Virus record (IMG/VR): IMGVR_UViG_3300036766_000359
Span: 96,001-160,000 of that record
Length of the DNA stretch: 64,000 nt
Strand: one strand, 5' to 3'
DNA from: a virus
Part shown: piece by piece, positions 1-64,000 of the stretch
Layout of the letters: every line of letters begins with the position of its first letter
Numbering within the stretch: the first letter of the stretch is position 1
Notes under the pieces: model-generated
Told to the model about the DNA's origin: nothing
The model's input: only the letters and a program-made list of their open reading frames with translations
Databases searched by the model: none
Program-made: the position numbers and the translations under genes

Positions 1-1054
1 CATGCTTATGTTCGAAATTAGCGATCTTGTCCATGGAAAAAACATCACGAAAAACTCGTGTTTTTCCTTCCAATGAGTCGTCAATCTCCCATGATACCTG
101 ATCACTATCCGATAGTTCCGGTGAAATACCTTTGTTAAAGACCGTAAGTTGCATATCATCCATACGAGCCATGCTCTTGAAATTATTTCTAACTTCGTTA
201 TTTATGATGATCTCTGCATACTTAAGCAAACCGGCGTCAATTCCTTGATTCGGTGATAGTGTAAGACTTCGATCAAATTCATTAACATGCCCGGGACGCA
301 TGATGTACGATGGAGTTGATTTAACCATGTTCATGCGGTGCCATTCACGCAAGAATGGTTTGAGTTGAGAGTCATTCCACCGTAGTTTTGCCACGGTTTT
401 AGCAATAGACGGATCACTCCAGTCATGAGCTAAAGAAAGACCACGAGTGTTTAAAATTGCGCGACCACGGACGCATTCTAGACAGTCTTCACCAACACAA
501 GCGTGTTCTGTAAACTCGGCAGGCAGTATCCGACCTTGCCTATATAAAGATTGCAGTAGTGAGTACTGCGTTTCCGGATAACCAAGAAGACTAAGAAACC
601 GATTAGAATCAATCGTGTGATTCTGAGGAGAATAATAAAAACGGTCGATGTCGAATTTAGCAAATTCAAGAAGGTCAGAAACTTTCCATAATGAATTTTG
701 ACAAGAACGGACGCATCCACGTTTTTGTTTATGGCGTTTGACGCATGAAGCATTCAAACACGCGAAGTTTGGAATCTCAGCGTGTGGGATACTTCCAACA
801 AATGTGACCTGAACACCACCAAGGATGGCTTCAGCTTGACTTTTATCAACTAATTCATGCGACAGGTGTTTAAAAAACCACCTCCCGATGAAGTCTTTAG
901 AAATGAGACGCAAACGCACATTCTGCGCAACTTCGAATGCACGTTCCTTATCTCTTTTGAAATTTCTTGATACTTTAGCGTGCGTCCAATGATACCATTG
1001 GGCAGTGAAAGAATTGTTCGTAGGGATAACTACGCTGACATATGCAGGTTTCAT
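1..1054 (-). CDS. Hypothetical protein, partial (runs off left edge); N-terminus loosely resembles ECF sigma region 2
   Basis: My translation: ATG at 1054 with GGAGA upstream, open for 351 codons to the edge (MKPAYVSVVIP...KERAFEVAQNVRLRL...). Not in the ORF track because it has no stop. Confidence 0.6.
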   Translation of the reverse strand, partial: MKPAYVSVVIPTNNSFTAQWYHWTHAKVSRNFKRDKERAFEVAQNVRLRLISKDFIGRWFFKHLSHELVDKSQAEAILGGVQVTFVGSIPHAEIPNFACLNASCVKRHKQKRGCVRSCQNSLWKVSDLLEFAKFDIDRFYYSPQNHTIDSNRFLSLLGYPETQYSLLQSLYRQGRILPAEFTEHACVGEDCLECVRGRAILNTRGLSLAHDWSDPSIAKTVAKLRWNDSQLKPFLREWHRMNMVKSTPSYIMRPGHVNEFDRSLTLSPNQGIDAGLLKYAEIIINNEVRNNFKSMARMDDMQLTVFNKGISPELSDSDQVSWEIDDSLEGKTRVFRDVFSMDKIANFEHKH

Positions 1055-1176
1055 CGTTTCTCCATGCGTCAGTTGTACTGACGACTTGCGGAGTGGTTAC
1101 GAATTTTATCAACGGATCTTCCGTTGATAAGCGAAAGACAGTAACACACGAAAGGAAAAAGCACAATGGCTTCGAA

Positions 1177-1458
1177 TTACTTCTTCGAAGGTTCGAATTC
1201 TAGGTATTGAGTTAACCCATTAAACCTGGATGTTGTACCGAACTTTAAAACACGTCTTTTTACATAATAGGGACCGTCTATAATTTTTGAACGCTGTAGA
1301 ACTGGGTCTTTGATCGTCAAAAATTCAAATATTACTTCAGTCCCAACGTCAAGCAAAGGCATATAACCAAAATTGAGTTCAAGATGAGTGGGGATATCCA
1401 AGAAAATAATGATCGTCCTGGTACCGCCCATCTGACCGATCTGACCTGTCCCAGTCAT
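1177..1458 (-). CDS. Hypothetical protein
   Basis: 93-aa ORF co-oriented with the 1-1054 gene. Confidence 0.6.
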   Translation of the reverse strand: MTGTGQIGQMGGTRTIIIFLDIPTHLELNFGYMPLLDVGTEVIFEFLTIKDPVLQRSKIIDGPYYVKRRVLKFGTTSRFNGLTQYLEFEPSKK

Positions 1459-1768
1459 AGAAAAATTTACGTGCTAACTCTAACTTCGTCTTCGTAACCT
1501 GTTCCAACTCTAAAAGTAACTTCGCTACGCTACGTTGAGGATAAAAAACAAGAACGAAGATCGAAAAAGAAAAAAGAAAAGATCATAGATCTTTTGATTA
1601 GGAAGCTCGATTACCGAGCGGACTTAAACTCGAGGCATACCCATAAACAAGAGTCTGTAAGGTATACATCATGCTTTTTTCTTGGTCTTCCTGAGCCACG
1701 TCGCTGATCCAGATGGGATTCGGGGAATAACACTTCTTTTGACTCTTGAAGAGTTTTTCCTCGTCAAA

Positions 1769-1811
1769 CATATGTTATACTACAATGTAATTCAATGTAG
1801 TATAACATATG
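1769..1811. promoter_or_regulatory. Perfect 16-bp inverted repeat (operator-like dyad)
   Basis: catatgttatactaca-N11-tgtagtataacatatg, between divergent gene blocks. Confidence 0.65.
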
Positions 1812-1897
1812 CCTGCAGTCTACGTCCTTGCAAGAACACCTTACAACTGAACTCATTAGACTAAGAAACTTCATCATAACGAATAAAGTTTATAACT

Positions 1898-2629
1898 ATG
1901 AAACCAAGAAAAACGAAAAAAGCTCCCACCACTCCAAGTGACGATGAATTCAAAGAAGCTGTAGATAAATGCGTCAAAAGAATTGCTGGACCGAAAGAAG
2001 CTGAGTACCTACAAGTATGGCTTTTAGAAGTTGTTAAAAATAATGCGATTCCGGTAAGTCTTCTAGAATTCATACCAATGCCAGCAGCAGAAGTTGGAAA
2101 AACCAGATTTGATCAAATCTACGATGCCGCTATGTCATTAGTATTCCCAGGGTATTCTCAATCAACCTCAGAAAAACTTTTAGGTCCTGCACCAAAGAAA
2201 AATATGAAGATATGGAGGATAATACTACCTGAAAAATTCAAGATAACGCACGTACTTATCCGTGCGATTAGTTTTCAACAGGCATTTGCTCTCGGGTGCG
2301 ACTACGCGTGTCGAATGTCTTTGCGTTTATACGGGAAAATTCCTGTTGATATGACTATTAGGGTCATATTCATGACTGAAAGATCTCTCAGAAGATATCT
2401 TAACCTCAGGTGGGCAAATCGAACATCACGACGAAGAAAACTAAAACTCGAGGGGAGAGAAATTTCCCACCGACAGTTAAATGGTGTCCGTTTAGTCGCG
2501 CTAGGATCCCCAAAAAGTCATTTATATAGTGTAGCTCGATATTGTGAGAGGAAAGATTTAGATAGGGTTTTGAAAGGAAAAGGTATTTCCAGAGAATCAC
2601 CCGTAGAAGCCGAGTCAGGCAAAAAGTAA
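1898..2629 (+). CDS. Hypothetical basic protein
   Basis: 243-aa ORF heading a + strand block. Confidence 0.75.
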   Translation: MKPRKTKKAPTTPSDDEFKEAVDKCVKRIAGPKEAEYLQVWLLEVVKNNAIPVSLLEFIPMPAAEVGKTRFDQIYDAAMSLVFPGYSQSTSEKLLGPAPKKNMKIWRIILPEKFKITHVLIRAISFQQAFALGCDYACRMSLRLYGKIPVDMTIRVIFMTERSLRRYLNLRWANRTSRRRKLKLEGREISHRQLNGVRLVALGSPKSHLYSVARYCERKDLDRVLKGKGISRESPVEAESGKK

Positions 2630-2672
2630 CGTGTTCAGGTGTAGGGTTCTACAACAAATTTGGAGGTGACAG

Positions 2673-5135
2673 GTGCAGGAAGGGAAGTTGAATATACTAT
2701 TGGACGCATTCTGGGGTTCATCCGGAAAAGGAAAAACATCGTCTTTCCTTGCTGATAAATTTGGTGTTACACGAGTCTCTAGCTCAAATTTCCCAAATGC
2801 CGGTCACTGTTGTGGAGAAGATACATACATAACGACAAATCGTGGTCTCGAAAGATTAGGCGATGTTGTTCGTGCATCTAAATCTAACACATCCATAGTG
2901 AATATGGATGGTTCCTTTGAGTCCGTTTCACATTTTGTGGCAGATGGTATTCGGAAGGTTAACACAATACTATTAAAAAATGGTATTTCCATTGATTGCA
3001 CTGACGTACACCGGTTTTTAGTTTGGAATTCGGAAAAATCTGATGTTGAATGGGTTCGATCTATAGATCTTGATCCTGAAACTCACAGTTTCCTATTTCC
3101 AAAATCTGTAGCCTTCAATGGCGGTAGCCTCTTACCAACTGAGTGGACTTCTGCCGATAAACCAAACAAAACTAAAATTGGATTGCCTTTTTCAGAAGAG
3201 ATGTTTGCTTCTTATCTAGGTCTTCTCGTCGGTGACGGGTACTACGCTCGGAAAACGAATGTGAGTATTGCGTTCCATACAAGCCAAATTGATGTACTCA
3301 ATAAAATTCGGGCCATGTATTCGGAAATGGGCATAACAAATCAAAGTGTTGTTCAAGTAGGTGATAAAGAATGCTTTGTGCTCGACACATCCCAGTGTTC
3401 TGGTTTGATGGAATTGTTTGAACTCGTTAACCTCAAACTTGCGATAAAATCAGAAAAGCAAACACCGAAAAAAATTTTAACTTCAAACGTCAAAATCATG
3501 GGTGCATATCTTAGTGGTCTTTTTGACTCGGACGGATCCGTTAAGTCAGATAGAGTAACATTAAGCAACTGTTCCGAAAGTGTTGTTCGTGATGCACAAG
3601 CCATGCTTCATGTACTCGGCATATCAGGGTTTATTACATTTTATGACGATGATCGTGATGATACACGAATGCGTCAGTGGTGTTTGTCTATCAGTGGGTC
3701 AAGAAATCTTAGTATTTTTCAAGATAAAGTGGGGATGTTGTCCGAGATAAAACAACAAAAACTTCGTGGACTGGTTCAATCAATAAATCACGTTGGACAA
3801 ATCATAAATATCAACTCATCCGTTCGAGTTGAATTACGTAAACGCGGGTTTAAATCCGATTCAGGAAATAAAGGCGTTCGAGAGTCAACAATAGAAAAGC
3901 TTGCAGAATCCGGGTATTCAGGACCGGTTGTTGAATCACTTCGTAAATACCATATTATTCAGATTAAATCGATCGAATTTGAATCTAAAGAAATTGAAGT
4001 ATTTGACCTAACGGTTCCTGGCACACACAGCTATCTCGCTAATGGCTGCGTAGCTCATAATACGGCTACATTTAAGGACGGCACCAAGTTCATAGCGAAA
4101 GCAATTCCAACAGCCGCCATTCTCAAGAAAGTTAAAGGCGTTGGGATGCAGTGTTGGATAACTCCAGGTTCAGGTTTTGCTTGGGCACAGCTTATTAAAG
4201 AATGGGATGAATCTGGGAAACCAGAAATCAATATTCACTCGCGTGCATCAATTGTAACGACAGAGCATAAAGAAAGAGAATCTCAGGGAAACGAGTCAAC
4301 AAAACATATTGCGAGCACGATGCAAGGCTCAGCGGCTGCTATGGTAGACAAAGTCTTACGTAAGGCTGACTGTCAACTCGCAGAAACCACTGAATTGCAT
4401 AAGGTCATTGAGTCATTACGAAATAATGACAAATTGATGAACGAATTTTTCACTAATGATATAACGCAAGAGTTTCTTGAAAAAGTGCATGTAGTTGATG
4501 CTTGGGATTTTAGAAAACTAACTCATCAAGCGTTACATAATGGACATCCGTGGCTCCATGAGGGTTCACAAGGATACGCTTTGTCTATTGATCATGGGTC
4601 CCACTTTCCTTTTTGCACAAGTCGAAACGCTTCGATACAATCTGCGATGGACCATCTAGCCGTACCGCCAAAATTGGTCGGTGACGTTTATTTGAATCTT
4701 CGTACTATGCCGATTCGTGTAGGAAACGTCGTTGAGGACGGAGTTCAAAAGGGATACTCAGGCGATTTTTATCCAGACTGTCATGAAATGACATGGGAAC
4801 AAGTGGCACGAGAAGCAGGAATGCCGGAAGAAGAAGCAAAAAAGCTATCGGAAAGAGAACGAACAACGGTTACTAAAAGAGTTCGTAGAGTGTGTACTTT
4901 TTCGTTTAGTGGATTGAAAGATGCTGTTGCTACAAATGGAGCAACAAAACTCATTGTGAATTTCATTCAGTATATAAACTGGCAAGATGCGGGGCTCATG
5001 GGAGAACAAGACGCTTTCTTGAAGCTATCCAAAAAAAGCCGATCATTTATAGACCAGGTAGAAGAAGTTGCTGGAGTTCCTGTGGTACTTATTGGAACTG
5101 GTGCTTTACATGAGGAAATGATATCGAGAATGTGA
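2673..5135 (+). CDS. purZ: PurZ-like 2-aminodeoxyadenylosuccinate synthase (PurA family), intein-containing
   Basis: DAFWGSSGKG (Ser at the PurA catalytic Asp position), PNAGH/T, HEGSQG, FCTSR, RTMPIRV, TTVTKRVRRVCTFS, LIVNF. Confidence 0.8.
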   Translation: MQEGKLNILLDAFWGSSGKGKTSSFLADKFGVTRVSSSNFPNAGHCCGEDTYITTNRGLERLGDVVRASKSNTSIVNMDGSFESVSHFVADGIRKVNTILLKNGISIDCTDVHRFLVWNSEKSDVEWVRSIDLDPETHSFLFPKSVAFNGGSLLPTEWTSADKPNKTKIGLPFSEEMFASYLGLLVGDGYYARKTNVSIAFHTSQIDVLNKIRAMYSEMGITNQSVVQVGDKECFVLDTSQCSGLMELFELVNLKLAIKSEKQTPKKILTSNVKIMGAYLSGLFDSDGSVKSDRVTLSNCSESVVRDAQAMLHVLGISGFITFYDDDRDDTRMRQWCLSISGSRNLSIFQDKVGMLSEIKQQKLRGLVQSINHVGQIININSSVRVELRKRGFKSDSGNKGVRESTIEKLAESGYSGPVVESLRKYHIIQIKSIEFESKEIEVFDLTVPGTHSYLANGCVAHNTATFKDGTKFIAKAIPTAAILKKVKGVGMQCWITPGSGFAWAQLIKEWDESGKPEINIHSRASIVTTEHKERESQGNESTKHIASTMQGSAAAMVDKVLRKADCQLAETTELHKVIESLRNNDKLMNEFFTNDITQEFLEKVHVVDAWDFRKLTHQALHNGHPWLHEGSQGYALSIDHGSHFPFCTSRNASIQSAMDHLAVPPKLVGDVYLNLRTMPIRVGNVVEDGVQKGYSGDFYPDCHEMTWEQVAREAGMPEEEAKKLSERERTTVTKRVRRVCTFSFSGLKDAVATNGATKLIVNFIQYINWQDAGLMGEQDAFLKLSKKSRSFIDQVEEVAGVPVVLIGTGALHEEMISRM
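2808..4061 (+). mobile_element. Intein with LAGLIDADG homing endonuclease (418 aa)
   Basis: Starts CCGEDTYI after NAGH; block B CTDVH; YLGLLVGDG and YLSGLFDSDG; ends VFDLTVPGTHSYLANGCVAHN followed by Thr +1. Confidence 0.95.
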
Positions 5136-5144
5136 CCGCAAGAT

Positions 5145-5396
5145 ATGTCAACAAGTAAACTACCAAAGGTGTTTGGCGCTGGTGATGTTACCATATGTGC
5201 AAACCTAGATGGTTTGCGAGTTTATATAGGACATACTGAAATTGAGTACATCAGACGAATAGAAATGAAACTCGAAGATGGAAAAATGTTTTTAGAAGTG
5301 TCATTCTTAATGAGCCATGACCCATCTGTTTCTAAGTCAATAGAAGAAGTGGTAAGAACTGCTAAAACTATTCCTTGGATCAAGATAGTACCTTAG
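5145..5396 (+). CDS. Hypothetical protein
   Basis: 83-aa ORF 9 nt after purZ. Confidence 0.6.
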   Translation: MSTSKLPKVFGAGDVTICANLDGLRVYIGHTEIEYIRRIEMKLEDGKMFLEVSFLMSHDPSVSKSIEEVVRTAKTIPWIKIVP

Positions 5397-5959
5397 CGAG
5401 ATCTCTTACGCTTCAAATGTATGCCGATTTGATCCGGGTTTTTGTTCATGAACTCATAACATGATTGAAAATACCCAATAATTGGCATGGCAGCATCTCT
5501 CTCAACGAGAGATTCGAAAATACTTTTTCCCTCAGTTTCAGACCACATCCACTCTTCTGTAATTGGAGAGTTTGGGGCCATTTGGCTCCATACGTTTCCA
5601 TATGGAAACATCATTAAAATGAATTCTTTTTTGTCAAAGTGTGGATGTGGTAAAGCAGAAAACTCTTCTCTTCTCTTTATCGATAGATAAGTACCGTCAG
5701 GAAGATAAACACCCTCTGGCGTCTTTGTTACCCACCGTTTGATCGACATCCATTTCACTTCAGGGGTTTTAAGACCCATTCTTTTACGACAAGCAAGTGA
5801 ACAGTCGTAAAGTGCCGACGGTGACAATCCGGACTCCCACGGTTTGAATTCTTCGGGGACCCCGCTAAATGAATGAAGAGCCTTAATAAAGGGTACTTTT
5901 ATTAAGGAAACCTGTTGTTGTACTTTTCCTAAGGTCTCTGCATCCATCGAGAACTCCAT
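5393..5959 (-). CDS. Hypothetical protein
   Basis: 188-aa ORF. Confidence 0.65.
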   Translation of the reverse strand: MEFSMDAETLGKVQQQVSLIKVPFIKALHSFSGVPEEFKPWESGLSPSALYDCSLACRKRMGLKTPEVKWMSIKRWVTKTPEGVYLPDGTYLSIKRREEFSALPHPHFDKKEFILMMFPYGNVWSQMAPNSPITEEWMWSETEGKSIFESLVERDAAMPIIGYFQSCYEFMNKNPDQIGIHLKRKRSR

Positions 5960-6036
5960 CTAGTAATTAACTACACTACGTATGAACATTTACAATACTG
6001 TGAATGTTTGCACTTCGAGTATGACACGGAGAAATC

Positions 6037-7371
6037 ATGACTGAACCGAAAGTTTTTTGTCTAGTCGATGAAAATGGTCGACTACTCCCACCGGCAGTTC
6101 AAGCCACGGTTTTAGCTAAATATTCACGGTCCCCGGAATCGGCCCATGAGATTATCAAAAATCTATCTGAAGAAGATGCCGATAAATTCCAGGGAAAATA
6201 TGTTATTGAGTATAACCACTCAAGCGTAGCCGAATTAGCGACAGTCCCAGTATGCTTCGAAGGTGTATCAATCATTGCGTCAAAATTTCTCGAATCCTTT
6301 CAAAGAATGGGGTACTCTGAAAAAAGTACCAGGTATCAAGTTTTCAACCGACATTCATTCATAACTCCTCCGGGAGCTCCGCCAACAATGAAAGAATTTG
6401 CGGCTAGGTTTTATGATGCGTATGAAAAATTATATCCCCGGGTACTCAAACGATGCGCCGAGCTTATGGGGAAAGACCCCAATAAGGAAGACAGAACTGT
6501 AAAAGCTAGAGCATTTGATAACATCCGATATTTGTTACCTTCTGGAACCGGGACTAATCTGGCAGCAGTTGGGTTTTTACGTGATTTTCGTTATATGATT
6601 CAAGAATCAAGAGGACACTCAAATCCAGAAATTAGGTCAATAGGTGACTCCACTCATGCAGCAATATCAGAAATATGTCCCGTGTTGGTTCGAAGCTCGG
6701 AAGCAGATTCTTTTGAACCACGAGTTAAATCGCTCGGGAATTTATCACCAAAATTTAAAATCGATAACCCGTCGTGGTACGTAGATTTATATAAACCTCA
6801 GACACTTGGAAATCCGAATACCATTCAGGAAACTTTTTGCGCTACCATAGCTGATCAATACGGAATGAGTTGGTCTGCTTTCAACAAACTCATGGAAGAA
6901 CGGGGAAAAAGAGCAGTACCGAAAATTTTCCGTTCTGTAAAAATTTCTCTAGATGTCATGATGGACTATGGTGCTTATCGTGATTTGCAGAGACATAGAC
7001 GATGTGAACAGTATTCTGAACCGTTGACTTCAAATTACGGGTACCTAGTCCCGGATGATATTGCTGGAACCGAAATGGAACCAGAGTACAGAACTGCGAT
7101 GGAACAAATTCATTTATATGACGACAATCGCGTGTCGTGTGATTCGGATTTGATGCAATATCTGATACCTCTAGGATACCTACACAGGTCCGTTTTCGAT
7201 ATGGACCTTCAAGAATTATATTATATCTCGGAGTTACGGACACAACCTCAGGGTCATATCTCGTATAGAAGAGTTGCTTACGAGATGGCAAAGGTTGGGT
7301 CGGCTCTATACCCGAATTTGATGAGTTGGTGTAGAGCTACGAATCCTGAAAGTATAGGGGTTCACACTTAA
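6037..7371 (+). CDS. thyX: FAD-dependent thymidylate synthase, tandem two-domain ThyX type
   Basis: AKYSRS, HSSVAE, SEKSTRY, RYLLP; second domain RDLQRHR, YISELR; GGAG RBS. Confidence 0.85.
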   Translation: MTEPKVFCLVDENGRLLPPAVQATVLAKYSRSPESAHEIIKNLSEEDADKFQGKYVIEYNHSSVAELATVPVCFEGVSIIASKFLESFQRMGYSEKSTRYQVFNRHSFITPPGAPPTMKEFAARFYDAYEKLYPRVLKRCAELMGKDPNKEDRTVKARAFDNIRYLLPSGTGTNLAAVGFLRDFRYMIQESRGHSNPEIRSIGDSTHAAISEICPVLVRSSEADSFEPRVKSLGNLSPKFKIDNPSWYVDLYKPQTLGNPNTIQETFCATIADQYGMSWSAFNKLMEERGKRAVPKIFRSVKISLDVMMDYGAYRDLQRHRRCEQYSEPLTSNYGYLVPDDIAGTEMEPEYRTAMEQIHLYDDNRVSCDSDLMQYLIPLGYLHRSVFDMDLQELYYISELRTQPQGHISYRRVAYEMAKVGSALYPNLMSWCRATNPESIGVHT

Positions 7372-7559
7372 TCAGTATCATCGTCTGAAAACGGAAAAAG
7401 CGCCACAGCACCGTTTAAGTCTAAACAAACGCCCGGACCTAGTTCTGGACGTGTAACCACGGGAAGATCCGATCCCACCAATTTGTTTTCATGTGGTTGA
7501 ATCGCAGTTTCAGCATTTCCATGTTCATGTTTTTCAGTCATACTATTCATACCATACAT
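7368..7559 (-). CDS. Hypothetical small protein
   Basis: 63-aa ORF filling the gap. Confidence 0.4.
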   Translation of the reverse strand: MYGMNSMTEKHEHGNAETAIQPHENKLVGSDLPVVTRPELGPGVCLDLNGAVALFPFSDDDTD

Positions 7560-7608
7560 GATTAAACGATAACCTGTGACTTAAGTCTCCTATGTACCAT
7601 AGTGGCGT

Positions 7609-8349
7609 ATGCGAACAATCATTGCATCAGTTTCAACTGAAGATCTTACTAATTATTTTAAAGGCGGTACGTGGAAGTCATCCATTATAGATGGAGTTTT
7701 CCGTGCAAAATCTCGAGAGTTTAAAGTAAAACTCACGCCTAAAGGCGCTGTATATGATGTCCATGTCAGTAGCGTTGATGATCCATCTGACTCTGATGAA
7801 ATGATGACGGATGACCCTGCTAAATTCATTGCTAGTTTCTTGGAAACGGGAACTCCAGGAGATGAATTTTTTAAGAAAAGGTCGTCTTTAGGCCCGGATG
7901 ATGTTCGAGATGCCCTCCTTCGACTTTCCAGTGACATCGAAAATGGTCAGATCGGGCCAGTCCGACTTGCTAAAATTCTTCGTCGCATAGTGGTGAAATC
8001 TGGTCCGACATATAGGAACACCCCCGTGGCCGCCAGAGTGGCCATGAATTATGACGATTTTGAGGTCCTAGAGTTATCAAAGCTCAGATCAAAAATGGCG
8101 GATAATGGTTGGAGAGCAAAAGTAGAATCGGGTACCAATAGTCATCCGATCTTAAAAATAGATATTGGCGAAGTTTATGAAGCCACCATTTCGGTTAACC
8201 ATCAATCTTGGGATTTCCGCTTCGAAACTAACTTCTCAGACGACCTGGACGACGGCGCAACTGACGACCCGATTTTTGTCTTTCAGAAGTTCCAAAAAGA
8301 GGCATATAACCGACCGACAGAGCCTCAGACGACGACAGAGCCTACTTGA
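7609..8349 (+). CDS. Hypothetical protein with two similar domains around an LRRI-type helix module
   Basis: Repeated TDDP..F..F motif; central ALLRLSSDIEN...RLAKILRRI. Confidence 0.7.
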   Translation: MRTIIASVSTEDLTNYFKGGTWKSSIIDGVFRAKSREFKVKLTPKGAVYDVHVSSVDDPSDSDEMMTDDPAKFIASFLETGTPGDEFFKKRSSLGPDDVRDALLRLSSDIENGQIGPVRLAKILRRIVVKSGPTYRNTPVAARVAMNYDDFEVLELSKLRSKMADNGWRAKVESGTNSHPILKIDIGEVYEATISVNHQSWDFRFETNFSDDLDDGATDDPIFVFQKFQKEAYNRPTEPQTTTEPT

Positions 8350-8361
8350 CTTACCGGGTGT

Positions 8362-8387
8362 CGTAAATCACCGGGTGTCGTTCGTAT
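8362..8387 (+). promoter_or_regulatory. Phage promoter motif (leaderless type)
   Basis: cgtaaat-N15-gtat; ATG 8395 follows after 7 nt. Confidence 0.7.
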
Positions 8388-8394
8388 ACCCTTC

Positions 8395-8757
8395 ATGACC
8401 ATATATTCTGTCAAGAACGGCCTTCTTGAAATGACCGTTGACGAGTTCAAAGCCTTGAACCTTGTTGACTTACTATGTTCTTATATTCGAAGTAAATCAT
8501 GGCCGAACGCCACCGGGCCTGAGTTACAGTCAATCCACAGGGCGTCAAGAATGTGCTACGAGCTGAAAGTCAACAATTGTCTGACGATGGTGGACCGAAC
8601 AGACGCACAGATTCTGTATGACCTTCCGATCACACTTGATATGAGTTGGCTAAACAGTACGTTGAATAAAGTCATGGTAAATCTTCGAGATACGGGAGAC
8701 GTTTTGACCATGGCAGATCATTTTGCAAAATCTGTTCACTTAACAATGTCTGACTAG
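8395..8757 (+). CDS. Hypothetical protein
   Basis: 120-aa ORF directly after the promoter motif. Confidence 0.7.
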   Translation: MTIYSVKNGLLEMTVDEFKALNLVDLLCSYIRSKSWPNATGPELQSIHRASRMCYELKVNNCLTMVDRTDAQILYDLPITLDMSWLNSTLNKVMVNLRDTGDVLTMADHFAKSVHLTMSD

Positions 8758-8777
8758 TAGTGAATGAGCATCAATCT

Positions 8778-8962
8778 ATGACTCCGAATCAACGTCATTG
8801 TGTAGCCAGGAACCAAAACACTCCTCCCGAAATCTTAACCAAATTATCTGGTGATACGAATCCAGGGTTCGTCAGTTTGTGGCCTCAAATCCCAACACTT
8901 CTCCCGAAACCCTAGTCCAATTTGATGCACTTGAAGCCGCTTATTCGGTGATGGATAGTTAA
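8778..8962 (+). pseudogene. Frameshifted LRV-repeat protein ending in the VMDS tag
   Basis: VARNQNTPPEILTKLSGDTNPG, then -1 frame VRQFVASNPNTSPETL...AYSVMDS*; shift in the GGG run at 8865-8867; paralog of 50203-50400. Confidence 0.75.
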
Positions 8963-8997
8963 AATGCATATTCAGGAAATAATATTAGGGGAGCCAA

Positions 8998-9225
8998 ATG
9001 AACTGGTCTAAACTATTAGAATATTCCGTGCTACTAGAATATTTCATATTATCCATTCCTGGAGTGGCTTTGGTAGCCGCCGGAGCTGCGTTGGGCGGGT
9101 TGAATGCCGCTTTCATTTTTCTGGTTCCGCTATTTGGTATTTATCTTTTAGGTCGAAATCATGGAGCAGAGGCATTGATGAAAGCTATAAAGGCTTCGAT
9201 GAAGGAACCAGTGGACCCGACCTGA
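8998..9225 (+). CDS. Small membrane protein
   Basis: 75 aa with two hydrophobic segments; GGGAG RBS. Confidence 0.65.
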   Translation: MNWSKLLEYSVLLEYFILSIPGVALVAAGAALGGLNAAFIFLVPLFGIYLLGRNHGAEALMKAIKASMKEPVDPT

Positions 9226-9262
9226 TTTATTTTATCATGAACTTGTTGAAAAATCGCAAAGT

Positions 9263-10147
9263 TTAGTGCGAATGTAACGTCTGAATCAGCCACTGGATTA
9301 GTGCAGCGATGGCAGCAATCGCTCCAACCGGGATGGTAATTTTCCTTGTGAGATTCTTCCCAGATTTTTCAGCCTGATTTTGAATTGCCAGAATTGCTCT
9401 GTTAGTAGTTTCCTTCATATGGTTTTCAAAAATCTGTATACGTTTATCATGAATGGTATCCGTCGTAATCAACATGAGAATCTCTGTCGTGTGATTTGAA
9501 AGTTCTCGTATTATTTCATTTTTAAACATATTAATCATTTGAACATTTTCAAGAGCCAGATCGGCAGCCCTGTTTGCCGCCGACAAACAAGATCTCATCT
9601 GAAGTTTTATGTTATCAATTGAGTCACGTGTTTCGGTAATTTCACCCCCGAGTCGGACTACGTGTTCCTCAGTCCAAAATCGAAGATCTGCCATCTTATG
9701 GAACAGATCGTTAAAATTATTTGTTGCTTCCATGGTAGCAGACATGGAGGTATACTCAGGACCCGATTCCGTAGTCGTATTCATATGCCCCATTTTAAAC
9801 CAGTAAAACGGATGATTAGTATCAAACAACTCCGAATACCACCAAATGAGTTTACCGTCCGAATTTTTCCACGGCCATATGAATAATTTGTGAATTTTTC
9901 CTTTTGTCTGGTCGGATATCATATCCCTTACCCAGTCATGGAACTTTTCCGGAATGACGCTAAATATAGTCATTCCTTGTAGTTGTTCGAGTTTGAACCC
10001 ATATGTGTTCAATACGAATTCATTCGCCCACACAATTTCCCCAGAGATGAGATTTACTTCTATAAATCCACGGTCGTTAAGGGACCTTCCATAGTCTCGG
10101 ATAACTTCGATCTCGTTGCTGGTTATTTGCATATGTAAAGACTTCAA
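9263..10147 (-). CDS. PAS-domain protein with coiled coil and C-terminal TM helix
   Basis: GEIVWANEFVLNTYGFKLEQLQGMTIFSVIP...WKNSDGKLIW is PAS-like; hydrophobic C-terminus. Confidence 0.7.
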   Translation of the reverse strand: MKSLHMQITSNEIEVIRDYGRSLNDRGFIEVNLISGEIVWANEFVLNTYGFKLEQLQGMTIFSVIPEKFHDWVRDMISDQTKGKIHKLFIWPWKNSDGKLIWWYSELFDTNHPFYWFKMGHMNTTTESGPEYTSMSATMEATNNFNDLFHKMADLRFWTEEHVVRLGGEITETRDSIDNIKLQMRSCLSAANRAADLALENVQMINMFKNEIIRELSNHTTEILMLITTDTIHDKRIQIFENHMKETTNRAILAIQNQAEKSGKNLTRKITIPVGAIAAIAALIQWLIQTLHSH

Positions 10148-10189
10148 ACCTTGTTACAATGAAGTTGGACAAGGATTTCATTACAACCC

Positions 10190-10549
10190 GTGGTAGGGTA
10201 TGTAATGGTAAACTTTTTACAAGTAGAATGCTCAAAATGCAAAGTGGCAAAATCCTGCCCACATTTCGGGTCTAGTCCACTGCGCATACCTGGGTATATG
10301 CCAGAGTATTGCAAAATCATAGGTGGATATGGGAGGAAACCAGTAGACCCGGCGATTCTCTCGCCGGAAAGTCTTAGTATTTCGACTCCAGGTTCGTGTC
10401 TTACGATCGCTTATATCCCGGTCGTCGACAAAGAGACAGGGCAAATCATAATGAAACTTACAAAAATTTTCGCCCCTCCTGTTCTACATGAGAGGGAAAA
10501 AATTCCGTGGAATATTGAAGAAATGTACCCTAAACCCCACAAGATTTAG
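10190..10549 (+). CDS. Hypothetical Cys-containing protein
   Basis: CSKC..SC..YC motif. Confidence 0.6.
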   Translation: MVGYVMVNFLQVECSKCKVAKSCPHFGSSPLRIPGYMPEYCKIIGGYGRKPVDPAILSPESLSISTPGSCLTIAYIPVVDKETGQIIMKLTKIFAPPVLHEREKIPWNIEEMYPKPHKI

Positions 10550-10877
10550 AAGTGCGGGACCTACGTTTCATTCGTCGAATTAGTTTATTAGTTTCCAGTA
10601 TTATTTCTTGATCAGAAATACCACATCGTATTGCTTCTTTAACGGCACCGTTAACGTCACGTTCTACTCTCTTACGAGTAGTTTCTCGACTCCAATTTCT
10701 TATCCATTCTGCAAATCTTATACGATTTTCAGGAGTTACGTTAATCACTGACCGCAACTTTCTGAACCGTCTTTTTGGTTCGAAATCCATGCCAACCGGA
10801 TTTTTTAGAATTTCGAATGGCGCACCTTTGACAGTTAGAAGGTGGTATGCTACGCCATCTAGATAAGAGTATATCAA
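10530..10877 (-). CDS. Hypothetical basic protein (start uncertain)
   Basis: ORF track; the real start may be internal (MDFEPK). Confidence 0.5.
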   Translation of the reverse strand: MIYSYLDGVAYHLLTVKGAPFEILKNPVGMDFEPKRRFRKLRSVINVTPENRIRFAEWIRNWSRETTRKRVERDVNGAVKEAIRCGISDQEIILETNKLIRRMKRRSRTSKSCGV

Positions 10878-11022
10878 ATTCTTTGTTACACTGACAACGC
10901 ACTCGAGCCCAACGTTCAGTATATGATTTTCCCGTTTTCGCGACTAAACGAACACGTTCCATAACATTTATCAGTTCGAGATTGCCAGAACTTTTACGTA
11001 AAGAATTCGGGTCAAATGTCAT
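10741..11022 (-). CDS. Zn-ribbon hypothetical protein
   Basis: RVRCQCNKEF...CQRC. Confidence 0.6.
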   Translation of the reverse strand: MTFDPNSLRKSSGNLELINVMERVRLVAKTGKSYTERWARVRCQCNKEFDILLSRWRSIPPSNCQRCAIRNSKKSGWHGFRTKKTVQKVAVSD

Positions 11023-11027
11023 AATGC

Positions 11028-11264
11028 CTACTTACGACTAGTACGAATCGCTGATTCATACATCTTGGGTAAATTTTTTACAACATTGTCCATCAGATCA
11101 TGAACGCTCATTTTTGAACCAGTAGCTCGAAATGCAATTAAAGTTTCGGCTGCAAGGATTACTTCTAGTGTGTCGTACTCTTTACTTTGATCAATTAGAA
11201 CGTGAGCCAAACTATTAGCTTTTTTCATGAAAGCTCGACGTTCTTTTGCTGTCATACTAGCCAT
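11028..11264 (-). CDS. Hypothetical protein
   Basis: 78-aa ORF in a tightly packed minus-strand run. Confidence 0.6.
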   Translation of the reverse strand: MASMTAKERRAFMKKANSLAHVLIDQSKEYDTLEVILAAETLIAFRATGSKMSVHDLMDNVVKNLPKMYESAIRTSRK

Positions 11265-11273
11265 TAAATTTCA

Positions 11274-12248
11274 TCAAGGGTGGTATTTATCAGAAGTATC
11301 CGACAAAACGTATTCATCCTTCCATTGTTTCCCATTCCAATTAGGGTCAGAGCATATTTTAACTATATCATCCATAGTTCGATATAAGTCATAGAGCGTT
11401 GAGTCATTTTCTATTACGAAGTCATACGCAGAGTCCTTGATCCTAGTTTGTTCGGTTTCTGACCGATGGTTAAACGGAGGTTTCGCAACAATAGGACGTT
11501 TAATCCGTATGATTACAGGAACCAGGTTTTCATCAGCGGCTTCACGTGCAAGTTTATGTTCATGAATATGACGAAAATCTGAAAAACACGTAATGAATTG
11601 AGAAATGGGGTCTACGGATTGTACAGGAAACAGTCCTTTTTCTTTCGAATACGCATAACCCGAGGCAATGAGGCGGTGATCTTGTATCCCTTTTCGAATC
11701 CAAGTGTCTGAGTACAAAGTATTCATTAATTCCATGTACTGCTGAAGAGACTCACGCGGAGATAACCAAAAATCAGGGTCACCTTCACGAACAAAATACC
11801 TAACAAGCCCATCTTTAGTCAGTTTATTCGGTTTTTGTGTTAAATAAGATTGAGAGTTATTTATGTCATCGTATGAATCATACAAATACCAAAGGTCTTT
11901 TTTTGCCCCTCCGATATACTGATTCCCGTTTTTGTCAACAATATCAAAAACATCATCAGGAATATTTTCTGGATGAACATTCCATCTTTGAAGATTAACA
12001 AGTTTAGTAATTTGCTTCGGGTATCTAACATCACCAGCGTTTCGAAATTCTGAAGGCCCCCACAATTGATTAGTCGTAAATCCGTAAGCGTCTTGCATAT
12101 GGCGCTTACCCGGATCAGCTAGACCAGTACGAGTTGCATTATGAAATGTAACAAGCCTGTTAGCGCATTCGTCTTTGCCTGCACTACTAAATCCCGATAT
12201 GCAAATCATTAAATGAGTCATTTCTTCCTCGTGTGTTCGTGTGTACAA
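11274..12248 (-). CDS. Deoxynucleoside monophosphate kinase (T4 gp1-like)
   Basis: ICISGFSSAGKD P-loop, LADPGKR, SPRESLQ, SDFRHIHE, HRSETE, DFVIENDST; likely start MTHLM. Confidence 0.8.
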   Translation of the reverse strand: MYTRTHEEEMTHLMICISGFSSAGKDECANRLVTFHNATRTGLADPGKRHMQDAYGFTTNQLWGPSEFRNAGDVRYPKQITKLVNLQRWNVHPENIPDDVFDIVDKNGNQYIGGAKKDLWYLYDSYDDINNSQSYLTQKPNKLTKDGLVRYFVREGDPDFWLSPRESLQQYMELMNTLYSDTWIRKGIQDHRLIASGYAYSKEKGLFPVQSVDPISQFITCFSDFRHIHEHKLAREAADENLVPVIIRIKRPIVAKPPFNHRSETEQTRIKDSAYDFVIENDSTLYDLYRTMDDIVKICSDPNWNGKQWKDEYVLSDTSDKYHP

Positions 12249-13272
12249 TGCAATAACTGTAAGTTCCTTTAGCCATATTACAGTTATGGCACAATACCTG
12301 AAATTTTGATTTTCTACGAAATTTCTCGATAAATGTGGATTTTTTGATAGTTATCCATTTATATAATGATGGACCACTTCTCGGTCCTTCATTATCAGTT
12401 TTATATGATATTTTATGATCAATGCATAGTCTATTTAATGCAGTTTCTCCACAACCGTTACAAGAACATTTGACAACCCCGTTACATACAGTTTCTAAAG
12501 CAGCCTTTTTCAGATTTTGTGATTCTATACACAGGTGTTTTAGGTAATCTTCTTTATTACAACAAATACATAAAACTTCATATTTTGACTTATCTGAATT
12601 TAACAAAATATCACGGTATAACCCGCGTGGATTGAAGTGTATACGATGTTCTTTTCCGTCATTGTTAATATGCTGAACTGTTAAAAACTTAATTTCGGTT
12701 ATATTACAACGAACACATTTTACTCCTCCAAGAGCATTGAAAACAGCCACTCGTTCAGAAACATACCTATTATTATCACATTCTTTACATGCGGAATTCA
12801 AACCGTCACTTTTCCCATTATATCGAAAAAATTCATTTGATTTCTTAATCTTTTTGCAATGCCAACATTTTTTAACGTAAGGAACAACTACATTTTGTCT
12901 TATCTTATTTTTATTGAGCAATGAATTTTTCTGGGTATTATCACAGCTTTTGCAACACCAGTTTAAACCATCTTTCCCAGAAAGATTTTTAGCAAATTGA
13001 TCACTTGACTTTGTTAGTCCGCATTTTCCACATGAGTTTTGACCTGGTAGCTCGTTTTCTTTATTTAACTTTTTACGATTTGTTCTAGAAATTAAATTGG
13101 AAGTTTTAGTACACTCTTTACAAAATCGTTGAAGACCGTCTTTTCTCGATGAACTTTTATAAAATAAATCAAAAGATTTTGTTTTCCTACATCTGCTACA
13201 TATTTTCATATTTATGCATGTGAACAAAAAATTTATAGAGTATGTTACCAGTTCCTGCCCATCCAACTTCAT
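12187..13272 (-). CDS. Free-standing multi-module HNH-like homing endonuclease
   Basis: Repeated CxxC...F.K....DGL...CKxC modules plus two LxxxH..NDG...EVLCxxCN domains; very AT-rich. Confidence 0.75.
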   Translation of the reverse strand: MKLDGQELVTYSINFLFTCINMKICSRCRKTKSFDLFYKSSSRKDGLQRFCKECTKTSNLISRTNRKKLNKENELPGQNSCGKCGLTKSSDQFAKNLSGKDGLNWCCKSCDNTQKNSLLNKNKIRQNVVVPYVKKCWHCKKIKKSNEFFRYNGKSDGLNSACKECDNNRYVSERVAVFNALGGVKCVRCNITEIKFLTVQHINNDGKEHRIHFNPRGLYRDILLNSDKSKYEVLCICCNKEDYLKHLCIESQNLKKAALETVCNGVVKCSCNGCGETALNRLCIDHKISYKTDNEGPRSGPSLYKWITIKKSTFIEKFRRKSKFQVLCHNCNMAKGTYSYCIVHTNTRGRNDSFNDLHIGI

Positions 13273-13297
13273 TCTTCAGGCGATCCTCTATAAAATC

Positions 13298-13984
13298 CTA
13301 TCTAGTACCGGGTTTTCTAATTTCCATCGTACCGAATGTACTACTGCAGTACCATAAAGCGAGGTCCACTATTCCGAGAGGTACTTGATCATCACCACGC
13401 ATTGATTTACACATATCTTCACAGTCTTCAAATCCCCAATGTTCAGCCATACGAACGAGGTGTAGATCTGGTTTCACACATTCAAGTAGTCCGATATTTC
13501 TCCCGAGATGATACCTAGTAACTGGACCGATGTACGAAAGTTCTCCTATCTTCTCAACATCCGAAAGATTCAAAGATCGCCATTTTTCCCACCCAAGCGT
13601 TTTAAGTTCATCAACCATCCTTTTGGCGGTTGAGTGGATGGCACGAGCTTTCTGTGGGTTATTGCATACCAGCCGGACTCTTTCCATAACATGGTCAAAA
13701 TTTTCAGTGCCACATTTATCCCAGCTCCCGTAAGCCGTAAGAAGTTTCGGCATGAACTTCCCGACGGCCTTTGCTGAGAAACCAGTGGCATGGACAACAA
13801 AAATATATTCACGAAAGAAGTACTCCGGTGTCACATTTTCTAGTTTGACTGATGAAATTTGATCAATAACGTCTTGATAAAACTTCGTAGCAAATTTATA
13901 TGCTTTTTCAAAGTATGGTCCAGGACCATCATTGAAATCCGGTTCATACTCTGATATATCACCTAGGTCTTTATGTGGTTCCAT
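13298..13984 (-). CDS. HhH-GPD / DNA glycosylase-like protein
   Basis: LSYIGPVTRYHLGRNIG..VKPDLHLVR resembles the HhH motif plus conserved Asp. Confidence 0.55.
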   Translation of the reverse strand: MEPHKDLGDISEYEPDFNDGPGPYFEKAYKFATKFYQDVIDQISSVKLENVTPEYFFREYIFVVHATGFSAKAVGKFMPKLLTAYGSWDKCGTENFDHVMERVRLVCNNPQKARAIHSTAKRMVDELKTLGWEKWRSLNLSDVEKIGELSYIGPVTRYHLGRNIGLLECVKPDLHLVRMAEHWGFEDCEDMCKSMRGDDQVPLGIVDLALWYCSSTFGTMEIRKPGTR

Positions 13985-14131
13985 ACTAAATTCCTTGATG
14001 TGTTACAAGAACATGGCACCATACACATAATAATCTACATTTTGACATTTCTTCTTGTAAACGATTTAAGTTTACATTTAATCGTATTCCGTAGATATTG
14101 AGATATTTCGGGTCATATTTCCCCGATGGCA

Positions 14132-14461
14132 TCAGTGCCAGAATTGAGCTCCTGAGGTTCCATATTCATACTCCAGACGGAGAATTATTTTTTCATTCCA
14201 ACTGTCGGATATCTCTTGCTTCCAGTATCCGTGTAAAACATTACACTCGTCACTTACGAATCCATTCCAACAATGAACGCAAAAATTGGTACAATGTCCA
14301 TATGCCGTAAATTTGCGTATATTTTCATGTATGATTCCACATTGCTGGCAATGCCCCCTTTCAGGATTCCAAAGAATGTGCATAATCGTTTCTTTAACGT
14401 CAAAATAGAGAATAAGTGTAAGTTCGTTTGAACTTGTTATGCGACTAAGTTTTCCGGTCAA
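14132..14461 (-). CDS. Hypothetical protein (CxxC x2)
   Basis: CQQC...CVHC. Confidence 0.45.
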   Translation of the reverse strand: MTGKLSRITSSNELTLILYFDVKETIMHILWNPERGHCQQCGIIHENIRKFTAYGHCTNFCVHCWNGFVSDECNVLHGYWKQEISDSWNEKIILRLEYEYGTSGAQFWH

Positions 14462-14479
14462 TCACATTTAGGAGTATTC

Positions 14480-15022
14480 ATGAAGTCACGAAAATCAGGC
14501 ATGAAAACATTGAAGATCCCATATAGTAATGGGAGAATTTGTTATATAACCGATCATAATAGTGAATGTGAAGTCACAATTGAGTGTTATGCGTTAAAAA
14601 AAGCATTTCATTTTCCGTACAGTCACGACTCCAATTTGTCTGTTGGAGATTGGGTTAAATTTTGTGGGACTACAAGAGTTAATACAAAAATCCAAAAAAA
14701 CGGTAAAAATGAAGAAAAAATTCGTTATTACCACAAGCCATACGATGGGAGTTCAGTGAGTGGATGGGTATTTTTTGAACTTCAAAACGTAGAAATCAAG
14801 GTGATAGCGCATCCTGATATAAATTGTAATTTGGAAAAATCAGGTATTCGGATTCAACGCCACCTAGAATCTTGGGTTACAAGTCTAAAACCCGTAGAAA
14901 TTAAAGAGACAATCAGTTCACTTGAAAACACGATTAATTCATTAAAACAGGTACTCATAAAACAAGAAATACTAAACGCGGACAGAGAACACAAAATGCT
15001 GATCATTGATATCGCAGTTTAG
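14480..15022 (+). CDS. Hypothetical protein
   Basis: 180-aa ORF. Confidence 0.6.
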   Translation: MKSRKSGMKTLKIPYSNGRICYITDHNSECEVTIECYALKKAFHFPYSHDSNLSVGDWVKFCGTTRVNTKIQKNGKNEEKIRYYHKPYDGSSVSGWVFFELQNVEIKVIAHPDINCNLEKSGIRIQRHLESWVTSLKPVEIKETISSLENTINSLKQVLIKQEILNADREHKMLIIDIAV

Positions 15023-15310
15023 TCATTTGATTTGATTTCCGAGGTTAGCGAGAGCTTCAATAACCATCTTCAAATTTGCTTGAGGAGACTGGTTCACAGT
15101 ATCGTGAATACTCGGAGCGAGAAGACCATTTCTCCTTTTCAATTCTTCAGATGCACAGTCAAGAACATCAAAAAGCTCGTTATCGCTTATCGAGTTAATT
15201 TCCAACTTAACTTTTGCAAAAAGTTCTCCTTCCATACTTTTCCTTTCTATATTGTGGTAACGTACAGTAAACAAATTTATAGTGTAAATTTTACTATGAT
15301 TACTATACAA
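15023..15310 (-). CDS. Hypothetical protein (likely start MEGELF)
   Basis: ORF track. Confidence 0.5.
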   Translation of the reverse strand: MYSNHSKIYTINLFTVRYHNIERKSMEGELFAKVKLEINSISDNELFDVLDCASEELKRRNGLLAPSIHDTVNQSPQANLKMVIEALANLGNQIK

Positions 15311-15370
15311 TTGTAGTAAAATTTTATTTTACTATACTATACAGTTTACAGTAAAGTTACGAAAGAAAGT

Positions 15371-16183
15371 TTGATTATGAAACAAAAGAATGTTTTTGTC
15401 TTTTTCGTTTTTTTCGTTTCTGTTGCAATTACATACTTCAGTTTAGCTCAAGAAAATGTCAGTAAAACCCCTTCAAATTCATTGATTAAACAACACGCGT
15501 TTTTAATTTCACCTGCAGTCATACCAGTCATTTCGGAGTCAAAAGTAATTTCGGAGACTGTAGTTCGAAAAGTTGAACGATCATCTAAGCTAGAAGCCGA
15601 AATTTTTTCAAAAATTTCGGTTTCAGAGGGCGGATTTTCTCACATAGAATCAAAAGCGATTTTACAAGCTTTAGAAGACATGAGGTCAGGGAGATCTCTT
15701 CTTGAAACAATGTATGGACAAAGTCCTCACGTTTCTAAAAGAAAACCATTTACAGATCCAAGACAAGTTTGGGTGAGTAATTTACCAATGCACGGGTCAG
15801 AAGTTCCAACTGGTTGGATAGAATGCATTGTTGAGAATGGACAAAAATCGCCAAAGGGTTGTTCAGGTAACTGGAAGAGTACGTCAAAATCGTGGGAAGC
15901 ATTCAGAAGTTATGCCACAGGTTTATACTGGAGTGGGGAAATCCCGAACGTTGTTGATGGAGTTATTGCACAGTGGGGAGGAGATATGGACTATTGGCGC
16001 GGTGCAGGCAGAAACCTATGTCCGCTAAAATCCACTGAAACCAAAAATACTTATTGGGGTTTCCCTCAGAAAAATGTTGGGAAATGTTTAGAGATTGACC
16101 AGAAGAAAGTAGAAAAGAGCCGCGTTCTAACTGCACAAGTTGCGGCAGGTCGTGCAGCTCGTCGTCATCTAATTTTGAATTAA
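15371..16183 (+). CDS. Signal-anchored protein, possible cell-wall hydrolase
   Basis: N-terminal TM helix; KISVSEGG motif and WGG..D; function is inference only. Confidence 0.6.
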   Translation: MIMKQKNVFVFFVFFVSVAITYFSLAQENVSKTPSNSLIKQHAFLISPAVIPVISESKVISETVVRKVERSSKLEAEIFSKISVSEGGFSHIESKAILQALEDMRSGRSLLETMYGQSPHVSKRKPFTDPRQVWVSNLPMHGSEVPTGWIECIVENGQKSPKGCSGNWKSTSKSWEAFRSYATGLYWSGEIPNVVDGVIAQWGGDMDYWRGAGRNLCPLKSTETKNTYWGFPQKNVGKCLEIDQKKVEKSRVLTAQVAAGRAARRHLILN

Positions 16184-16599
16184 TCTCGGGGGCATTTCGA
16201 AATATCAGCACATGATGTGACTTTAGTTGCGCAGGTCAAATCATACATGATGATATTTACGGATCTCATATTTTCACAAACACTTTCGCATGTCGCCCCG
16301 TCATTGGTGGGGTTACCTTCTTTACACGACATGGACCTGAAATTAGAACAAGCCGTCGTACAAGACGGAACTACCGCGATCGGAGCGGGTGTTGGCCTAG
16401 GGGGTATTACGATCGGAGCGGGTGTTGGCCTAGGGGGTATTACGATCGGCGTAGGCGTAGGCGTAGGCGGGCACAACCCCATGCGTTCGCCACCACTTGT
16501 GTGTTCCGCATCGGGGCTAGTACTAGAATTTACACACTGGTCGCAACCGTAGTTACAACCTACGATAAGAAGAATCAGTGTGGTTAGATAAATTCTCAT
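16180..16599 (-). CDS. Cys-rich lipoprotein with Pro-rich linker
   Basis: Lipobox LLIVGC; PTPAPIVIPPR repeats; several Cys. Confidence 0.75.
   Translation of the reverse strand: MRIYLTTLILLIVGCNYGCDQCVNSSTSPDAEHTSGGERMGLCPPTPTPTPIVIPPRPTPAPIVIPPRPTPAPIAVVPSCTTACSNFRSMSCKEGNPTNDGATCESVCENMRSVNIIMYDLTCATKVTSCADISKCPRD
16378..16449. repeat. 33-bp tandem repeat x2 (coding, Pro-rich)
   Basis: gatcggagcgggtgttggcctagggggtattac twice. Confidence 0.95.
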
Positions 16600-17366
16600 T
16601 TCGTCCCCGAATCATGTGGTGCGTCAATGACCCAAAGGTCACTAGCCAGCGCACTGGCTACCGCAGACTGTTTAATTCGATATCGACCGTGTTCACCCCA
16701 CCCAGGCCCCCACGAGTTTTGACCCCAGAAAAATTCATCTTTGTAATGACCGTACAAAAACATAGCATGGCCACCTATAATAACCTTGGACTCATCAAGA
16801 AGTCCACCTTTGTAATCAAACCATTTGGCATCAATTTCTAAGCCGTACACTATAGGGTGGTTTGCGGCGAGAGCGCGTTTGATGTCTAGAATTCGTGCTG
16901 CGCCGACTGAATTGATGCGATAATAGCCCTTCAAGCTACGTTGGTCATAGGCTGCTCTGAAAGTAGCCCAGTCGGGTCGTTCGTTGACTTTAGCTTCTAC
17001 AAACGGCCACACGGTGGCCGGGGCGACTCCCAAGACTTTAGCAGCCTTAAAGACGTCACGAATATATGTTCCTTCGTCTACGGTTTCGGTGTTAGTGACT
17101 GCCCGACCAATGTCATAAAGCCAAAGTTGAGAAGGGATTCGACGGTCCTTGATGCCTTGAGCTCCCCAAGAGGTGTATATTGCCCCACTGGACGATTGTC
17201 CAGTACATGAGCTAGTCCCCACTTGATTATATGGAGCCGGTAAATGGGCTTCCATATTAGTTTGTTCAGGGATAGTCGTGACTGCCTGAACAGCCCCCAT
17301 CATGGAGAGTGGCTTGTCATTCGGGTCGTGAAGATCTTTCTTCCAACCTGTCCCGGGGTTAGACAT
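16596..17366 (-). CDS. Papain-like cysteine peptidase (C1 family)
   Basis: NQVGTSSCTG (Gln/Cys), GGHAMFLYG (His), QNSWGPGWGEHG (Asn). Confidence 0.92.
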   Translation of the reverse strand: MSNPGTGWKKDLHDPNDKPLSMMGAVQAVTTIPEQTNMEAHLPAPYNQVGTSSCTGQSSSGAIYTSWGAQGIKDRRIPSQLWLYDIGRAVTNTETVDEGTYIRDVFKAAKVLGVAPATVWPFVEAKVNERPDWATFRAAYDQRSLKGYYRINSVGAARILDIKRALAANHPIVYGLEIDAKWFDYKGGLLDESKVIIGGHAMFLYGHYKDEFFWGQNSWGPGWGEHGRYRIKQSAVASALASDLWVIDAPHDSGTK

Positions 17367-17432
17367 TAGACAACCATGGTTTGGTTATATGGTTCATATT
17401 CATGAACTGGTAATAAAAGTTCTGTTCGTAGT

Positions 17433-17957
17433 ATGAAAGAGAAACCAAAAATTGATTTTCATTTTGGGGAAGTGATTGAAATCCCGATACCAGGACCTGC
17501 AGATTCAGATCCTCCGGTATGGCCTAAAAGCCGTGGAGAGAAACTTAAGCCGTGGATAAATGCCATATCCATAATTGCAGCACTTGCAACTTCCATAACA
17601 GCAGCACTTAAACCAAATGACCCTATAAACAAAGCTTCATACGAGGAACTCAAGAAAGCAGTTGAGCAACTCAATAAAAATGATACTAGAAACCATGAAG
17701 ACATCATGGCCATACATAGTTATTTAGAATCGTATGCATGGAACGCTGCAGCCGCGTCTGCCGCAGCCGCACAGCCACCGCCAGTTCCACCGCGTGGACG
17801 CTTGAGAAATAAAATAGTTAAAAAGAAGTCATCCAAGTCTGAGAAGTTAGAAACTCCGCAAACTCCGGTTCTTCCTGAAATTCATGGAAAACCTCCGGTA
17901 CAAAATCTACCGGAGTTTGATGAACTAATTGAAGACCCGGATGAACTACTTAAATGA
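17433..17957 (+). CDS. Membrane-anchored coiled-coil protein
   Basis: TM INAISIIAALATSITAAL followed by a coiled coil and Pro-rich tail. Confidence 0.7.
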   Translation: MKEKPKIDFHFGEVIEIPIPGPADSDPPVWPKSRGEKLKPWINAISIIAALATSITAALKPNDPINKASYEELKKAVEQLNKNDTRNHEDIMAIHSYLESYAWNAAAASAAAAQPPPVPPRGRLRNKIVKKKSSKSEKLETPQTPVLPEIHGKPPVQNLPEFDELIEDPDELLK

Positions 17958-20540
17958 CTCATCTGGGATGGTGACAGATATGAAATTAGACGACGGGTCA
18001 TAAATCATATCAGAAGATTGATCACCCAAGTAATTTACTTGAACTACATACTGTCCAGTTTCTCTGGATAATTCATCAGATTGAAAATAACCGGCTTGAT
18101 CAACATCGTATGGACCGAAAGTCGTTCCGTCCAGTGACATGACTACTTTCCCAAGTGGGGCTGGACGATTTAGATAATCTACGACATGACCATCAATACG
18201 AAATTGTTCAGCGGATATCGGGACAGAGTCTAATAACACTGAAGTCATACTGTGAAATAGTGAAACTTCCAAAGTATATGGATCAGACGTACTTTGTTCA
18301 AAACACGAGTCACCTTCATATGTTGCGATGAACTGATATGTTTGAATGTTAAGCGATTCGATGGTTAAAATCGCATGACTCGATAGCGCATCATTCACGA
18401 GATTTGATTTACCTAACGGAGTCCAGTTCGGGCCGGGTAAACATATGAAAAAATCAACCAAACCGGTTGGAGACCCGGTGAGAGAGTTAGATGATACTGT
18501 CACAACAAGTTGAACTGGTGACTTGTTATCTACTGGGTTAATGGATGATAAAACCGCAGTGGTGACAGCTCTACGAACAACATACTGAATTTCCGAAGAT
18601 ATTATTTCTTCAGTATCAGGTTCTGAATAACTACAGTATAACGTTTGGTTTCCTGGTGGTAAACCATAAGTTCGAAGTGTCGCGATTCCACTAGAAGAAA
18701 ACACTGATGAACTACCAAGTAACGTTGGCTCTGATGAATTATAAGTATCAACTTGATTAGGACCAATATCAGGCCGTGTTAATCTTGGAGCAGATGATCT
18801 TTGAATACACGGTTCATCTCTTCCTTGAACCGTATTAGAAACGCGCATGTCAACGGCTTTGTTTGATTCTTTACCGGAAAATCTAATTAGACCACGAGTG
18901 TCTGTCCCATCATCCATACACGCGTCTGACTTGACAACTGCCCAAACTGATGTCCCGTCCCAGACTAAACCTGACAAGTCTTCAGCATAGACAGTTGGAA
19001 TTTGGACTATTTCACTTGAAAAATCTGTCCGGTATACGGAGCCATACATTGATCCAGGGTTGGCTGATCCGCATGTCCATAACGTACGTCCATCCCAAAC
19101 AGCACCAAGATATCCTTGTCGTGAAGAACTACCGGGTATTATTTGATATTTGATGCTAGATGGGTTTCCCAAAGACTCAATTCGAGCTATAAAATTATGC
19201 AAATCTAACGAGTCATCTTCATATATGCCGGTAAAAGCTATGGACTTAGAAATTCCATACGAACCGGGGATAACTGCGATGGAAAAAGCAGAGACGGGAG
19301 AAAAGTTTGGTTCTTTAGTGAGTAGTATTTTTTCTATCGTGAAATATTCAGGATCGATTTTCAGGATAAGTGCGGGAGCAGATGAAGAATCATTAGTTCT
19401 AACACTTTTACATGTAGCCCATAAAAATCGACCGTCGCATGAAATGTCATATAAATCAGGCATCCATGATGAATATTGATCGTTTTTTATTACGATCGAC
19501 ATTATCGACTTTGCAAGAACAGATTTTGGAAACCCGGAGATCATGTCCGATAGAACGAAGCTATAGATATGATCTGGTTCAGATGAATCAGACGCCGGGA
19601 CGATACAAAACGCCATTCCAGCACCGTCAAATGTTATGCGTCGAGCTTGATTGGGAAGACTCGATCTACCAACGACTCGACGAGTCTCCGGATCAATCAA
19701 AATTAAAGATTTTCCAACCCAACAAACAAGTCGAGTAAAAGGGTCGTACGCGATATGAAGTGCCCCGGTCTCACCGAATGGACTCAGATCAATAGACTGG
19801 AACTGTGTGGAAGTACCGAGAAAAGAAAAACTCGATAACTTAGGAGTCTTAGAATCCGATACCCACATCGAATTCCCATCCCATGCAGCAGAAGTCGGTT
19901 CAATGAAGCGTAAATTTTCTGGTGACTGAACAGGGTCTGGTTTAGATAGACGACTATAAAACGAGACAGGACCTACTGGTGGATTGATACTACCCTGAAG
20001 GGAAACTAATTGTCCGTAACTAGCTGAATCTGGAGAGATAGAAAGACGTAAATAACCAGGTTCAGCGGCCCGAGCAGCAAATAGTTGTTCTGGCGGTTCA
20101 ACAGCTTCCAGGATTTCTTGAAAGAAACGAACAGCCGGTGGAAGAATCGCCGGGGGGCTAGACCAAATTGAAGAAAACTGACCACTATACTGAAGTCCTA
20201 CCCCTCCAAATTTCCATGGAAGAACACCAAGAGAATTAAACTGCTTGGCTTTGTCGAAGGCTCCTCGTTCAGATTCAGACTCAATTGATTGCGAAGCACC
20301 TATGCTAATATGCGATGTAAGGCTAACTTGAAATTGATACGGGCTGGATTTAACCGCCCAAATGTTGGATAGTGGGCCAGTATAGGCACCGATATGCTGG
20401 CCCGCATATTCCCATCGAACTTGCGAACGTGAATGACTAGATCTGGCTTGTTTTTCGGCGTCTTCACGAGAGACAGCGGAAACAGACAAAGAGCCAGAAA
20501 CGTCAACCTCGGACAATAGAGATACGTTGAAAAGAGTCAT
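17946..20540 (-). CDS. Virion/surface protein with WDG beta-propeller repeats and Ig-like (Big_3-type) domains
   Basis: WDGNSMW, WDGRTLW, WDGTSVW; TTAVLSS..P...VQLVVTV...PTG.VDF...ATYEGD; duplicated N-terminal module. Confidence 0.75.
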   Translation of the reverse strand: MTLFNVSLLSEVDVSGSLSVSAVSREDAEKQARSSHSRSQVRWEYAGQHIGAYTGPLSNIWAVKSSPYQFQVSLTSHISIGASQSIESESERGAFDKAKQFNSLGVLPWKFGGVGLQYSGQFSSIWSSPPAILPPAVRFFQEILEAVEPPEQLFAARAAEPGYLRLSISPDSASYGQLVSLQGSINPPVGPVSFYSRLSKPDPVQSPENLRFIEPTSAAWDGNSMWVSDSKTPKLSSFSFLGTSTQFQSIDLSPFGETGALHIAYDPFTRLVCWVGKSLILIDPETRRVVGRSSLPNQARRITFDGAGMAFCIVPASDSSEPDHIYSFVLSDMISGFPKSVLAKSIMSIVIKNDQYSSWMPDLYDISCDGRFLWATCKSVRTNDSSSAPALILKIDPEYFTIEKILLTKEPNFSPVSAFSIAVIPGSYGISKSIAFTGIYEDDSLDLHNFIARIESLGNPSSIKYQIIPGSSSRQGYLGAVWDGRTLWTCGSANPGSMYGSVYRTDFSSEIVQIPTVYAEDLSGLVWDGTSVWAVVKSDACMDDGTDTRGLIRFSGKESNKAVDMRVSNTVQGRDEPCIQRSSAPRLTRPDIGPNQVDTYNSSEPTLLGSSSVFSSSGIATLRTYGLPPGNQTLYCSYSEPDTEEIISSEIQYVVRRAVTTAVLSSINPVDNKSPVQLVVTVSSNSLTGSPTGLVDFFICLPGPNWTPLGKSNLVNDALSSHAILTIESLNIQTYQFIATYEGDSCFEQSTSDPYTLEVSLFHSMTSVLLDSVPISAEQFRIDGHVVDYLNRPAPLGKVVMSLDGTTFGPYDVDQAGYFQSDELSRETGQYVVQVNYLGDQSSDMIYDPSSNFISVTIPDESFK

Positions 20541-20730
20541 CTAGCCCACCTGATCACAAGGGACTTATTGACCTTACCTTTTCAGTTAGTCATTTATTTA
20601 GGTGGTCTTCGACTTTTTTGAAGACCCAAACAAATAGTTGGATAGATCTCTCAAGCGCCAGGTCAAGAATTTTCTTCCGCATACTGACATGATTTAACAA
20701 AATTATATTATATCAGTATGCGGACGACCA

Positions 20731-21906
20731 CTACCATTTTCCGTCACGTACTACAGGTGCGGTTAAATGAGGGTATGTGATCACCGTTTTCTCAATTGTA
20801 GGTGAATCGTTTTGTTGACCAACGAAACCGTGAATCGCATCTTTCTGACCTACGGTTTTCACGCCTTGAAAGTCAACAGGAGCTTTCAAAGTATTAGCGG
20901 AAAAATCGTTTAGTTTGAACCAGTTACCGGCATATTCTTGAGCTGATATAGGCATTGGAGGGCATTTCTCACCCGTAATTAGTTCATACATCTCGGCGTT
21001 GACTATGTGGACAAACAATCGACCTGACGCCTCTTGGTCCCAGGTACCGATGCCATATGGGTCAGGATAAATTTTCTGTGCCATTTGTCCACCGGCAGCT
21101 AGTCCCATTGAAGACGATGCATTCAAAAATGCACTATTTACTCCTGTGTGCGATGACAAACCTCGCATCGCTGTGCAACCAATCTTTGTGCCACCATAAT
21201 TGACTCCACTCGTATACGTATAACCAAACGAACCAGAAGAACCAGTTACACCATCAGCACCATCAGAAACTATTACACCATCAGAAACTTGGTTAAATGA
21301 ACCACCCAAAGTTTTGGATTCTGAGCCTCTTGACATGAGCGGCATAACACCTGATTTTGCCGGGATGACCAATAACTGTAATCCGCCGTATTCCTCTTTA
21401 CCGGTAACTTGGCCTTCCACCGTATAACCCATACCCATGGGCATGGCCACGAATTGTTTAATAACACCATTACCGGAGTTGAAACCATCGAGCCAGTTTT
21501 GCGGGTGAGGTGCCACCATATAGTCTTCGACGCCCGCAACAAGCTCGGGAGTCCATGGTTTACCATTAACCGCGTTAACCTTGCCAGTCGCTGTTTTAAC
21601 CGCCGAAACAGCCCCGGAAAAGCCAAGCCACATAGCTTCGCGTTGATGTAGCGGAATGAACACGCCACCTTGCTCACGCCACGAAGCTGGAACTTTATCC
21701 CGATAATCATCCACCAGCTTCACTGGAAGATGCCCAAGACCAGGCGGTAGCTGATGGGTTCGACCATCTTCGGGGAGTCTGATCGTGCGGTTAAATACCA
21801 CACTGAAGGTTGAACCGAGATGTTCAAAAATGACCGAATTATTGCTTTGTGTGATTTTCATTGAATTACCACTTTCCATCACGAACTGGTTTGGGTGCAA
21901 ACTCAA
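20731..21906 (-). CDS. Conserved hypothetical protein (F.RT.R.P...LPPGLG.P...GG.FIP..QREAMW family)
   Basis: Recognisable motifs LPPGLG, QREAMW, WLDG, QFVAMP.G.GYTVEGQVTG.E..GGLQ; likely start MKITQ. Confidence 0.8.
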   Translation of the reverse strand: MSLHPNQFVMESGNSMKITQSNNSVIFEHLGSTFSVVFNRTIRLPEDGRTHQLPPGLGHLPVKLVDDYRDKVPASWREQGGVFIPLHQREAMWLGFSGAVSAVKTATGKVNAVNGKPWTPELVAGVEDYMVAPHPQNWLDGFNSGNGVIKQFVAMPMGMGYTVEGQVTGKEEYGGLQLLVIPAKSGVMPLMSRGSESKTLGGSFNQVSDGVIVSDGADGVTGSSGSFGYTYTSGVNYGGTKIGCTAMRGLSSHTGVNSAFLNASSSMGLAAGGQMAQKIYPDPYGIGTWDQEASGRLFVHIVNAEMYELITGEKCPPMPISAQEYAGNWFKLNDFSANTLKAPVDFQGVKTVGQKDAIHGFVGQQNDSPTIEKTVITYPHLTAPVVRDGKW

Positions 21907-22069
21907 TCACCCGTGTCAATTGTTGCGGAAGCTGAGACCTCCCGGCCGCCGCATTGAGCACAGTGATGATCCAACGATGTCGAGACATACTAGCCTCGGC
22001 AGCCGCTTTATCAAAAGCGGCGATCTCCTCTTCGGAAACCTTCAAGGAGAATACTTTGGATCCTGTCAT
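21866..22069 (-). CDS. Ribbon-helix-helix DNA-binding protein
   Basis: KVFSLKVSEEEIAAFDKAAAEASMSRHRWI. Confidence 0.7.
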   Translation of the reverse strand: MTGSKVFSLKVSEEEIAAFDKAAAEASMSRHRWIITVLNAAAGRSQLPQQLTRVIEFAPKPVRDGKW

Positions 22070-22076
22070 GCGGGAA

Positions 22077-22105
22077 AAGGTAACACCGGAGTAACACCTT
22101 GTCAA
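22077..22105 (-). promoter_or_regulatory. Sigma70-type promoter with direct-repeat operator
   Basis: TTGACA-N17-TACCTT with a TG extension; ggtgttac twice in the spacer region. Confidence 0.7.
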
Positions 22106-22116
22106 GTAGTCATGGT

Positions 22117-22476
22117 TTATTCGAGTTTGGTCTGAATATACTGAATGACAAGTTCAGACATTGTAATTCGTCGCCCTTCGAGGTCGGATTGGCGCTTGAC
22201 TTCAAGCTTAAGTCGGTCGACAAGTTCTCGAGGAACGTTATGCACGCCGATCGTTTGGAGGCTAGACAGGACTTCCGGAGAAGATTCAGATGGGGAGTCT
22301 GGAAAGTCTGGAAACTTGGTTTGTCTAACATCCTTCTTGGGTTTTTGCACTTTCTCTACTTTTTCTATCTTCACAGGTCCTCGTTTGGCAATTAATAGTT
22401 GTTCTTTTTTCTCAATTTGATATAGCAATCCCATACGACCTACACTCCTTCGATTGTTCAAGAAATTACATTGCAA
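22117..22476 (-). CDS. Protein with C-terminal RHH-like domain (likely start MGLLY)
   Basis: TIGVHNVPRELVDRLKLEVKRQ...MSELVIQYI. Confidence 0.6.
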   Translation of the reverse strand: MQCNFLNNRRSVGRMGLLYQIEKKEQLLIAKRGPVKIEKVEKVQKPKKDVRQTKFPDFPDSPSESSPEVLSSLQTIGVHNVPRELVDRLKLEVKRQSDLEGRRITMSELVIQYIQTKLE

Positions 22477-22493
22477 GTATTGTTGGTTGTCAA
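22465..22493 (-). promoter_or_regulatory. Sigma70-type promoter
   Basis: TTGACA-N17-TGTAAT. Confidence 0.6.
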
Positions 22494-22519
22494 TTGTTTC
22501 GGTAGAGTGGTGAACTAAA

Positions 22520-22879
22520 TTGACCGACGATACGACTAATCAAGCACCGTTGATGATTCAGTGTGAACGCGGACTTGGACGTCTCACCGTCTTTGCCTGC
22601 GGAAGACGTTGGAGTATCGCCAATAATGAAGTCAAAGTTGCGCAGTCAGAACGCAACCATACGAATGCAATTCGAAATTCACCGTGTCGTGATTGTGAGT
22701 TCGGTGAGCCTAGATCCGTAGAAAGTTTAAAACGTGAGTCTCCGGTATTCAGTCGGGAAACTCTGCAGAATTTTACATGCAATCATTGTGGCTTAGTGTT
22801 TACACGAGTATGGCTGGGTAGAGGTCAAAAACCATCTGTATGTAATCCGTGTAAACCAAGTAGTCGACGATCGTTATAA
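22520..22879 (+). CDS. Zn-binding hypothetical protein
   Basis: CRDC, CNHC, CNPC. Confidence 0.6.
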   Translation: MTDDTTNQAPLMIQCERGLGRLTVFACGRRWSIANNEVKVAQSERNHTNAIRNSPCRDCEFGEPRSVESLKRESPVFSRETLQNFTCNHCGLVFTRVWLGRGQKPSVCNPCKPSSRRSL

Positions 22880-23066
22880 CTAAATGTCTATAGTTTGGTT
22901 CAAATCAGTCATATATTCGATTTTTTTCTCGGTTGTGTTAGCACACAACAACCGAAAGAGTAACCAACATACATAAAGAAATCGCCAAAAAGTCAATCGA
23001 AGATTTTACTGAAAAGCTTCGAAACGCACCGTCTGACTCATCTATAGTAATGGCAATCAGCATCTT

Positions 23067-23441
23067 ATGGGTGCTGGAGGGTCAACATGGGCGGGGGCGG
23101 GAGAACTGACGCTAGGTGGTTTCATCTGGTGGACGGCAGACTGCGCTCTTGTCATCACGGGTGTGGTCGGAATTGGCGCAGTAGATTTCTCGGCAAGTGG
23201 AACCGGATTCATGATCGGAGCGATTGAGAGTGAAGTCGTTGGTGCATTCGTTGTTGACCCGTCGACCATTGGCGGCAAGTGTCATTTCACGATTGTAGTT
23301 GCAGCGGTTGAGGACGGGATCGCAACACTAACGTTGTATGGCTCCAATGGAACGTTATACGGAACCTTCGTTGGACCAGCCGAGGGTCTTGCGGCTGGCG
23401 AGACGAGCGGTTCAGGTGAACTAGTAGTCAAGCACACCTGA
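23067..23441 (+). CDS. Gly-rich beta protein, possibly Vap (R. equi virulence-associated protein)-like
   Basis: FSASGTG..IG, LTLYGSNGTLYGTF, GETSGSG pattern; recall-based similarity. Confidence 0.45.
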   Translation: MGAGGSTWAGAGELTLGGFIWWTADCALVITGVVGIGAVDFSASGTGFMIGAIESEVVGAFVVDPSTIGGKCHFTIVVAAVEDGIATLTLYGSNGTLYGTFVGPAEGLAAGETSGSGELVVKHT

Positions 23442-23447
23442 TAGTCT

Positions 23448-23873
23448 TCATGAACCGTATTCACCCATAAGTCTTGCTAATTCCTTTGGAGACCAAAGGT
23501 CACGACCGCTGTAATCTTCCGGTTGATTGAGGCGGATTCTAAGTTCATCACCGACAATACCGATGACATCTTTCGATCCGGGTTCTTCATAACGTGGAGC
23601 CCACTCCTGAGTAAGCGTAACACGAACTCCATCCGGAATTTTCTTAAAGGAAAAGTCCGATCCATAACCACCATGATCTGGTTCCAAGCCGATCAACATA
23701 GCTTTTACTTCCGATAAACTTGGCTTCCGCTCAGCCCCCTGCTGAATAGGGGACGAAATAGTGTATAAAACCTTCTTAAGGTCTCGCGATATTAGATTCC
23801 GATCTGGATTCTTCGAGTTGTCAATCGCAGCAGCGATACGACGAAGTTGACTTGCAAGTTGTGATGGTTTCAT
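23448..23873 (-). CDS. Hypothetical protein with N-terminal MKPSQ-LRRIA module
   Basis: MKPSQLASQLRRIAAAIDNSKNPDR. Confidence 0.8.
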   Translation of the reverse strand: MKPSQLASQLRRIAAAIDNSKNPDRNLISRDLKKVLYTISSPIQQGAERKPSLSEVKAMLIGLEPDHGGYGSDFSFKKIPDGVRVTLTQEWAPRYEEPGSKDVIGIVGDELRIRLNQPEDYSGRDLWSPKELARLMGEYGS

Positions 23874-24003
23874 GCTATTCCTGATTGTATGGCCTACGAA
23901 CGTCTACAACAACAAAGGCTTAAAAACATACATCTCCTGGCTTTGAAGAAGAAAACAAGAAAGGCAGAAGATATCTCTTAGCTATTTCGGTACTTGCCCA
24001 ATT

Positions 24004-24408
24004 TCAATCTATGAACGGGTTCGGACCAGTTTTGATATCTTCTAAAGCTTTGTAAAATTCGTTATACTCAGTGAAGTTTTTGAGGGCGTAGTCAAGACTG
24101 TAACCGATATCGGTTACTCCAACCGAGTCCGCGAGTTCTTCCATTTTGGCGATAACTTCATGATATCCATCTGACGTCGTGTCGCACCAGTCATCTATTC
24201 CGAGTGCCTTAAAGGCATGCCATAAGAGTTGTGATGACCCAGCAGCTTTCTCGGTTATAGGACCGAGACGTTCGTGCATCGAACCCGCAGCAACGTGAAC
24301 CAAAACACCACGAATAGAACTAGAGACTCTGGATCGCGATGGGTGGTTAGACTTTTCGATGCGGTCTGCTACGCGGCGGAGTTCTCGAGCTATTTGTGAT
24401 GGTTTCAT
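24004..24408 (-). CDS. Hypothetical protein with N-terminal MKPSQ-LRRVA module
   Basis: MKPSQIARELRRVADRIEKSNHPSR. Confidence 0.8.
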   Translation of the reverse strand: MKPSQIARELRRVADRIEKSNHPSRSRVSSSIRGVLVHVAAGSMHERLGPITEKAAGSSQLLWHAFKALGIDDWCDTTSDGYHEVIAKMEELADSVGVTDIGYSLDYALKNFTEYNEFYKALEDIKTGPNPFID

Positions 24409-24415
24409 AGTTCAT

Positions 24416-25045
24416 CTATAGTATCAAAAGTTTATTTTTCAGAACACTTTTGGCTAGGTCTAGATCTACCGAGAAAACACTACACATTGCTAATACCTGT
24501 TCCTGACGAAATCGAATCCCCATGTATCCATTATACTTCAGCATTCGTCGTAGGGTCGCGTTTGCGTTAATGATAGCATCAGGACAAATATCTGACACTC
24601 CTGATTCAATTGCTTCCAGGCATGATTCATCAATGTCAAATTCGTCCCATTTGAAGCTGCACTTAACTACTGATAAATCAAACGCCTGATACGGCTTTCC
24701 TGGACTGTAACATACATCTACACCAAATTTTTGCCGCGTCATTATCACAGCCTTGTAATAAGCTATTTGATCACTGAAAAAAATATCTAAGTCTGACGCC
24801 TTATGAGTTTTAAAAATATGACTTAGAGCCGCGCCTCCAGCAATCCATCCACCTGAGTCAAACATTTGATGTAAGTCGCGTACGCTGAATTTTTCACATT
24901 TAGAACTTTTTAACGAATTTCCGTCAGCGAGAAACAAATCTAAATCTTCAGATGAAACCCCGTAGGATAAAAGCTCTTCATGAAACTCCGACCCTCGTTT
25001 CAGGTTCATCAAACGACTTATAACATGACGTATCTCGGTGTGCAC
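24416..25045 (-). CDS. Nucleotidyltransferase (Pol-beta superfamily)-like protein
   Basis: WIAGGAA...SDLDIFF; FDLSVVK; LRRMLKY. Confidence 0.7.
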   Translation of the reverse strand: MHTEIRHVISRLMNLKRGSEFHEELLSYGVSSEDLDLFLADGNSLKSSKCEKFSVRDLHQMFDSGGWIAGGAALSHIFKTHKASDLDIFFSDQIAYYKAVIMTRQKFGVDVCYSPGKPYQAFDLSVVKCSFKWDEFDIDESCLEAIESGVSDICPDAIINANATLRRMLKYNGYMGIRFRQEQVLAMCSVFSVDLDLAKSVLKNKLLIL

Positions 25046-25153
25046 AACCTACTCTACTTTGTAAAATAGGTTGTGGCTCAACACGTTTCGTATTTTAGCC
25101 TTGACTCGATGGGGAACGATTAATGGATTTGATATCTATTGCACGTAGAATTG

Positions 25154-25528
25154 CTATGTTGGAGTCCACCAAAGAGGACAAGCATACTTCTTGAACAACT
25201 CATCACCACGGTGTAATTCTTTGATAGATACAATATTGATTATTCGGTTGTCAACATCAAATTGAAATTCAACATTTGGATCATCGCTATGGTTGTAAAG
25301 ATTTGCATTTCCTGATGCCATAGCATCGGATTCATCCGTCCATGCGAGACGATGATCTGACAAGATGTCCGGTTGATCGTTTGTAAGTGGAAAGACTACG
25401 CATTCTTCAATGATTTGACCGGGCGTTATTCGAGTCACGTTTAGAAATACACCCCAACCAGAAATTGTACTTTTACTTACACGTGTATACGTTATTAGTG
25501 AACGATTGTCATACATGCTCACCTCCAA
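25154..25528 (-). CDS. SET-domain lysine methyltransferase
   Basis: SKSTISGWGVF, LYNHSDDPN, KELHRGDELFKKY. Confidence 0.88.
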   Translation of the reverse strand: MEVSMYDNRSLITYTRVSKSTISGWGVFLNVTRITPGQIIEECVVFPLTNDQPDILSDHRLAWTDESDAMASGNANLYNHSDDPNVEFQFDVDNRIINIVSIKELHRGDELFKKYACPLWWTPT

Positions 25529-25614
25529 CTTTATGTGAGTTCTTTAATTGAATCTTTACCCATATGATCTGCGAGTTGATCAAGGGTCAAATCACACAAT
25601 TCATCAGACCGCGT

Positions 25615-25974
25615 TTATTCTATGGGTTGATACTTCAGAATTTTCGTGAACTGGTCAGCTGTTGGATCGTAAATGACTCCAGTCTGCGGATCTCGGCACC
25701 ACCAATGAGAAGCCTCCAACGGAGGCAGAGCCAACAGTTCCGGAGTAGGTGGGACATATTTGAGGAATGTGACACCTTTGTAGGCAGGTATGAGTACTGA
25801 ACCCTGCACTACTTCAAGGTGTAAGAATTCTTTGGCAAGAGCTCGAGCGGCATGTGCGCAACGACCACCAGCACGTGGATGACGTTTACGCCATGTAGCT
25901 ATCCAATCTTCTGGACTCATGCTCAAACTGTCATTCTCCGTGGTACTGCCAGAGGACAGCGTTGCATCGTGCAT
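25615..25974 (-). CDS. Hypothetical protein
   Basis: GRCAHAA...HWWCRDP..VIYDPTADQF. Confidence 0.6.
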   Translation of the reverse strand: MHDATLSSGSTTENDSLSMSPEDWIATWRKRHPRAGGRCAHAARALAKEFLHLEVVQGSVLIPAYKGVTFLKYVPPTPELLALPPLEASHWWCRDPQTGVIYDPTADQFTKILKYQPIE

Positions 25975-26218
25975 GAACGGCCCCGATGGTCATCCCGGTG
26001 TTGTGGTTATGGTGCAAATGCACCGGGTTACTTAGGAAGTTTGGCGGAAAAAGCCTCAGGTTGATCGACTCGCTACGGATCTCTACTGATGGTTCCCCGT
26101 CGAGAGGTGCGTGGCAGTGGTGGCATTTGCCGTCCTGCTCCGAGATATATTGTTCGCGCACGACTCTGCGCTCGCGCTGAGTCAGCGCATTATAGTTTAC
26201 GGGGAGTTTTTCAGGCAT
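25931..26218 (-). CDS. Recombination endonuclease VII-like protein
   Basis: QDGKCHHC...VHLHHNHNTG...GAVHARCNAVL. Confidence 0.8.
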   Translation of the reverse strand: MPEKLPVNYNALTQRERRVVREQYISEQDGKCHHCHAPLDGEPSVEIRSESINLRLFPPNFLSNPVHLHHNHNTGMTIGAVHARCNAVLWQYHGE

Positions 26219-26257
26219 GAAAAATTTTATGGTTGAGTTGTAGCACCGAGATACCCG

Positions 26258-27019
26258 TCATGTACGATCGTAAATTGATTCTAGTCTTTCGGTTTGTTTT
26301 TCGCTCAATCTTTGCCCTCGTTTGAGCTTATCACCGATGTCGATTATGAATTTTTCTTCCCATTCGGATAGCTCGAAAGAGTCATCAAGTTTTACGCACG
26401 TTTCAATTGCTTCAATCATGTCTGTGGATGTGGCCATGTCGTCCACTTTACCCGGAACCTCTTGTGTAGTACGCAAAGCATCACGCTCCGCGACCACACG
26501 TGCAAGCGTCGGCAGCAAGAGCGCGGCCTGTGTAGACTGCGTCTTAACCCGACCTGCGGCTAAATCCGTCAAGAACAGCGCAAGGTCGATGTCGTTCAGA
26601 CCAAGACTCGATGGTTGACCTCCGAGCTCGGAATCATCGCGCAGCATCACCAACTTCGCTGTAGCATCTTGCGCACCTATGTCTTTGATCACAGCTATCC
26701 AGTGAAATAGCTTCAACGTCTGCTGATCTTCATTCTTAGCGGTAGCCACATCAGCAGAGATGGCCAGGACCAGTTCGCTGTCATTCATGTTCGAAATTGC
26801 TCCAAGTCCTAACGCATTCATCGCTAATTCCTTAGTGTCATATAAATCAGGGAGAATAGGCCCTGTTGCAGATTTATTGGCTCGCCATCGAGTTTTCTTG
26901 AATTCTTGATTAGACACTACAGAATCCATGAAACCGGCAGCGGAACCATAAACTAATGCTCCGGATTCATGTTCATAATAAAAGTCCTTTTCGACTTCAC
27001 GCCATCCCAGTGGTAACAT
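26258..27019 (-). CDS. Hypothetical protein
   Basis: 253 aa; C-terminal LSEWEEKFI.DI...LSEKQ..RL..I motif. Confidence 0.7.
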   Translation of the reverse strand: MLPLGWREVEKDFYYEHESGALVYGSAAGFMDSVVSNQEFKKTRWRANKSATGPILPDLYDTKELAMNALGLGAISNMNDSELVLAISADVATAKNEDQQTLKLFHWIAVIKDIGAQDATAKLVMLRDDSELGGQPSSLGLNDIDLALFLTDLAAGRVKTQSTQAALLLPTLARVVAERDALRTTQEVPGKVDDMATSTDMIEAIETCVKLDDSFELSEWEEKFIIDIGDKLKRGQRLSEKQTERLESIYDRT

Positions 27020-27026
27020 AATTCAC

Positions 27027-27215
27027 CTACCTCGGTTTGTCCCATGCCGAATCATGCATGTTCTGCCAAGCCATTCTGACTTCTGGTGACCAATTATCTG
27101 GTGGAGACCACCCACTAGCTCCACCAACAAACATACCAGCCGTCATTTGACAATAAATAAGTACAGCACTCTTTAACTTTTCAAAGTCTTCTGGTGTTGC
27201 TGTACGTCTAGCCAT
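27027..27215 (-). CDS. Hypothetical protein
   Basis: 62-aa ORF with GAGG RBS. Confidence 0.55.
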   Translation of the reverse strand: MARRTATPEDFEKLKSAVLIYCQMTAGMFVGGASGWSPPDNWSPEVRMAWQNMHDSAWDKPR

Positions 27216-27235
27216 TAGTCCTCTTCGCCAAATAA

Positions 27236-27535
27236 TTATTTAAGAAAGTCCAAAACGAGAGCCATCAAACTAATGAAAAATAAGATCGCACCGAGTTTAA
27301 AACTCCCACGATGGTTATTCCCGAACCAACGAGATCTAAATTCATGATCCACAATTTGTTTACGTAATACTTCTACCGGGAGACCATCAGTGCGAAGATC
27401 AGTACGCCATTCTGACGAAATCGGTTGAGCCGGTACACGTAGCCAACATTTAGTACAGGTTACCTGGATAACATCCTCTCGATACTCTTCTCGATACCCT
27501 CCGATCGTAAAACCTGAACCATGACATAAACTCAT
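27236..27535 (-). CDS. Hypothetical protein with C-terminal TM
   Basis: CTKC; hydrophobic tail. Confidence 0.55.
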   Translation of the reverse strand: MSLCHGSGFTIGGYREEYREDVIQVTCTKCWLRVPAQPISSEWRTDLRTDGLPVEVLRKQIVDHEFRSRWFGNNHRGSFKLGAILFFISLMALVLDFLK

Positions 27536-27563
27536 CAGTGACTCCTAAAGTGGTAAGATAAAT

Positions 27564-27953
27564 TTATTTCATTCCGGCTAGGCTTTTTTGAACATTCGCC
27601 ATGAACCCCAAGCAGACCTTGTTTACTTCGATTACGCGCTGAAGCTCTCGACAGTCTGGTAAATTGCACGGCCGCGCGTTCGTCTCTGCGAGCTGCTTGT
27701 CGAAATAGCACGCATCGAGCCTGTTGTTGGTGTTGAGCAGTTCACCTGAGCACGCCTCGAACACATCAGATCCAGCACTGACTTGCAACTTCAGTTTCTG
27801 GGTCTCCAGTGCATTCTTGGTGTTCTGAGCCTTCGACAATTGGATAGTGACGTCACGATCTTGTCTAATAAGAGACAGCCGGATCACACCGATCACCAGA
27901 CCTAAAAACACCACGGCAACAAGCACTTTATTAGACATCACAACAATACCCAA
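27564..27953 (-). CDS. Membrane-anchored coiled-coil Cys protein (spanin-like?)
   Basis: N-terminal TM, coiled coil, 5 Cys. Confidence 0.55.
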   Translation of the reverse strand: MGIVVMSNKVLVAVVFLGLVIGVIRLSLIRQDRDVTIQLSKAQNTKNALETQKLKLQVSAGSDVFEACSGELLNTNNRLDACYFDKQLAETNARPCNLPDCRELQRVIEVNKVCLGFMANVQKSLAGMK

Positions 27954-27968
27954 TCATGGCGTAGGCGA

Positions 27969-28619
27969 TCATCGTGCCGAAGCTCGTAGCTCAGCCAAGA
28001 GGACGTAGGCTTGTGTCAGGCCGATCTCCAGCGCCAGCTGCTTGAAATGCCGGTTACGGGTCGCTGGCACGACAGCATCTGAATCCGGGGCTGGACTTGT
28101 AGCAACATGCCAGCCAGGCCCGTTGGCGTCCTTGGTGAGGCTGGACTTGTAGGTCAGCGCTATCACCTTGGGTTCCTCAAGGCTCAGCGCTAGAGCCGCC
28201 ACCGCTGCCTTCCTACGCGCAGCCCATTCCTTGCCAACATCAGCAGGAACGCGCACCACAACGGACTTAGCCTTAGCCTTAGCCTTAGCCTTAGCCTTAG
28301 CCTTAGCCTTAGGTAGCGGGTTTCCCGCCACGTCAGTCTGGTAGGAGACGATCGTGGACGGAGGAGATAATCGCACCACAGCGGACTTGGCCTTGGCGTT
28401 GCCGCGCCTGCCCATCGCCGTGGCGAAGCTCTTGGCCGCCTCTCTTCGCTGCACCGCGTAAATATATTTCGTGGAGAGTTTGATGCCCGCCTTGGATGCA
28501 AGCGTGACGAGATCCGTTGGCGTCATCGTCGGGTACTGCCGAACGAACGCCAACTTTTCCGTGTTCCAAGCAGTCATCGCATTACTCAATTTCTTCTTTG
28601 TCTTCTTCTTAGTCGCCAT
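27969..28619 (-). CDS. Basic Ala/Lys-rich (histone-like) protein
   Basis: MATKKKTKKK; (AK)7 run; GAGG RBS. Confidence 0.7.
   Translation of the reverse strand: MATKKKTKKKLSNAMTAWNTEKLAFVRQYPTMTPTDLVTLASKAGIKLSTKYIYAVQRREAAKSFATAMGRRGNAKAKSAVVRLSPPSTIVSYQTDVAGNPLPKAKAKAKAKAKAKAKSVVVRVPADVGKEWAARRKAAVAALALSLEEPKVIALTYKSSLTKDANGPGWHVATSPAPDSDAVVPATRNRHFKQLALEIGLTQAYVLLAELRASAR
28267..28308. repeat. (TTAGCC)7 coding microsatellite
   Basis: Encodes (Ala-Lys)7 on the minus strand. Confidence 0.95.
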
Positions 28620-28666
28620 GTGCTCAACGCCTCTCTATCTCTCATGTAGCTGCGGTCTTCACCAAA

Positions 28667-28990
28667 TCAGACATAACCGACTTCCTGCCTCGATCGCCAG
28701 GTCAACATAGCACCGACAGGGAAGCTTGCTTGAGGACTAACTTCACGACAACGGTAGACTGCACGTTTCGTGATAAGATGATATTCCACCCGACCAATGG
28801 CCAGAGATAAACCACCGGCTAGAACACGACCTCTGCCTTTCTTGCCAGGTGGAAACGCTAAGCGTTCTACCATGCCAGATTTATTCCATTGCACCAAGCC
28901 GTGACGGCTGGCAATTTCTTGGAGTTGTTCGTAAGTCATGCTTTCCTTCATCAATATACTACAGTGAAATTTAGGCAATTTACGAATCAA
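28667..28990 (-). CDS. Hypothetical protein
   Basis: ORF track. Confidence 0.45.
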   Translation of the reverse strand: MIRKLPKFHCSILMKESMTYEQLQEIASRHGLVQWNKSGMVERLAFPPGKKGRGRVLAGGLSLAIGRVEYHLITKRAVYRCREVSPQASFPVGAMLTWRSRQEVGYV

Positions 28991-29404
28991 TTATTCGGAT
29001 ATCAACATTTCTTTAACTTTTAAAAGCATCAGTCGATTTGACCGCTCACCTAATACTTCATGCAACAATCGGGTCGGTTCACCCGAGCGAATAACCAATT
29101 TATGAATTTTTCGATCTGGTAGATTCTTGTTATAACCACGCGAACATTTCATCCGTTCGGTATGGCCGAAGATTTGACATACGAGAGGACGAACCGGATA
29201 GACCTGACAAGTTCCTTTTTGATAAAACGGACACGTAACACCCTGATCTATTGGGATAATGCCTTGTTTCTCTGCATATTGGACAACGCGATCATATTCA
29301 AGGTCTGTAGAAGGGGCTAAACCACAACAGTCCCCGCAACCCTGGTCACATTTCATTACGGGAAGTTTCATAGTATGAAAGGCGGGTTCTTTAGTAATCG
29401 TCAC
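28991..29404 (-). CDS. YkgJ-family (CxxxCxxCC) Fe-S/Zn protein
   Basis: CDQGCGDCC...CPFY..TCQVYPVRPLVCQIFG. Confidence 0.85.
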   Translation of the reverse strand: MTITKEPAFHTMKLPVMKCDQGCGDCCGLAPSTDLEYDRVVQYAEKQGIIPIDQGVTCPFYQKGTCQVYPVRPLVCQIFGHTERMKCSRGYNKNLPDRKIHKLVIRSGEPTRLLHEVLGERSNRLMLLKVKEMLISE

Positions 29405-29741
29405 ACTTGTAAGGGCAACTCATTCGACGCGGAAAAGAATTGCAGGTAGGGCAGGGGGAATCAGCGATCGGAGTAGCTCGGGTGGAACGTCGATTTCTCT
29501 TCCGGGACTTCTGACCAGTCAACGGGACAGTTTTCAACGGGACAATCTGGTTCTCATTCCAAGACGGTTGCATTTTCGCATGGAGAGACTCGAGCGCGTC
29601 ACAAACGGATTTTTGCCATTCAAACACACATTCCTGATGGTCAACAGCTTCGCACTTCTGTTCGTAGTGAATTAACTGACGTGCTCTTTCGAGCAGCTGG
29701 GTAATTGATTGGGTAGGCATTAACCGAGCCCCCAACCGCAA
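29391..29741 (-). CDS. Hypothetical protein (start uncertain)
   Basis: ORF track; CPTC..CP..CD tail. Confidence 0.45.
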   Translation of the reverse strand: MRLGARLMPTQSITQLLERARQLIHYEQKCEAVDHQECVFEWQKSVCDALESLHAKMQPSWNENQIVPLKTVPLTGQKSRKRNRRSTRATPIADSPCPTCNSFPRRMSCPYKCDDY

Positions 29742-30145
29742 ATACCCTGATACTCGTCGGGCTGTTCAATACGCGTAACTGTCCACTTATTGGCAAGTAC
29801 GAAATCCTCAACGCGAACGAAGCGGTACCAGCGACGTTCTTCACCGTAGAATGATGGGCAAATTCCGGACTCAGATTTCTCGATGACCGCCAGGTTATTG
29901 GTGCCACCTTCATGAATATCACCATAGTCAGAGACTAGATACTCTTCGGCTTGCTCCAAAGTTTCAAACCACCCCCAACATCTGGAACTTGGGTGTCGGT
30001 CTGGACCTAACACCTGAATGGATGTAATGGTGAAGATAAATGGTCTGGTCTCTGGACTGGCCATACACGGCGAATCAAGCGGCGTAGACCCAAGGTACTC
30101 GGGTTCCATCTTCTTCTCGTTATCAGTCATAGTTTCAGTATACAC
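29720..30145 (-). CDS. Hypothetical protein
   Basis: RCWGWFETLEQA...DIHEG...AVIE. Confidence 0.65.
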   Translation of the reverse strand: MYTETMTDNEKKMEPEYLGSTPLDSPCMASPETRPFIFTITSIQVLGPDRHPSSRCWGWFETLEQAEEYLVSDYGDIHEGGTNNLAVIEKSESGICPSFYGEERRWYRFVRVEDFVLANKWTVTRIEQPDEYQGICGWGLG

Positions 30146-30182
30146 CGAATGAATTGATCAGGCACGGATTCGATGACTGAGT

Positions 30183-30443
30183 TTAGGTTTCCATGACCCG
30201 TCGAATTATTTCAGCGTTGCAATCTCGAAATTGACCACCAAGATATGATGAGAACGTAGTTTCACCACCTCCACCGGAATTTTTCATCGGAGGTGGCGGG
30301 ACTTCGTAATTCGGGTCATCGATTGGATTGTCGGGCCATCCGTTCCATACGATGCAGGCCCCACAGTCGCGACAATTCCAAATATTCCCACGATCACCAC
30401 TAATTGGGTGGCAGCTTGGTGGACGCCAATCATGTTCTTTCAT
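30183..30443 (-). CDS. HxW-CxxC-C Zn-finger family protein with VMET tag
   Basis: MKEHDW...CRDC...DCNAEIIRRVMET*. Confidence 0.75.
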   Translation of the reverse strand: MKEHDWRPPSCHPISGDRGNIWNCRDCGACIVWNGWPDNPIDDPNYEVPPPPMKNSGGGGETTFSSYLGGQFRDCNAEIIRRVMET

Positions 30444-30630
30444 GTGAATTTGACCCGAAAAGGAAAGAAAATTAGGGTAGGTAATTTGACGGGTCCCTTC
30501 CAGATTATACGTATACCAGGGGGTGGATTTTCTGATCAAAAATTTTACTTAAGTTAGCGTCCCACCGAAAGCAAGCGGGAAACGACGCTTGAATAAGCGC
30601 CATATACTTGCCCAGAAGGGTTCATTGTGG

Positions 30631-30975
30631 TCAGTCACCGAATTTCTCCAGCATGCGCCGCAGCCACGGGTCGCGTGGCCCGACCAACATGGCGTTCTGA
30701 CGTGAGTTGCGATCAGACGTGTCCAGGGCAAACGCCTCGCGTACGGCCAAGTCAGCAGCTTCGACCAAAGCGTACGCAGCATCGGACTCTGCGTTATTCA
30801 CATACGTACTGCCGAACAACAGAGTTTGATACGCCTCGTACACCAGGTCATACTCACCCACAGCCACACGTGTGCATGTCAAGGTCAAAGGATCGGTCAA
30901 CACTACATCTTCAGAAACCACGTTTTCCATCATATCAAATTTACACCGTTTGGTTTCAAATTTCCGAAATTTCAA
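30631..30975 (-). CDS. Hypothetical protein
   Basis: ORF track; likely start MMENV. Confidence 0.45.
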   Translation of the reverse strand: MKFRKFETKRCKFDMMENVVSEDVVLTDPLTLTCTRVAVGEYDLVYEAYQTLLFGSTYVNNAESDAAYALVEAADLAVREAFALDTSDRNSRQNAMLVGPRDPWLRRMLEKFGD

Positions 30976-31023
30976 ATCGCGTGGTAGGTGTACCTACATC
31001 TACACACCTCGCGGCATTTTACG

Positions 31024-31049
31024 CGGAAATTGGTTGGTGGTTGATGTAT
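31024..31049 (+). promoter_or_regulatory. Phage promoter motif (leaderless type)
   Basis: cggaaat-N15-gtat; ATG 31058 follows after 8 nt. Confidence 0.7.
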
Positions 31050-31057
31050 CCTAGGGC

Positions 31058-32062
31058 ATGCGAAAATTGGTAAGTGTTCAGCGAGTGTTGGCATTGCATC
31101 CGATTCCAACTGCCGATGCAATCGAGCTTTGCCAGATCAATGGCTGGCAGTGTGTAGTCAAGAAGGGCGATTTTCAAATCGGTGATATCGGGGTGTACTT
31201 CGAGATCGACGCGGTACCACCGGATCGTCCGATATTTGATTTTCTGTGGAAGGGACAAGCGAAACGTCCAGGGTCACTTTGCATCCGAACGGTTCGTCTC
31301 CGGGGGGCATTGAGCCAAGGGTTGCTAATGCCCTTGGAGCTGTTCCCCGAGGCTGAATGCACCGTAGAGGGTGCAGATCTCACAGAAATCCTTGGGGTTT
31401 ATAAATATGAGCCACCGCCTCCTGATGGTATGGGCGACTACCGGGGACCTTTTCCAACCCTGATAGTCAAGACTGACGAGGTGCGTATTCAGAGTTTCCC
31501 ACAGCTTATCGATGAACTACGGGGTAAGCCTTACGTAAGCACCCTAAAGTGTGATGGTACCTCTGCGACCTTCTGCATGTGGGAAGGAAGCTTCCATGCC
31601 TGCGGGCGAAACCACTCAATCGCGGATGCCGATAACATTTTCTGGCGAGCCGCACGCCGATATATGCTCCCCGAAATCATGGCACGGTATCCGGATCTGG
31701 CTCTACAAGGTGAAGTGGTAGGCCCCGGAATTCAAAAGAACCATATGGGACTCAAGGGAGTGGAATTTCGTTCCTTTAACCTCTATGACATGCGCAAAGG
31801 CAGGAATCTCGACCATGATGAATGCTTTGCGTTTTACGAGAAGCATGAGATTCCAGCTGCTCCCGTCGTTGAAGAAGGGCAATGCTTCCAACACACGGTC
31901 GAGAGCTTACTCCAACTTGCTGAGGGCCCATACCCCGATACCAAGAACGAACGTGAAGGTATCGTGATCCGGCCTCGCATAGGACAGCATAGTCAGACAC
32001 TCGGGGGACGTTTGTCGTTCAAAGCCATTAGCAACCGTTTTTTGCTCAAGAGTGGGGACTGA
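31058..32062 (+). CDS. ATP-dependent RNA ligase (DRB0094/Rnl2-like)
   Basis: HPIPTADAIE, GWQCVVKKG, KCDGTS, QGEVVGPGIQKN, REGIVIR, FKAISNRFLLK. Confidence 0.92.
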   Translation: MRKLVSVQRVLALHPIPTADAIELCQINGWQCVVKKGDFQIGDIGVYFEIDAVPPDRPIFDFLWKGQAKRPGSLCIRTVRLRGALSQGLLMPLELFPEAECTVEGADLTEILGVYKYEPPPPDGMGDYRGPFPTLIVKTDEVRIQSFPQLIDELRGKPYVSTLKCDGTSATFCMWEGSFHACGRNHSIADADNIFWRAARRYMLPEIMARYPDLALQGEVVGPGIQKNHMGLKGVEFRSFNLYDMRKGRNLDHDECFAFYEKHEIPAAPVVEEGQCFQHTVESLLQLAEGPYPDTKNEREGIVIRPRIGQHSQTLGGRLSFKAISNRFLLKSGD

Positions 32063-32206
32063 CTGCAATGGCAAACGGTATTCGAGTATAACGACACCTG
32101 GAACGAAATTCATATTTAGACTCGGGTCCTCCTAAGATCATACGTATGTCAAGGAGGTTTCTCTCCAAAAAAGGTCATGGGAGAACGCTCGATTGGAAAA
32201 TTTGTT

Positions 32207-32247
32207 GAAGTCCTGAAGTCCTGAAGTCCTTTTGGAAATCGTTGAAG
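32207..32247 (+). repeat. (GAAGTCCT)3 microsatellite plus shared flank
   Basis: Followed by tttggaaatcgttgaag, as at 32902-32956. Confidence 0.9.
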
Positions 32248-32369
32248 TGTGCGGATATTAGTTGTAAGGCGATGATCAAGCGTGTAGGTAGGATCAAGTA
32301 TTGCTACATACACAAGGTACGGAAAAAAGAGCGGGTAGGCCGACCACCACAAGCGTCACCAGATAAGCA

Positions 32370-32579
32370 ATGAAAAATATCGAAGAGTTTGTGTTGCTCA
32401 TTCCTGCAAGTATGCTACTGGCAACAGTTATAACAGTTGAAGATGGCTATACCGTTTTGCCTATGCTTGTACTACCTATGGTGTGCACGTATTACTTAGG
32501 TCGGATACACGTATATCAAAGCTTAGAGGATATTCGACAGAAGCATGAAGAGAAAGAGAAGAACAAACGCCATGAATAA
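32370..32579 (+). CDS. Small membrane protein
   Basis: Two hydrophobic segments. Confidence 0.55.
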   Translation: MKNIEEFVLLIPASMLLATVITVEDGYTVLPMLVLPMVCTYYLGRIHVYQSLEDIRQKHEEKEKNKRHE

Positions 32580-32772
32580 AGACGAAGCTAAATTGGTTGA
32601 GTTACTGAGTGATAAGCAAGTTGGTACCTTGACGTCCGAGCAATTCCGGGAAGCAGCCAAAGAATGGGCAGCGTATTGCCTCGATAACTTCACTGGACCA
32701 ACTCTGGAGCGTGGTATAAAGATAGCCACTGCTCTAGTCGAGTTTGTCACAGAGCTAGAAGCGTCTGTTTAG
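32545..32772 (+). CDS. Hypothetical protein (likely start MNKDE)
   Basis: ORF track. Confidence 0.55.
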   Translation: MKRKRRTNAMNKDEAKLVELLSDKQVGTLTSEQFREAAKEWAAYCLDNFTGPTLERGIKIATALVEFVTELEASV

Positions 32773-32787
32773 TGAGGTAGGTAAAAC

Positions 32788-32919
32788 ATGCAAACAAACG
32801 AGGCACGCAACCTAGCTAAGAACCCAAACACACCACCAGCTACTTTAGAGTTACTAGCACAATTTGAAGAATGGCATGTACGCTACTTGGTAGGTCTTCT
32901 TGAAGTCATGAAATCCTGA
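32788..32919 (+). CDS. 43-aa LRV-like peptide ending in EVMKS
   Basis: My translation: MQTNEARNLAKNPNTPPATLELLAQFEEWHVRYLVGLLEVMKS*; GAGG RBS. Confidence 0.7.
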   Translation: MQTNEARNLAKNPNTPPATLELLAQFEEWHVRYLVGLLEVMKS

Positions 32920-32956
32920 AGTCCTGAAGTCCTGAAGTTTTTGGAAATCGTTGAAG
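32902..32956 (+). repeat. Degenerate 8-bp tandem repeat plus shared flank
   Basis: gaagtcat gaaatcct gaagtcct gaagtcct gaagtttt tggaaatcgttgaag. Confidence 0.9.
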
Positions 32957-33092
32957 GTCTTCTTGAAATACTATATACTTTTGAAACGGGCCCGCCGCCG
33001 CGTAGTACGAATGAATATTTTCGACGTTCGAATACCCCCCTGTAAACTATGCATGCGCTTTCGTACCCCAGAGGGGTTTATCAATAGATGTA

Positions 33093-33144
33093 CTCCCCTA
33101 TCATACCCTCCCCTATATAGGGGATAGGGTATAGTATAAGGGGA
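33093..33144. other. Imperfect ~50-bp palindrome centred on cccctatatagggg
   Basis: Perfect 14-bp core at 33110-33123 in non-coding DNA at the compositional junction. Confidence 0.75.
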
Positions 33145-33325
33145 TTCCCCCTCCCCATCCCCTTATACCCCTGGTGCCGTGGTATTTCCGGGCCGGGGTC
33201 CCGTCCGGATTTCCGGCTTCGTAAGTCCGGGACCGGCTTTCCGGGTCGTCGGACGGACGGACCGGCTCGAAGGCCGTTCCGGCGAAGAAGCGCCTCCGAA
33301 GCGCCTCCGAAGCGCCGCGTTTGTT

Positions 33326-33351
33326 GTACTTGACGGGTCGGGCGATTTCCA
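33326..33351 (-). promoter_or_regulatory. Phage promoter motif
   Basis: tggaaat-N15-gtac. Confidence 0.55.
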
Positions 33352-33366
33352 CCCGACCCGTCAAGT
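33328..33366. repeat. Perfect 15-bp inverted repeat
   Basis: acttgacgggtcggg-N9-cccgacccgtcaagt. Confidence 0.95.
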
Positions 33367-33367
33367 T

Positions 33368-33393
33368 CGTAGATTTTAAGAGTGGTCCCGTAC
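33368..33393 (+). promoter_or_regulatory. Phage promoter motif
   Basis: cgtagat-N15-gtac. Confidence 0.6.
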
Positions 33394-33572
33394 CACCTTT
33401 TTGCCTTCGCGCCGGATTGCCCGGTTCAGGCGACGTCTCGCGATCTTCGCACACTGTGCGACTTGAGACCGACGACCATCGCGCCGATTTGCGCCTTTCA
33501 TAAAGTTGGCTTCACTCAACTTGCCTGCCAATCCAGCCATCGGACCTCCATGTTGGTTGCTCTCTCACCCAC

Positions 33573-33687
33573 GTCTACTGCAGCAAGTGCGCGATCTTCT
33601 GGAATCTCACACAGGGTTTGCACCCTGGCATATACTATCGTGATGACTATGATAGTCTACTGCAGCAAGTGCGCGATCTTCTGGAAT
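33573..33687. repeat. 33-bp direct repeat x2 (33573-33605, 33655-33687)
   Basis: gtctactgcagcaagtgcgcgatcttctggaat; on the minus strand it reads agaagat-N15-gtag, a promoter variant. Confidence 0.9.
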
Positions 33688-33758
33688 TCCACGCACGTGG
33701 TGTGCAGGATCCACCCGACCAGCAGGGTGGGCGGCAATGCGCAAATCAAATTCAACAT
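33657..33758 (-). CDS. 33-aa hydrophobic peptide
   Basis: MLNLICALPPTLLVGWILHTTCVEFQKIAHLLQ after a promoter motif and GGAGG. Confidence 0.55.
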   Translation of the reverse strand: MLNLICALPPTLLVGWILHTTCVEFQKIAHLLQ

Positions 33759-33777
33759 GCTGGAACCTCCACCCCAC

Positions 33778-33803
33778 GTACGCGAGCAGCGCGACGATCT
33801 CCG
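33778..33803 (-). promoter_or_regulatory. Phage promoter motif
   Basis: cggagat-N15-gtac then GGTGGAGG. Confidence 0.8.
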
Positions 33804-33808
33804 CTTTG

Positions 33809-33982
33809 CGGAAGTCCCCGGCAAAACGCAGTACCACTGTGTGGAGGGGGCCAGTGTTTCACGTGAAACACGTAGATCCGTCGTTCGCCAGAGTACCACT
33901 ATGTGGAGGGGGCCAGTATCTCGCGTCAGATAACCCGCGAGGCGCTGCTGGCGAGTCGGAAATTGTCTGCCACACGCAGTAC
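33809..33982 (+). promoter_or_regulatory. Three tandem phage promoter motifs (33809, 33871, 33957)
   Basis: cggaagt/cgtagat/cggaaat-N15-gtac; the first two are 62 bp apart and followed by gtggagggggccagt. Confidence 0.8.
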
Positions 33983-34049
33983 CGGTGGTGTGGCGGATGG
34001 CAGGCAGGCTGGACGTCACGATTCCCCAACCAACACACAGGAGCCGCAA

Positions 34050-34505
34050 ATGACCAATCTCTACCCGTTCGTGACCAAGAATCAGATCAAGACCCGTCTC
34101 ACCGAGTCGCCCGCCTTCCGCTGCGAAGCCATGGCCATCCTGCACACGCTGCAGACCGAGTTCGAGCAGGGGACCCGCTCGACCCGCGACAAGAACCGCC
34201 AGGGCTTCATGAGCAGCCACGCCGTCAACGGGAGCCGGGTCGCGGAGAAGATCAAGTCGGGTGCCGAGCTGACCGCCGAGGATTGGGAGCACATCGACCG
34301 CATCGCTCCCCGCTACACGCGTCAGCTGGCCCTGGTGCTCCGAGCACGCCAGCTCGTCGAGCAGCCCGAGTTGGCGGCAGTCGCCAAGCTCTTCAGCGCG
34401 GACGTCTCGGGTGCCTCCACGGCAGACGTGCCTCCGACCGACAGCCAAGCCGTGGAGCACGAGCTTTCCATCGCAGACATGGACGCAGCCGCCGAGCTCA
34501 ACTGA
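34050..34505 (+). CDS. Triplicated hypothetical family, copy 1
   Basis: NLYPFVTK...LQT..EQ.TRSTRDKNRQGFMSSHAVNGSRVA...RYTRQLA; GGAG RBS. Confidence 0.9.
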   Translation: MTNLYPFVTKNQIKTRLTESPAFRCEAMAILHTLQTEFEQGTRSTRDKNRQGFMSSHAVNGSRVAEKIKSGAELTAEDWEHIDRIAPRYTRQLALVLRARQLVEQPELAAVAKLFSADVSGASTADVPPTDSQAVEHELSIADMDAAAELN

Positions 34506-34526
34506 GCCTCCTCTGACCGGACACCA

Positions 34527-34552
34527 GCCCCGACCCTTCACTGGGTCGGGGC
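34527..34552 (+). terminator. GC hairpin after gene
   Basis: gccccgaccc-ttcact-gggtcggggc; no clear U-tract. Confidence 0.55.
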
Positions 34553-34553
34553 A

Positions 34554-34820
34554 TTGCCGTTGAAAGCGGGTGAAGCGATGGAAATCGACATCGACTTGAA
34601 GAAGGGAATCGACTGGCGTGCGTGGCTTCCATATTGGAAGAACTTCACGCAGGAAGAGCAAGACCTCCTCGACTTTGTGTCCAAGGTGTTGTTGGAACCT
34701 GTGGGCTTCGACAAGTACGAAAAGTACGTGAACATGGTGCGCACGGCGTACAAAGAGAACATGATCACGAAGAGCGAGTACAGCGCGTTGAGCAATCTGT
34801 ACAAAGTTGTCAACCCGTGA
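34554..34820 (+). CDS. Hypothetical protein (likely start MEIDI)
   Basis: ORF track. Confidence 0.6.
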   Translation: MPLKAGEAMEIDIDLKKGIDWRAWLPYWKNFTQEEQDLLDFVSKVLLEPVGFDKYEKYVNMVRTAYKENMITKSEYSALSNLYKVVNP

Positions 34821-34874
34821 GGGTTCTGCTGTCTCTGTTGACTGACTATCTCACGTTTTTCGCTTATCTGGTAT

Positions 34875-35048
34875 ATGCAACACGAAATACTCATAGACCG
34901 TGTTCTTGCTCTTCTGGCATACATGTCAGAACGGGAAGCTGTCGAACACCTGGTTGAGTCGGGTGTCGATTTTGGCGAGGCTTTCCTCGCAGCTCGAGCA
35001 GCCGATGTTCTCACACGGGTATACCCGATAGTTCGACCGAACCCCTGA
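34875..35048 (+). CDS. 57-aa hypothetical protein
   Basis: My translation: MQHEILIDRVLALLAYMSEREAVEHLVESGVDFGEAFLAARAADVL... Confidence 0.55.
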   Translation: MQHEILIDRVLALLAYMSEREAVEHLVESGVDFGEAFLAARAADVLTRVYPIVRPNP

Positions 35049-35062
35049 CATGGAGGTGCCGA

Positions 35063-35245
35063 ATGGTACGGAAAGATCATGAAGTGACGGTGTATCACCG
35101 TGGGCGAAAACTATCCGAAGAGTACAAGACCTACGTCACCGCTACGACCGACGAATGGTTCGATGAAGGTGAAGTTTGGTCTTTTTCTGGTCATCGGGTG
35201 ACCAGGAAGGCATCGCACGACTTCTGGACCAAGGCTGGGTCGTAG
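35063..35245 (+). CDS. Hypothetical protein
   Basis: GGAGG RBS; 60 aa. Confidence 0.6.
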   Translation: MVRKDHEVTVYHRGRKLSEEYKTYVTATTDEWFDEGEVWSFSGHRVTRKASHDFWTKAGS

Positions 35246-35289
35246 ATACCTGGTAGGCACCTGTCGATTGTATGCTAGATATTCGAGTG

Positions 35290-35361
35290 TAGAAGGCAGG
35301 GAGTCTGTAGGTGCTCCCCTGCCTGGGTGCTCCAGCATCTTGGGCTCCTTGCCTTCTGTAC
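35290..35361 (-). ncRNA. Candidate structured ~70-nt element, copy B
   Basis: Shares three conserved blocks with 37608-37684; terminal inverted repeat agaaggca..tgccttct; promoter motif immediately 5'. Confidence 0.45.
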
Positions 35362-35383
35362 TGCGAACTAGCAGCAAATTCAG
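35358..35383 (-). promoter_or_regulatory. Phage promoter motif (degenerate)
   Basis: ctgaatt-N15-gtac. Confidence 0.45.
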
Positions 35384-35441
35384 CCCACCCAGCCGTATTG
35401 TCGGCGCGAGGTTTCCAATGTGGCACTCATATCAAGTGATA

Positions 35442-35633
35442 ATGACTGATATCGTTGATATCGATCACTACAAGGGTGCGAAACCACCCCCCGGTAGGTA
35501 TCGCGTCATGGGTATCACATATCAGCCACAATCCGCATATGGAGAAGTCCAAATAGCCTCCAATCTCTCGCACGATGAGGCGAGCCGACTCGCTGCAAAT
35601 TTGATAGAGATAGACAGGGTGATGCAGTCATGA
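35442..35633 (+). CDS. Small protein with VMQS tag
   Basis: ...YRVMG...NLSHDEASRLAANLIEIDRVMQS*; ATGA-coupled to the next gene. Confidence 0.75.
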   Translation: MTDIVDIDHYKGAKPPPGRYRVMGITYQPQSAYGEVQIASNLSHDEASRLAANLIEIDRVMQS

Positions 35634-35860
35634 AAGCTGATGATGGAATACACCTTCAGATCAAGAAACTCCAGAAGCCAGTTCCATGGTGCCAAACGTG
35701 GGTAGATGACAAAGGCAAAACCCATGTTCTTACTGAGATGCTTAGCCTCGATGGCGCGTTTGAATTTGCCGAATTGGACCAGCTTCCAAGTGGTCGATCC
35801 TGGTGCGAAGCCTGCTTGGTCGCTTACGAGCGCATCCACGGGTCAAAAGCAAAACTCTGA
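35630..35860 (+). CDS. Hypothetical Zn-binding protein
   Basis: PWC...HV...WCEAC. Confidence 0.6.
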   Translation: MKADDGIHLQIKKLQKPVPWCQTWVDDKGKTHVLTEMLSLDGAFEFAELDQLPSGRSWCEACLVAYERIHGSKAKL

Positions 35861-35973
35861 GGTATACTATATACTCAGCTCAATACTATCATAATTTTGG
35901 CTCGCCCAGTCGAAAATTCGTAAATTGTTGAAGAAATCGTGTCGCCATTTCTCGTCGTCGATGACTAAGATAT

Positions 35974-36117
35974 TCACGACCACTCCCGGAGTTGGCGAGC
36001 GTCCTTGGGACGCCGTGCACGTCGGTCGCGCATCACACCGCCTTTACGCTTGGACATGAGCATACCGAGCATCAGTGTGTTGCGTGGGACAGCTCGCTTC
36101 TTTGTCTTCTTGGTCAT
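35974..36117 (-). CDS. 47-aa basic peptide, copy 1
   Basis: My translation: MTKKTKKRAVPRNTLMLGMLMSKRKGGVMRDRRARRPKDARQLREWS; paralog at 45598-45741. Confidence 0.8.
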   Translation of the reverse strand: MTKKTKKRAVPRNTLMLGMLMSKRKGGVMRDRRARRPKDARQLREWS

Positions 36118-36124
36118 GTTGGTT

Positions 36125-36150
36125 GTACTTCGTTGATTCACCAATCTGCG
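36125..36150 (-). promoter_or_regulatory. Phage promoter motif (leaderless type)
   Basis: cgcagat-N15-gtac; ATG follows after 7 nt. Confidence 0.75.
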
Positions 36151-36173
36151 CGACTGACCAACACATTCTGGTT

Positions 36174-36201
36174 CCCGCCCCTCACTCGCGTGAGGGGCGG
36201 G
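36174..36201 (-). terminator. GC hairpin
   Basis: cccgcccctcac-tcgc-gtgaggggcggg. Confidence 0.6.
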
Positions 36202-36217
36202 ACCGTTCGTCAGCCGA

Positions 36218-36394
36218 TCAGAAGGACGAGATCAGTCCGTCACCGAAGTGAAGGGGAGACGGCTCCTCGCCCTCGGACTCATCCGGCAGCATGTTGACGT
36301 ACGGTGCGGTGGTTTGCACGTCGTCGTCGCACGGTCCGCATCGAACGTTGAAACGATTCAGATTCTCGAATTCGCCAAGGTCAAAGTGGTTCAT
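36218..36394 (-). CDS. 58-aa acidic hypothetical protein
   Basis: GGAGG RBS; MNHFDLGEF... Confidence 0.5.
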   Translation of the reverse strand: MNHFDLGEFENLNRFNVRCGPCDDDVQTTAPYVNMLPDESEGEEPSPLHFGDGLISSF

Positions 36395-36494
36395 CTTGTT
36401 TCCTCCATCCGCCCATACGTGGTGAGATCGATAACTTCCGGCCCGCTTGAGCTTTTTAGATAAGTTATCGCAAAGCTCCGCGATCTTCTTTTGT

Positions 36495-36657
36495 CGTAGA
36501 TTTCTAAAAAAGTGCAGTACCGCAAAGTGGAGGGGGCCAGTGCCTTGCAAAGGCTTCGTAAATCCGTCGTTTTGCTGAGTACCACAAAGTGGAGGGGGCC
36601 AGTGCCCTTTCGCAAGGCACCATTGCCAGTTCGGAGATCGGTTGCGTCGACGCGTAC
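36495..36657 (+). promoter_or_regulatory. Three tandem phage promoter motifs (36495, 36557, 36632)
   Basis: cgtagat/cgtaaat/cggagat-N15-gtac; the first two are 62 bp apart and followed by gtggagggggccagtg. Confidence 0.8.
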
Positions 36658-36797
36658 GGGTGGTGTGAGGCGGGACGGGACGCGAGGCAATGATGCAGCG
36701 CAAAACGGTCCGCAGATCACGGCCCTCCGGCAGTACGGAGGGTGGGAGGCGAGGCGGGCAGGCCGAGTTTCTCACAACCCAACCACAGGAGCACATC

Positions 36798-37154
36798 ATG
36801 GCAAATCTCTATCCCTTCGTCACCAAGTCTCAGATCAAGGCGCGTCTCGACGAGTCCCCCGCATACCGCTGCGAAGCGATGCTGATCCTCTACGCCTTGC
36901 AGACGGCGTACGAGCAGGACACGCGCAGCACCCGCGACAAGAATCGTCAGGGCTTCATGTCCTCGCACGCCGTCAACGGATCGCGGGTGGCCTTGAAGAT
37001 CAAGTCGGGCGAGGAACTCTCCCCCGAAGACTGGGAACACGTCAGCCGCATTGCTCCGCGCTACACCCGCCAACTGGCGGTCTACTTCAGGGCGCAGATG
37101 CTCCTGGAACAACCCGAGCTGCAGGCAGTCGCCAAGCTCTTCAGCGCGGGCTGA
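36798..37154 (+). CDS. Triplicated hypothetical family, copy 2
   Basis: MANLYPFVTKSQIKARL...GFMSSHAVNGSRVA...; GGAG RBS. Confidence 0.9.
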   Translation: MANLYPFVTKSQIKARLDESPAYRCEAMLILYALQTAYEQDTRSTRDKNRQGFMSSHAVNGSRVALKIKSGEELSPEDWEHVSRIAPRYTRQLAVYFRAQMLLEQPELQAVAKLFSAG

Positions 37155-37167
37155 GCGCAGGGCACCC

Positions 37168-37193
37168 GGCCCCCGTCCGAAAGGGCGGGGGCC
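37168..37193 (+). terminator. GNRA-loop hairpin
   Basis: ggcccccgtcc-gaaa-gggcgggggcc. Confidence 0.6.
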
Positions 37194-37212
37194 TTCCCTT
37201 TAGGGAGGGCTC

Positions 37213-37431
37213 GTGATGTTTGTTTGCACTGAGTGCTCGAAAAACTTAAAAAACAAAGAGCGCGTGTTTAGCGGCACCAATTGGTGCCGTGCGTGCGTGC
37301 ATGCAGAGTCCCAACGGTCAATACGTGAGGATTCCGTGCAGGGGGCTGCTATTTGGTTCCGAAGCCGCCCTGCCAGGTACATGCTTCAACCGGAGCAGTA
37401 CGAGGTTTTTGGATACAAGAAAAAAGTGTAA
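37213..37431 (+). CDS. Small Zn-finger protein
   Basis: CTEC...WCRAC; GGAGG RBS. Confidence 0.6.
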   Translation: MMFVCTECSKNLKNKERVFSGTNWCRACVHAESQRSIREDSVQGAAIWFRSRPARYMLQPEQYEVFGYKKKV

Positions 37432-37607
37432 TCTCACAACCACCGAGGGAAAATGTGTAAGAAATGCAAATGCTGTGGTGAGCAAATTAGTGCTGATGCA
37501 CTGATTTGTAGGCACTGTAAACGTGTACCGTGACGAGGCACAATGTTTGATGAGTGCCATATATTTTATCCAAGCATGGCAGATGCTTGGACAAATCGAG
37601 TTCTACA

Positions 37608-37684
37608 TAGAAGGCAGGGAGTCCCGGTTGACTTACCCCTGCCTGGGATGCTCCTAAAGGTCCAGGGCTTCTTGCCTTCTGTAC
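37608..37684 (-). ncRNA. Candidate structured ~70-nt element, copy A
   Basis: Same blocks as 35290-35361; downstream hairpin tccaagcat/atgcttgga could terminate it. Confidence 0.45.
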
Positions 37685-37706
37685 AGAACTCACTGATCAA
37701 TATACG
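37681..37706 (-). promoter_or_regulatory. Phage promoter motif
   Basis: cgtatat-N15-gtac. Confidence 0.55.
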
Positions 37707-37719
37707 ACAAGTGTATGGC

Positions 37720-37745
37720 AGTAAATCGGTCGGTATGTGGCGTAT
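37720..37745 (+). promoter_or_regulatory. Phage promoter motif
   Basis: agtaaat-N15-gtat. Confidence 0.55.
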
Positions 37746-37769
37746 GTCCACGGCAAAAACCGGAGTTTT

Positions 37770-37928
37770 ATGAAGAAAATGATTCGAGACGTTTGGCTCG
37801 TGCTCACATCTCGTGTGATGGTTATTCCGTACTGCAACATCGTCAGTGTGCAGGTCACGCAGTCCTATTCCGACAGTGGGAACGAGGTTCGGTCTTACGT
37901 CGAAGTTGTCGGCACCGTTTATCATTAG
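37770..37928 (+). CDS. Hypothetical protein
   Basis: GGAG RBS; 52 aa. Confidence 0.5.
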   Translation: MKKMIRDVWLVLTSRVMVIPYCNIVSVQVTQSYSDSGNEVRSYVEVVGTVYH

Positions 37929-38077
37929 ACTCGGCAGTCGCTGTAGCTCACATCGCCGTGACTAATTCGCCGTGACCGTTCGTGTTCGTTCCGTTGTCGT
38001 CTGTTGTCGTCACCGGCTCGTGGTCGTCCTCGGCTCGTGGTCGTCCTCGTGGCCCGCGTTTTACGTTTACGACGATA

Positions 38078-38108
38078 TATGCCAGGGTTCATCATGAACC
38101 CTGGCATA
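38078..38108. repeat. Perfect 15-bp inverted repeat, 1-nt centre
   Basis: tatgccagggttcat-c-atgaaccctggcata. Confidence 0.9.
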
Positions 38109-38141
38109 CTTTCTTGGTGAGTCAACTCACGCTCAGAGCGG

Positions 38142-38411
38142 CTAGTCGTTAATGACCGTGATAGTGGTCCCATCAGCCGAAGCGAATTTGACTGCACCAT
38201 TCTCGGAACACGAGTAGCGGAATTCTTTCGAAATTTCCCGGTCGCGACGAACGAAAAAACCGGAAACGAAAATCTCTGATTTCGTCGCCACGTTGCACGT
38301 CATTTGATGATGACCGAAGTCAGAGCGCTCAACAATCCCTTCCTTGCATGTCTCGTCCCAAGTGAAGAAGCTGTGGTCGTGAAAGATCATTGATTTCGGT
38401 TCTGTCTTCAT
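38142..38411 (-). CDS. Hypothetical protein
   Basis: Promoter motif and GGAGG RBS. Confidence 0.7.
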   Translation of the reverse strand: MKTEPKSMIFHDHSFFTWDETCKEGIVERSDFGHHQMTCNVATKSEIFVSGFFVRRDREISKEFRYSCSENGAVKFASADGTTITVIND

Positions 38412-38432
38412 TGTTCTTGCCTCCACAAATTC

Positions 38433-38458
38433 GTACGGCTACGACTGCGCAGTCTACA
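38433..38458 (-). promoter_or_regulatory. Phage promoter motif
   Basis: tgtagac-N15-gtac then GTGGAGG. Confidence 0.8.
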
Positions 38459-38476
38459 GTTCCGTTGTCGGAACTG

Positions 38477-38887
38477 TCACTTCCAGCCGTTCCTTGTGTG
38501 TTTCATTACCCTCATCCCAGAAGACCCAGCACAGTCACGTGCGTCTCTCTCTGTGTTAAAGAATAGCATGGGAGAGAACCGACTTCCGACGAAGTCTCCC
38601 ATTGCCCACGTTCCCACTCGAGGGTACGCAGTTTGTCCGGGTGGCAGGCTGATGAGCCCGCCGCAATCTTCATCTTCGTCACCCGCGACGGCGGGCATCG
38701 GGTCTGGTGCCTGCGCCTCCGGGTACGGGACGTCCTCTTCTACCTGCGGCAGCGATGGCGGAGGTGGAAGCGAGTTCAGGTTTATGAACCGGGCGGTTGA
38801 ACGCGGTGGGACGTCGGACGTCGGCCTCGCGTCAGAGAACTTCAAACACGCAGGCAATACGATCACTAGAATGAGCAACTTCATCAT
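38477..38887 (-). CDS. Putative lipoprotein
   Basis: MMKLLILVIVLPAC lipobox-like; Pro-rich. Confidence 0.65.
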   Translation of the reverse strand: MMKLLILVIVLPACLKFSDARPTSDVPPRSTARFINLNSLPPPPSLPQVEEDVPYPEAQAPDPMPAVAGDEDEDCGGLISLPPGQTAYPRVGTWAMGDFVGSRFSPMLFFNTERDARDCAGSSGMRVMKHTRNGWK

Positions 38888-39051
38888 TCGCACGTACGGA
38901 GCAAAAGTTCGCATTTCCGCTCCGTACATCCTTCAAACAAGAAGGCAAAACCACATGATGATGTAGAAGACATGATAAAGCCGCGAGGGCGAAACCCATG
39001 CACTTCCTTGTGCATGTCCGAGAACATCGACTTCAATGATTCCAATTTCAT
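38884..39051 (-). CDS. Small protein (SD.HK..HGFRPR motif)
   Basis: GGAGG RBS; MKLESLKSMFSDMHKEVHGFRPRG. Confidence 0.55.
   Translation of the reverse strand: MKLESLKSMFSDMHKEVHGFRPRGFIMSSTSSCGFAFLFEGCTERKCELLLRTCE
38894..38919 (-). promoter_or_regulatory. Phage promoter motif (leaderless type)
   Basis: cggaaat-N15-gtac; ATG follows after 6 nt. Confidence 0.75.
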
Positions 39052-39071
39052 CTTGCTGCCTCCACCCACCC

Positions 39072-39097
39072 GTACGTGTTGCGGATTCAAGTTTCCG
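39072..39097 (-). promoter_or_regulatory. Phage promoter motif
   Basis: cggaaac-N15-gtac then GGTGGAGG. Confidence 0.8.
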
Positions 39098-39132
39098 TCG
39101 CTGCTTCAGCGTTCATAAGGGAGCCAACCGAT

Positions 39133-39351
39133 TCAATACTCAAACCATGAATTGATCTTCTGGAACACGTTCTCCGCCTCGGTCTCGCGTGCCTGCTTTG
39201 CGCCGAACATCACCAAGCAGATCTGCTGCGCACGATCCATTTCGAGTCCAAAATCCCTCGGAGCCGGTTCGACCACCAACCCCTGAATGAATGCGCCGAC
39301 CTGCAATTCGAAAAGAGCTTCACAAACTTCCTCACTTGCCTTGATCTTCAT
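39133..39351 (-). CDS. Hypothetical protein
   Basis: Promoter motif and GGAGG RBS. Confidence 0.7.
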   Translation of the reverse strand: MKIKASEEVCEALFELQVGAFIQGLVVEPAPRDFGLEMDRAQQICLVMFGAKQARETEAENVFQKINSWFEY

Positions 39352-39369
39352 GTGCTGCCTCCACCACTC

Positions 39370-39395
39370 GTACGCGGCGGAGGCTCGGACTTACC
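39370..39395 (-). promoter_or_regulatory. Phage promoter motif
   Basis: ggtaagt-N15-gtac then GGTGGAGG. Confidence 0.75.
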
Positions 39396-39597
39396 ACTTC
39401 TTCATGTGTGTTTTCAGTTGGATAACACAAGACACGAGGATAAATGCCGCCAGAGGCACTGTCCAATTACCAGATACCCAGTTATCCGACGTCCACTTGA
39501 CGTAAGCTTCACGACCTACATAGTCTTGTGCAAGACTCTGAACCATTGCTGCGGTGACTACACCGCAGAGAAACTCGGATCTCAACATCTTCTTCAT
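39391..39597 (-). CDS. Small membrane protein
   Basis: Two hydrophobic segments. Confidence 0.55.
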   Translation of the reverse strand: MKKMLRSEFLCGVVTAAMVQSLAQDYVGREAYVKWTSDNWVSGNWTVPLAAFILVSCVIQLKTHMKKW

Positions 39598-39598
39598 T

Positions 39599-40411
39599 TC
39601 ATGACTCCATTATCTTCTGCACTTGGGCTACTTTCTGTGATTCTTCGAAGTCTTCGCGGCGCACGAACATGAGAGAGGACTTGTTTCGTTTCAAAAACTT
39701 GACTAGATCATCAAGATCATCAGGATCAATTGACATGCATTCGAGCATGGTATCCGGATTAACGTCGAGCAAGCCTGGCGTTTTAGACAAAAAATCCCGC
39801 AACTTCTCGCGAAATTTTAACGCTTCTTTGTTCGTGTTTATCCCGGAAAACTGACCCACAATCTGATCGGCGTCAAGCAACGATTTTTGCCAAGCTGCCT
39901 TCCATTCTTTGTCGAGATAGTCAAGTCGTTCTGACAACTGCTCATTGAACACACCAGAAATACCTGAGTCGTCTGGGGTTAGACTTGAACTACTAACCCC
40001 ATCAAGCATGTATGAAATACCGTATGATGAGAAAGATAAATAGAGTTGTTGCGGATGTTGCGGATGTGTATGCGTCCATCGGTAGAAAAATTTTTCTCCT
40101 CTCACTTTGAAAAATTTTTCCTCCCAACTGATTTTTCCGTCCAGAACGACGTGTAGACGATTTACTGTGGTGATCAGGTTTTGAGAATAGGGAGAGCAAA
40201 CCTTCAACACACGGGGAGGGCTGATTTTCAGTTTGGAGTTGATAAGAAAGTGCCACGACTGAAGAGTCGCCTGCCTCATTTTCTTAATATACTCTTGCTG
40301 AAGAGCTGCCTGATTGAGCTTTGTTCTGCGATTGTCGGGAGTACACGACTTCTTGAAGGCATCGCTGTCCCGAAGCTTGTCGATTGCGTCTTCGACGAGT
40401 TTATAATCCAT
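39599..40411 (-). CDS. Hypothetical protein with IMES tag
   Basis: ...RREDFEESQKVAQVQKIMES*. Confidence 0.8.
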   Translation of the reverse strand: MDYKLVEDAIDKLRDSDAFKKSCTPDNRRTKLNQAALQQEYIKKMRQATLQSWHFLINSKLKISPPRVLKVCSPYSQNLITTVNRLHVVLDGKISWEEKFFKVRGEKFFYRWTHTHPQHPQQLYLSFSSYGISYMLDGVSSSSLTPDDSGISGVFNEQLSERLDYLDKEWKAAWQKSLLDADQIVGQFSGINTNKEALKFREKLRDFLSKTPGLLDVNPDTMLECMSIDPDDLDDLVKFLKRNKSSLMFVRREDFEESQKVAQVQKIMES

Positions 40412-40413
40412 CG

Positions 40414-40752
40414 CTACCGCGCATCGTAAACCGCCGAGTACCAGCAAGTGCACTGTTCGGCGTACAGCCCAAGTTGTTCCAGGCGGGTGTTCATCCGGTC
40501 GAACGCTCCGTATTGCTCGTAATCGAGGTTGAAGTATCGCGCCTGGTCGCCACCATCGTGGACCACGATCAACACGGCTCCCTGGCCGTAGTCCTCACCA
40601 CGGTCCGACCACTCCTCGGGCGTGTAGAAAGCCTTCCCGCCACCACCCGATGGGTTGGCAAGCTCGGCTGTCATCAAGGCCACGATCGCTTCCGCCGCTT
40701 GCTGACCCTGTGCATTCAGGTTGTTCGGAATGTTGAAGTCTTGGTTGTCCAT
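40414..40752 (-). CDS. Hypothetical protein
   Basis: GGGKAFYTP.EW..RGE.YG...LIVVHDGG...Y.EQCTCWYS. Confidence 0.8.
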   Translation of the reverse strand: MDNQDFNIPNNLNAQGQQAAEAIVALMTAELANPSGGGGKAFYTPEEWSDRGEDYGQGAVLIVVHDGGDQARYFNLDYEQYGAFDRMNTRLEQLGLYAEQCTCWYSAVYDAR

Positions 40753-40980
40753 GTTGTTACAAGCTCCGGGAAACTCTAGTGGGCCACAGTGCCTGGACGT
40801 TCGCTACCACTTGGTCCAATCGCGCAAGTTCGTCGGCCTCACGCTTGGCTCGGGCAGGGGTCGTGTAGTGTTGCCACGATCCCGTCGAACAGTGGCACTC
40901 CCAAACCCCGTTTGTTTGGCCCTGTGCGCACCAACGCTTGCCCTCACGGGTGGGAAGAGGTTGGACACGGTATCCCATGA

Positions 40981-41058
40981 TCAGGCCACCCTGGCTTCCG
41001 CCGCACTCTTGCCTTGTTCGCTCAACTCGACTGGAATGTTGAAATCGTTCATATTCAT
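40981..41058 (-). pseudogene. Truncated paralog of the N-terminus of 40414-40752
   Basis: MNDFNIPVELSEQGKSAAEARVA* vs MDNQDFNIPNNLNAQGQQAAEAIVA. Confidence 0.55.
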
Positions 41059-41072
41059 TGCCTCCGCTATCT

Positions 41073-41098
41073 GTACGATCGCAGAACAGGAATTTACA
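41073..41098 (-). promoter_or_regulatory. Phage promoter motif
   Basis: tgtaaat-N15-gtac then GCGGAGG. Confidence 0.8.
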
Positions 41099-41115
41099 CC
41101 TCCGCCGGAGGTGCT

Positions 41116-41394
41116 TTAAAGTTTTACCAGGTCCCGTACTCTGTTCAAGAATATCAAAGTGTCCATGTAGCTACACTCGTTGGGCAAGTTTTCTTGAATG
41201 TGGGATCGCGCCGAGACCACCACCCCGAGTTTTTCAGAGTACGCCAAGTCGTACCCGCGTTTGGTCAACTCAGGTTCAATTTTTTCCAGGATGGTGAGGA
41301 CGGTGATGATATGCCGCCGAGCATTGGTGTACCCGCGCTGTATCAGCTCAGGTTCAATTTTTTCCAGAATATCGGTAGCATGCGCGTTCATCAA
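41116..41394 (-). CDS. Hypothetical protein with internal 26-aa duplication
   Basis: ILEKIEPEL..RGY twice; exact 21-bp repeat at 41269 and 41347. Confidence 0.6.
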   Translation of the reverse strand: MMNAHATDILEKIEPELIQRGYTNARRHIITVLTILEKIEPELTKRGYDLAYSEKLGVVVSARSHIQENLPNECSYMDTLIFLNRVRDLVKL

Positions 41395-41520
41395 TTTCTC
41401 CTGACATTGGCGGTTGTCCCGCCAGAGCGCCCATCGATAATACGCGTGACACTCGCTGATCTGCGCTTTGTTGGGATACCTTCAAAAGCCATACAACTGC
41501 ACGGGGGACTCAAGACGGTC

Positions 41521-41546
41521 CGTAGATTCTCGTGCCGACAGCGTAT
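41521..41546 (+). promoter_or_regulatory. Phage promoter motif
   Basis: cgtagat-N15-gtat. Confidence 0.75.
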
Positions 41547-41611
41547 CTGTGGATGTGAGACGGACTGGCAGCAGGCAGGCGCAGTCCACAACCCCTCACA
41601 CGGAGCACATC

Positions 41612-41971
41612 ATGGCAGCCAATCTCTACCCGTTCGTCACCAAGTCGTCCCTCAAAATTCGCCTCAACAGCGACCCCACCTTCCGTCTCGAAGCGATGGT
41701 CATCCTGTACGCCCTCCAGACCGGTTGGGAGCAGGACACGAGTTCGACCAAAGACAAGAATCGTCAGGGATTCATGTCCTCTCACGCGGTGAACGGCTCG
41801 CGGGTGGCTCGCAAGATCTTGTGGAACGAGGAGCTTTCCCCCGAAGACGAGGCTCACGTGGCAGGCATCGCTCCCCGCTACACGCGTCAGCTCGCCGTCT
41901 ACTTCAGGGCGAAGGCCATCGCAGAGCAGCCCGAGTTGGCGGAGATCGCCACTCTTTTCAGCGCAGGCTGA
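41612..41971 (+). CDS. Triplicated hypothetical family, copy 3
   Basis: MAANLYPFVTKSSL...KDKNRQGFMSSHAVNGSRVA...RYTRQLA. Confidence 0.9.
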   Translation: MAANLYPFVTKSSLKIRLNSDPTFRLEAMVILYALQTGWEQDTSSTKDKNRQGFMSSHAVNGSRVARKILWNEELSPEDEAHVAGIAPRYTRQLAVYFRAKAIAEQPELAEIATLFSAG

Positions 41972-41990
41972 TCTCACCTCGGACACGACG

Positions 41991-42024
41991 GAGCCCCGGA
42001 CCTCTCGAAAGAGGTCCGGGGCTC
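41991..42024. terminator. Perfect 15-bp hairpin between convergent genes
   Basis: gagccccggacctct-cgaa-agaggtccggggctc. Confidence 0.75.
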
Positions 42025-42032
42025 ATCTATAT

Positions 42033-42254
42033 TCAAATACCGAAAATCTTTTGAAGACGATTTGTTAATTCTTCTTCAAAAGTCCCTTTAAAAGCACGTT
42101 CGGCGCAATGGTCTTCGCAATCCATGCCGAAGTGCTTAGAAGTCACTGTGATTGGCTTTAAACAATATTCACAAAAGACATCAACGTGAAGACCAGTCGA
42201 ATCTTCTCTAATAGACACACCTTTAGGGATCTTCTTTGCGGGTTTCTTTGGCAA
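42033..42254 (-). CDS. Small Zn-binding protein
   Basis: FCEYC...MDCEDHC. Confidence 0.55.
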   Translation of the reverse strand: MPKKPAKKIPKGVSIREDSTGLHVDVFCEYCLKPITVTSKHFGMDCEDHCAERAFKGTFEEELTNRLQKIFGI

Positions 42255-42489
42255 GAGACGCTCCTCGGGGTGTTAGTCGGCAATGAATGACCAACTTCCA
42301 TTCATGACGTACTGACACCGTAAACGGGTTTACTTCAGATTTGTAGACCTTCTCGTACAAGCGTTCGGCTAGACGTTGATTCTCAAGCTCGATCATACTC
42401 CATCGATTTACGAGACTCGAGAACGGTCGATACTCTATGGCATCCAATTCGCGCAATAATGCCAGTCCGTTTTTGCTTGGGTGGTACAT
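42223..42489 (-). CDS. Hypothetical protein (winged-helix-like tail)
   Basis: CRLTPRG.SLA. Confidence 0.45.
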   Translation of the reverse strand: MYHPSKNGLALLRELDAIEYRPFSSLVNRWSMIELENQRLAERLYEKVYKSEVNPFTVSVRHEWKLVIHCRLTPRGASLAKETRKEDP

Positions 42490-42592
42490 GTGAGTTATGA
42501 AGGGTTGAGTCTATGCTCCGGGAGCAAAGATGACCGGATTGGCAGCCGAAATCACCTTACGGAGCACAGACTCAACCCTTCACATATACTTT

Positions 42593-42916
42593 CTAGATCA
42601 CTGGCATCCACTCTTCGAATCGAAGCCTCACCGGGTTCTTCTTTCCTGCAGCTTCCCTCGCGTCGGGATCGCCGTAGATGTCCGGTTCAGCAGTCAGAAC
42701 GAGACCACCCTTCATGCGGGCGCTTTTACCTTCGGGTTGCTCTGAGTCTTGCAACTCGATCGCGAACAACACCGGTTCGTCCGACACGTAGTCCGGAATC
42801 TCAACCTTTTCGAATGTTGAGGTTGCCGTTTCTTTTGGTGGCTTACCATTCCACGTTCTGTGGGTACGCACGAGCCGAAATCCATCATCCGAGCTTGTCT
42901 CAACGTAAAAATGCAT
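42593..42916 (-). CDS. Hypothetical protein
   Basis: Promoter motif and GGAGGGAG RBS. Confidence 0.7.
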   Translation of the reverse strand: MHFYVETSSDDGFRLVRTHRTWNGKPPKETATSTFEKVEIPDYVSDEPVLFAIELQDSEQPEGKSARMKGGLVLTAEPDIYGDPDAREAAGKKNPVRLRFEEWMPVI

Positions 42917-42936
42917 CGGTTGCTCCCTCCACTATT

Positions 42937-42962
42937 GTACGCCGCGCAGCCGCTGATCTCCG
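42937..42962 (-). promoter_or_regulatory. Phage promoter motif
   Basis: cggagat-N15-gtac then GTGGAGG. Confidence 0.8.
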
Positions 42963-43019
42963 CGTTCCCGCGTACATGCGCATACTGGCATATATGCGCG
43001 CGTCATATGGCAGTATTCG

Positions 43020-43277
43020 TCAGGTAGTTTGCTTCGTGAACTCGTCGGCACCAACATCGAGTGCCACTATCTCGTAACTCGACTCATCACCCACAATCCT
43101 TTGCTTAGACGCGTCTGGAAGCGTTCGTATCGCAAGCTCGAATTGATCAAGATGAACTTTACAGAGAGGGCAAAGTCGACCCGTCTTTTTCGGTCTTACG
43201 AATTTTACCACACTCTCATCACAGATCAGGGCGGTCGATAGACGATTCCGTTGTCCATGATGATGACACTTAGCCAT
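43020..43277 (-). CDS. Hypothetical protein
   Basis: CHH...LCPLC. Confidence 0.55.
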   Translation of the reverse strand: MAKCHHHGQRNRLSTALICDESVVKFVRPKKTGRLCPLCKVHLDQFELAIRTLPDASKQRIVGDESSYEIVALDVGADEFTKQTT

Positions 43278-43557
43278 TGTTCAACCGTAGAAGAGCTTCC
43301 AAAACGCCGGGAGCGAGAATGATTTCAACATCTTCTTCAGAGTACAAATACTCTTCCTCGTTTGGCGTTGTTTTCTTTTTACAACAAATAAGTCGGGCTT
43401 CACCTTTGAGATTTCGTTGATGCTGAAGATGAACTTCAACGAAATCATCTACCGATTCACCAACTTCAATGCTTGCGGATGAAGCTTTCGGGTTTTTCGC
43501 CTTAAGTACGCTAACGATGATTTCGGTTGCGTTCTTCGTAACTCGACTCATCTTCAT
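43270..43557 (-). CDS. Hypothetical protein
   Basis: AAGGA RBS. Confidence 0.6.
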   Translation of the reverse strand: MKMSRVTKNATEIIVSVLKAKNPKASSASIEVGESVDDFVEVHLQHQRNLKGEARLICCKKKTTPNEEEYLYSEEDVEIILAPGVLEALLRLNNG

Positions 43558-43752
43558 CTTCCTTACTTGTCCGGAGTTTACGAAGTCGTCAGCTTCGAGG
43601 AGAGAGCGGGGATTTCACCCGCGCACCAGCGCTATTGATGTTGATCAAGCACCCTAGTCAGCTGGTCGTGCAACGATTCTGAGTTGTTGCAGGCCTATGG
43701 TTCGATGTTGCAACATCTTACCTTCCGACGATCCCTCCTCGAAACTGACGAC

Positions 43753-44166
43753 TTATCGTTTCTTCGCAGCCTTCGCAGCCTTCTTCGTTCGGTAGGCCAT
43801 CTCCTTTTCGATAGCTGGACCAACCATCTTGCTCAAATAATACCCGAACTGCTCTTTGGCAACCGTGTTGTAGACCGTCGTATCATTGACGGACTCTCGT
43901 GCTGCGGTGTCAACCATCACTTGGATTTCATCCTTGTGTTGAGCAATCCAGGCGACGATCCCATCCCTAACGGAATCACGGTATAGGTTGCTATATCCGG
44001 AATCACCGCGAAAGTATTGAACAATGATGCGCTTCGTCTCTGCTTCGAGACCATCCCGAACACTTGCCTCAATGATGGCTTTGATTTCACCCTGAACTTC
44101 AGGGCGCTCAAAGACTGTCTCCATGAATTTTGCTACGGCCAGCTCAACTTGTCCATTTCGAAACAT
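43753..44166 (-). CDS. Hypothetical helical protein
   Basis: GGAGG RBS. Confidence 0.75.
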   Translation of the reverse strand: MFRNGQVELAVAKFMETVFERPEVQGEIKAIIEASVRDGLEAETKRIIVQYFRGDSGYSNLYRDSVRDGIVAWIAQHKDEIQVMVDTAARESVNDTTVYNTVAKEQFGYYLSKMVGPAIEKEMAYRTKKAAKAAKKR

Positions 44167-44181
44167 TTTTGTTATCCTCCG

Positions 44182-44352
44182 TCATGGCAATTCCACAGAG
44201 AAAATTTCAAAATCACTCGTGTCAGCTTCTGTAATTAGCCGCGTAGAAGATTGCATCTTTTCGACCGACTCTTTGGCCTGGTCTTCAGACTCTGCTTCTA
44301 CGGTCACCGAGCCTGTAAAAGTTACACCGTAGTTGACGACGAACTTAGTCAT
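44182..44352 (-). CDS. 56-aa hypothetical protein
   Basis: My translation: MTKFVVNYGVTFTGSVTVEAESEDQAKE...; promoter motif and GGAGG. Confidence 0.7.
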   Translation of the reverse strand: MTKFVVNYGVTFTGSVTVEAESEDQAKESVEKMQSSTRLITEADTSDFEIFSVELP

Positions 44353-44373
44353 TACTGTTATCCTCCGTCACTC

Positions 44374-44399
44374 GTACTGCGCCACGCCAGCGATTTACG
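44374..44399 (-). promoter_or_regulatory. Phage promoter motif
   Basis: cgtaaat-N15-gtac then GACGGAGG. Confidence 0.8.
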
Positions 44400-44406
44400 C
44401 ATTCGA

Positions 44407-44826
44407 CTACCTATCGTGGACTCCGCATATGACCCATTCAGCAAGAACTTCATCGAACATCCTCTTCCAATGTTCAAGATTGAGTTCTGACGCGTTCCCA
44501 CGGCTCATTATTTGGATGATGTTGCTTTTGATCGCGGCTAACTTTCGAAGTCGGCGGTCTTCCTTCGCGTTTTCCGAATGGTCAACATCTTTACCCAGGA
44601 CATTAACTGATTGGACAATTCCTCTCTGTCCTATCATCTGACGCGCTTGATTCCAGGCTGAGGGATCGAGAAGTTTCTTTCCGTGGTCGCAGCACAGACC
44701 AAATATGTCCTGGTACTTTCCTTCTTTTTCACGATAAGGATAAAGATTCTTATATGAGACTTCAACAAACACCGTTGACTTTTTTCCGCAGACCTTACCT
44801 GCGCTCTTAAACACTGTGCAGTTCAT
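44407..44826 (-). CDS. Hypothetical Zn-binding protein with variant tag (ICGVHDR)
   Basis: C..C...CCDH; C-terminal LNLEHW...VICGVHDR*. Confidence 0.7.
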   Translation of the reverse strand: MNCTVFKSAGKVCGKKSTVFVEVSYKNLYPYREKEGKYQDIFGLCCDHGKKLLDPSAWNQARQMIGQRGIVQSVNVLGKDVDHSENAKEDRRLRKLAAIKSNIIQIMSRGNASELNLEHWKRMFDEVLAEWVICGVHDR

Positions 44827-44835
44827 CGTTTGAAC

Positions 44836-45213
44836 CTAGCTCGACATGATTGAGTCCGCGATTACCATCCCACAGTTCGGGTTTACCTCGTGCTCAGTCA
44901 TGGCCTCATTCCACGTGGATTCTCGGCTCATCTTCATCTGTCGAAAACACTTCTTGCAGATGGCTTCGACTTCGTCGTCCGCAAAGACGAGGGTAGACTT
45001 CAGTTCCCATTCATGGGTTTCATAACCCTCGGTCTTCGGAGAAGTCTCAGAATTCAGGTCGAGCCCTTTCTCCGCCAGCATGCCGTCAAGAATCGACATG
45101 AAGGGGTCTACGTCAACGTTCTCGGCCGCTTTCCCAATGAGGTGAGAAAGCGGGTCTGCTTCCTCTACAGGCTGCACTTCCGAACCGAGCATTTCATCTA
45201 GTTGGTTCTTCAT
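44836..45213 (-). CDS. HxW-CxxC-C Zn-finger family protein with IMSS tag
   Basis: THEW...CKKC...NCGMVIADSIMSS*. Confidence 0.75.
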   Translation of the reverse strand: MKNQLDEMLGSEVQPVEEADPLSHLIGKAAENVDVDPFMSILDGMLAEKGLDLNSETSPKTEGYETHEWELKSTLVFADDEVEAICKKCFRQMKMSRESTWNEAMTEHEVNPNCGMVIADSIMSS

Positions 45214-45398
45214 CACGACTCCATAATTTTCAGGACCATTTGAGCTTGACAATCTGCCAGAATACCGATCTTGCGATAAAAGCTAGCACCGCGTGGTTTC
45301 ATGGGACCATAATAATGGGTTTTACAATTCTTACATATCCACGCTGCAGTCTTCGCCTGGAAATTGAAATAAACGTACTCCCATTCATGATTCTTCAT
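45213..45398 (-). CDS. HxW-CxxC-C Zn-finger family protein with IMES tag
   Basis: NHEW...CKNC...DCQAQMVLKIMES*. Confidence 0.8.
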   Translation of the reverse strand: MKNHEWEYVYFNFQAKTAAWICKNCKTHYYGPMKPRGASFYRKIGILADCQAQMVLKIMES

Positions 45399-45601
45399 GA
45401 TTCCATCACTCCAGCAACCAGCATGGCGTTACAGTCTGCCGCATCTGGTGAAGTTTCAAAGAGGTTAAATGGCACAGCATTTTTGGTTTTATGGTCAAGT
45501 ACGAGACGAATCCCGCAACGCTGACACTGGTATACGTAAGCGTCCCCCTCGTGGTACGGACCGCTAGGTTTTATGTCCGGGAATGAATGCGAGTGTTTCA
45601 C
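45395..45601 (-). CDS. HxF-CxxC-C Zn-finger family protein with VMES tag
   Basis: SHSF...CQRC...DCNAMLVAGVMES*. Confidence 0.8.
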   Translation of the reverse strand: MKHSHSFPDIKPSGPYHEGDAYVYQCQRCGIRLVLDHKTKNAVPFNLFETSPDAADCNAMLVAGVMES

Positions 45602-45741
45602 CCGAACATTTCCTGCGTGCGTCTCGCGTCCTTCTGACGCCTTGCGCGTCGGTCGCGCATCACGCCTCCTTTACGCTTGGACATGAGCATCCCGAGCATC
45701 AGGGTATTGCGAACCTTGCACTTTTTTGATTTCTTCGCCAT
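45598..45741 (-). CDS. 47-aa basic peptide, copy 2
   Basis: My translation: MAKKSKKCKVRNTLMLGMLMSKRKGGVMRDRRARRQKDARRTQEMFG. Confidence 0.8.
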   Translation of the reverse strand: MAKKSKKCKVRNTLMLGMLMSKRKGGVMRDRRARRQKDARRTQEMFG

Positions 45742-45762
45742 GTTCGCTCCGTCCTTCCTGCT

Positions 45763-45788
45763 GTACCGAGGAGCGAGGCGAATTTACG
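45763..45788 (-). promoter_or_regulatory. Phage promoter motif
   Basis: cgtaaat-N15-gtac. Confidence 0.8.
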
Positions 45789-45796
45789 CTTGCCCG

Positions 45797-46036
45797 TCAT
45801 CGACGTTTCAGTTGTCTTGACCGACCTTCTTGGGTTAATATACTGGAAAGTCGTTTCATGGCCGATGATAACTCTTCAAAGTCATCATGGTCCATCGAGT
45901 CAATCATTTTCCCGAACATGAGATCTAGCCTATTTTCTGAAATAAGCTTGAGGTTTCTTGCCACATACATGGACCCTCGAATGGCTTCCGGTAAATTTAT
46001 ATCGTTTTGACTCTTCGCCCGTGTAAAATTTGACAT
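45797..46036 (-). CDS. Hypothetical protein
   Basis: GGGGGTG RBS-like. Confidence 0.5.
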   Translation of the reverse strand: MSNFTRAKSQNDINLPEAIRGSMYVARNLKLISENRLDLMFGKMIDSMDHDDFEELSSAMKRLSSILTQEGRSRQLKRR

Positions 46037-46090
46037 ATCACCCCCATAAATTTACTTAAGTTTACAATGAAAAGCCGACACCACGCAAGC

Positions 46091-46116
46091 CGTAAGTTCG
46101 GCGCTGCGCTACGTAC
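46091..46116 (+). promoter_or_regulatory. Phage promoter motif
   Basis: cgtaagt-N15-gtac then GGCGGAGG. Confidence 0.8.
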
Positions 46117-46137
46117 GAGTGGCGGAGGTAACGAAAC

Positions 46138-46794
46138 ATGGCACGAAAATCAGACGCAAAGACTTCTAGCTACGACAGAATCTTCGACGCGATCACCCGG
46201 TCTCCTCGGTGGAGGTCGTACATGGAGTCAATCCGTACCGACTTCGAGAAAGTCGGCATACTTGAGTACACCTTTAACCACCACTCAGTATACGAGAATG
46301 CAACAAACACCAACTATGTTGTTGAGGCAAGCTTTCACATCGGACCTGTCTTGGATGTGAAAGTTTCCTTCGACGAAGACTCCGCCCTGTTCGCTGATGC
46401 TGTCAGCGCAAACCAGATTGACTGGTCGATAAATAAGTTCTTTGCCGACGAAAAAAGGATGGACGGGGTCCTCGAGGGTCTCTTCGGTACCAAAGGGTAC
46501 CCGACGTTCAACTGCACACTCGACAACGCCAAGAAGAAGTGGTCTGACTTCGCCAAGAAACGAATCTCTGACGAACTTCATCCACTGAAGGATGCGTTCC
46601 ATTTGCACGTCTCCGAACAGAAGGAAAGCATCATGGCTTCTGAAGGATTCATTAGGGACAAGCAACGCTACTACGACCTTCTCGTCATAAACGACATTCG
46701 GGAAGTGGTCCAGAAGTTCTACAAGAAGGTCAGTCCTGAAGTCATCAAGGAAGCGTTGGACAACGTTATCGTCCACGACATATGTGACTCTTAG
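46138..46794 (+). CDS. Hypothetical protein with variant tag (VHDICDS)
   Basis: ...KVSPEVIKEALDNVIVHDICDS*. Confidence 0.8.
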   Translation: MARKSDAKTSSYDRIFDAITRSPRWRSYMESIRTDFEKVGILEYTFNHHSVYENATNTNYVVEASFHIGPVLDVKVSFDEDSALFADAVSANQIDWSINKFFADEKRMDGVLEGLFGTKGYPTFNCTLDNAKKKWSDFAKKRISDELHPLKDAFHLHVSEQKESIMASEGFIRDKQRYYDLLVINDIREVVQKFYKKVSPEVIKEALDNVIVHDICDS

Positions 46795-46842
46795 TCCTTT
46801 TTATAGGACCGTCAGTGTAAGGTGGTCATATTGAAACAATGG

Positions 46843-47177
46843 ACGGAAGCACGGACTGATTCCACTCGTCGAATCTTATCAGAAGAGGGTCCGTAACATC
46901 ATTCGGTACGAGTGTCGAGCGTGCAGGAAGGCTTTCAGGACTCAAGATGAAGTCAAATAATGCTTGCAAGGACTGTGAAATCGCAGTCCAAGCCGCAATG
47001 AATGCATATGAACTGAATCCGAGTTCACGTGGACCATCTCCGTGGTGTCCTAAACACGAAGTCGAGCAGTTCGAACTAGTGGAAAAAATACGGAAGGCCT
47101 TCCAAAAATAACAGCACGCCAAAAGAAAAGAACTCACATGTTCTGATATGGTTGTCATGAAAGTCATGAAAAGTTAG
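46843..47177 (+). pseudogene. Disrupted Zn-finger/tag gene flanking 46947-47111
   Basis: KHGL...YECRACRKAF upstream; RKAFQK*QHAKRKELTCSDMVVMKVMKS* downstream. Confidence 0.45.
46947..47111 (+). CDS. 54-aa CxxC..C..H protein (paralog of 48650-48859)
   Basis: My translation: MKSNNACKDCEIAVQAAMNAYE...WCPKH. Confidence 0.7.
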   Translation: MKSNNACKDCEIAVQAAMNAYELNPSSRGPSPWCPKHEVEQFELVEKIRKAFQK

Positions 47178-47195
47178 TTTTCTTTAGAGGATTTA

Positions 47196-47396
47196 ATGAC
47201 GTCGCATTCTTGGCGAAAATGGCGTGACGATGGTGATGGGGTCATTATGCTAGACCACATCTGTGATAGATGTGGTATCGTAAAAGGTAATTTTATGTAT
47301 TATAACATGCCCGAATCCAATCCGGTTTCTTTAATATCAGAAGACAGCGAACCCGACTGTGATTTGATGATTGTCAAAAGAATCATGGCCACCTGA
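47196..47396 (+). CDS. HxW-CxxC-C Zn-finger family protein with IMAT tag
   Basis: SHSW...CDRC...DCDLMIVKRIMAT*. Confidence 0.8.
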   Translation: MTSHSWRKWRDDGDGVIMLDHICDRCGIVKGNFMYYNMPESNPVSLISEDSEPDCDLMIVKRIMAT

Positions 47397-47440
47397 ACTG
47401 AGTGTATATTGTTTCCAAAGACAACTGGTACCGGACGGGT

Positions 47441-47466
47441 CGTAAGTCTGCGAGTTGTCGGCGTAC
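47441..47466 (+). promoter_or_regulatory. Phage promoter motif
   Basis: cgtaagt-N15-gtac. Confidence 0.8.
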
Positions 47467-47508
47467 GGGTGGGGAGGCAAGCGCGGTGCTTGCCACGGAG
47501 GTGACGAT

Positions 47509-48615
47509 ATGCTGACCGACGTTTTCGAGATCGAACAGGCAACCTACAAGCGGGTACTCTCGTTCAACATCCGCTCTGGCGGGAACGTGATCATCCTGGG
47601 CCAAGCTGGCACAGGCAAGACGGAGATCGCGCAAGCGGTCTGTGGAGAAGAAGGGTTTGAGTACATCTACTTGAACCTGTCCGTTCTGGAGGCACCTGAC
47701 CTCGTCGGTTTGCCGATCATCGCGGCAAACAACACTGTTGACTACGCCAGCCCGAAGTTCCTTCCTCGGATGGACATCACCCCGAAGCCGATCGTCCTGA
47801 TTGTCGATGAGATCGACAAAGCCAAGCCCGAGCTTCAGAACCCCTTGCTGGAGCTTTTCCAGTTCCATTCCATCAACGGGACCAAGCTCAACATCAAGGC
47901 GATCATCGCCACGGGCAATCTGCCTGACGAGGGGGCGTTCAGCCAGCCCATCTCACACGCCCTCACCAACCGGTGCAAGGTGTACCGCCTGACGCACTCC
48001 TTCGAGGCGTGGCGCGAGTGGGCTCAAAACGACTCGCTCAACGCGCTGGTCATTGGCTTCCTGAGCAAGAACCAGGAGTACCTCAGCCGAGCGGCGGTCG
48101 AGGGAGATCCCACGGCGTACTGTCGCTGCAGCCCGCGCTCTTGGGCAATGGCCGCCAACGACCTGGACAAGACGTCCAGCCAAGACACGGTGGAGTTTCA
48201 GACACTCCTCGTCAGCGGTCGCGTCGGGATGGGCGCTGCGGTGAAATTCCGGGTGTGGCTCGACCACTATCGCCACGTGGAGCCCATCATCGAGAAGCTC
48301 GTCGAGAAGGGCGAGAAGCCTTCCATCAACGACATGTCGATCGATCGACAGCTCGTTTGCGCAATTGCCGCTGTGGCAGCCGTCGCCAACGAATGCAAGA
48401 GGGAGCTGAAAGGCGAGGAGCGCGTGAAGCAGGGCGAGCGCGTGACGAAGATTGCCAAGAACGTCTTCAGTTGGGTGAAGCTCCTCCCATCTGAGTTCCA
48501 GATTGGCGCGGTCAAGTCGGCACTCAACATGAAGATGATCCAGGAATTCAAGCTGACCAACGTTCAGGAAGTGATGGACACCTATCTCACGGTACGTAAG
48601 GCCATGAAGGACTGA
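47509..48615 (+). CDS. MoxR-like AAA+ ATPase
   Basis: GQAGTGKT Walker A, IVDEIDK Walker B, IATGN sensor 1, ALTNR Arg finger, SPRSW; GGAGG RBS. Confidence 0.9.
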   Translation: MLTDVFEIEQATYKRVLSFNIRSGGNVIILGQAGTGKTEIAQAVCGEEGFEYIYLNLSVLEAPDLVGLPIIAANNTVDYASPKFLPRMDITPKPIVLIVDEIDKAKPELQNPLLELFQFHSINGTKLNIKAIIATGNLPDEGAFSQPISHALTNRCKVYRLTHSFEAWREWAQNDSLNALVIGFLSKNQEYLSRAAVEGDPTAYCRCSPRSWAMAANDLDKTSSQDTVEFQTLLVSGRVGMGAAVKFRVWLDHYRHVEPIIEKLVEKGEKPSINDMSIDRQLVCAIAAVAAVANECKRELKGEERVKQGERVTKIAKNVFSWVKLLPSEFQIGAVKSALNMKMIQEFKLTNVQEVMDTYLTVRKAMKD

Positions 48616-48671
48616 TTCTCCTTCGCTGAGAATCAGAGGGGACTGTCGGTTGAAATACTGGCAGTCCCCTC
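48612..48671 (+). terminator. Two adjacent hairpins after the AAA gene
   Basis: ctgattctc/gagaatcag and gaggggactg/cagtcccctc. Confidence 0.6.
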
Positions 48672-48859
48672 TCGATTATGTGGGTGATATGATAAAAATC
48701 CGTAACATAGCTTCGTGCCAAGACTGTAAGAAACTAACCGCTGCAGCAATGTCTGCATATGACAAAGCACCGGGTATAGTGCAAAAATCAATCTGTGATT
48801 ATCATCAAGCTGCCATTCAAAGCGGGGTGAGTGAGCAGATTAAACTGATGAAGCGATAA
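48650..48859 (+). CDS. Small CxxC..C..H protein (likely start MIKIR)
   Basis: SCQDC...AAMSAY...ICDYH. Confidence 0.6.
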   Translation: MKYWQSPLDYVGDMIKIRNIASCQDCKKLTAAAMSAYDKAPGIVQKSICDYHQAAIQSGVSEQIKLMKR

Positions 48860-48874
48860 CTTAAGCTGCCGGAG

Positions 48875-48900
48875 TGGAGATCGGCGGGTTATCGGCGTAC
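48875..48900 (+). promoter_or_regulatory. Phage promoter motif
   Basis: tggagat-N15-gtac. Confidence 0.75.
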
Positions 48901-48901
48901 T

Positions 48902-49420
48902 GTGAGTGGACAAATGAGCGTACGCACCCGAAAGATGAAGAAGGAGAAGCTGCGCAAGGTTGCGCACGGTAAGGACTACGAAAGTCTCTTGTCCGTGTTT
49001 TATCGATACAATATGTTTGACTCATGGGAACCGAATCAGTTCATGGAGTTCGTCCGTCTGTATCGCTATTTCCCGTGTGATAGCACAGGCAGCGCGTTCG
49101 TTAGTTCAGTTCAACGCGACCGCGAACAGTTTTGTCTTGATGATGTTTCTGAACGTCTCAAGGCACTGGTTCGTAGCAAGCGCTTTTTAGAAAAGTGTGG
49201 CTATTATTTGCCATTTGGCACCACCAACATCATGTACATCGTTGATTCGTGGAACGTGATGGATCTCATGAAGTTGGTGACTTTCTGTCAAAAAAGCCGT
49301 GATGCTAATTCCGTGTTAGCATTGATCCGTTCGGTACAAATTTTTGGACACAAAATTCGCTTCCAGGAAGTAAAAGCGGCCATGGGTATGATCAAGATTC
49401 AAAAGATCATGGAATCATGA
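48902..49420 (+). CDS. Hypothetical protein with IMES tag
   Basis: ...KIRFQEVKAAMGMIKIQKIMES*. Confidence 0.8.
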   Translation: MSGQMSVRTRKMKKEKLRKVAHGKDYESLLSVFYRYNMFDSWEPNQFMEFVRLYRYFPCDSTGSAFVSSVQRDREQFCLDDVSERLKALVRSKRFLEKCGYYLPFGTTNIMYIVDSWNVMDLMKLVTFCQKSRDANSVLALIRSVQIFGHKIRFQEVKAAMGMIKIQKIMES

Positions 49421-49605
49421 AACCACATAATTGGGTCAAAGCTCGTACTCGTAGTCTCAAGGTTGACGGTTTCGCCGGTATCTATTACCGGCGATGTACT
49501 GAGTGTGGAATCGAAGTTTCATACGATGATGATGGTAAATGGCCGTTTGAACCTTATAATGATGACTGCGACGAGCAGATCCTTCGGGTAATACATGAGT
49601 CATAA
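49417..49605 (+). CDS. HxW-CxxC-C Zn-finger family protein with IHES tag
   Basis: PHNW...CTEC...DCDEQILRVIHES*. Confidence 0.8.
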   Translation: MKPHNWVKARTRSLKVDGFAGIYYRRCTECGIEVSYDDDGKWPFEPYNDDCDEQILRVIHES

Positions 49606-49939
49606 ATCCGCAGATATGGTGACTTATTCACCAAAGGGTCACAAGGATATTTATACACACTGCACTCATGCAGATGCTTTGAAGTATAACAGAAGATACG
49701 TTGAATCAATGAGTACTGTGACTATTCTTGGTTATTGGGATGATTTCATCTGCCCATCATACGATATTTTCAGAGAAGACGGAGTTTCACACTTGAAAAG
49801 TGATGAAGGAAACTGGGATGTTTTCTTTAGTAAAATGTACATTTGTCGTATGTCTTCCAGGGATAAAGCCATTCAGTCGTTAGCAGCTCTTCGGCATGAC
49901 CCGAGTCTGGTCGTCATTTTTCAGACTCATGAGTCGTAG
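49595..49939 (+). CDS. Hypothetical protein with THES tag
   Basis: ...DPSLVVIFQTHES*. Confidence 0.7.
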   Translation: MSHKSADMVTYSPKGHKDIYTHCTHADALKYNRRYVESMSTVTILGYWDDFICPSYDIFREDGVSHLKSDEGNWDVFFSKMYICRMSSRDKAIQSLAALRHDPSLVVIFQTHES

Positions 49940-49960
49940 CTTTCATGTTGTCACGCGTAC
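49935..49960 (+). promoter_or_regulatory. Phage promoter motif overlapping the upstream stop
   Basis: cgtagct-N15-gtac then GGGAGG. Confidence 0.7.
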
Positions 49961-49990
49961 GGGAGGCGGATAGATGAAGGAGGTCATGAA

Positions 49991-50164
49991 GTGAAGCTCT
50001 ATGGCTCAAAGCGCAAGTCTTGTCAGACGTGCAAATATGGGTGCTGCGGATCCAAGGAAGCGAAGCTCCACCGGTTCGCGGGTGCGGGTGCCGTGCGGAA
50101 GGCAGCCCGTCACCGGGCGCGGCGGAAGGCACGGGAGGAAGCGACGCAGGAGGCGACAGAGTGA
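49991..50164 (+). CDS. 57-aa basic Cys peptide
   Basis: My translation from GTG: KLYGSKRKSCQTCKYGCC...RKAARHRARRKAREE; GGAGG RBS. Confidence 0.6.
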   Translation: MKLYGSKRKSCQTCKYGCCGSKEAKLHRFAGAGAVRKAARHRARRKAREEATQEATE

Positions 50165-50202
50165 GCCGGAATCTGGCCATCGACTGGTTCTGGCCAGTCG
50201 AA

Positions 50203-50400
50203 ATGACTAAACTTGAGTCGCGTGATGCCCGTGTGCGTGAGGCACAAGACCCAAATACGCCTGTCAGCGACCTCATACTGTTGTCTAATGATAACGAACC
50301 GGGCATCCGTTGGGCGATATCAGAAAACCCGAGTACCCCTCCAGAAATTAAGGCCTACTTAAAAGCACTTGAAATTGCATACGACGTGATGGAGAGTTAG
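50203..50400 (+). CDS. LRV-repeat protein with VMES tag
   Basis: AQDPNTPVSDLILLSND..PGIRWAISENPSTPPEI...AYDVMES*. Confidence 0.8.
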   Translation: MTKLESRDARVREAQDPNTPVSDLILLSNDNEPGIRWAISENPSTPPEIKAYLKALEIAYDVMES

Positions 50401-50408
50401 TGCAGGAC

Positions 50409-50434
50409 CGCAAGTGTCGAGTTGTCGCACGTAC
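50409..50434 (+). promoter_or_regulatory. Phage promoter motif
   Basis: cgcaagt-N15-gtac; ATG follows after 9 nt. Confidence 0.75.
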
Positions 50435-50443
50435 GGGGCGGGA

Positions 50444-50836
50444 ATGCTGGACAAGAAACCACGACTGACACGAGCGAGTGGACGTGTGGTGTGTCATCAC
50501 ATGGCCAAAACATTCGCGAGCGTCCTGTCGCGTTCACCCAACGTGCAAGTCGAGGTACTTGACGACGGTAGCAATCCTGAACTTCACACGTTCAACAAAC
50601 CAAAGCTTCGAATCACCCATCGAGATATTACTTATTTCATGAGAGTGACTTCACGTACAGACAAGGTGTTCATATACGTCGAAGATGCCGCTGAACCCGA
50701 CAACCCAGGTTTTCCTGGAGAAATTTTTTTCAAGTATACAACCTCAGCGATTCAGCCGGGGAAAATTCGTAAAAATGCCCTTATTTTACTTAAGAAAATG
50801 GAGCACCGATTCATTTTCGAAATAATGAATGCTTAG
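50444..50836 (+). CDS. Hypothetical protein with variant tag (IMNA)
   Basis: ...MEHRFIFEIMNA*. Confidence 0.7.
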   Translation: MLDKKPRLTRASGRVVCHHMAKTFASVLSRSPNVQVEVLDDGSNPELHTFNKPKLRITHRDITYFMRVTSRTDKVFIYVEDAAEPDNPGFPGEIFFKYTTSAIQPGKIRKNALILLKKMEHRFIFEIMNA

Positions 50837-51007
50837 TGTATAATTTTGAAGTACGGAGGTATACGTGACATGAATTAGTCAATCTAATTGATTATCCCTC
50901 CTCGGGTCCATAGAGGCGTTCCGGAACAGGTGCACGTGAAACTGAAATGGCGACAACCTGTCTAGTTCGATAAGCAAATATATTATCTTGAAATTTCAGT
51001 TCTGCTC

Positions 51008-51033
51008 CGCAGATCCGACGGTCGCGTGCGTAC
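51008..51033 (+). promoter_or_regulatory. Phage promoter motif
   Basis: cgcagat-N15-gtac then GGTGGAGG. Confidence 0.8.
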
Positions 51034-51054
51034 CCGTGGTGGAGGCAACAAAAC

Positions 51055-52521
51055 ATGGCAACAGCAGACCGATCGATCGCAGCAACCATCACCCGTCTCA
51101 AGGATCCAGAGAACGTGGCGAGCAGCCCTCGCCAGTACATGGAACTTTGCGACAAAATCTCGTCCTGCATGACGAGGCTTTTCCAGTTCCCCAAGAACGG
51201 GGGCAACCCGTTCTTGTTCGCCCTCACCGGCCCGAAGCCACACTTCCTCGTCAGGAAGCTTCACGGACAGGATATCAAGACAGCGGCCACCGACGGAAAG
51301 AATTTCTACTGGAACCCTGAGTTTCTTGAGTCGATGAGCCCTCAAGAGATCCAGACGGTCATGTCCCATGAGAGCTACCACGTTCTCTTTTTCCACTGCT
51401 CGAAGGACCGGGCGGCTGGGAAGAAGCCGCATGAATGGAATATCGCCGTGGACTACATCGTCAACGGCGTCATTGAGCATGACCACGAAAAGAGCGGACG
51501 ATCGGCTTCTTTCAAGCTGTGGGGCGGCGCGATCGGATCGCCAATCTCGTTCGACGATTACATCGCCTGGATTGCGGGCAAGATTGATGATCTGCCGCAA
51601 CACGGTTGCTTCGCAGACCCGACCATGCACGGTCGGTCTCCGGAGTCCATCTACGGCGATATCATCCAGGCCCAACTCAGCAGCCCACGTCGTTGCAAAG
51701 AGAACGCGGGTGGCTGTGGAGCACTGTCCATCGACCCGAAGACCGGGGTCTCTGTAATCGATCAGCCCTGGGACGCGGACGCCTGCCAGAAGTGCGGCGC
51801 AAAGCCCAACCAGGGAACCGGCCCTGGGTCTCTCGACTCACATGTTCCCACCGACCTGACAAAGGATGAGGTCATGGGGGAGATGATGAAGGCTGCAGAG
51901 CAAGCCGCAGCGACTGGTCGTGGAACGGCCCCTGCTGAAATAGAGGCAGCCCTGGCTGAACTCAAGGCTCCGCAGCTCCGCCCGAGCGATATCATCCGAC
52001 AGGCATTCTTTCGCAAGGCAATCGACACCGGCAACAAGAACGACTGGAAGCGCCTTCGACGCCGCCAGCTCGCAATGACCCCTCGCCAGTTCCTCCCACG
52101 CAAGCACGAACATCTGCCCAAATGGGTGGTCTGCCTTGACACGTCTGGCTCAATGTCCGACAAGGACATTGCAAACGGCCTCAAGGAGATGCAGGCCGTC
52201 CCGCAGAATTCAGAGGGATGGGTGATCCCTTGCGATGCGGTCCCATACTGGGACCGGAAGACCCTCGTGCGGAACTCATCCGACCTCAAGCGGACCAAGG
52301 TCGTTGGACGTGGCGGCACGGTCTTCGACCAATTCTTCGCGGAGCTTCCAGAGAAGATTGGGAGGGACCTTGACATTGTGGTCATCATCAGTGATGGTGA
52401 TTGCGGGACTATTCCGATGAATCTCCACCCGCGTTGCGACGTGCTCTGGATTATCACGAACAAGCGTGACTTCAAGCCCACGTTCGGACGGGTCGTTCAA
52501 CTCAGTCCGTCTCGCGCCTAA
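51055..52521 (+). CDS. Metallopeptidase-like plus VWA domain protein (DUF2201-type partner of MoxR AAA)
   Basis: TAATDG, HESYH (HExxH), WNIAVD, DTSGS MIDAS, GRGGT.F, ISDG. Confidence 0.9.
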   Translation: MATADRSIAATITRLKDPENVASSPRQYMELCDKISSCMTRLFQFPKNGGNPFLFALTGPKPHFLVRKLHGQDIKTAATDGKNFYWNPEFLESMSPQEIQTVMSHESYHVLFFHCSKDRAAGKKPHEWNIAVDYIVNGVIEHDHEKSGRSASFKLWGGAIGSPISFDDYIAWIAGKIDDLPQHGCFADPTMHGRSPESIYGDIIQAQLSSPRRCKENAGGCGALSIDPKTGVSVIDQPWDADACQKCGAKPNQGTGPGSLDSHVPTDLTKDEVMGEMMKAAEQAAATGRGTAPAEIEAALAELKAPQLRPSDIIRQAFFRKAIDTGNKNDWKRLRRRQLAMTPRQFLPRKHEHLPKWVVCLDTSGSMSDKDIANGLKEMQAVPQNSEGWVIPCDAVPYWDRKTLVRNSSDLKRTKVVGRGGTVFDQFFAELPEKIGRDLDIVVIISDGDCGTIPMNLHPRCDVLWIITNKRDFKPTFGRVVQLSPSRA

Positions 52522-52530
52522 ACGACAAGT

Positions 52531-52567
52531 CCACGCGGCCCGCTCCTTGGAAGGGCGGGCCGCGTGG
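52531..52567 (+). terminator. GC hairpin after the VWA gene
   Basis: ccacgcggcccgc...gcgggccgcgtgg. Confidence 0.65.
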
Positions 52568-52628
52568 TACCCCATATACTAGCGAAAACCCTGGCATATA
52601 CCATCAGATAACTTACGTCAGGCCGCCC

Positions 52629-52654
52629 AGGAAACTCGGCAGTTGTCGGCGTAC
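52629..52654 (+). promoter_or_regulatory. Phage promoter motif
   Basis: aggaaac-N15-gtac then GGTGGAGG. Confidence 0.8.
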
Positions 52655-52659
52655 GAACG

Positions 52660-52947
52660 GTGGAGGTCACCATGTCGATAATCATCATGACGATGGCTGG
52701 AATTTTGGGCGGAGTGGTGCTGTACCCTTTGGCCGTGAGTCTATCAGTAAGCTTCGTCTGCGGCCCTTGTAGAGCAGCGGCAGCGTGGCTTAACGAACAT
52801 GATGGGGAGCGCTCTGCGTGTTATGTGATGCTGTTCGGACTAAAGTTGATTGCTTTCGTGGAAGGCGGTCTGGACACCCCGGCTGTTCATCTTCAAGAAC
52901 GCTTTAGAAAACGTATAGAGAACCTGGAAACACATGAAAAGTTTTGA
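52660..52947 (+). CDS. Small membrane protein (likely start ATG 52672)
   Basis: Hydrophobic N-terminus; GGAGG RBS. Confidence 0.65.
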   Translation: MEVTMSIIIMTMAGILGGVVLYPLAVSLSVSFVCGPCRAAAAWLNEHDGERSACYVMLFGLKLIAFVEGGLDTPAVHLQERFRKRIENLETHEKF

Positions 52948-53251
52948 GGATATCGATACCACAACTGGCACTTGGTCAGTCCCAGAAAAGAGAATGGAGA
53001 AGAATCGCCAAAACTTGCTTGGATTCTTTAGTGATATCGATAACTACGGTCGCGTTCGGAAAAGTGCCGTCGAGACATTTGAACCCGATGTATTCATCAA
53101 AATAATGAGACTTTTCCTTTATCACGAGAATGAGATGAGTCACATACAAGGTTTCGTAAATCGTTTCAGGAAATCCGCAAACGAGATAACCGATGACAAC
53201 ATTCGTGAAGTTCTAAAACAACTGGCCGTAAATGATGTAATGGATTCTTAG
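52934..53251 (+). CDS. Hypothetical protein with VMDS tag
   Basis: ...EITDDNIREVLKQLAVNDVMDS*. Confidence 0.8.
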   Translation: MKSFEDIDTTTGTWSVPEKRMEKNRQNLLGFFSDIDNYGRVRKSAVETFEPDVFIKIMRLFLYHENEMSHIQGFVNRFRKSANEITDDNIREVLKQLAVNDVMDS

Positions 53252-53273
53252 GATCCATGGCACATACTGTCGT

Positions 53274-53299
53274 CGTGGATCGAGAACCCGGTCGCGTAC
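53274..53299 (+). promoter_or_regulatory. Phage promoter motif (variant)
   Basis: cgtggat-N15-gtac. Confidence 0.55.
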
Positions 53300-53309
53300 T
53301 GGTGAGAAC

Positions 53310-53714
53310 ATGGCGTTACTGATTCACGTCGGCATTTCAGAAATTGAGAGTCGCATCAATAAAATTATCGAACCGAGACTGCGGCTTTTAACTGGCCCTA
53401 ACGAACTGTTGGACATAACTGTCAAAGTGCGCACGAATTTTCGCAAAAGAATTCGTAGTGTTGCAGACACTAAGATTGAACTAAAAAGTTCGTCTAACGG
53501 AGAAGAAAGTTTCAATGCTTGGTTGGCCGGTTTCGAGTATGCCAGGAAAATTCCTGATGACGTGCACTACTTCGTATTCCCTAATTCTAACTCTTTCGCA
53601 GTTATCCATTCGACCGATTGTCTTAAAAAAGTTGATCATATCATTGCAGAGTTTTCACATAAGGTGGCCGAACTGGAAAATATCTGCGCAGTTTCAGACG
53701 TGATGTTGTCGTAA
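53310..53714 (+). CDS. Hypothetical protein with VMLS tag
   Basis: ...ENICAVSDVMLS*. Confidence 0.75.
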   Translation: MALLIHVGISEIESRINKIIEPRLRLLTGPNELLDITVKVRTNFRKRIRSVADTKIELKSSSNGEESFNAWLAGFEYARKIPDDVHYFVFPNSNSFAVIHSTDCLKKVDHIIAEFSHKVAELENICAVSDVMLS

Positions 53715-53723
53715 CTTATACGG

Positions 53724-53749
53724 CGTAGATCCGCGCAGTCTCTCGGTAC
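53724..53749 (+). promoter_or_regulatory. Phage promoter motif
   Basis: cgtagat-N15-gtac. Confidence 0.8.
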
Positions 53750-53772
53750 TAGCAGGGAAGGAGAAACACAGC

Positions 53773-53811
53773 ATGGCGAAGCAAAACGATTGTACGGCAC
53801 TATGGAAGTAA
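53773..53811 (+). pseudogene. Stranded 5' end of the BRCT gene
   Basis: MAKQNDCTALWK* after promoter and AAGGAG; resembles MAKKNELTDMW at 54338. Confidence 0.55.
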
Positions 53812-53813
53812 AT

Positions 53814-54314
53814 TCATTCTATGTGTGGGCATTGACCATATGCTCCCTTCGCTAGGTTACAGTTATGGCACAACACTTGGAAACCAGGCGGATATTTGTT
53901 CGCTCGAAGCCATGAATAGATACCGAGACCATTAGTTCCGATCTGTCTTCTATGCTCTCTACCGCCGCCTTCAATATGGTCAATTGCAAGAAATTTCGGC
54001 TCATTAGTAGAACACCCGCCAAGACACATGCAATGGATGTTTCCTCCGCAATATGCTCGAAAAGCAGCCATGCGCATACTTTGTCGATATTCCCTAGCTT
54101 TCATGTATCTGATCTCTTTTGTGCATTCTCTCCAGTTTTTTGCTTTTCGAGCATATTCAGCTGGGTTATCTCGACGTCGTTTCTGATGATATTCACGTTG
54201 ACATAATTTACAGCGACTTTTATGACCATCTGAACACCTGGTATCCAAACCGAATTCATGAATGTCCTTCGGACCACAGATAATACATTGTTTTTCCATC
54301 ACCTCACCTCTCAT
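53814..54314 (-). CDS. Free-standing HNH-like homing endonuclease
   Basis: CIIC...DG..SRCKLC; LAIDHIEGGG...FQVLCHNCN.AK. Confidence 0.85.
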   Translation of the reverse strand: MRGEVMEKQCIICGPKDIHEFGLDTRCSDGHKSRCKLCQREYHQKRRRDNPAEYARKAKNWRECTKEIRYMKAREYRQSMRMAAFRAYCGGNIHCMCLGGCSTNEPKFLAIDHIEGGGREHRRQIGTNGLGIYSWLRANKYPPGFQVLCHNCNLAKGAYGQCPHIE

Positions 54315-54337
54315 TGAAAAGTAATGAAAGATTCATC

Positions 54338-54694
54338 ATGGCAAAGAAAAATGAATTGACTGATATGTGGGCTATTGTTCAGGTCATGGAGGTTTCCAAC
54401 GCCCTGAAGGGCAAGGTTTTCAGCATCACCGGCCACCTCGGGCTGAAACGACCCGAGATCGTTCAAATCATCGAGACGGCTGGTGGTCGATTTGAGGAAC
54501 GGCCTCGATGGGGAGTGAATTTTCTCATTACGAACTCGGACTGGAATAAGGGGTCGACCGTTGACCCCAAGAAGTCGTCGAAGTACATTGATGCAGAGCG
54601 CAATCGCATCAAGATCATCTCAGAGGACCAATTCTGTCAAATGGTCATCGATGGCGGAGAAACGATGGCTGACAACATCTCATCTGGTCGATGA
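54338..54694 (+). CDS. Stand-alone BRCT-domain protein
   Basis: LKGKVFSITGHL...IIETAGG...NFLITN...SSKY..A....IKIISEDQF. Confidence 0.88.
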   Translation: MAKKNELTDMWAIVQVMEVSNALKGKVFSITGHLGLKRPEIVQIIETAGGRFEERPRWGVNFLITNSDWNKGSTVDPKKSSKYIDAERNRIKIISEDQFCQMVIDGGETMADNISSGR

Positions 54695-54708
54695 ATTGTT
54701 GAGGGCGA

Positions 54709-55188
54709 ATGATTATCCAAAGTATATGTAATCTCACTTACGCAGAAGCTCTGGCCGATAATCCGGCTGCTGTTGCTGTGGTTCTAAAGAAGATCCGTAA
54801 GGGTCGCAGCAAGAAGAAGAACGACGCGCCCGAGACTTTCGAGTGGTCGTATGGCCTGGCTCTATTAGTAAACGGCTTGTCGCTGATGGACCGTCTTGCT
54901 GGCAAGAAGGAGTATGACGCGGACTTCACTGATGCACAGAAGGTGGCGGATTACGTTTCTCGCTGCACCACATGGTTGCAGGCTAACGGACACTCATGCC
55001 CTATTTCTGTCCCGGACTTCGTGGGTGAGGAAAAAGCCAGGCAACTTATTCAAGAAGGTGATGAACGGCGGCGATTCGAAGCTTTGTCTGTCGAAGATCA
55101 ACAAGCGGAGATCGCTAAACTCATGAGCGCCGCGATTGCAGGCGGAGCGAGAGTCGTTTTAGTACCAGAAAGACCACATGGCGAATAA
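54709..55188 (+). CDS. Hypothetical protein
   Basis: GAGGG RBS; 159 aa. Confidence 0.7.
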   Translation: MIIQSICNLTYAEALADNPAAVAVVLKKIRKGRSKKKNDAPETFEWSYGLALLVNGLSLMDRLAGKKEYDADFTDAQKVADYVSRCTTWLQANGHSCPISVPDFVGEEKARQLIQEGDERRRFEALSVEDQQAEIAKLMSAAIAGGARVVLVPERPHGE

Positions 55189-55321
55189 GAAACCCGTTGT
55201 CCAGCTATGCGAGTGGTTCTTTTTATGTAAGCGCCCCGCTACGACCATTGAGTCGCATCCGGTGTTAGGTAAAGTACCGATCTGTGCGCGTTGTGCCGCG
55301 TGGCTACGGAGCAACGAATAA
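55178..55321 (+). CDS. 47-aa Zn-binding peptide
   Basis: My translation: CEWFFLC...HPVLGKVPICARC. Confidence 0.65.
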   Translation: MANKKPVVQLCEWFFLCKRPATTIESHPVLGKVPICARCAAWLRSNE

Positions 55322-55550
55322 GGCGGTGATAGCCCGTCCTGCCATTCCCCGGCCCCGTCCTGCCTCCCGGCTGCACGGGGCCGATTCGTGCCGGGTCGAC
55401 GACCGACTGACAACCGAGAACCGCCGAGGTTATTACTGGTCACAACTTCCAGGGTCAGAGCAATCATGGTTCACCACTTTCGGCAGTCCCCGACCCATAT
55501 GGGCTCATCTCTGGGCTAAACTTGCAGTTCGTGAAGTGATGGAGTCTTGA
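55284..55550 (+). CDS. Small protein with VMES tag (start uncertain)
   Basis: ...WAKLAVREVMES*. Confidence 0.6.
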   Translation: MRVVPRGYGATNKAVIARPAIPRPRPASRLHGADSCRVDDRLTTENRRGYYWSQLPGSEQSWFTTFGSPRPIWAHLWAKLAVREVMES

Positions 55551-55631
55551 GCAAGGGTAATAACCCACCTTCCAGGCTCCTCCGACGCGCAAATTGTCAC
55601 ACAATAACTGTTTTCCGAGCTCTCCCCGAGC

Positions 55632-55657
55632 TGTAAGTTCGGATCGAAGCCGCGTAT
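55632..55657 (+). promoter_or_regulatory. Phage promoter motif
   Basis: tgtaagt-N15-gtat then GACGGAGG. Confidence 0.75.
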
Positions 55658-55678
55658 ACGGGACGGAGGATCAGATCA

Positions 55679-56449
55679 ATGATCAAGACACCGACATTTG
55701 TCGTTAACGACAACCAAGATCCCAAGAAGTCAAGGAAAGCCATACAAAACCTGAAGAGGATGATCAAGTATGGGAAAATCGCAGAAGCTGCTTTGAAAAA
55801 TATTAACACTCAGGGATATCACTCAGGCAGGAGCCCCATCATCAACGAAGTCTATGGTTTGAGCATTTCGGGCTTTTCAAATGAAAGAAACAGGCCCATG
55901 TCGAAATCAGCTACTTGCGAATATGTTCGATTCCATAAACGAGTCGAGGTTTCGCGAAGTGACGTCGGTGATCTGTCGAAACTTCGGGCTGAAGTTGACC
56001 ATACGGGTGGAGGAAAACCGGTCCTATACCTGGCGGGGCCTCTGTTTTTCCAGTTATTCCCCAACAAAGATATATTCGAGATCAAAGAAGGTCGGCGTCA
56101 GCTAGGGTTCATTAACATCAATAAAGGGTATATCTCTTTAACCCCGCACACGGATGTTGAACCACCGAATGGTTTCGATGATAAAGTAATCCGCATCTAC
56201 CAAGCGATGGCATTCGCCAAGGAGTCTCTACAATCTTTTTCTGCGTACGCAGGAACCGCGTTAGCTGACGTGGAGTTAGTGAAATACGCCACCCCCTATC
56301 CAAATAAGAAAACTCGGCCGGGGATGATGTCAAAAACCATCGAGATACAGAATAAATCTGGTGAGTGGATTTATGAGGAAGGTCACGCCGAGAGACTGTT
56401 TCTTGAAATCAACAAACTGGTGAAAATTCACCAGGTCATGACTTCATGA
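55679..56449 (+). CDS. Hypothetical protein with VMTS tag
   Basis: ...LEINKLVKIHQVMTS*. Confidence 0.8.
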   Translation: MIKTPTFVVNDNQDPKKSRKAIQNLKRMIKYGKIAEAALKNINTQGYHSGRSPIINEVYGLSISGFSNERNRPMSKSATCEYVRFHKRVEVSRSDVGDLSKLRAEVDHTGGGKPVLYLAGPLFFQLFPNKDIFEIKEGRRQLGFININKGYISLTPHTDVEPPNGFDDKVIRIYQAMAFAKESLQSFSAYAGTALADVELVKYATPYPNKKTRPGMMSKTIEIQNKSGEWIYEEGHAERLFLEINKLVKIHQVMTS

Positions 56450-56595
56450 AGAAAATGATTCGGTCGAAGCGTAAAGATAAAGCAAAAGAACTGCTGGTTT
56501 CCGCCCTGATCGAAGCGCTGTCCTCTGGTGTTCCACCAGACGAAGTCCTTTCAATAGTAAAAGAGTCACTGGTTTCACAAACTATGGAGTCGTAG
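56446..56595 (+). CDS. 49-aa helical protein with TMES tag
   Basis: My translation, ATGA-coupled: ...KDKAKELL...LSSGVPPDEVLSIVKESLVSQTMES*. Confidence 0.8.
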   Translation: MKKMIRSKRKDKAKELLVSALIEALSSGVPPDEVLSIVKESLVSQTMES

Positions 56596-56616
56596 ACCCG
56601 AACGTCGTGTGCGTAC
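56591..56616 (+). promoter_or_regulatory. Phage promoter motif overlapping the upstream stop
   Basis: cgtagac-N15-gtac then GGCGGAGG. Confidence 0.8.
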
Positions 56617-56630
56617 TCGTGGGCGGAGGC

Positions 56631-57254
56631 ATGATGGACTGCATAATTACCATCAAAGGTTCTGGAAGAGGCACAAGTAGAGGACATGGAGTTCCAGTCC
56701 ATGATAGGACTGAACCTGTCCGAAACTTTCTAGTTGATAACACTTATTTCTATATTGCAATCACCGAACATCTAACCACATGCAAAGTTTGTTCAATTGA
56801 CCAGATTTTGAAAGAGTATCTTCGAAGACGAATCGAAATTCCGAAGTTCCACGGTGCAACCGGGTCGTCCCTTATCAAAAGATCAATAACCCTTGAGAGA
56901 CTTGCCATGAAAAAAGGCGAGATCCTAACACCAGGGTTGGTGAACCAGTTTGTCATTCGTGGGTGCGCTGAAGATTTCGCACGTCACAGTGAACGTCTTG
57001 ACATTTGTGAGCAATATTTTGCAATTAAACTCATGTCACGACGGACCCACCAGTGGAGGGAGCAACTTGAAAGTTCCATGAAGTCCCAAAGAACCAAGAT
57101 CAAGGCAGGCGAGGGAATTGCATTCATGAAAATGGAAAGTCATATGCGTTGCATTAAAGAAATCGCAGACCTCGTTTCGCAGGGTGTAAATGCAGAACTT
57201 TCTCAAGAAGAATTGGAAAAACTTTTGAGAGTGTCTAGTGTGATGAATTCATAG
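56631..57254 (+). CDS. Hypothetical protein with VMNS tag
   Basis: ...ELSQEELEKLLRVSSVMNS*. Confidence 0.8.
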   Translation: MMDCIITIKGSGRGTSRGHGVPVHDRTEPVRNFLVDNTYFYIAITEHLTTCKVCSIDQILKEYLRRRIEIPKFHGATGSSLIKRSITLERLAMKKGEILTPGLVNQFVIRGCAEDFARHSERLDICEQYFAIKLMSRRTHQWREQLESSMKSQRTKIKAGEGIAFMKMESHMRCIKEIADLVSQGVNAELSQEELEKLLRVSSVMNS

Positions 57255-57259
57255 GCAGA

Positions 57260-57285
57260 CGGAGATCGGGGCACCGGACGCGTAC
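57260..57285 (+). promoter_or_regulatory. Phage promoter motif
   Basis: cggagat-N15-gtac then GGTGGAGG. Confidence 0.8.
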
Positions 57286-57304
57286 AGATGGTGGAGGTTA
57301 CGAT

Positions 57305-58090
57305 ATGAGCAATATGAAGAATCTTTTCAATCTGTTCGACCAGGAACCAAGTTTGGTAGAAATCACCGAGGCACAGAACGCTGTGCTGGAGAAGGATTTC
57401 GAGCGACAGGAGCAACTGCCGCTGGTTGTTGAAGCAGCCCCCGCTGCCATCTTTGCGATGCCCCCGGTCGCCTACATCAAGGCAGGTCGCCGCCACAAGT
57501 TGGTATTCGAGGGAGTTTGCACCAATTGTGCTCACTGCTCACAACCCCTCTCGGACGCCGTGTCGATCGAACGCGGGATCGGACCGGTTTGCTCGAAAAA
57601 GGGATACCTGGAAGATCCCAAGGTGTCGGACGAAATCCAGGCGATGATCGACTTGGCCGAGTTTCCTTCCTTGGTGACTTTCCTCGTCGAGCGGTATAAG
57701 CCGCAGGGCGTCCGTTCGATGATGAATGCCCTGGTGAAGATCTGTTCTCTCAACCGTCGTTCGCCAGTACATCCGGCATGCTGCGATGCCATCGAGTCGC
57801 TCGGATACACCCGACTTGCAAGCACTCTTCGTGAGAGCATCGCGGTCGTGGAAATTTCCGTGCTTTCAGCTTCTGACGACCGACTGAAAGTATGGGTCAA
57901 GAAGAGCGAGTGGAATTGGCGTTGGACGACCGAAATTCGACAGATCCTTGGGGCGGGGTACTCAACGCAACACAAGGGAACCTTAGTTCCAGCTGCCCGG
58001 AAACGGGAGTTGTGGAACCTGATCAAGAAGCATTATGCAGGCCTCTGTTGCAAGACTCCAACCGGAACTGTGAAGATTCCAGCGGTTTAA
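57305..58090 (+). CDS. Protein with DUF6011-like Zn motif and C-terminal HARP-like region
   Basis: CAHCSQPLSDAVSIERGIGPVC; GGAGG RBS. Confidence 0.8.
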   Translation: MSNMKNLFNLFDQEPSLVEITEAQNAVLEKDFERQEQLPLVVEAAPAAIFAMPPVAYIKAGRRHKLVFEGVCTNCAHCSQPLSDAVSIERGIGPVCSKKGYLEDPKVSDEIQAMIDLAEFPSLVTFLVERYKPQGVRSMMNALVKICSLNRRSPVHPACCDAIESLGYTRLASTLRESIAVVEISVLSASDDRLKVWVKKSEWNWRWTTEIRQILGAGYSTQHKGTLVPAARKRELWNLIKKHYAGLCCKTPTGTVKIPAV

Positions 58091-58214
58091 AACGGTGTCG
58101 GAAGTGTGGTGAATTTCGAAAAGGGTCTAAGACTCCTGAACACTGGTTTCGAATAATGAAATCTTTCCCTTCGCAGGCAGTCACCTCCAACTAACCAACG
58201 AAGGGTGTCACCAA

Positions 58215-58242
58215 CGCCTGGGCCTCGAAAGGGGCCCAGGCG
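58215..58242. terminator. GNRA-loop hairpin
   Basis: cgcctgggcctc-gaaa-ggggcccaggcg. Confidence 0.6.
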
Positions 58243-58300
58243 TATATTTGTGTTATATAGGTGAAAGGTCTCAGTCAAAGATAACTTACACACGTCCGCC

Positions 58301-58326
58301 CGGAAATTCGGCAGTTGTCGGTGTAC
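58301..58326 (+). promoter_or_regulatory. Phage promoter motif
   Basis: cggaaat-N15-gtac then GGTGGAGG. Confidence 0.8.
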
Positions 58327-58344
58327 GTGTGGTGGAGGTGACAC

Positions 58345-58653
58345 ATGACGGCACAGGAAATGGTTGCGAAGCTTTCTGGCGTGGAGAAGGGACAGCGGGT
58401 TTTCGTGAGCTACATTGCTGGGAGGAGGCCCACAGCCCGCGCTGAACGAGAGGCCGCAAAGGCCGACGACGAGGGTTATTGCAAGCGATGGTTCGAGGGG
58501 TCCTTCGAGTCCGTGTGGATCACGAAGAAGGGCCATCCGGTGATGACAGTCTTGAGCACGACCCGCTACAACGACGAGGACCCCACGGCTGAAGCCCACT
58601 ACAGGACTTTTAATCCGGCACTGGGGTCTATGCTAATTTTAGAGATTTTGTGA
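58345..58653 (+). CDS. Hypothetical protein
   Basis: GGAGG RBS; AT-rich last codons. Confidence 0.8.
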   Translation: MTAQEMVAKLSGVEKGQRVFVSYIAGRRPTARAEREAAKADDEGYCKRWFEGSFESVWITKKGHPVMTVLSTTRYNDEDPTAEAHYRTFNPALGSMLILEIL

Positions 58654-58665
58654 ACTTTCAACTGC

Positions 58666-59124
58666 ATGAAAAAATTGAAGGTCTGTAGAAAATGTCTACA
58701 AGAAAAATATCTAACTGAGTTCACCTTCAAAAGAAGGAAAAATGGCACCAAGACACCTAGATCTTGGTGCCGCCTATGTAGCTATGAGTATAGGAGATGC
58801 TACTATTCTAATAGTCCACTACAACAAGAGAAGCTAAAAGCTTCCAACAAACACCATAAAACTGTTCTCTCTGCATACATGGAACAAATAAAGAGTGTTC
58901 CATGTATGGACTGTAAACAGAGTTTCCCTTATTACGTAATGGATTTTGATCATAGAGATCCGTCCAAGAAAGAAGCAAACGTCGGTAGTCTTAGGAGGGA
59001 TGGGGCTAGTTTAGAAGCTTTAAAAACTGAAATCGCAAAGTGTGATATCGTTTGCGCAAATTGTCATAGAGTTAGAACCCATAAAAAGAAAGATGGGCCT
59101 GATGTTTATTATGCGCTCACATAA
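58666..59124 (+). CDS. Free-standing HNH endonuclease
   Basis: CRKC...SWCRLC; PCMDC...MDFDHRDP..K...EIAKCDIVCANCHRVRT. Confidence 0.9.
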   Translation: MKKLKVCRKCLQEKYLTEFTFKRRKNGTKTPRSWCRLCSYEYRRCYYSNSPLQQEKLKASNKHHKTVLSAYMEQIKSVPCMDCKQSFPYYVMDFDHRDPSKKEANVGSLRRDGASLEALKTEIAKCDIVCANCHRVRTHKKKDGPDVYYALT

Positions 59125-59147
59125 CTCAAAAGGAAGTGCCGAGCCCG

Positions 59148-59173
59148 TGTAAGTTCTTGTATCGCGCGTGTAT
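59148..59173 (+). promoter_or_regulatory. Phage promoter motif
   Basis: tgtaagt-N15-gtat then GGTGGAGG. Confidence 0.7.
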
Positions 59174-59234
59174 GCGGTGGAGGCGGCAAACATCGTGATG
59201 GGCTTCTCTCCCTGGAAATCTTGTAAGGAGCCAA

Positions 59235-59837
59235 ATGACATTAGTTAAAGGTCGTGCATTGGAAGAACTCTTCGCTTTGGCATATGCCAATGCCCCAAAG
59301 AAATCAGCGCTCATCGCAAACGTTGGGAGTTTACCAGGAGTCCTGTGTTCTCACGGGTCTAATGCCTTTGTTGCGGGATTTGCAAAGTGTTACCAGATGA
59401 CCTCTGATGAGCAACTACATATGGTTGAGTTCATATCAGTTGCTACCGAACATTCTTTTCTTCTTCAAGACATTCAACCTTTCCAAAGTGCTCTTGAGGA
59501 CGTAAAGAACAGAACCTACGCACAGGTCCCGACGCCGAGGAAAGTGATGGTCAAAATGGTTCACCAAAGGATGATGAGTTTGCTTAAGGCAGTTCATGGT
59601 CGTAACGAACTATGTGCGCAGTACCCGAATAGTTACAAGAATACCTCTGCAGTTCCAACGCTCTGTTCTAAACAGAGTTTCGTTGACTGGGTGGAACACA
59701 ACAGAAAACAAAACTACAACGATAAAATAGTCATCAACGCTGACATCATCAGCATCCTTACGCGTGATGATATTCTTGACGATGTTTACCTAGAAGCATG
59801 GGATCTCGTTCAGGTTCGAGAAATAATGGAATCGTAA
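59235..59837 (+). CDS. Hypothetical protein with IMES tag
   Basis: AAGGAG RBS; ...AWDLVQVREIMES*. Confidence 0.8.
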   Translation: MTLVKGRALEELFALAYANAPKKSALIANVGSLPGVLCSHGSNAFVAGFAKCYQMTSDEQLHMVEFISVATEHSFLLQDIQPFQSALEDVKNRTYAQVPTPRKVMVKMVHQRMMSLLKAVHGRNELCAQYPNSYKNTSAVPTLCSKQSFVDWVEHNRKQNYNDKIVINADIISILTRDDILDDVYLEAWDLVQVREIMES

Positions 59838-59880
59838 ATCTCGCTCTTGGTGATAACTCCCTGGACAGCAGCTCGAACTG

Positions 59881-59906
59881 CGTAAATTCGCGTGTCGCGT
59901 GCGTAC
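59881..59906 (+). promoter_or_regulatory. Phage promoter motif
   Basis: cgtaaat-N15-gtac then GGAGGTG. Confidence 0.85.
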
Positions 59907-59925
59907 ACGTGATGGAGGTGACGAC

Positions 59926-61107
59926 ATGCCACAATTGATCGAAGGAAGTCCAGTTTTCATTCAGGGCTCTGGTGCTAAGCCATATGAACTCAAGAACACT
60001 GGCGGGATACATAGCTGTAGCTGCCCCGCTTGGAGAAACCAGAGTGTTCACATCGACCGCCGCACATGCAAGCATCTGAAAAAGCATTGTGGGGATGCGG
60101 CTGAAATGGCGCGTGTTGGTACAAGTCCGCTGAACGCGGCGGTCCTGGGGCCTGCTCTGGTTCAAGGACCGAAGCCCGTTCCCGCCGTCACACACACGCG
60201 CATGCAAGCACATGAGGTTGGAATCGATGGTCGCGAGTTCACCGCTGACGCTGAGTACGCTGATACGGTAGTGCAGCGTGCCCTAGCTGACGGACGCAAA
60301 CTCCGTCAAGACGAAAAGGCCAAGCTTTTTGGACCGCCAGTCCTCCTCGCGCACAAGTTCGAGGACTTCGAGGACCTGGACCCGACGGGGTGGTGGTGTT
60401 CCGAGAAGCTCGATGGCGTTCGGGCCTACTGGAACGGCAAAGACTTCATTTCACGCCAGGGTAACATTTTCCACGCCCCGGAATGGTTCAAGGCCGCACT
60501 GCCGAAGGATGAAGTCCTGGACGGCGAACTCTGGATTGGACGCCAGATGTTCCAGAAGACCATCTCGGTCGTCAAGCGTCTTGATTGGGGCGACGGCGCA
60601 AAGCTCGTCAAGTATATTATTTTCGACGTGCCATCTCGCAAAGATGAAGCGTTCGAGTCTCGCCTGAATGCGGCATGCAATCACGCAGTTGCAGCCAACG
60701 TGCCGCACGTTCAGGCACACCCGCACTATTTGGTTCAGTCACGCACGAGCCTGCTCTCGGACCTCAAGAAGATTGAGGCGGCAGGCGGCGAAGGCCTGAT
60801 GATCCGCAAGCCCATGTCTCTGTACGAGATCGGGCGGTCATCGACGTTGCTGAAGGTCAAGCCGTTCAAGGACGATGAAGGTGTCGTCGTTGCACACAAG
60901 CCTGGTAAGGGCAGACACAAAGGCGTACTCGGTGGCGTCACGATTCGGTGGAACTCAGTTGAGTTCGACCTCGGGACCGGGTTCACAGACGAGGACCGTC
61001 GAAATCCTCCTCCCATCGGAGCCACAGTCACCTTCAGGTACACCGAGCTGACTGAAGACGGGAAGCCAAAATGCACCGCGTTTATCGCAGTCAGGGAGGG
61101 TTACTAA
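59926..61107 (+). CDS. ATP-dependent DNA ligase with N-terminal SWIM Zn finger
   Basis: SCSCPAW...CKHL; SEKLDGVRAYW, LDGELW, GEGLMIR, LLKVK, FDLGTGF, TFRY.ELT.DG.P. Confidence 0.93.
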   Translation: MPQLIEGSPVFIQGSGAKPYELKNTGGIHSCSCPAWRNQSVHIDRRTCKHLKKHCGDAAEMARVGTSPLNAAVLGPALVQGPKPVPAVTHTRMQAHEVGIDGREFTADAEYADTVVQRALADGRKLRQDEKAKLFGPPVLLAHKFEDFEDLDPTGWWCSEKLDGVRAYWNGKDFISRQGNIFHAPEWFKAALPKDEVLDGELWIGRQMFQKTISVVKRLDWGDGAKLVKYIIFDVPSRKDEAFESRLNAACNHAVAANVPHVQAHPHYLVQSRTSLLSDLKKIEAAGGEGLMIRKPMSLYEIGRSSTLLKVKPFKDDEGVVVAHKPGKGRHKGVLGGVTIRWNSVEFDLGTGFTDEDRRNPPPIGATVTFRYTELTEDGKPKCTAFIAVREGY

Positions 61108-61278
61108 ATGAGTAAACCAGCCAAGAAACCGATGTTCAAGTGGACCGACAAAGCGAAAAAAGATGCAATTGAAAAATTCCATCGAGAAGCTGAGAGGTTA
61201 CTCAGTGGCGGGGTTTCAATCGAGGACCTAAGGAGTGCATGCGACATGGCAATAGCAGCGGATGTCACCCGCTCCTAA
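61108..61278 (+). CDS. 56-aa helical protein, variant tag (AADVTRS)
   Basis: My translation: MSKPAKKPMFKWTDKAKKDA...; paralog at 61830. Confidence 0.8.
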   Translation: MSKPAKKPMFKWTDKAKKDAIEKFHREAERLLSGGVSIEDLRSACDMAIAADVTRS

Positions 61279-61316
61279 AAATATACACCATATAAACGAA
61301 AATACTGTCAGACATC

Positions 61317-61514
61317 ATGACGAAGACACGTGAAAAGAAGTGGCTGATTGTTTGCGATGACAGTGGTCATCACCGGGCGATGTCAAAGTCATGGCTTGAA
61401 CTGAACGGACTCGGACTCGGCACTTTTCATGTTGTTGATGAAGCTCATCATTATCTAGGAGCATGTAGGCTGGCTGACAAGTTGAATGAAGTATCGAACG
61501 TCATGGGGTCATAG
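61317..61514 (+). CDS. W..V.D..GHH family protein with VMGS tag
   Basis: WLIVCDDSGHHR...ADKLNEVSNVMGS*. Confidence 0.8.
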   Translation: MTKTREKKWLIVCDDSGHHRAMSKSWLELNGLGLGTFHVVDEAHHYLGACRLADKLNEVSNVMGS

Positions 61515-61718
61515 ATGACAAGTCGTAATGATGATTGGTTCGTAGTTGTTGATCCTGTCGGTCATCATCGCCCATGGGGTCCCCCTGAACTCCTTGAGTG
61601 GAACGGGTGCGCCAATATACCAGTCGGGTGGAGTGTGGTTGACAGGGGGGTGTCATTGAAAGAGGCACGCAAGAGGGCTGATGAACTCAATTACGTAGAA
61701 GAAATCATGAAGTCATGA
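61515..61718 (+). CDS. W..V.D..GHH family protein with IMKS tag
   Basis: WFVVVDPVGHHR...ADELNYVEEIMKS*. Confidence 0.8.
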   Translation: MTSRNDDWFVVVDPVGHHRPWGPPELLEWNGCANIPVGWSVVDRGVSLKEARKRADELNYVEEIMKS

Positions 61719-61829
61719 CCAGCACCAAATAAAAACGAGGCCGGTGCTGGTAAGGTATAGTCCCAGTGTACTTTGGGTAGCATGAAATTCGAGTGGTGGG
61801 TTTTAAACACGTCTAGCTAAGAGGAACCA

Positions 61830-62003
61830 ATGAGCAAGCCAGTCAAGAAGTCAACATTCAAGTGGTCGGATAAAGCCAAGCAGGACGCGCTAGGCAAGTT
61901 TGCTCGAGAAGCCGAACGGCTCCTCAACGGTGGACTCTCGCTCGATGACATGAAGAAGGCATGCGATAGTGCTGCTTCGAATTTGTCGGCACCGAAGAGT
62001 TGA
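61830..62003 (+). CDS. 57-aa helical protein (paralog of 61108)
   Basis: My translation: MSKPVKKSTFKWSDKAKQDA...REAERLLNGG; GAGG RBS. Confidence 0.8.
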   Translation: MSKPVKKSTFKWSDKAKQDALGKFAREAERLLNGGLSLDDMKKACDSAASNLSAPKS

Positions 62004-62214
62004 TCTGTGGATGGGTACTATGCCATACATGGCTTTGGTATGGCATAGTATTTGTTCCTCATTCGTAAATCAGGAAAACTCGAACGTATTGATTCTGCAG
62101 GGAACGGTTTACAGCGAGGCAACACCTTTGAAAACCAAAAGGTTGGTGTTGACCCGGTAGGTTTACTAGGCTCGTTTGTAGTGGGTTCGATTCCTTACCC
62201 CTGTGTCAATTTAA

Positions 62215-62427
62215 ATGAAGACTGCAGCAGGCACGGTCGAGATGTACGAAGAACGCATGCCACACAACGAGTGGCGTGTAGTCAGGGACAGCCTAGGCGA
62301 TCACCATGTGATGTCCCGTCCTCCTACTCCTTATGGATGGCATATACTTTTTACCAATCTTTCACACTTGAAGGCAAGCGAAGAGTGCAAAAAACTTAAC
62401 CTCATCAAAGAAGTTATGGAGTCGTGA
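62215..62427 (+). CDS. W..V.D..G.HH family protein with VMES tag
   Basis: WRVVRDSLGDHH...KKLNLIKEVMES*. Confidence 0.8.
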   Translation: MKTAAGTVEMYEERMPHNEWRVVRDSLGDHHVMSRPPTPYGWHILFTNLSHLKASEECKKLNLIKEVMES

Positions 62428-62675
62428 ACGAGGTCAAAGTTGGGGATCGAGTAACCCGTCAAAAATTTCTCGACGACGGCACTTGGCAATGGCGCGGTGA
62501 TGACTGCCTAGACGAAAGCCCGCTTTTGCATGGCGTGGTCACTCGCGTATTCATAGAGTCAAGGACTCGATTCAATAAAAACGCTCGAAAGCTTCTCCCG
62601 ATGTGCGAAGTTTCGTGGTCTGAAACAGGAGAAACTTGGGCTTATTTCTTTCACGGAGTGACACGCGACATGTAA
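62424..62675 (+). CDS. Small SH3-like hypothetical protein
   Basis: VKVGDRV...GVVTRV...CEVSW; GTGA-coupled. Confidence 0.65.
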   Translation: MNEVKVGDRVTRQKFLDDGTWQWRGDDCLDESPLLHGVVTRVFIESRTRFNKNARKLLPMCEVSWSETGETWAYFFHGVTRDM

Positions 62676-62696
62676 ACTCGATCGATGCGTCCGTAC
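62671..62696 (+). promoter_or_regulatory. Phage promoter motif
   Basis: tgtaaac-N15-gtac then GGTGGAGG. Confidence 0.75.
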
Positions 62697-63035
62697 TGGT
62701 GGTGGAGGCAAGAATGGACACAAAGTATCAGAAAATCACGAGATTTGCCAATGACGGTTAGGTGCATCGTGGCGGTTAGATATCTCGTATGCCGACATCC
62801 GGATTTCCCAATCTTTCATGACTCCACAGGACCTCAGTTTGAGATGCGTAGTCTATACGACGATGAAGCTTATTCGCAAGAAATCGACCAAATGGGTAAA
62901 TCAGTAACCGTTTTCAAAAGAAACGGTGTCACAGTTGACACTGCTGGCGAATTTTGCGGAGAATATGCTAACGCGAGAGAAGCGCGTGTCGTCATTGATA
63001 GACTTAATCAAGTTTCCAGGGTCATGGACTCATGA
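62685..63035 (+). CDS. Hypothetical protein with VMDS tag (start uncertain)
   Basis: ...REARVVIDRLNQVSRVMDS*. Confidence 0.7.
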   Translation: MRPYWWWRQEWTQSIRKSRDLPMTVRCIVAVRYLVCRHPDFPIFHDSTGPQFEMRSLYDDEAYSQEIDQMGKSVTVFKRNGVTVDTAGEFCGEYANAREARVVIDRLNQVSRVMDS

Positions 63036-63268
63036 CTTATATCTTCGTACTGGTTCAACTGGTTCAACTGGCGTTGTTGGTATTAGTTTATTGGTCGTTT
63101 AAACGAAGGATTTCTAAAATCGAGATGTCGGTTGTTCGTCAGATAATGGAAGAATCTCCAGAGTTGCCAACCCGAGTTCTTGCAACTTTCGACAAACTCC
63201 GAAGTGGTCAAATCGATCCAGACAAAGCTTTGAAAGAGGCAAGGCGACTTCACGGGCTAGACCCATGA
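63032..63268 (+). CDS. Small membrane-anchored protein
   Basis: N-terminal TM; ATGA-coupled. Confidence 0.7.
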   Translation: MTYIFVLVQLVQLALLVLVYWSFKRRISKIEMSVVRQIMEESPELPTRVLATFDKLRSGQIDPDKALKEARRLHGLDP

Positions 63269-63308
63269 TGGTTGGAAGAACACTCTCGGGTGTAAATTCG
63301 GTGCGGGT

Positions 63309-63334
63309 CGTAAATCTAACGACCGCAGCAGTAC
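63309..63334 (+). promoter_or_regulatory. Phage promoter motif
   Basis: cgtaaat-N15-gtac. Confidence 0.75.
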
Positions 63335-63417
63335 GCGAACCGAGACCGAAACAACCGACGGACGCCTCCCGACATGTTGTTGGGTGCCTTCCCGAGGAGC
63401 TTTCAAGAAAGAACGCA

Positions 63418-64000
63418 ATGACCCAGACTCAAACCAAACCATCCGCACTCGACGCTCTCCGTGGACTCTCGAAGAAGGCCGCTCCGCCTTCCGCAGCAAT
63501 CGCCGCCCAGGTCAACGATCCGGCCATCGCCGGGGCCAAGCGCGACAAGAACACGGTCAAGCTCGGGTTCGACCCCAACATTGCCCAGGTAGCGGAACAC
63601 ACCGCTCAGTTGAAGGAAGCTCTCGAACGCGCCGAGGCGGAATTCAAGGTGGATCAGGCCACGATGCGCGACTATGGCATCGGGAAGCGTGGTCTTTACA
63701 ACGACACCTTCAAGTGCGAGGTAACGACCGTCCAGGTCCCGTACACGGTCGATGTTCCTGGTGGAAACGAGACCAGGTACGTTCAGGTGATTTGTTCCAA
63801 CAAGTACTCGGTTCAGAAGGATATCGTCCTTGGAAACAAGGAACTGATCGGACCAGCCTACGAGCGAATGTTCGAGGAACAGACAACCAAGGCTCTCAAG
63901 CCGAACGCCGAGGAGCTTATCCGCAATCTCTTGACCGAGGTTGCAGGTCTCTCGGGTGACGAGCTTGAAAACACGATGAACGAGCTTTTCGACAGCACAA
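63418..64000 (+). CDS. Hypothetical protein, partial (runs off right edge)
   Basis: My translation: MTQTQTKPSALDALRGLSKK..., open to the end of the window. Confidence 0.75.
   Translation, partial: MTQTQTKPSALDALRGLSKKAAPPSAAIAAQVNDPAIAGAKRDKNTVKLGFDPNIAQVAEHTAQLKEALERAEAEFKVDQATMRDYGIGKRGLYNDTFKCEVTTVQVPYTVDVPGGNETRYVQVICSNKYSVQKDIVLGNKELIGPAYERMFEEQTTKALKPNAEELIRNLLTEVAGLSGDELENTMNELFDST

What the first reader, a model, noticed from the sequence alone, without database searches (positions are those of the whole stretch)
2673..5135. PurZ signature: this jumbo-like phage may have a 2-aminoadenine (Z) genome
Seen: DAFWGSSGKG, N.PNAGHT (after splicing), TTVTKRVRRVCTFS and LIVNF. Established: PurA has GDEGKG with a catalytic Asp, GxTTGRxRR.GW.D and TKLD. 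PurZ has Ser in place of Asp (GSxGKG), TTVTK..RR..TFS and an NF motif for the ATP/dATP preference, and it makes the dZMP precursor from dGMP. Nearby thyX, dNMP kinase and a glycosylase-like gene fit a rebuilt dNTP pool. No datZ, mazZ or dpoZ is recognisable in this window. Inference: A-to-Z substituted DNA in a large phage.
Basis: partly seen in the sequence, partly recalled or inferred. Interest (0 to 1): 0.8.

Follow-up and report, generated by a model that had tools for sequence, protein, structure and literature searches.

The report
Intein-split PurZ gene in huge phage
This gene of an uncultured phage of roughly 400 kb encodes a divergent but residue-complete PurZ, the enzyme small phages use to replace adenine by 2-aminoadenine (Z) in DNA. 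A self-splicing intein cuts it in the active site, so Z-DNA in this giant-phage lineage is likely but chemically untested.

Summary
ORF 2673-5135 (+) is an adenylosuccinate-synthetase-family gene split after His45 by a 418-aa LAGLIDADG intein.

In a maximum-likelihood tree it lies inside the Ser13 PurZ clade (100/94). It lies beyond the GTP-using PurZ0, in a large metagenomic sister group of the characterised phiVC8 and S-2L PurZ. It keeps their dGMP pocket, the TTVTK loop, the deoxy-selecting insertion and the ATP-type N-F-x-Q pocket.

It is divergent: 164 bits on NCBIfam's PurZ model, cut-off 300.

The 193-kb contig is about 45% of the genome. It has no DatZ, MazZ, DUF550 or DNA polymerase. 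Four complete relatives (377-436 kb) each carry one DatZ-like HD protein next to a family-A polymerase, in a region absent from this fragment.

ThyX is confirmed.

The family has two independent active-site intein sites.

This scan has already reported the same PurZ lineage in at least eight other huge-phage genomes.

Verdict: a real PurZ-type enzyme (about 0.85-0.9). A Z-substituted genome is probable (about 0.6) but unproven.

The parts
2673..2807 (+). PurZ N-extein (45 aa): P-loop WGSSGKG with Ser16 at the Asp13 position, and N-A-G-H45
   Evidence: Translation and motif positions; alignment to S-2L, phiVC8 and E. coli; GGAGG seven bases upstream of the GTG start.
2808..4061 (+). Class-1 intein with LAGLIDADG homing endonuclease (418 aa), inserted between catalytic His45 and Thr46 of the spliced protein. 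It has Cys1, TDVH block B, LLVGDGYY and LSGLFDSDGS, and terminal His-Asn followed by +1 Thr.
   Evidence: Pfam Intein_splicing 4e-13, LAGLIDADG_3 3e-15, Hom_end 2e-7; NCBIfam intein_Cterm 36 bits, cut-off 15.6; boundaries from alignment with intein-free relatives; motif positions.
4062..5135 (+). PurZ C-extein (357 aa): ASTxxG, EGSQGYALS, FPFCTSRN, PIRVGN plus the insertion GYSGDFYPD, the TTVTKRVRR loop, and the NFIQY ATP pocket
   Evidence: PDB sequence search; residue map; NCBIfam; trees; dN/dS about 0.05 against L017.
1898..2629 (+). Conserved unknown gene (243 aa) directly upstream of purZ, probably co-transcribed (44-nt gap)
   Evidence: Found at the same place in 16 related loci at 44-79% identity; no Pfam or PHROG hit; AF2 pLDDT 74, best VIA Z 5.4 on a 60-residue sub-domain only.
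5145..5396 (+). Small conserved gene (83 aa) starting 9 nt after the purZ stop
   Evidence: Homologues at the same place in 6 related loci; no Pfam or PHROG hit.
5393..5959 (-). Conserved unknown gene (188 aa) between purZ and thyX
   Evidence: Found in 15 related loci at 34-76% identity; AF2 pLDDT 87, pTM 0.81; no Foldseek match at E <= 0.001 and best VIA Z 3.0.
6037..7371 (+). ThyX-type flavin-dependent thymidylate synthase, double length (444 aa, two Thy1 stretches)
   Evidence: PF02511 9e-30; TIGR02170 39 bits, below its cut-off of 87.9; syntenic with purZ in 15 loci.

Best explanation
The gene encodes the precursor of a PurZ-type succino-amino-deoxyadenylate synthase. The precursor is inactive because a 418-aa intein sits between the catalytic His45 and Thr46 of the N-A-G-H-T motif. 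The intein splices itself out (Cys1, TxxH, His-Asn, +1 Thr) and leaves a 402-aa enzyme. By analogy with phiVC8 and S-2L PurZ, that enzyme condenses dGMP with aspartate, at the expense of ATP or dATP, to give dSMP. Host PurB and kinases then convert dSMP to dZTP, which is built into phage DNA in place of dATP. The gene is a conserved core gene beside thyX in a lineage of about 380-440-kb phages. The rest of the pathway, a DatZ-like HD phosphohydrolase beside a family-A polymerase, is expected on the missing half of this genome, as in complete relatives. Shown here: family, clade, residues, intein anatomy, synteny and purifying selection. Inferred: splicing, the dGMP and ATP chemistry, and Z in the virion DNA.
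For: The gene belongs to the adenylosuccinate-synthetase family and holds an intein. PDB sequence hits are short archaeal PurA at 1e-22, S-2L PurZ 7odx at 5e-19 and phiVC8 PurZ at 9e-19. In the careful IQ-TREE tree (110 rows, LG+C20+F+G4) the Ser13 clade has 93 tips, support 100/94 and branch length 0.53. All 93 tips carry Ser, and all 17 rows outside carry Asp. PurZ0 is basal. The ancestor of the query and the phiVC8/S-2L PurZ has 72 tips and excludes PurZ0 (85/91). FastTree on 239 rows and the quick IQ-TREE tree agree. The query keeps S-2L contact residues S23, N49-T53, S131, T132, R146, Q190, C204, T205, R240, V241, the loop insertion after V241, T273-K277, R280, N305, F306, Q308 and G335. 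PurA has D, V, G, T, K and D at the discriminating positions. It also keeps S14, Y244, W252, T262, F295 and Y298 (phiVC8 numbering), residues reported as enriched on experimentally dZ-enriched contigs. NCBIfam PurZ is the best-scoring model. dN/dS is about 0.05 against the closest relative. Synteny holds in about 15 huge-phage loci. Complete relatives G001, G002, G007 and G013 each have one YfbR-like HD protein with DatZ's R19, K81, K116 and metal ligands. Its Tyr20/Ser22 pair was reported on dZ-enriched contigs. It lies about 10 kb from a family-A polymerase. This contig lacks that whole region.
Against: There is no chemistry for this gene or phage. The NF038379 score is 164 bits, and 195-210 for full-length intein-free relatives, against a cut-off of 300; characterised PurZ and PurZ0 score 313-397. 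G130, Y203 and P336 of S-2L are Ala, Phe and Ala here. No MazZ, DUF550, DUF5664, DutZ or NDT was found in this contig or in four complete relatives. The HD protein has Ser where DatZ's Ile22 excludes the 2-amino group, and its nearest phage relatives are mostly HD proteins of phages not known to carry Z. The relatives' polymerase is only about 25% identical to any phage PolA and is not specifically DpoZ-like. Splicing is inferred from motifs only.
Confidence: 0.62

Rival explanations
1. The enzyme is a true PurZ-clade dGMP-using synthetase, but the phage does not package fully Z-substituted DNA. The enzyme would then give partial substitution only, or serve to drain and reshape the dGMP, dATP and ATP pools during infection.
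For: No MazZ, DUF550, DutZ or DmtZ was found in the contig or in four complete relatives. The HD protein carries Ser22 rather than the adenine-selecting Ile22, and it resembles HD proteins of many phages not known to carry Z. The polymerase is not DpoZ-like. The more distant huge-phage clade (G024, G028, G037, G038, G043) has PurZ-like genes and no YfbR-like HD at all.
Against: S-2L itself uses a non-selective polymerase, and PurZ can also consume dATP (PMC8342488). In Yang et al., 28 of 29 AdSS-family proteins on dZ-enriched contigs clustered with PurZ, and Tyr20 with Ser/Thr22 HD variants occurred on enriched contigs. The gene is conserved and under strong purifying selection.
Confidence: 0.27
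2. It is an ordinary adenylosuccinate synthetase (PurA) that makes AMP from IMP, aspartate and GTP, carried as an auxiliary metabolic gene.
For: The best PDB sequence hit is Pyrococcus horikoshii PurA. The archaeal AdSS model NF003295 scores only 12-17 bits less than the PurZ model.
Against: Ser replaces the catalytic Asp13. The GTP-specifying T-K-x-D is N-F-x-Q. TTVTK replaces G(T/A)(V/T)TG. All 17 Asp13 sequences, including 10 short archaeal PurA, fall outside the clade, which has 100/94 support.
Confidence: 0.04
3. The gene is dead: the intein insertion in the active site, or a non-splicing intein, has inactivated it.
For: The insertion lies between catalytic His45 and Thr46, so an unspliced product cannot work. 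Most relatives in IMG/VR lack the intein.
Against: The frame is open for 820 codons. All splicing residues and both LAGLIDADG motifs are intact. The exteins are 81% identical to the intein-free L017 with dN/dS about 0.05. Eighteen relatives carry an intein at the same site with intact exteins.
Confidence: 0.04

Closest known systems
[quoted passage not shown]
   Same: It shares the Ser13 clade, the dGMP pocket, the TTVTK loop, the insertion after the R-V pair, and the ATP-type N-F-x-Q/N pocket. The predicted reaction is dGMP + Asp + (d)ATP to dSMP.
   Different: It is about 29-33% identical and belongs to a separate, large metagenomic sister clade. It scores 164 bits against a 300-bit NCBIfam cut-off. 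It sits in phages of about 400 kb rather than 35-85 kb. It is not part of a datZ-mazZ-purZ cluster. It is interrupted by an intein. G130, Y203 and P336 are Ala, Phe and Ala.
PurZ0 of Gordonia and Arthrobacter phages (Archimedes, PDB 7VF6; Wayne; Frizzle)
   Same: Ser13, the TTVT loop, and membership of the PurZ group.
   Different: PurZ0 branches basally. It has D/S-N/F-x-E/D at the nucleotide-base pocket and uses GTP, and its genomes carry DutZ and DmtZ (PMC12884076). The query has N-F-x-Q, and neither this contig nor its four complete relatives showed an NDT/DmtZ domain; a single dUTPase-family gene, not examined further, occurs in one relative, G013. The PDB E-value to 7vf6 is only 4e-9.
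Short archaeal adenylosuccinate synthetase (Pyrococcus horikoshii PurA, PDB 2D7U, 5K7X)
   Same: Best PDB sequence match (1e-22). It has the same compact architecture of about 340-400 aa and the same C-terminal region. It is the sister grade of the PurZ group in the tree.
   Different: It has Asp13, GTVTGR and T-x-x-D, so it is an IMP- and GTP-using enzyme.
Inteins in phage replication and nucleotide-metabolism genes (terminase, RNR, helicase, PhoH)
   Same: A class-1 intein with a LAGLIDADG endonuclease sits in a strictly conserved active-site motif and has a patchy distribution. The intein's nearest non-PurZ relatives are inteins of PhoH-like proteins.
   Different: The host protein is PurZ. 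No open paper held here links an intein with PurZ, and none of the five that share the words intein and adenylosuccinate was opened. The family has two separate insertion sites, sometimes both occupied.

Membership tests
PurZ group (Ser13 clade of the adenylosuccinate synthetase family, PMC12884076) | Serine in place of the catalytic Asp13 of PurA in the P-loop | tested here: met
   The query has WGS16SGKG. The position aligns with S-2L S23 and phiVC8 S14, and with Asp in E. coli and 10 short archaeal PurA.
PurZ group (Ser13 clade of the adenylosuccinate synthetase family, PMC12884076) | Phylogenetic placement inside the clade that holds PurZ and PurZ0 and excludes Asp13 PurA | tested here: met
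   In the careful IQ-TREE tree the clade has 93 tips, support 100/94 and branch length 0.53, with no Asp13 sequence inside. FastTree and the quick tree agree.
PurZ (ATP-using subgroup) | Adenine-nucleotide pocket N305, F306, Q308 (S-2L numbering) replacing the GTP motif T-K-x-D | tested here: met
   The query has N345, F346 and Q348, and 40 of 40 clade members have N-F. F295 and Y298 (phiVC8 numbering) are kept. The tree excludes PurZ0 from the query-plus-phiVC8 clade at 85/91.
PurZ (ATP-using subgroup) | dGMP pocket and deoxy selection: N49, A50, S131, T132, R146, Q190, C204, T205, R240, V241, the insertion after V241, and the TTVT loop tip | tested here: met
   All are conserved except G130 to Ala and Y203 to Phe. 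The insertion GNVVEDGVQKGYSGDFYPD is present.
PurZ (NCBIfam NF038379, curated model) | Score at or above the curated cut-off of 300 bits | tested here: not met
   The query scores 164 bits, the C-extein alone 148, and intein-free relatives P0049, P0050 and P0060 score 195-210. PurZ is still the top model; the next is archaeal AdSS NF003295 at 136-183 bits. S-2L scores 350, phiVC8 397, BCSR129 313 and Wayne 367. So this is not a member of the family as NCBI curates it, but a divergent sister branch.
Z-genome system (Z-cluster of PMC8342488) | purZ co-located with datZ and mazZ (or DUF550, DutZ, DmtZ) | tested here: not met
   None was found in the window or the 193-kb contig. In complete relatives a DatZ-like HD lies about 200 kb from purZ, and MazG was seen in only one (G018).
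Z-genome system | dATP-removing enzyme (DatZ) somewhere in the genome | tested here: inconclusive
   The contig is 45% complete and lacks the replication region. Complete relatives have one YfbR-like HD with R19, K81, K116 and the metal ligands, but Tyr20/Ser22 instead of Trp20/Ile22. That pair was reported on dZ-enriched contigs, yet the protein's nearest phage relatives are mostly from phages not known to carry Z.
Z-genome system | Enzyme makes dSMP from dGMP, and 2-aminoadenine is present in virion DNA | not testable with these tools
   This needs an enzyme assay and LC-MS.
PurZ0 | Guanine-nucleotide pocket; basal clade with the Gordonia and Arthrobacter phage enzymes | tested here: not met
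   Pocket residues differ. PurZ0 references form their own 100/100 clade outside the 72-tip clade holding the query.
PurA (adenylosuccinate synthetase proper) | Catalytic Asp13, the G-x-T-T-G-R loop and the T-K-x-D GTP motif | tested here: not met
   The query has Ser16, TTVTKR and N-F-x-Q. It scores far below the cut-offs of all PurA equivalogs.
Class-1 intein with LAGLIDADG homing endonuclease | Cys1, block-B TxxH, terminal His-Asn, +1 Cys/Ser/Thr, and two LAGLIDADG motifs | tested here: met
   C46, T110-H113, H462-N463, T464, LLVGDGYY (184-191) and LSGLFDSDGS (280-289); Pfam and NCBIfam intein models are above their cut-offs.

The most novel reading that the evidence does not exclude
A whole lineage of 380-440-kb phages packages 2-aminoadenine DNA using a minimal, dispersed pathway: PurZ beside thyX and two conserved proteins with no detectable structural relative, plus a Tyr20/Ser22 DatZ variant beside its own divergent family-A polymerase, and no MazZ. 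These would be the largest Z-genomes known. PurZ activity would depend on protein splicing at one or two active-site inteins, and one of the conserved unknown neighbours (orf243 or orf188) could be a new pathway component.
Probability: 0.4. Interest if true: 0.75.

Novelty: new variant of a known kind. Interest (0 to 1): 0.6.

Why it matters
In the open literature I could search, Z-DNA and PurZ are described for siphophages and podophages. No paper held here links PurZ with jumbo or huge phages, or with inteins. The largest named PurZ-annotated record seen in the phage collection was 83 kb.

If this clade is functional, complete replacement of a canonical base extends to genomes ten times larger, which encode their own replication machinery and many anti-defence genes. 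The required gene set would also shrink to PurZ plus one HD enzyme.

It would also give a new, very diverse PurZ branch for enzymology and for making Z-DNA. It offers a natural case of a base-modification pathway gated by protein splicing. A cultured handle exists: Flavobacterium phage MaF61 (168 kb) carries a member of the wider clade.

Tried and rejected
- tblastn and phmmer with DatZ (phiVC8, S-2L, Acinetobacter, Burkholderia), MazZ-1, MazZ-2, DUF550-DUF5664, Wayne DmtZ-DutZ and DpoZ found nothing on the contig except purZ itself.
- Pfam searches of the contig for HD, YfbR-like, MazG, DUF550, DUF5664, dUTPase, NDT, UDG, PolA and PolB were all negative. Positive controls (phiVC8, Acinetobacter Bhz20, Burkholderia BCSR129) were detected for YfbR-like, DUF550 and MazG. 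The phiVC8 MazZ-2 is invisible to Pfam, and the DUF5664 search rang nowhere, so those two negatives are weak.
- I asked whether the DatZ-like gene of relatives is simply deleted here. Its 40-kb surroundings in G007 and G001 have almost no homologues on this contig, so the region is missing rather than deleted.
- I asked whether the relatives' polymerase is DpoZ. It is only about 25% identical to any phage PolA and not preferentially to Z-phage enzymes, so this gives no support either way.
- I tried to give the two conserved purZ neighbours a function. Pfam, PHROGs, the ESM Atlas, AF2 with Foldseek and VIA-wide gave no convincing match.
Archaeal PurA sequences were instead reached through a 16S primer scan followed by a PF00709 search.
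- The PurA reading and the pseudogene reading were considered and rejected (see the rival explanations).
Full report
**What is there.** The window is bases 96,001-160,000 of a single 192,972-bp linear IMG/VR virus record that CheckV rates 45% complete. ORF 2673-5135 (+) is open for 820 codons and starts at a GTG seven bases after a GGAGG. Pfam finds an adenylosuccinate synthetase domain (2e-27) together with Intein_splicing, LAGLIDADG_3 and Hom_end.

Alignment with intein-free relatives fixes the parts:
- The N-extein is aa 1-45 (nt 2673-2807).
- The intein is aa 46-463 (nt 2808-4061, 418 aa).
- The C-extein is aa 464-820 (nt 4062-5135).

The intein has Cys1, a TDVH block B, two LAGLIDADG motifs (LLVGDGYY and LSGLFDSDGS), a terminal His-Asn and a +1 Thr. 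NCBIfam's intein C-terminal model scores above its cut-off.

**Which branch of the family.** The C-extein's best solved relatives are the short archaeal PurA of Pyrococcus (1e-22), S-2L PurZ (5e-19), phiVC8 PurZ (9e-19) and, far weaker, PurZ0 7VF6 (4e-9). A full HMMER scan of 1.84 billion cluster representatives gives 1,408 relatives. All 101 of the 150 best with a readable G-x-x-G-K-G P-loop have Ser at the Asp13 position, and most have TTVTK..RR.

I assembled references for the tree:
- PurZ came from phiVC8, S-2L, and Acinetobacter, Burkholderia and Bacillus phages.
- PurZ0 came from Wayne and Frizzle.
- E. coli PurA was taken from the K-12 record.
- Ten short and eight long archaeal PurA were reached through a 16S primer scan.

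Inteins were removed from the sequences by alignment. FastTree on 239 rows, a quick IQ-TREE and a finished careful IQ-TREE (110 rows, LG+C20+F+G4 by PMSF, 1000 ultrafast bootstraps) agree:
- Long PurA forms the outgroup and short archaeal PurA forms a basal grade.
- One clade of 93 tips follows, with support 100/94 and branch length 0.53. Every member has Ser; all 17 rows outside have Asp.
- Inside it the PurZ0 references are basal.
- The smallest clade holding the query and the characterised phiVC8, S-2L, Acinetobacter and Burkholderia PurZ has 72 tips, excludes PurZ0 and has support 85/91.
- The query sits in a 35-tip clade (99/92) made almost only of metagenomic sequences plus Flavobacterium phage MaF61.
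- Its nearest relative is 81% identical (L017).

**Residues.** I mapped the contact lists published for S-2L PurZ (PMC8342488) onto the query.
- It keeps S23, N49-T53, S131, T132, R146, Q190, C204, T205, R240, V241, the loop insertion after V241 that crowds the 2'-position, the TTVTK tip, R280, and the adenine pocket N305, F306 and Q308.
- G130, Y203 and P336 are Ala, Phe and Ala; the last also varies among accepted PurZ.
- At the discriminating positions PurA has D, V, G, T, K and D.
- Residues that a 2025 preprint found differentially conserved on experimentally dZ-enriched contigs (S14, Y244, W252, T262, F295 and Y298, phiVC8 numbering) are all kept.

The exteins are under strong purifying selection against L017: dN is 0.18 and dS is saturated, so the ratio is about 0.05 or less.

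On the other side, NCBIfam's curated PurZ model NF038379 is the best-scoring model but gives only 164 bits. Full-length intein-free relatives score 195-210 bits. The cut-off is 300, and accepted PurZ and PurZ0 score 313-397. I therefore call it a divergent sister branch of PurZ, not a member of the family as NCBI curates it.

**Context and the Z-genome inference.** The contig has no HD or YfbR-like, MazG, DUF550, DUF5664, dUTPase, NDT, UDG, PolA or PolB gene. It also has no replicative polymerase at all, so a large functional block is missing.

A degenerate-pattern scan of IMG/VR found 53 related loci. Many lie on contigs of 250-436 kb, four of them complete with terminal repeats. Each of those four (G001, G002, G007, G013), and two large fragments, carries exactly one YfbR-like HD protein (E 1e-18 to 1e-25). 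It lies about 10 kb from a 950-966-aa family-A polymerase and roughly 200 kb from purZ. The 40 kb around it has almost no counterpart on this contig.

That HD protein shares DatZ's R19, K81, K116 and metal ligands. It has Tyr20/Ser22 where DatZ has Trp20/Ile22, and Ile22 is the residue that excludes the 2-amino group. The same Tyr20 with Ser/Thr22 pair was reported on dZ-enriched contigs.

Three results weaken this line:
- The protein's nearest phage relatives are mostly HD proteins of phages not known to carry Z.
- No MazZ-type enzyme was found, apart from one MazG in G018.
- The polymerase is not DpoZ-like.

The step from PurZ to a Z-substituted genome is thus plausible, about 0.6, but not shown.

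**Neighbourhood.** The order orf243 - purZ - orf83 - orf188 (opposite strand) - thyX is conserved in about 15 related huge-phage loci. ThyX is confirmed. The two larger unknown neighbours fold with fair to good confidence (pLDDT 74 and 87). Neither has a convincing relative by Pfam, PHROGs, the ESM Atlas, Foldseek or VIA.

**Inteins.** The family has two insertion sites, both in active-site motifs.
- Site a lies between His and Thr of N-A-G-H-T. This is the site occupied here.
- Site b lies before the Cys of Y-P-x-C-T-S-R, which is part of the dGMP pocket. Inteins there are of the LAGLIDADG_2 type, about 375-405 aa long, and mostly end in Glu-Asn.

Among 239 sequences, 18 carry an intein at site a, 23 at site b and 5 at both. 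The tree needs at least 14 and 20 changes of state, which fits repeated homing and loss. The sample was enriched for long proteins by the length window. I found no open paper linking inteins with PurZ; the five that share the words intein and adenylosuccinate were not opened.

**Comparison, novelty and earlier notes.** The closest known systems are the PurZ of phiVC8 and S-2L. This gene matches them in predicted chemistry and residues. It differs in lineage, genome size, genomic organisation, helper set and the intein.

Earlier notes of this scan report the same PurZ lineage in at least eight other huge-phage genomes, with the same reading. One of them named NF038379, which I then tested myself. 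They are not independent evidence.

I rate the finding a new variant of a known kind, with interest 0.6.

Noticed in passing
window 2808-4061; relatives P0002-P0028, P0055, P0067-P0070, P0167, P0188, L049, L052: The huge-phage PurZ family is an intein hot spot with two sites: site a at NAGH|T and site b at YPx|CTSR. Both lie in substrate-binding motifs. Five proteins carry both inteins (about 1,160-1,230 aa). The distribution is patchy, needing at least 14 and 20 changes on the tree.
   Followed up: partly
window 1898-2629 (+) and 5393-5959 (-): Two genes flanking purZ are conserved at the same places in about 15 related huge phages and fold confidently (pLDDT 74 and 87). They have no Pfam, PHROG, Foldseek or VIA relative. 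They are candidates for unknown partners of PurZ and ThyX.
   Followed up: partly
window 6037-7371 (+): The ThyX is 444 aa with two Thy1 stretches, about twice the usual length, and scores below the TIGR02170 cut-off. It may be a fused or duplicated ThyX.
   Followed up: no
L003:5839-7182 (Flavobacterium phage MaF61, PQ858689, 167.8 kb): A cultured myovirus carries a Ser13 PurZ-like gene (P-loop FGSSGKG) in the same 35-tip clade, on a long branch. The gene lies between the scaffold and terminase genes. The paper describing the phage does not mention it. It is a ready test organism for dZ.
   Followed up: partly
L005:5950-7071 (Bacillus phage vB_BpsS-140): This phage's Ser13 'PurZ' scores higher on the archaeal AdSS model NF003295 (234 bits) than on the PurZ model (211 bits). 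The record shows no YfbR-like HD protein, and the gene branches between PurZ0 and PurZ.
   Followed up: no
window 12187-13272 (-), within the 12-16 kb GC trough: This ORF combines Lar-like, endonuclease VII and HNH modules and sits where GC drops to 36%. It may be a mobile endonuclease gene. Overall GC rises from about 40% (1-16 kb) to 50-55% (28-42 kb) along the window.
   Followed up: no
window 31058-32062, 47455-48615, 51055-52521, 59899-61107, 16596-17366, 17946-20540: Other identifiable genes are an RNA ligase with a PHA02142 OB domain, a MoxR-like AAA ATPase, a DUF2201 metallopeptidase/vWA protein, an ATP-dependent DNA ligase, a papain-like peptidase C1, and an 864-aa protein with a Big_3_5 domain.
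   Followed up: no
G018:C1:87878-88716 (L067): In one relative a 153-aa MazG-domain gene lies head to head with the DatZ-like HD gene. This is the only MazG-HD pairing seen in the lineage.
   Followed up: no
LR745208.1 286703-289891 (485-kb uncultured phage): The best phage-database match of the relatives' family-A polymerase is in three pieces over 3.2 kb, which suggests inteins or introns in that polymerase gene.
   Followed up: no

Follow-up and report, generated by a model that had tools for sequence, protein, structure and literature searches.

A putative phage-specific, non-sigma70 promoter class with a fixed 15-nt spacer in an accessory gene block of a phage

INTRODUCTION

Promoters of the ECF (group 4) sigma factors include TGAAAC-N16-CGTA, read by Bacillus subtilis SigW, and GGAACTT-N16-GTC, read by Escherichia coli SigE. 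Promoter-dense takeover or early regions, such as the terminal-repeat module of phage SPO1 and the early promoter cassettes of T4, use host sigmaA or sigma70 promoters. In the late promoters of Salmonella phage 7-11, the host core RNA polymerase (RNAP) together with the phage sigma factor SaPh711_gp47 reads GTAAtg-N16-aCTA, and transcription starts 6 to 9 bp downstream (PMC8948821). In phiEco32, gp36 reads tAATGTAtA in middle and late promoters (PMC8948821, PMC12276001), and starts again lie 6 to 9 bp downstream (PMC8948821). Here we describe a motif, G[TGC]ARRY-N15-GTAY, that recurs in one gene block of a 192,972-bp contig (~45% complete) from an uncultivated huge phage, and we compare it with these systems.

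RESULTS

Within the window (the whole stretch of DNA that was analyzed, 64 kb), the motif has 49 regular-expression matches, a roughly 14-fold enrichment over the 3.46 expected from 100 dinucleotide shuffles (standard deviation, 1.87; maximum, 8). A position weight matrix returns 44 hits of at least 14 bits, as opposed to about 2 in shuffled DNA. The sequence-only reading, which had counted 41 copies by eye, described a real motif but undercounted the matches. Two regular-expression hits, at 57482 and 62704, look like chance. The copies are concentrated much as that reading had claimed (33.3 to 63.3 kb), with 47 of the 49 at 31.0 to 63.3 kb; across the contig, 51 of 58 matches fall at genome 127 to 166 kb, in one block of ~38 to 39 kb that runs beyond the end of the window, to about genome 164.6 kb (Table 1). 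The upstream box reads c-G-[T/G/C]-A-[A/G]-[A/G]-T and the downstream box c-GTA-[C/T], with 15 non-conserved bases between them. This spacing is as exact as originally proposed: the block holds 51 matches at N15 and 0 to 7 at each other spacing tried, from 8 to 23.

A typical site lies 7 to 8 nt before GGAGG and 17 to 21 nt before a start codon. GGAG or GAGG begins 3 to 11 nt past GTAY at 29 of the 51 block sites, as opposed to 4.5% of the other GTAY sites in the block; the claim that most copies are followed within 4 to 8 nt by GGTGGAGG and an ATG is true for slightly over half. A Shine-Dalgarno (SD) sequence, a start codon, and an open reading frame (ORF) of at least 25 aa follow within 30 nt at 25 of the 51 sites and within 60 nt at 32. 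The strand of the sites tracks gene direction, bearing out the proposal that they point into the genes that follow them on either strand: the 19 sites at genome 142.1 to 160.8 kb are all on the + strand and 12 of 13 at 134.5 to 142.0 kb on the - strand, the lone + site there preceding a + strand gene. Wherever the strand switches there are divergent back-to-back pairs, 7 to 61 bp apart, and convergent pairs hardly occur. Sigma70-type promoters show no excess in the block, their 18 hits being at chance level (17 expected).

Table 1. Motif sites and the promoter-dense block (window coordinates; boxes are separated by N15, and + values are distances in nt past the site)
Position	Strand	Feature	Evidence
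33042..64000		Promoter-dense block; small genes, GC 50-55%, strong GGAGG ribosome sites	51/58 contig motif copies
8363..8387	+	Outlying GTAAAT..GTAT, 8 nt before ATG of 120-aa ORF, without GGAGG	17.2 bits
31025..31049	+	GGAAAT..GTAT, 45 nt before RNA ligase gene (31094-32062)	regex, matrix
33042..33066	+	GTAAAC..GTAC, non-coding left block edge	regex, matrix
33165..33189	-	GGAAAT..GTAT, non-coding left block edge	regex, matrix
33326..33350	-	GGAAAT..GTAC, divergent with 33369, 18 bp between upstream boxes	regex, pairing
33369..33393	+	GTAGAT..GTAC, divergent with 33326	regex, pairing
33778..33802	-	GGAGAT..GTAC, GGAGG +7, ATG +19, divergent with 33810 (7 bp)	23.7 bits
33810..33834	+	GGAAGT..GTAC, tandem pair 1, first member, then gtggagggggccagtg	orientation, SD/ORF scan
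33872..33896	+	GTAGAT..GTAC, second of tandem pair with 33810	22.2 bits
33958..33982	+	GGAAAT..GTAC, G-rich ~67-nt leader, then 151-aa ORF (three-copy gene, copy 1)	orientation, SD/ORF scan
35374..35398	+	Weaker GCAAAT..GTAT, ATG +19 (71 aa)	13.5 bits
36125..36149	-	GCAGAT..GTAC	18.2 bits
36415..36439	-	GGAAGT..GTAT, GGAGG +8, ATG +20 (58 aa), divergent with 36496	SD/ORF scan, pairing
36496..36520	+	GTAGAT..GTAC, tandem pair 2, first member	orientation, SD/ORF scan
36558..36582	+	GTAAAT..GTAC, second of tandem pair with 36496	22.0 bits
36633..36657	+	GGAGAT..GTAC, then G-rich leader	21.3 bits
36712..36736	+	GCAGAT..GTAC, ~61-nt leader, then three-copy gene, copy 2	orientation, SD/ORF scan
37721..37745	+	GTAAAT..GTAT, ATG +24 (52 aa)	19.3 bits
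38433..38457	-	GTAGAC..GTAC, GGAGG +8, ATG +21 (89 aa)	matrix, SD/ORF scan
38723..38747	-	Weaker GCAGGT..GTAC	13.5 bits
38894..38918	-	GGAAAT..GTAC	20.3 bits
39072..39096	-	GGAAAC..GTAC, GGAGG +8, ATG +20	matrix, SD/ORF scan
39370..39394	-	GTAAGT..GTAC, GGAGG +7, ATG +18 (72 aa)	21.3 bits
41073..41097	-	GTAAAT..GTAC, GGAGG +7	matrix, SD/ORF scan
41440..41464	-	GCAGAT..GTAT, divergent with 41522	matrix, pairing
41522..41546	+	GTAGAT..GTAT, ~65-nt leader, then three-copy gene, copy 3	20.7 bits
42309..42333	-	Weaker GTAAAC..GTAC	13.7 bits
42937..42961	-	GGAGAT..GTAC, GGAGG +6, ATG +20 (107 aa)	24.2 bits
44374..44398	-	GTAAAT..GTAC, GGAGG +7, ATG +21	24.7 bits
45763..45787	-	GTAAAT..GTAC, ATG +21	20.3 bits
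45965..45989	-	Weak GGAAGC..GTAT, central divergent junction	13.9 bits
46092..46116	+	GTAAGT..GTAC, GGAGG +7, ATG +21 (218 aa), first rightward unit	23.6 bits
47442..47466	+	GTAAGT..GTAC, 42-nt leader with hairpin, then MoxR-like AAA ATPase gene	24.1 bits
48876..48900	+	GGAGAT..GTAC, ATG +13	22.6 bits
50410..50434	+	Weaker GCAAGT..GTAC	14.2 bits
51009..51033	+	GCAGAT..GTAC, GGAGG +7, ATG +21, then DUF2201/VWA gene; cassette also at orthologues in four relatives	25.5 bits
52630..52654	+	GGAAAC..GTAC, GGAGG +7, ATG +17	matrix, SD/ORF scan
53725..53749	+	GTAGAT..GTAC, then AAGGAG and ATG	20.7 bits
55633..55657	+	GTAAGT..GTAT, GGAGG +7, ATG +21 (256 aa)	matrix, SD/ORF scan
56592..56616	+	GTAGAC..GTAC, GGAGG +8 (206-207 aa)	matrix, SD/ORF scan
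57261..57285	+	GGAGAT..GTAC, GGAGG +7, ATG +19 (261 aa)	matrix, SD/ORF scan
58302..58326	+	GGAAAT..GTAC, GGAGG +7, ATG +18 (102 aa)	24.3 bits
59149..59173	+	GTAAGT..GTAT, GGAGG +5	matrix, SD/ORF scan
59882..59906	+	GTAAAT..GTAC, GGAGG +7, ATG +19, then ATP-dependent DNA ligase gene	25.7 bits
62065..62089	+	Weaker GTAAAT..GTAT	13.6 bits
62672..62696	+	GTAAAC..GTAC, GGAGG +7	matrix, SD/ORF scan
63310..63334	+	GTAAAT..GTAC near 5' end of called 282-aa ORF; real start may be downstream	19.0 bits

The cassette c-G-N-A-N-N-T-N15-GTAY-N7/8-GGAGG(TGA)-ATG forms a one-block cluster in five complete relatives of 360 to 440 kb. Searches with the composite pattern, SD included, yield 21, 46, 27, 20, 6, and 4 hits in genomes G000, G003, G006, G012, G009, and G005, almost all of them in one block per genome, as opposed to 0 to 1 hits for the reversed pattern in the same genomes. 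In three genomes, N15 copies number 51, 56, and 48, with 0 to 7 at other spacings, and with GTAY-N5-9-GGAG as the only anchor, cG.AAAT emerges as the upstream box (-22 to -15) in G000, G003, and G006. The cassette also stands directly upstream of the VWA orthologue (49 to 66% identity) in G000, G003, G006, and G012, its spacers being non-conserved.

No sigma factor gene was found in this contig, and two sigma candidates proposed there were tested and not supported. Each complete relative carries two or three sigma factors, and all five encode an ECF-sized small sigma of ~220 aa that is 50 to 64% identical across the clade. Its only Pfam match is to region 2 (Sigma70_r2), and the best fold matches of its predicted structure are ECF sigmas, sigmaH, and sigma28; the matches include 9m7y_F, a sigma-sized chain of the phiEco32 gp79-dependent RNAP open complex that is possibly gp36. 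A sigma70-type promoter precedes the small sigma gene in G003 (TTGTTA-N17-TATAAT) and in G006 (TTGCAC-N17-TAGACT). Many large proteins of the clade have no detectable family.

DISCUSSION

Enrichment, strict spacing, orientation, divergent pairing, and conservation in five relatives and at an orthologous gene make a dedicated, phage-specific, non-sigma70 promoter class a well-supported reading of these sequences. Promoter activity itself, start position, sigma identity, and timing are what we infer. A phage-encoded sigma factor probably reads the motif, and the full arrangement, in which an ECF-sized small sigma directs the short transcription units of the block, appears to us rather likely. 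Among the readers suggested at the outset, a phage sigma is favored, in that the relatives carry sigmas and no RNAP detectable by Pfam. The class was also initially called early. Because sigma70-type promoters are not in excess in the block and one precedes the candidate sigma gene, the timing is probably delayed-early or middle, unless the phage injects a factor along with its DNA; the "dedicated" part of the claim is well supported, and the "early" part is not.

Under such an arrangement, the upstream and downstream boxes would act as -35-like and -10-like elements held 15 nt apart, and host core RNAP would be brought to them by a phage-encoded sigma, most likely the conserved small one, whose gene would lie on the missing part of the contig. 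More than 40 promoters would drive short transcription units across ~38 kb, serving small accessory genes, the RNA ligase, the MoxR/VWA pair, and the DNA ligase, each promoter standing a fixed 7 to 8 nt ahead of GGAGG(TGA), a strong ribosome site. Initiation 6 to 9 nt past the -10-like box, as at known phage-sigma promoters, would place the start at the SD or 1 to 2 nt from it and leave leaders of ~12 to 15 nt.

Several observations weigh against this reading. With no sigma gene in the contig, the sigma link is drawn from relatives, and since the small sigma occurs in every complete relative alongside other sigmas and a conserved tandem-HTH protein, co-occurrence cannot pick the reader. Compared with ECF promoters, the spacer is short by 2 bp (a difference correctly noted before), and the -35 box carries T in place of the C of their AAC. 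That box also drifts between genomes (e.g., GGAGCT in G005), although the C-terminal helix of the small sigma is nearly invariant, and a start at the SD gives unusually short leaders.

The tandem-HTH protein brings up sigma appropriation, an unlikely alternative in which a phage activator would occupy the upstream box of a T4-middle-style composite promoter and a host or phage sigma would read GTAY only. This 257-aa protein (genome 70374-71147) has two sigma-region-4-like HTH domains and is 68 to 78% identical in the five complete relatives; both boxes contain CGTA and lie 21 bp, or two helical turns, apart, and the G-N-A-N-N-T core is invariant across genomes as adjoining positions drift. But its gene is located in the structural-gene region, a packaging protein or late regulator is equally possible, and the GTAY box misfits the sigma70 -10 pattern TAnnnT, position 27 of the motif being T in just 12% of sites.

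Exploitation of a host ECF-type sigma is improbable. Such sigmas are normally kept inactive by anti-sigma factors, the spacer falls below their norm, and the complete relatives all encode sigmas of their own; in unrelated cellular genomes, the composite pattern gives only scattered single matches, and no genome stands out among the 120 matches listed. On the other side are the ECF-like look of the motif (an A-rich -35 box, a CGT-containing -10 box) and the contig's lack of a sigma gene.

Equally improbable is an unrecognized phage RNAP, virion packaged or expressed early, in which case the class would truly be immediate-early. In its favor are the lack of sigma70-type excess and the many large clade proteins that match no family; Pfam models miss divergent phage RNAPs, among them those of phiKZ and N4. 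Nevertheless, PF00562 and PF00623 profiles, positive in all control genomes, gave no match in G000, G003, G006, G005, or G001, three complete relatives among them, and PF00940 gave none either, in a search without a positive control; the proposal of a phage RNAP is to that extent unsupported. Two-box signals around a non-conserved spacer are typical of sigma-dependent transcription rather than of single-subunit or phiKZ-type polymerases, and jumbo phages that lack an RNAP of their own usually have sigma factors in its place (PMC7824862).

An RNA-level signal, whether a processing site or a translational operator, or else an operator for a repressor inside long transcripts, would suit the fixed position beside the SD and the anti-SD in the spacer of 8 of 43 G003 cassettes but is very improbable, given that motif sites show no RNA folding signal (mean z, +0.43; none below -2), that boxes at a strict distance with unconserved bases between them fit a signal recognized in double-stranded DNA, that divergent pairs 7 to 20 bp apart leave no room for another promoter or start, and that no further conserved element was found in the intergenic regions.

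For the preferred phage-sigma-dependent class, the closest known case is that of phage 7-11. Both sets of promoters consist of two boxes, the upstream one of GTAA type and the downstream one short, separated by a spacer of fixed length, and both are phage specific, unlike sigma70 promoters. They differ in spacer length (15 here, 16 in 7-11), in downstream box (GTAY versus CTA), and in deployment, with ~45 to 50 copies among the small accessory genes of one block, fused to an SD at fixed distance, versus 8 before late genes. The phage 7-11 reader is a small divergent phage sigma; ours is a candidate for which no sequence homologue was found in cultured phages. The phiEco32 promoters share a -10-like core of GTAT type and depend on a phage ECF-like sigma acting with host core RNAP, but are single-element and lack a -35 box. 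Bacterial ECF promoters resemble the motif in their A-rich -35 box, CGT/GTA -10 core, and rigid spacer, apart from the spacer length and terminal T noted above, and the candidate reader is, like theirs, a two-domain sigma of ECF size, although it matches Pfam region 2 only. As in the SPO1 and T4 early regions, many small genes of unknown function form one block, all or nearly all of them having a strong promoter and a strong ribosome site of their own, but here the signal is phage specific and sigma70-type promoters are not enriched. Phage-specific sigma promoters are a familiar strategy, of which this would be a new version.

Enrichment and architecture of the motif

The sequence-only reading had proposed a bipartite promoter motif, G[TGC]ARRY-N15-GTAY, and both its enrichment and its fixed spacer hold up when counted. 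The window contains 49 matches, against 3.46 expected (maximum of 8 in 100 shuffles), and the whole contig contains 58, of which 51 fall within a 39-kb block of small genes. In this block, a spacer of 15 nt yields 51 matches, as opposed to 0 to 7 at any other length from 8 to 23 nt.

The upstream box reads G-[T/G/C]-A-[A/G]-[A/G]-T, its last position being T at 76% and C at 22% of sites. A weight matrix reveals conservation beyond the search pattern, including a C before the first G (67% of sites), a C or T after the upstream box, and a G-rich stretch downstream of GTAY that ends in GGAGG. The GTA of the downstream box is fixed by the search pattern itself; the C preceding GTAY, present in 56% of sites, is not part of that pattern, and the downstream box also emerges when sites are anchored from the SD side. 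At 14 bits or more, the matrix matches 44 sites, compared with about 2 in shuffled DNA. No intergenic words other than the motif and the SD are enriched in the block, and a repeat or mobile element can be ruled out because conservation is limited to the two boxes and the SD.

The contig and its small-gene block

The IMG/VR viral record is a single contig of 192,972 bp, with an estimated completeness of about 45% (CheckV); the window covers its positions 96,001 to 160,000. Large terminases from metagenomic phage contigs between about 111 and 436 kb in size, complete genomes of 377 and 436 kb among them, match that of the contig at 56 to 64% identity; the best GenBank matches are at 44% to an uncultured 485-kb phage and at 28% to Tunturiibacter phage Tunturi_5, and no close DNA relatives were found among GenBank phages. 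To our knowledge, no transcription maps exist for huge phages that are known from metagenomes alone.

The contig falls into three parts (see table). The G+C content of the block is 50 to 55%, versus about 42% elsewhere, a difference of about 10%. Strong GGAGG(TGA) ribosome sites are typical of the block, and many genes outside it have no recognizable SD: GGAGG-led open reading frames (ORFs) number 26 in the block's 39 kb and 13 in the remaining 154 kb. The window contains no tRNAs, and Rfam returns no known RNA family in the block. Outside the block, intergenic DNA is enriched for the words GTAAATT and TAAATTT, with 8 occurrences there and 16 in a coding fraction roughly 18-fold longer.

A C-terminal (V/I)-M-(E/D)-S-stop, with IHES and VTNS among its variants, is shared by about 30 small block proteins that are otherwise unrelated. 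Synonymous codon variation places this tag at the protein level, and the tag does not depend on the promoter motif because the next gene directly follows many of the tagged genes. The left edge of the block consists of about 500 bp of noncoding DNA with palindromes of the CCCCTATATAGGGG type, repeats of GGGGA/TATAC, and two copies of the direct repeat GCGCCTCCGAA; GGGGA/TATAC-rich DNA also borders the corresponding blocks of two complete relatives, G006 (around 324.8 kb) and G005 (around 259.9 kb). This stretch may be an origin, a packaging site, or a terminal site. At the center of the block, about 100 bp separate leftward from rightward gene sets and hold an inverted repeat, GGTAAATTTATA...TATAAATTTACC, together with two TTGAC(T/A) boxes.

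Coordinates of features in the contig (G000) and in five complete relatives (G003, G005, G006, G009, and G012)
Feature	Coordinates	Strand	Details
Structural and large genes	genome 0-97 kb	-	long region
Mixed region			RNR, helicase-nuclease and similar genes
Small-gene block	genome ~127-166 kb		RNA ligase, MoxR-like ATPase, DUF2201/VWA protein, ATP-dependent DNA ligase
Left edge of block	window 32950-33600		noncoding, repeats
Central divergent junction	window 45990-46090		inverted repeat
C-terminal tag, full range	window 35418-63035 and beyond		
C-terminal tag, example	window 39599-40105	-	
C-terminal tag, example	window 45213-45398	-	
C-terminal tag, example	window 48935-49420	+	
C-terminal tag, example	window 50161-50400	+	
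C-terminal tag, example	window 59235-59837	+	
Tandem cassette pairs	window 33810-33896, 36496-36582		62 bp apart
Cassettes with G-rich leaders	window 33958, 36633, 36712, 41522		leaders of 60-67 nt
Tandem-HTH protein	genome 70374-71147 (L004:16374-17147)	-	257 aa
Rejected sigma candidate	genome 93816-95534		572 aa
Rejected sigma candidate	genome 95570-97054		494 aa
Looser composite, G000	genome 129.7-160.8 kb		21 matches, all in this range
Looser composite, G003	430-436 kb and 0-45 kb		46 matches
Looser composite, G006	325-355 kb		24 of 27 matches
Looser composite, G012	175-226 kb		20 matches
Looser composite, G009	288-315 kb; 33 kb		6 matches (five; one)
Looser composite, G005	230-260 kb (block emerges with looser anchor)		4 matches, unclustered
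Anti-SD cassettes of G003, examples (L095/L097)	403-439, 4483-4519, 432400-432436		

Association with ribosome sites, genes, and strand

The claim that most copies lead into an SD and an ATG stands in part: 29 of the 51 block sites have GGAG or GAGG 3 to 11 nt after GTAY, and the remainder do not. Of the 467 remaining GTAY sites in the block, only 4.5% have these sequences at that distance. Within 30 nt of 25 block sites, an SD and a start codon lead into an ORF of 25 aa or more. The SD usually starts 7 to 8 nt, and the start codon 17 to 21 nt, past GTAY. Conversely, for the 26 GGAGG-led ORFs, inspection by eye places the motif directly upstream in about 18 cases.

Motif orientation follows that of the genes, as the earlier reading had stated. 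All 19 sites at genome positions 142.1 to 160.8 kb lie on the plus strand, like the genes there, and 12 of 13 sites at 134.5 to 142.0 kb lie on the minus strand, the single plus-strand site preceding a plus-strand gene. At strand switches, motifs stand back to back with 7 to 61 bp between their upstream boxes (five, four, and three pairs in this contig, G003, and G006, respectively), and convergent pairs are essentially absent. Junctions with only 7 to 20 bp between the boxes can fit no other start signal, so transcription of both gene sets would have to begin at the cassettes, i.e., the motif together with its SD and start codon.

Two tandem cassette pairs are each followed by gtggagggggccagtg and have no clear ORF of their own, and four cassettes carry G-rich leaders ahead of three paralogous genes encoding about 120 to 150 aa. 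These arrangements may represent small RNAs or regulated leaders.

Probable promoter activity and predicted start site

RNA folding shows no signal at the motif, where the mean z score is +0.43 and no site lies below -2. Sigma70-type promoters occur in the block at chance level (18 matches versus 17.0 and 16.8 expected), and the boxes of the motif differ from TTGACA-N16-18-TATAAT. Together with the confinement of conservation to two boxes, the lack of other enriched intergenic words, the lack of folding and Rfam signals, and the lack of room at divergent junctions, this chance-level incidence leads us to consider the promoter reading very probable and well supported.

At ECF promoters, transcription begins some 10 nt beyond the T of CGT. 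Promoters read by the sigma factors of phages phiEco32 and 7-11 start 6 to 9 bp past the downstream element (PMC8948821). By analogy with both, the start is predicted at the first or second G of GGAGG, which would produce leaders of only about 12 to 15 nt with the SD at their 5' end. That GTAY and GGAGG lie a constant 7 to 8 nt apart in every genome is consistent with selection on the geometry of the start.

Conservation in related phages

The exact composite CGTAAAT-N14-CGTAC-N4-9-GGAGG occurs in only 7 stretches in all of IMG/VR, 3 of them in G003 (complete, 436 kb) and 1 in G006 (complete, 393 kb). A looser composite that includes the SD retrieves the matches listed in the table, with 0 to 1 matches to the reversed-pattern control. 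Among 185,000 cellular genomes, the matches listed to the composite pattern are scattered and single and point to no particular host. The 15-nt spacing is strict in G003 (56 copies) and G006 (48 copies), versus 1 to 7 at other spacings, and in all three genomes tested, the anchor GTAY-N5-9-GGAG alone retrieves cG.AAAT at -22 to -15.

Orthologues of the DUF2201/VWA gene are 49 to 66% identical, and those of G000, G003, G006, and G012 are immediately preceded by the cassette, whose spacers are unrelated to one another. Those of G005 and G009 keep GTAY-N8-GGAGG with a variant upstream box, which in G005 is mostly GGAGCT at unchanged spacing. These orthologues came from searching the relatives' genomes; as a single query against IMG/VR, the VWA protein gave no match. 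The invariant core over six genomes is G-N-A-N-N-T-N15-GTAY-N7/8-GGAGG, and the drift of the promoter box from GTAAAT to GGAGCT can be traced across one phage clade. IMG/VR "terminal repeats" denote overlapping contig ends only, so the terminal position of the G003 block is not taken as evidence for early entry.

In G003, 8 of 43 cassettes contain, within the spacer, a 9- to 13-nt anti-SD of the TCGTCACCTCCG type complementary to their own SD. It would be present only in RNA reading through from upstream and could silence translation of such transcripts. Some of the G003 and G006 cassettes do show this pairing, but none in the present genome does, which rules it out as part of the core mechanism.

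A conserved and readily recognizable promoter and ribosome-site cassette marks a coregulated block of at least 40 units, mostly uncharacterized small genes, in at least six genomes, and offers a handle for sorting temporal gene classes.

Candidate readers of the motif

Jumbo phages without an RNA polymerase (RNAP) generally encode minimal-type and RpoD-like sigma factors (PMC7824862), and sigma genes are known in huge phages (PMC7162821). Pfam searches detected neither of the two largest subunits of multisubunit RNAP in G000, G001, G003, G005, or G006, with controls matching in 14 of 14 cases; a search for T7-like RNAP (PF00940), run without a positive control, had no match in five genomes. 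In the present contig, which is about 45% complete, Sigma70_r2 had no match even at an E value of 10, nor did the relatives' sigmas by tblastn. Two ORFs of this contig are unsupported as sigma candidates: the 572-aa ORF matches no sigma by Pfam, PHROGs, or hhalign, and the 494-aa ORF has only a subthreshold region 4 HTH (19.6 bits versus a cutoff of 24.1).

Each complete relative encodes at least two sigma factors. The better candidate is a small protein of about 220 aa, found in all five, 50 to 64% identical across the clade, and matching Pfam region 2 (Sigma70_r2). The best fold matches of its AlphaFold model (mean pLDDT of 71.5) are almost all sigma factors, including sigmaH, E. coli sigmaE, sigma28, mycobacterial ECF sigmas, SigW, CnrH, and a sigma-sized chain of the phiEco32 gp79-dependent RNAP complex; E values are weak, and the region 2 domain superposes at about 3 Å rmsd. 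Among GenBank phages, its only match is weak and partial, to an uncultured 485-kb phage, with no sequence homologue in cultured phages. Near-consensus sigma70 promoters precede its gene in G003 (TTGTTA-N17-TATAAT, with an upstream TG) and G006 (TTGCAC-N17-TAGACT), which would imply that the relatives' hosts use canonical TTGACA/TATAAT promoters and suggests a cascade. In it, host sigma70 would first drive transcription of the small sigma gene, whose product would then bring core RNAP to the cassettes.

Co-occurrence, however, cannot set the small sigma apart from other conserved factors, and its C-terminal helix is nearly unchanged although the upstream box drifts. Alternatively, the upstream box might be read by a protein with two tandem sigma region 4-like HTH domains, which is 68 to 78% identical in all five complete relatives, exceeding the conservation of the terminase; this protein may serve as a transcription factor or, alternatively, in packaging. 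Less likely is the large sigma, a sigma70-type protein of about 380 to 400 aa with regions 1.2, 2, 3, and 4 in G003, G006, and G012, because it is only 31 to 34% identical among these genomes, gives way to shorter paralogues in G005 and G009, and retains SRERIRQIE in region 4.2, the residues by which sigma70 contacts TTGACA-type boxes. A conserved reader such as the small sigma seems a better fit to the invariant motif core than the fast-evolving large sigma.

Most likely, then, the cassettes are sigma dependent and expressed after an initial sigma70-dependent step. If the sigma assignment is true, the clade would offer an orthogonal sigma/promoter pair with a compact 55-nt expression cassette. 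We think it improbable that a new sigma family, specific to this clade, has the cassettes as its regulon and yields SD-initial mRNAs with leaders of about 12 nt; in that case its factor, perhaps delivered with the virion, would allow a 38-kb takeover block to be read without host sigma.

Comparison with known promoter classes

Promoters of T7-like RNAPs are continuously conserved over about 20 bp, in contrast to the nonconserved spacer found here. T4 MotA middle promoters combine a box near -30 with TAnnnT, whereas the position of the final T is a T in only 12% of the present sites; an activator-plus-sigma mechanism outside the strict MotA type is possible.

ECF (group 4) promoters are marked by an AAC core at -35, a CGT or GT core at -10, and a spacer of about 16 to 17 bp. 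The likeness to them noted previously extends to the CGT core but not to the AAC core or the spacer, which, at 14 bp from GTAAAT(C/T) to GTA, is about 2 nt shorter than in SigE and SigW promoters aligned alike, as had been estimated. Since two of these defining features fail and one is present, the motif may function in the manner of ECF-type promoters yet should be kept out of their class.

The closest published case is phage 7-11, whose own sigma reads GTAAtg-N16-aCTA on host core RNAP; the phiEco32 sigma reads a single element, tAATGTAtA (PMC8948821). The present motif differs from both in its spacing, its 45 to 50 copies in a block of accessory genes, its fixed fusion to an SD, and a candidate sigma with no sequence homologue in cultured phages. 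It shares with them a GTAA-type upstream box, a GTAT-type downstream core, and an orientation-specific, nonhost consensus before phage genes. From its sequence features, the motif is well supported as a real, conserved, and phage-specific promoter class of an uncultivated huge-phage clade and as a variant of a known strategy.

Follow-up and report, generated by a model that had tools for sequence, protein, structure and literature searches.

A shared C-terminal tail on small proteins of a huge-phage clade as a possible docking label for one common partner

In a 193-kb fragment of an uncultivated huge phage, about 40 proteins with mostly unrelated bodies end in the same short tail. With modest confidence, we favor a reading in which this tail is a portable short linear motif, an end-on docking or address label for one partner shared by the whole class. 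Our analysis centered on a window of 64,000 nucleotides of this record; positions counted from its first letter are prefixed W, and all others are genome coordinates. Because the record is a fragment that is about 45% complete (CheckV), all tag counts are lower bounds. The tag covers about 12 residues, with hydrophobic residues at −10 and −7, V/I at −4, M/H at −3 (mostly M, with H or T rarer) and S at −1; the last dipeptide (x-S) is small or acidic. We looked for a description of such a C-terminal tag in the literature and found none in print.

All 28 heptamers listed in the first-pass annotation translate as written, immediately before a stop codon and on the strands and at the coordinates assigned to them, but that count was too low, since the record carries about 40 such ends, including seven tagged ORFs missed by our crude gene caller (Table 1). 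A total of 38 lie within W30000-W82000, a region of 107 genes, and the densest stretch, W44400-W63100, has 23 tagged genes among 37; the remaining 165 genes of the record contribute two. We compared C-terminal with internal occurrences in the crude set of 267 genes, where [VI]-M-x-S ends 17 proteins. Inside proteins the string occurs 12 times in 55,088 positions, which corresponds to 0.06 expected ends. As negative controls, 21 unrelated viral loci (about 1,240 ORFs) yielded five tag-like ends, and 1.5% of 3,731 ORFs in distant loci qualified as tagged. The end at W8962 belongs to an LRV gene with a frameshift and not to a free-standing ORF, and three others (VHDR at W44407, ICDS at W46794 and VTRS at W61278) are degenerate, although the first two have orthologues with standard tags in relatives. 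The bodies had been described as otherwise unrelated and as falling into at least four families. The former holds for most of them, but several belong to paralogue families, one with about ten zinc-ribbon members and one with seven members that carry LRV repeats; the latter falls far short of the 29 BLAST clusters found among the 40 proteins. Pfam recognized LRV/HEAT alone in the tagged bodies. The tag is carried by different folds, among them an all-helical LRV solenoid and a zinc ribbon. Large proteins encoded in the structural half contain LRV repeats as well.

Table 1. Tagged genes and neighboring array genes (window positions unless marked as genome coordinates).
Position	Strand	Feature	C-terminal end or remark
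8760..8962	+	Frameshifted LRV-repeat gene	Three-frame translation; LRV matches in two frames (genome 104793-104923)
8879-8962	+	Its last 27 codons	...ALEAAYSVMDS
30183..30539	-	Tagged, zinc-ribbon family, 118 aa	IRRVMET
32788..32919	+	Tagged, 43 aa, a single LRV repeat followed by the tail	LLEVMKS
35268..35633	+	Tagged, 121 aa	IDRVMQS
39599..40453	-	Tagged, 284 aa	VQKIMES
44407..44826	-	Tagged, 139 aa	Degenerate ICGVHDR; orthologues SVMTE, QVMKE, EVQEA
44836..45252	-	Tagged, C-terminal half zinc-ribbon; start probably W45213 (125 aa, as in P0007)	ADSIMSS; orthologues ADVMDS, QDVMKE
45213..45398	-	Tagged zinc-ribbon, 61 aa	VLKIMES
45395..45601	-	Tagged zinc-ribbon, 68 aa, folded member	VAGVMES
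46138..46794	+	Tagged, 218 aa	Degenerate VHDICDS; orthologues EDIMEA, ADVMEA, QDVLDS
47196..47396	+	Tagged zinc-ribbon, 66 aa	VKRIMAT
47455..48615	+	MoxR-type AAA+ ATPase; start likely W47509 from orthologue alignment	Pfam AAA, AAA_5; A at −4, left out of the tag count; candidate reader or client
48902..49420	+	Tagged, 172 aa	IQKIMES
49417..49605	+	Tagged zinc-ribbon, 62 aa	LRVIHES
49595..49939	+	Tagged, 114 aa	IFQTHES; orthologue VIQVHES
50020..50400	+	Tagged LRV-repeat, 126 aa	AYDVMES
50414..50836	+	Tagged, 140 aa	IFEIMNA
51055..52521	+	Zincin metallopeptidase (DUF2201_N) fused to vWA-like domain (DUF2201)	Untagged; Pfam
52934..53251	+	Tagged, 105 aa	VNDVMDS
53310..53714	+	Tagged, 134 aa	VSDVMLS
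54314..54694	+	Small BRCT-domain protein, conserved array core	Untagged; Pfam BRCT; orthologues 41-74% identity
55284..55550	+	Tagged ORF, 88 aa, start uncertain	VREVMES
55679..56449	+	Tagged, 256 aa	IHQVMTS; tag kept in 4/4 orthologues (25-30% body identity)
56446..56595	+	Tagged, 49 aa	VSQTMES
56607..57254	+	Tagged, 215 aa	VSSVMNS
57305..58090	+	DUF6011 protein, conserved array core	Untagged; Pfam; orthologues 46-57% identity
59235..59837	+	Tagged, 200 aa	VREIMES; paralogue W67554-68255
61108..61278	+	Tagged, 56 aa	Weak tag AADVTRS
61317..61514	+	Tagged, 65 aa	VSNVMGS
61515..61718	+	Tagged, 67 aa	VEEIMKS
62215..62427	+	Tagged, 70 aa	IKEVMES
62685..63035	+	Tagged, 116 aa	VSRVMDS
Genome 45815-46477		Tagged ORF in structural half	AEKIMES

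Sequence comparison indicates that the tag is a feature of an entire clade of huge phages. In the related loci L006-L009, 17-19 of 36, 9 of 32, 28 of 47 and 19 of 36 genes are tagged, about one third to two thirds of the small neighbors. Orthologues with 23-41% body identity keep the motif class; across tagged orthologues the pooled body identity is 32% and conservation is confined to the pattern positions, as would be usual for a short linear motif. The preferred residues form dialects that differ by lineage (V-M-x-S, V-[L/I/V]-x-[E/A/S], I-I-x-Q and V-H-x-L), each carried across dozens of proteins per genome: V-[L/I/V]-x-x in L010 and L060, [I/V]-[I/V]-x-Q in L036, V-H-x-L in L037 and I-M-x-[S/Q] in L041. 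The association of locus with residue gave chi-square p values of about 1e-22 at −3 and 1e-25 at −1, which overstate independence because the proteins within a genome are partly paralogous. In a DUF2201 tree, L010 is nested among M-type lineages, so its dialect switch is derived and concerted. Since each dialect is common to dozens of unrelated proteins of a genome, we infer a single, co-evolving reader behind all tagged proteins.

The distance to the end of the protein is nearly invariant. The dipeptide [VI][MHQ] followed by exactly two residues was found 24 times in G000 and 17, 7, 28 and 19 times in L006-L009, whereas every other distance gave 0-1 occurrences (except four at distance 5 in G000), against a chance level of 0.1-1.1 per distance. 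An exhaustive profile search recovered the same register in 80 of 82 small cluster representatives. This exact register, in five to six genomes and in those representatives, suggests that recognition includes the free C-terminus. The first-pass proposal of a free-end recognition signal is in part sustained, on indirect evidence, namely for the constraint on the protein, the free C-terminus and dialects that would point to one shared partner. In the docking-label reading, many fast-evolving and mutually unrelated accessory proteins of the clade would have received a C-terminal amphipathic helix some 12 residues long, its hydrophobic face formed by −10, −7, −4 (V/I) and −3 (M, sometimes H or T). 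The label would be gripped end-on, the free carboxylate two residues past the −3 residue being part of the epitope, and the tagged proteins would be handled as a class by one partner whose pocket varies among phage lineages.

Our leading but doubtful candidate for this reader is a pair encoded by the phage itself, the MoxR AAA+ ATPase and the zincin-vWA protein; a host protein, or a product of the missing half of the genome, would be just as conceivable. Both genes sit within the tag arrays, with five tagged genes between them, and both evolve slowly (48-73% identity). An alignment of 51 homologues of the zincin-vWA protein shows no variation in HExxH or in the MIDAS motif DxSxS..T..D, and the protein's conserved end, FGRVxxLxPxR, is unlike the tag. 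The first-pass annotation listed the AAA and VWA proteins as lacking the tag; both are indeed untagged, but the ATPase ends in V-R-K-A-M-K-D, which is tag-like and in register. Among the tails of 13 lineages, those of the two with aliphatic dialects read RKVLKDPS and RNVIKGK. The likeness is imperfect, with RQAFKD beside V-M tags (L009), RKVTKD beside V-H-x-L tags (L037), and the tail out of register in five lineages. No pattern matching the dialects was seen in the conserved DUF2201 columns, of which L010 alters only two. No tags were found in loci with DUF2201 identity of 37% or less, nor in N4-like and other phage homologues that are roughly 25% identical. The pair therefore works without tags in these loci; it long predates the tag and has a far wider distribution. 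If it is the reader, the tail would be captured and the client then remodelled, trimmed or cleared.

Known systems provide partial parallels. Domains of the vWA type have been proposed to catch substrate peptides for MoxR remodelling, and zincin peptidases were reported with small, fast-diverging proteins bearing conserved C-terminal peptides (PMC7159879). In these vWA-MoxR conflict systems, the precursor peptides are of the FxSxx-COOH, RxD and acidic types (Kaur et al. 2020, PMC7159879). The phage arrays resemble them in combining small, fast-diverging proteins, a conserved C-terminal peptide and an adjoining zincin peptidase and MoxR-vWA pair, but the motif is V-M-x-S instead of FxSxx, tens of folded clients of up to 300 residues replace the one precursor per system, no radical-SAM/SPASM partner was seen in the phage record, and the setting is a phage genome instead of a bacterial defence locus. 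In NorQD, NorD docks by its extreme C-terminus on the MoxR ring of NorQ, and co-purification is lost once the last two residues are deleted (PMC13036017). The phage arrays likewise combine an ATPase of the MoxR type with a vWA partner whose MIDAS is intact, here with an N-terminal zincin, and by analogy the two-residue register may follow the same end-on logic, in which the ring reads a free hydrophobic C-terminus. However, the docked end in NorQD is the vWA partner's own, whereas the phage has dozens of clients and a vWA protein with the different end given above. A MoxR and metallopeptidase-vWA pair has also been noted in jumbo phages (PMC7824862). In our comparison, such pairs are widespread in phages without tags.

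An unlikely alternative is that the tail is a virion-loading signal that docks proteins in the procapsid, to be packaged and injected with the DNA like T4 internal proteins or encapsulin cargo. Cargo loading is known to follow this logic, with a common terminal peptide borne by many unrelated small proteins and leading to one destination, and encapsulin signals are also C-terminal; in T4, however, the capsid targeting sequence lies at the N-terminus and is cleaved off by the head protease, and the encapsulin peptides have another motif and adjoin the shell gene. One tagged ORF lies in the structural half, whose large proteins share the LRV repeats of one tagged family, but 38 of the 40 tagged genes, a far larger number than in those systems, stand outside the structural module, where their neighbors include ligases, nucleotide enzymes and the ATPase. 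Of the 58 matches to a promoter-like motif typical of the array region, only 3 fall in the structural half, suggesting a different expression class for the arrays. We found no head protease or scaffold link, and packing the products of at least one third of the accessory genes into the head would be unprecedented.

Similarly improbable is a C-degron through which a AAA+ protease of the host (ClpXP, Lon or FtsH) would remove early accessory proteins at a set time. C-degrons such as ssrA, where a short peptide marks unrelated proteins for one machine, likewise depend strictly on the free end; a short life would be plausible for small, fast-evolving and probably host-directed clients, and dialects could follow different hosts, the loci ranging from 0.39 to 0.67 GC. 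Known bacterial C-degrons, however, end in non-polar residues (LAA), whereas the last two phage positions are polar or acidic, and the ssrA peptide is added by tmRNA, whereas the phage tag is encoded in each gene. The conserved 12-residue helix with its lineage dialects is longer than a degron needs, and among the genes of the fragment we found none for ClpP, an S41 peptidase or a PDZ domain. Other readers of protein ends resemble the phage tag in logic only: the terminal carboxylate of Hsp70/Hsp90 EEVD-COOH is read by TPR carboxylate clamps, and hundreds of unrelated, fast-evolving Dot/Icm effectors carry a loose C-terminal signal, hydrophobic at −3/−4 and flanked by acidic or small residues. 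The phage case involves no secretion system, and a search of the fragment for a TPR protein gave nothing convincing, with one weak TPR_12 match below the cut-off.

Still less probable, in our view, is the absence of any common reader, with the tail as a structural or self-association helix (capping or oligomerization) repeatedly acquired by the small proteins of the clade. The tail is predicted to be helical and amphipathic, it begins directly behind the last Cys ligand in the zinc-ribbon family, and it prolongs a repeat helix in the LRV family. The modelled LRV member is an all-helical solenoid (pLDDT 90) whose last helix, with 17 residues against 7-9 in the others, is predicted to extend beyond the repeat core; confidence, however, falls at the end of its tail, and the zinc-ribbon model (W45395-45601) has three strands followed by a terminal helix of low confidence. 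Moreover, a packing or coiled-coil helix needs no exact two-residue end, and concerted changes at −3 and −1 over unrelated folds in one genome would be unexpected if tails packed on their own bodies.

A DNA- or RNA-level signal at gene ends (a ribosome-binding site, restart, recombination site or promoter part) is close to refuted: many genes are closely packed, the last Ser is TCA in 13 of 40, and many TCATGA junctions overlap the next start, but the tag occurs on genes of both strands and on the last genes of runs, downstream sequences have nothing in common, and the dialects are set by amino-acid class and not by bases. As the first-pass annotation argued from codon usage, the constraint acts on the protein: Ser at −1 is encoded by six codons (TCA, TCG, AGT, TCT, TCC and AGC), Val/Ile by many, with eight different codons at −4, and all three stops are used (TGA 20, TAG 12, TAA 8).

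The virus record is linear, 192,972 bp long and ~45% complete according to CheckV, and thus represents only part of a far larger phage; its bases 96001-160000 make up the window. Its gene content is that of a tailed phage (terminase, portal-like domain, tail fibre) and further includes PurZ-like and ThyX genes, two ligases, and genes for a MoxR-type ATPase and a zincin-vWA protein. The first-pass annotation had listed 28 C-terminal heptamers, and all 28 were translated as written, directly before a stop codon and on the strand reported. Across the whole record, ~40 ORFs carried the ending hydrophobic-x-x-[VI]-[MH]-x-S (the tag; positions are counted back from the last residue, -1). Counting confirmed that the motif belongs to protein ends: 17 of the 267 proteins obtained by crude gene calling ended in [VI]-M-x-S against 0.06 expected from its internal frequency (12 occurrences in 55,088 internal positions). 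The full heptad occurs internally at only six places of the record, including one in the ATPase, ten residues short of its end. In window coordinates, 38 tagged ends lay among the 107 genes of 30000-82000 and 23 among the 37 genes of 44400-63100, and only two of the remaining 165 genes of the record were tagged.

The proposal that the constraint acts on the protein held, as the last serine was written in six codons, position -4 in eight codons, and all three stop codons were used. Sequences downstream of the tagged genes had nothing in common. At about half of the junctions the stop is TGA, frequently within a TCATGA that overlaps the following start codon, an overlap that explains part of the codon choice and not the motif. 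Tag anatomy was derived by pooling 136 tagged proteins of this phage and five relatives. Information was highest at -4 (V 78%, I 15%), -3 (M 66%, H 10%) and -7 (V/A/I), and positions left free by the search pattern were also informative (-1 S 56%, -2 E/D 53%, -10 L 32%); untagged proteins had no such positional preference in the same comparison. The spacing of -10, -7 and -4/-3 corresponds to a single helix face. The sharpest feature of the tag is its register: exactly two residues followed [VI][MHQ] in 24, 17, 7, 28 and 19 proteins of five genomes, with 0-1 cases at each of the distances 0, 1, 3 and 4 and a chance expectation of 0.1-1.1 per distance. This register indirectly suggests that the tag would act only at a free C-terminus, at a fixed distance of two residues after -3. 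The idea that the last seven residues as a whole are better conserved than the body was rejected (pooled identity 34% vs 32%), since the pattern positions alone were held.

The tagged bodies had been described as otherwise unrelated. This was largely the case, with 40 proteins falling into 29 BLAST clusters after removal of the last 16 residues, but some of them do form families. The only family with a Pfam match comprises seven tagged LRV/HEAT-like repeat proteins, six of which matched LRV (PF01816) over the Pfam cut-off (best E-value 7e-38); the whole record contained 38 LRV repeat matches, in tandem units of ~26 residues. About ten tagged members are small zinc ribbons that read H-x-W ... 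CxxCG ... [D/N]-C and pass at once into the tail, and the others include a pair of proteins with 200-233 residues, along with a few small families. One LRV member was modelled as a solenoid (pLDDT 90) whose last helix has 17 residues against 7-9 in the others, suggesting that the tag extends past the repeat core. The AlphaFold model of a zinc ribbon was poor (pLDDT 57); it shows three strands and a terminal helix of low confidence, and says little about packing of the tail. Judged from these models, the tag is present on at least two unrelated folds, the LRV solenoid and the zinc ribbon. The three tandem zinc-ribbon paralogues in the flank of the window are 85-97% identical in DNA at their 3' ends, indicating recent duplication. 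In the frameshifted LRV-repeat gene, translation gives ...NQNTPPEILTKLSGDTNPGF in the upstream frame and VRQFVASNPNTSPETLVQFDALEAAYSVMDS, then a stop, in the downstream frame; this gene may be a pseudogene or reflect a sequencing error.

Features of the record discussed in the text
Feature	Coordinates	Strand	Remarks
820-residue ORF	window 2673-5135	+	
LRV-repeat gene split by a frameshift	window 8760-8962	+	the end at 8962 is its tail
Region of weak coding potential (crude caller)	window 33000-44000	both	many overlapping ORFs; dense cluster of the promoter-like motif
MoxR-type ATPase, untagged	window 47455-48615	+	true start probably 47509 (MLTDVFEI), as in five orthologues
DUF2201/zincin-vWA protein, untagged	window 51055-52521	+	
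BRCT protein, untagged	window 54314-54694	+	
DUF6011 protein, untagged	window 57305-58090	+	
Three tandem zinc-ribbon paralogues	flank of the window (L001) 2642-3545; window-equivalent 66642-67548		identical ending CEEARLLN[V/I/M]CDQIHSS
1501-residue protein	genome 50604-55109, outside the window	-	

We compared the tag across related phages. Searches of IMG/VR with a tagged protein or with DUF2201 found no close relatives, and GenBank phages gave no near match, DUF2201 occurring there only in N4-like and other phages at ~25% identity. An alignment-based ATPase scan of IMG/VR returned only distant AAA proteins, whose loci served as negative controls. Database relatives of the tagged proteins were near-identical only, and in one 1.6-kb contig of ~70% DNA identity two orthologues retain the tag (NVMES, DVMDS). 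The zincin-vWA protein yielded homologues of graded similarity, on contigs as long as 436 kb. We compared the surroundings of nine of these homologues, together with more loci from genome and metagenome collections. Within 21-kb loci around the zincin-vWA gene, 17-19 of 36, 9 of 32, 28 of 47 and 19 of 36 genes were tagged (L006-L009, respectively). Where orthologues share 23-41% body identity with window proteins, they kept the motif class at the extreme end, and the tail positions outside the pattern drifted at the pace of the body; such pattern-only conservation is the behaviour of a short linear motif. An exhaustive profile search with the zinc-ribbon family gave 82 small cluster representatives, 80 of which were tailed in exact register. 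Tags were present where the zincin-vWA protein was at least 39% identical to that of the window, and absent or ambiguous at 37% or less. The background frequency of tag-like ends was 1.5% of ORFs across 66 distant loci; among 21 unrelated viral loci it was 0.4%.

The form of the tag differs between lineages, and each of these dialects holds across unrelated proteins of one genome. V-M-x-S is used by this phage, L006-L009 and L058, V-[L/I/V]-x-[E/A/S] by L010 and L060, V-[L/M]-E-S by L039, [I/V]-[I/V]-x-Q by L036, V-H-x-L by L037, and I-M-x-[S/Q] by L041. Residue was associated with locus at -3 (p ~1e-22) and -1 (p ~1e-25), values that are inflated by paralogy. The switch in L010 is derived, because M-type lineages surround this locus in the DUF2201 tree. 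GC content was ruled out as the cause of the dialects, as L008 (0.64 GC) keeps M and L010 (0.61) does not.

Taken together, the fixed distance from the free end, the unrelated folds, the few selected positions and the genome-wide dialects fit a label for end-on docking on one co-evolving reader, that is, a single partner recognizing the tag. These same four features fit poorly with a tail that is a helix merely packing on its own protein. Tagged genes lie apart from the structural module, and they share a promoter-like motif specific to the array region; we infer from promoter and gene location that head loading is disfavoured. This motif, G[TGC]ARRY-N15-GTAY, had 58 matches in the record vs 17.4 in shuffles (~17 expected), 52 of them at 120-170 kb of the genome (window ~24000-74000) and only 3 in the structural half, which spans 96 kb. 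The motif frequently ends 2-17 nt ahead of a start codon and may represent a promoter class of the accessory arrays. A nucleic-acid signal is highly improbable, being excluded by the free-end distance, the unrelated folds, the selection on pattern positions and the genome-wide dialects.

The docking label can also be set beside known terminal signals. An ssrA-type degron is added by tmRNA and has non-polar last residues (LAA-like). As with such C-degrons read by ClpX, the two-residue register points to a requirement for a free C-terminus; unlike them, the tag is encoded in every gene and its last dipeptide is mostly E/D/N/S followed by S. No convincing ClpP, PDZ or S41 peptidase was found in the ~45%-complete record, and for an EEVD/TPR reader this record gave a single TPR_12 match below the cut-off (14.9 bits), located inside a 1107-aa glycosyltransferase-like protein. 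The capsid targeting sequence of T4 is an N-terminal leader cut by the head protease at L/I-x-E, whereas the tag is at the extreme C-terminus; a Peptidase_S77 search of the record gave no match, nor did its control. Encapsulin cargo-loading peptides are C-terminal like the tag, but they are GSLxIGSLK-like, with the cargo beside an HK97-fold shell gene, whereas the tag motif differs and 38 of 40 tagged genes lie outside the structural half. FxSxx-COOH systems (PMC7159879) resemble the present one in having small, fast-diverging proteins with a conserved C-terminal peptide and an adjoining zincin peptidase, but the tag lacks any FxSxx, RxD or acidic-run motif. No radical-SAM/SPASM partner of the FxSxx type appeared in searches of the record.

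Four slow-evolving, untagged proteins are embedded in the arrays of nearly all relatives: the MoxR-type ATPase (Pfam AAA and AAA_5), the zincin-vWA protein (DUF2201_N and DUF2201), a small BRCT protein and the DUF6011 protein. The zincin HExxH and the vWA MIDAS (DxSxS..T..D) were invariant in 51 homologues. As in NorQD, the genes for a MoxR-clade AAA+ ATPase and for a vWA partner whose MIDAS is intact occur together. Published work makes this pair plausible as the reader: it has been proposed that vWA domains capture a substrate peptide for remodelling by MoxR, and zincin peptidases have been described alongside small, fast-diverging proteins bearing conserved C-terminal peptides (PMC7159879); a MoxR and metallopeptidase-vWA pair has been noted in jumbo phages, where it is proposed to act in virion assembly (PMC7824862); and NorD docks on the NorQ ring through its extreme C-terminus, removal of two residues abolishing co-purification (PMC13036017). 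The ATPase itself ends in V-R-K-A-M-K-D, which resembles a weak tag in register, and two tag-like heptads (EVMDT and VRKAMKD) fall within its last 17 residues. In the two lineages with aliphatic dialects it ends in RKVLKDPS and RNVIKGK, but the match between ATPase tail and dialect breaks down in several lineages, and the co-variation is only partial. Against the pair, MoxR/zincin-vWA is far older and wider than the tag, and many loci carry it without tags. The tag-bearing loci were all found via DUF2201, an ascertainment bias for any co-occurrence of tag and pair. A comparison of conserved DUF2201 columns with tag dialect in 51 sequences gave no pattern, L010 altering only two conserved columns. 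We consider it possible but doubtful that this pair is the reader.

If the docking label is read in this way, the phage clade would run its own proteome-addressing system, in which a genome-encoded C-terminal label would be borne by at least a third of the accessory proteins, with probably >100 labelled proteins per full genome. A phage-encoded MoxR ATPase with its zincin-vWA partner would grip the free end and remodel, trim or clear the tagged clients as a class, and label and reader would change together between lineages. As a whole, this scheme with the pair as co-evolving reader is rather unlikely.

Shared terminal address peptides are known in principle from degrons, cargo signals and secretion signals. 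Literature on the motif and on shared C-terminal motifs in jumbo phages contained no description of this ending that we could find, and neither this example nor its scale or dialects appear to have been described. Small orphan genes without known function number in the hundreds in huge phages, and a label common to a third or more of the array genes offers a handle on all of them at once. Identifying the single reader would tell where the clients go or when they are removed, and would sort the dark proteome into tagged and untagged classes. The lineage dialects constitute a natural specificity experiment, in which tag and reader could be swapped, and a short, portable, end-dependent tag, paired with its matching reader, could be put to use as an orthogonal means of docking or controlled turnover.

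Several other features of the record were observed. GC content was 0.36-0.46 in window 1-28000 vs 0.48-0.53 in the accessory arrays. In the 820-residue ORF, residues 456-818 match phage PurZ/adenylosuccinate synthetase, and residues 31-464 match regions of unrelated phages that carry helicase, terminase or polymerase annotations, a pattern as expected for an inserted mobile element such as a putative intein. The 1501-residue protein is portal-like over residues 1229-1385 and weakly matches the anaerobic ribonucleotide reductase large subunit; it is either an unusual fusion or a mis-joined ORF.
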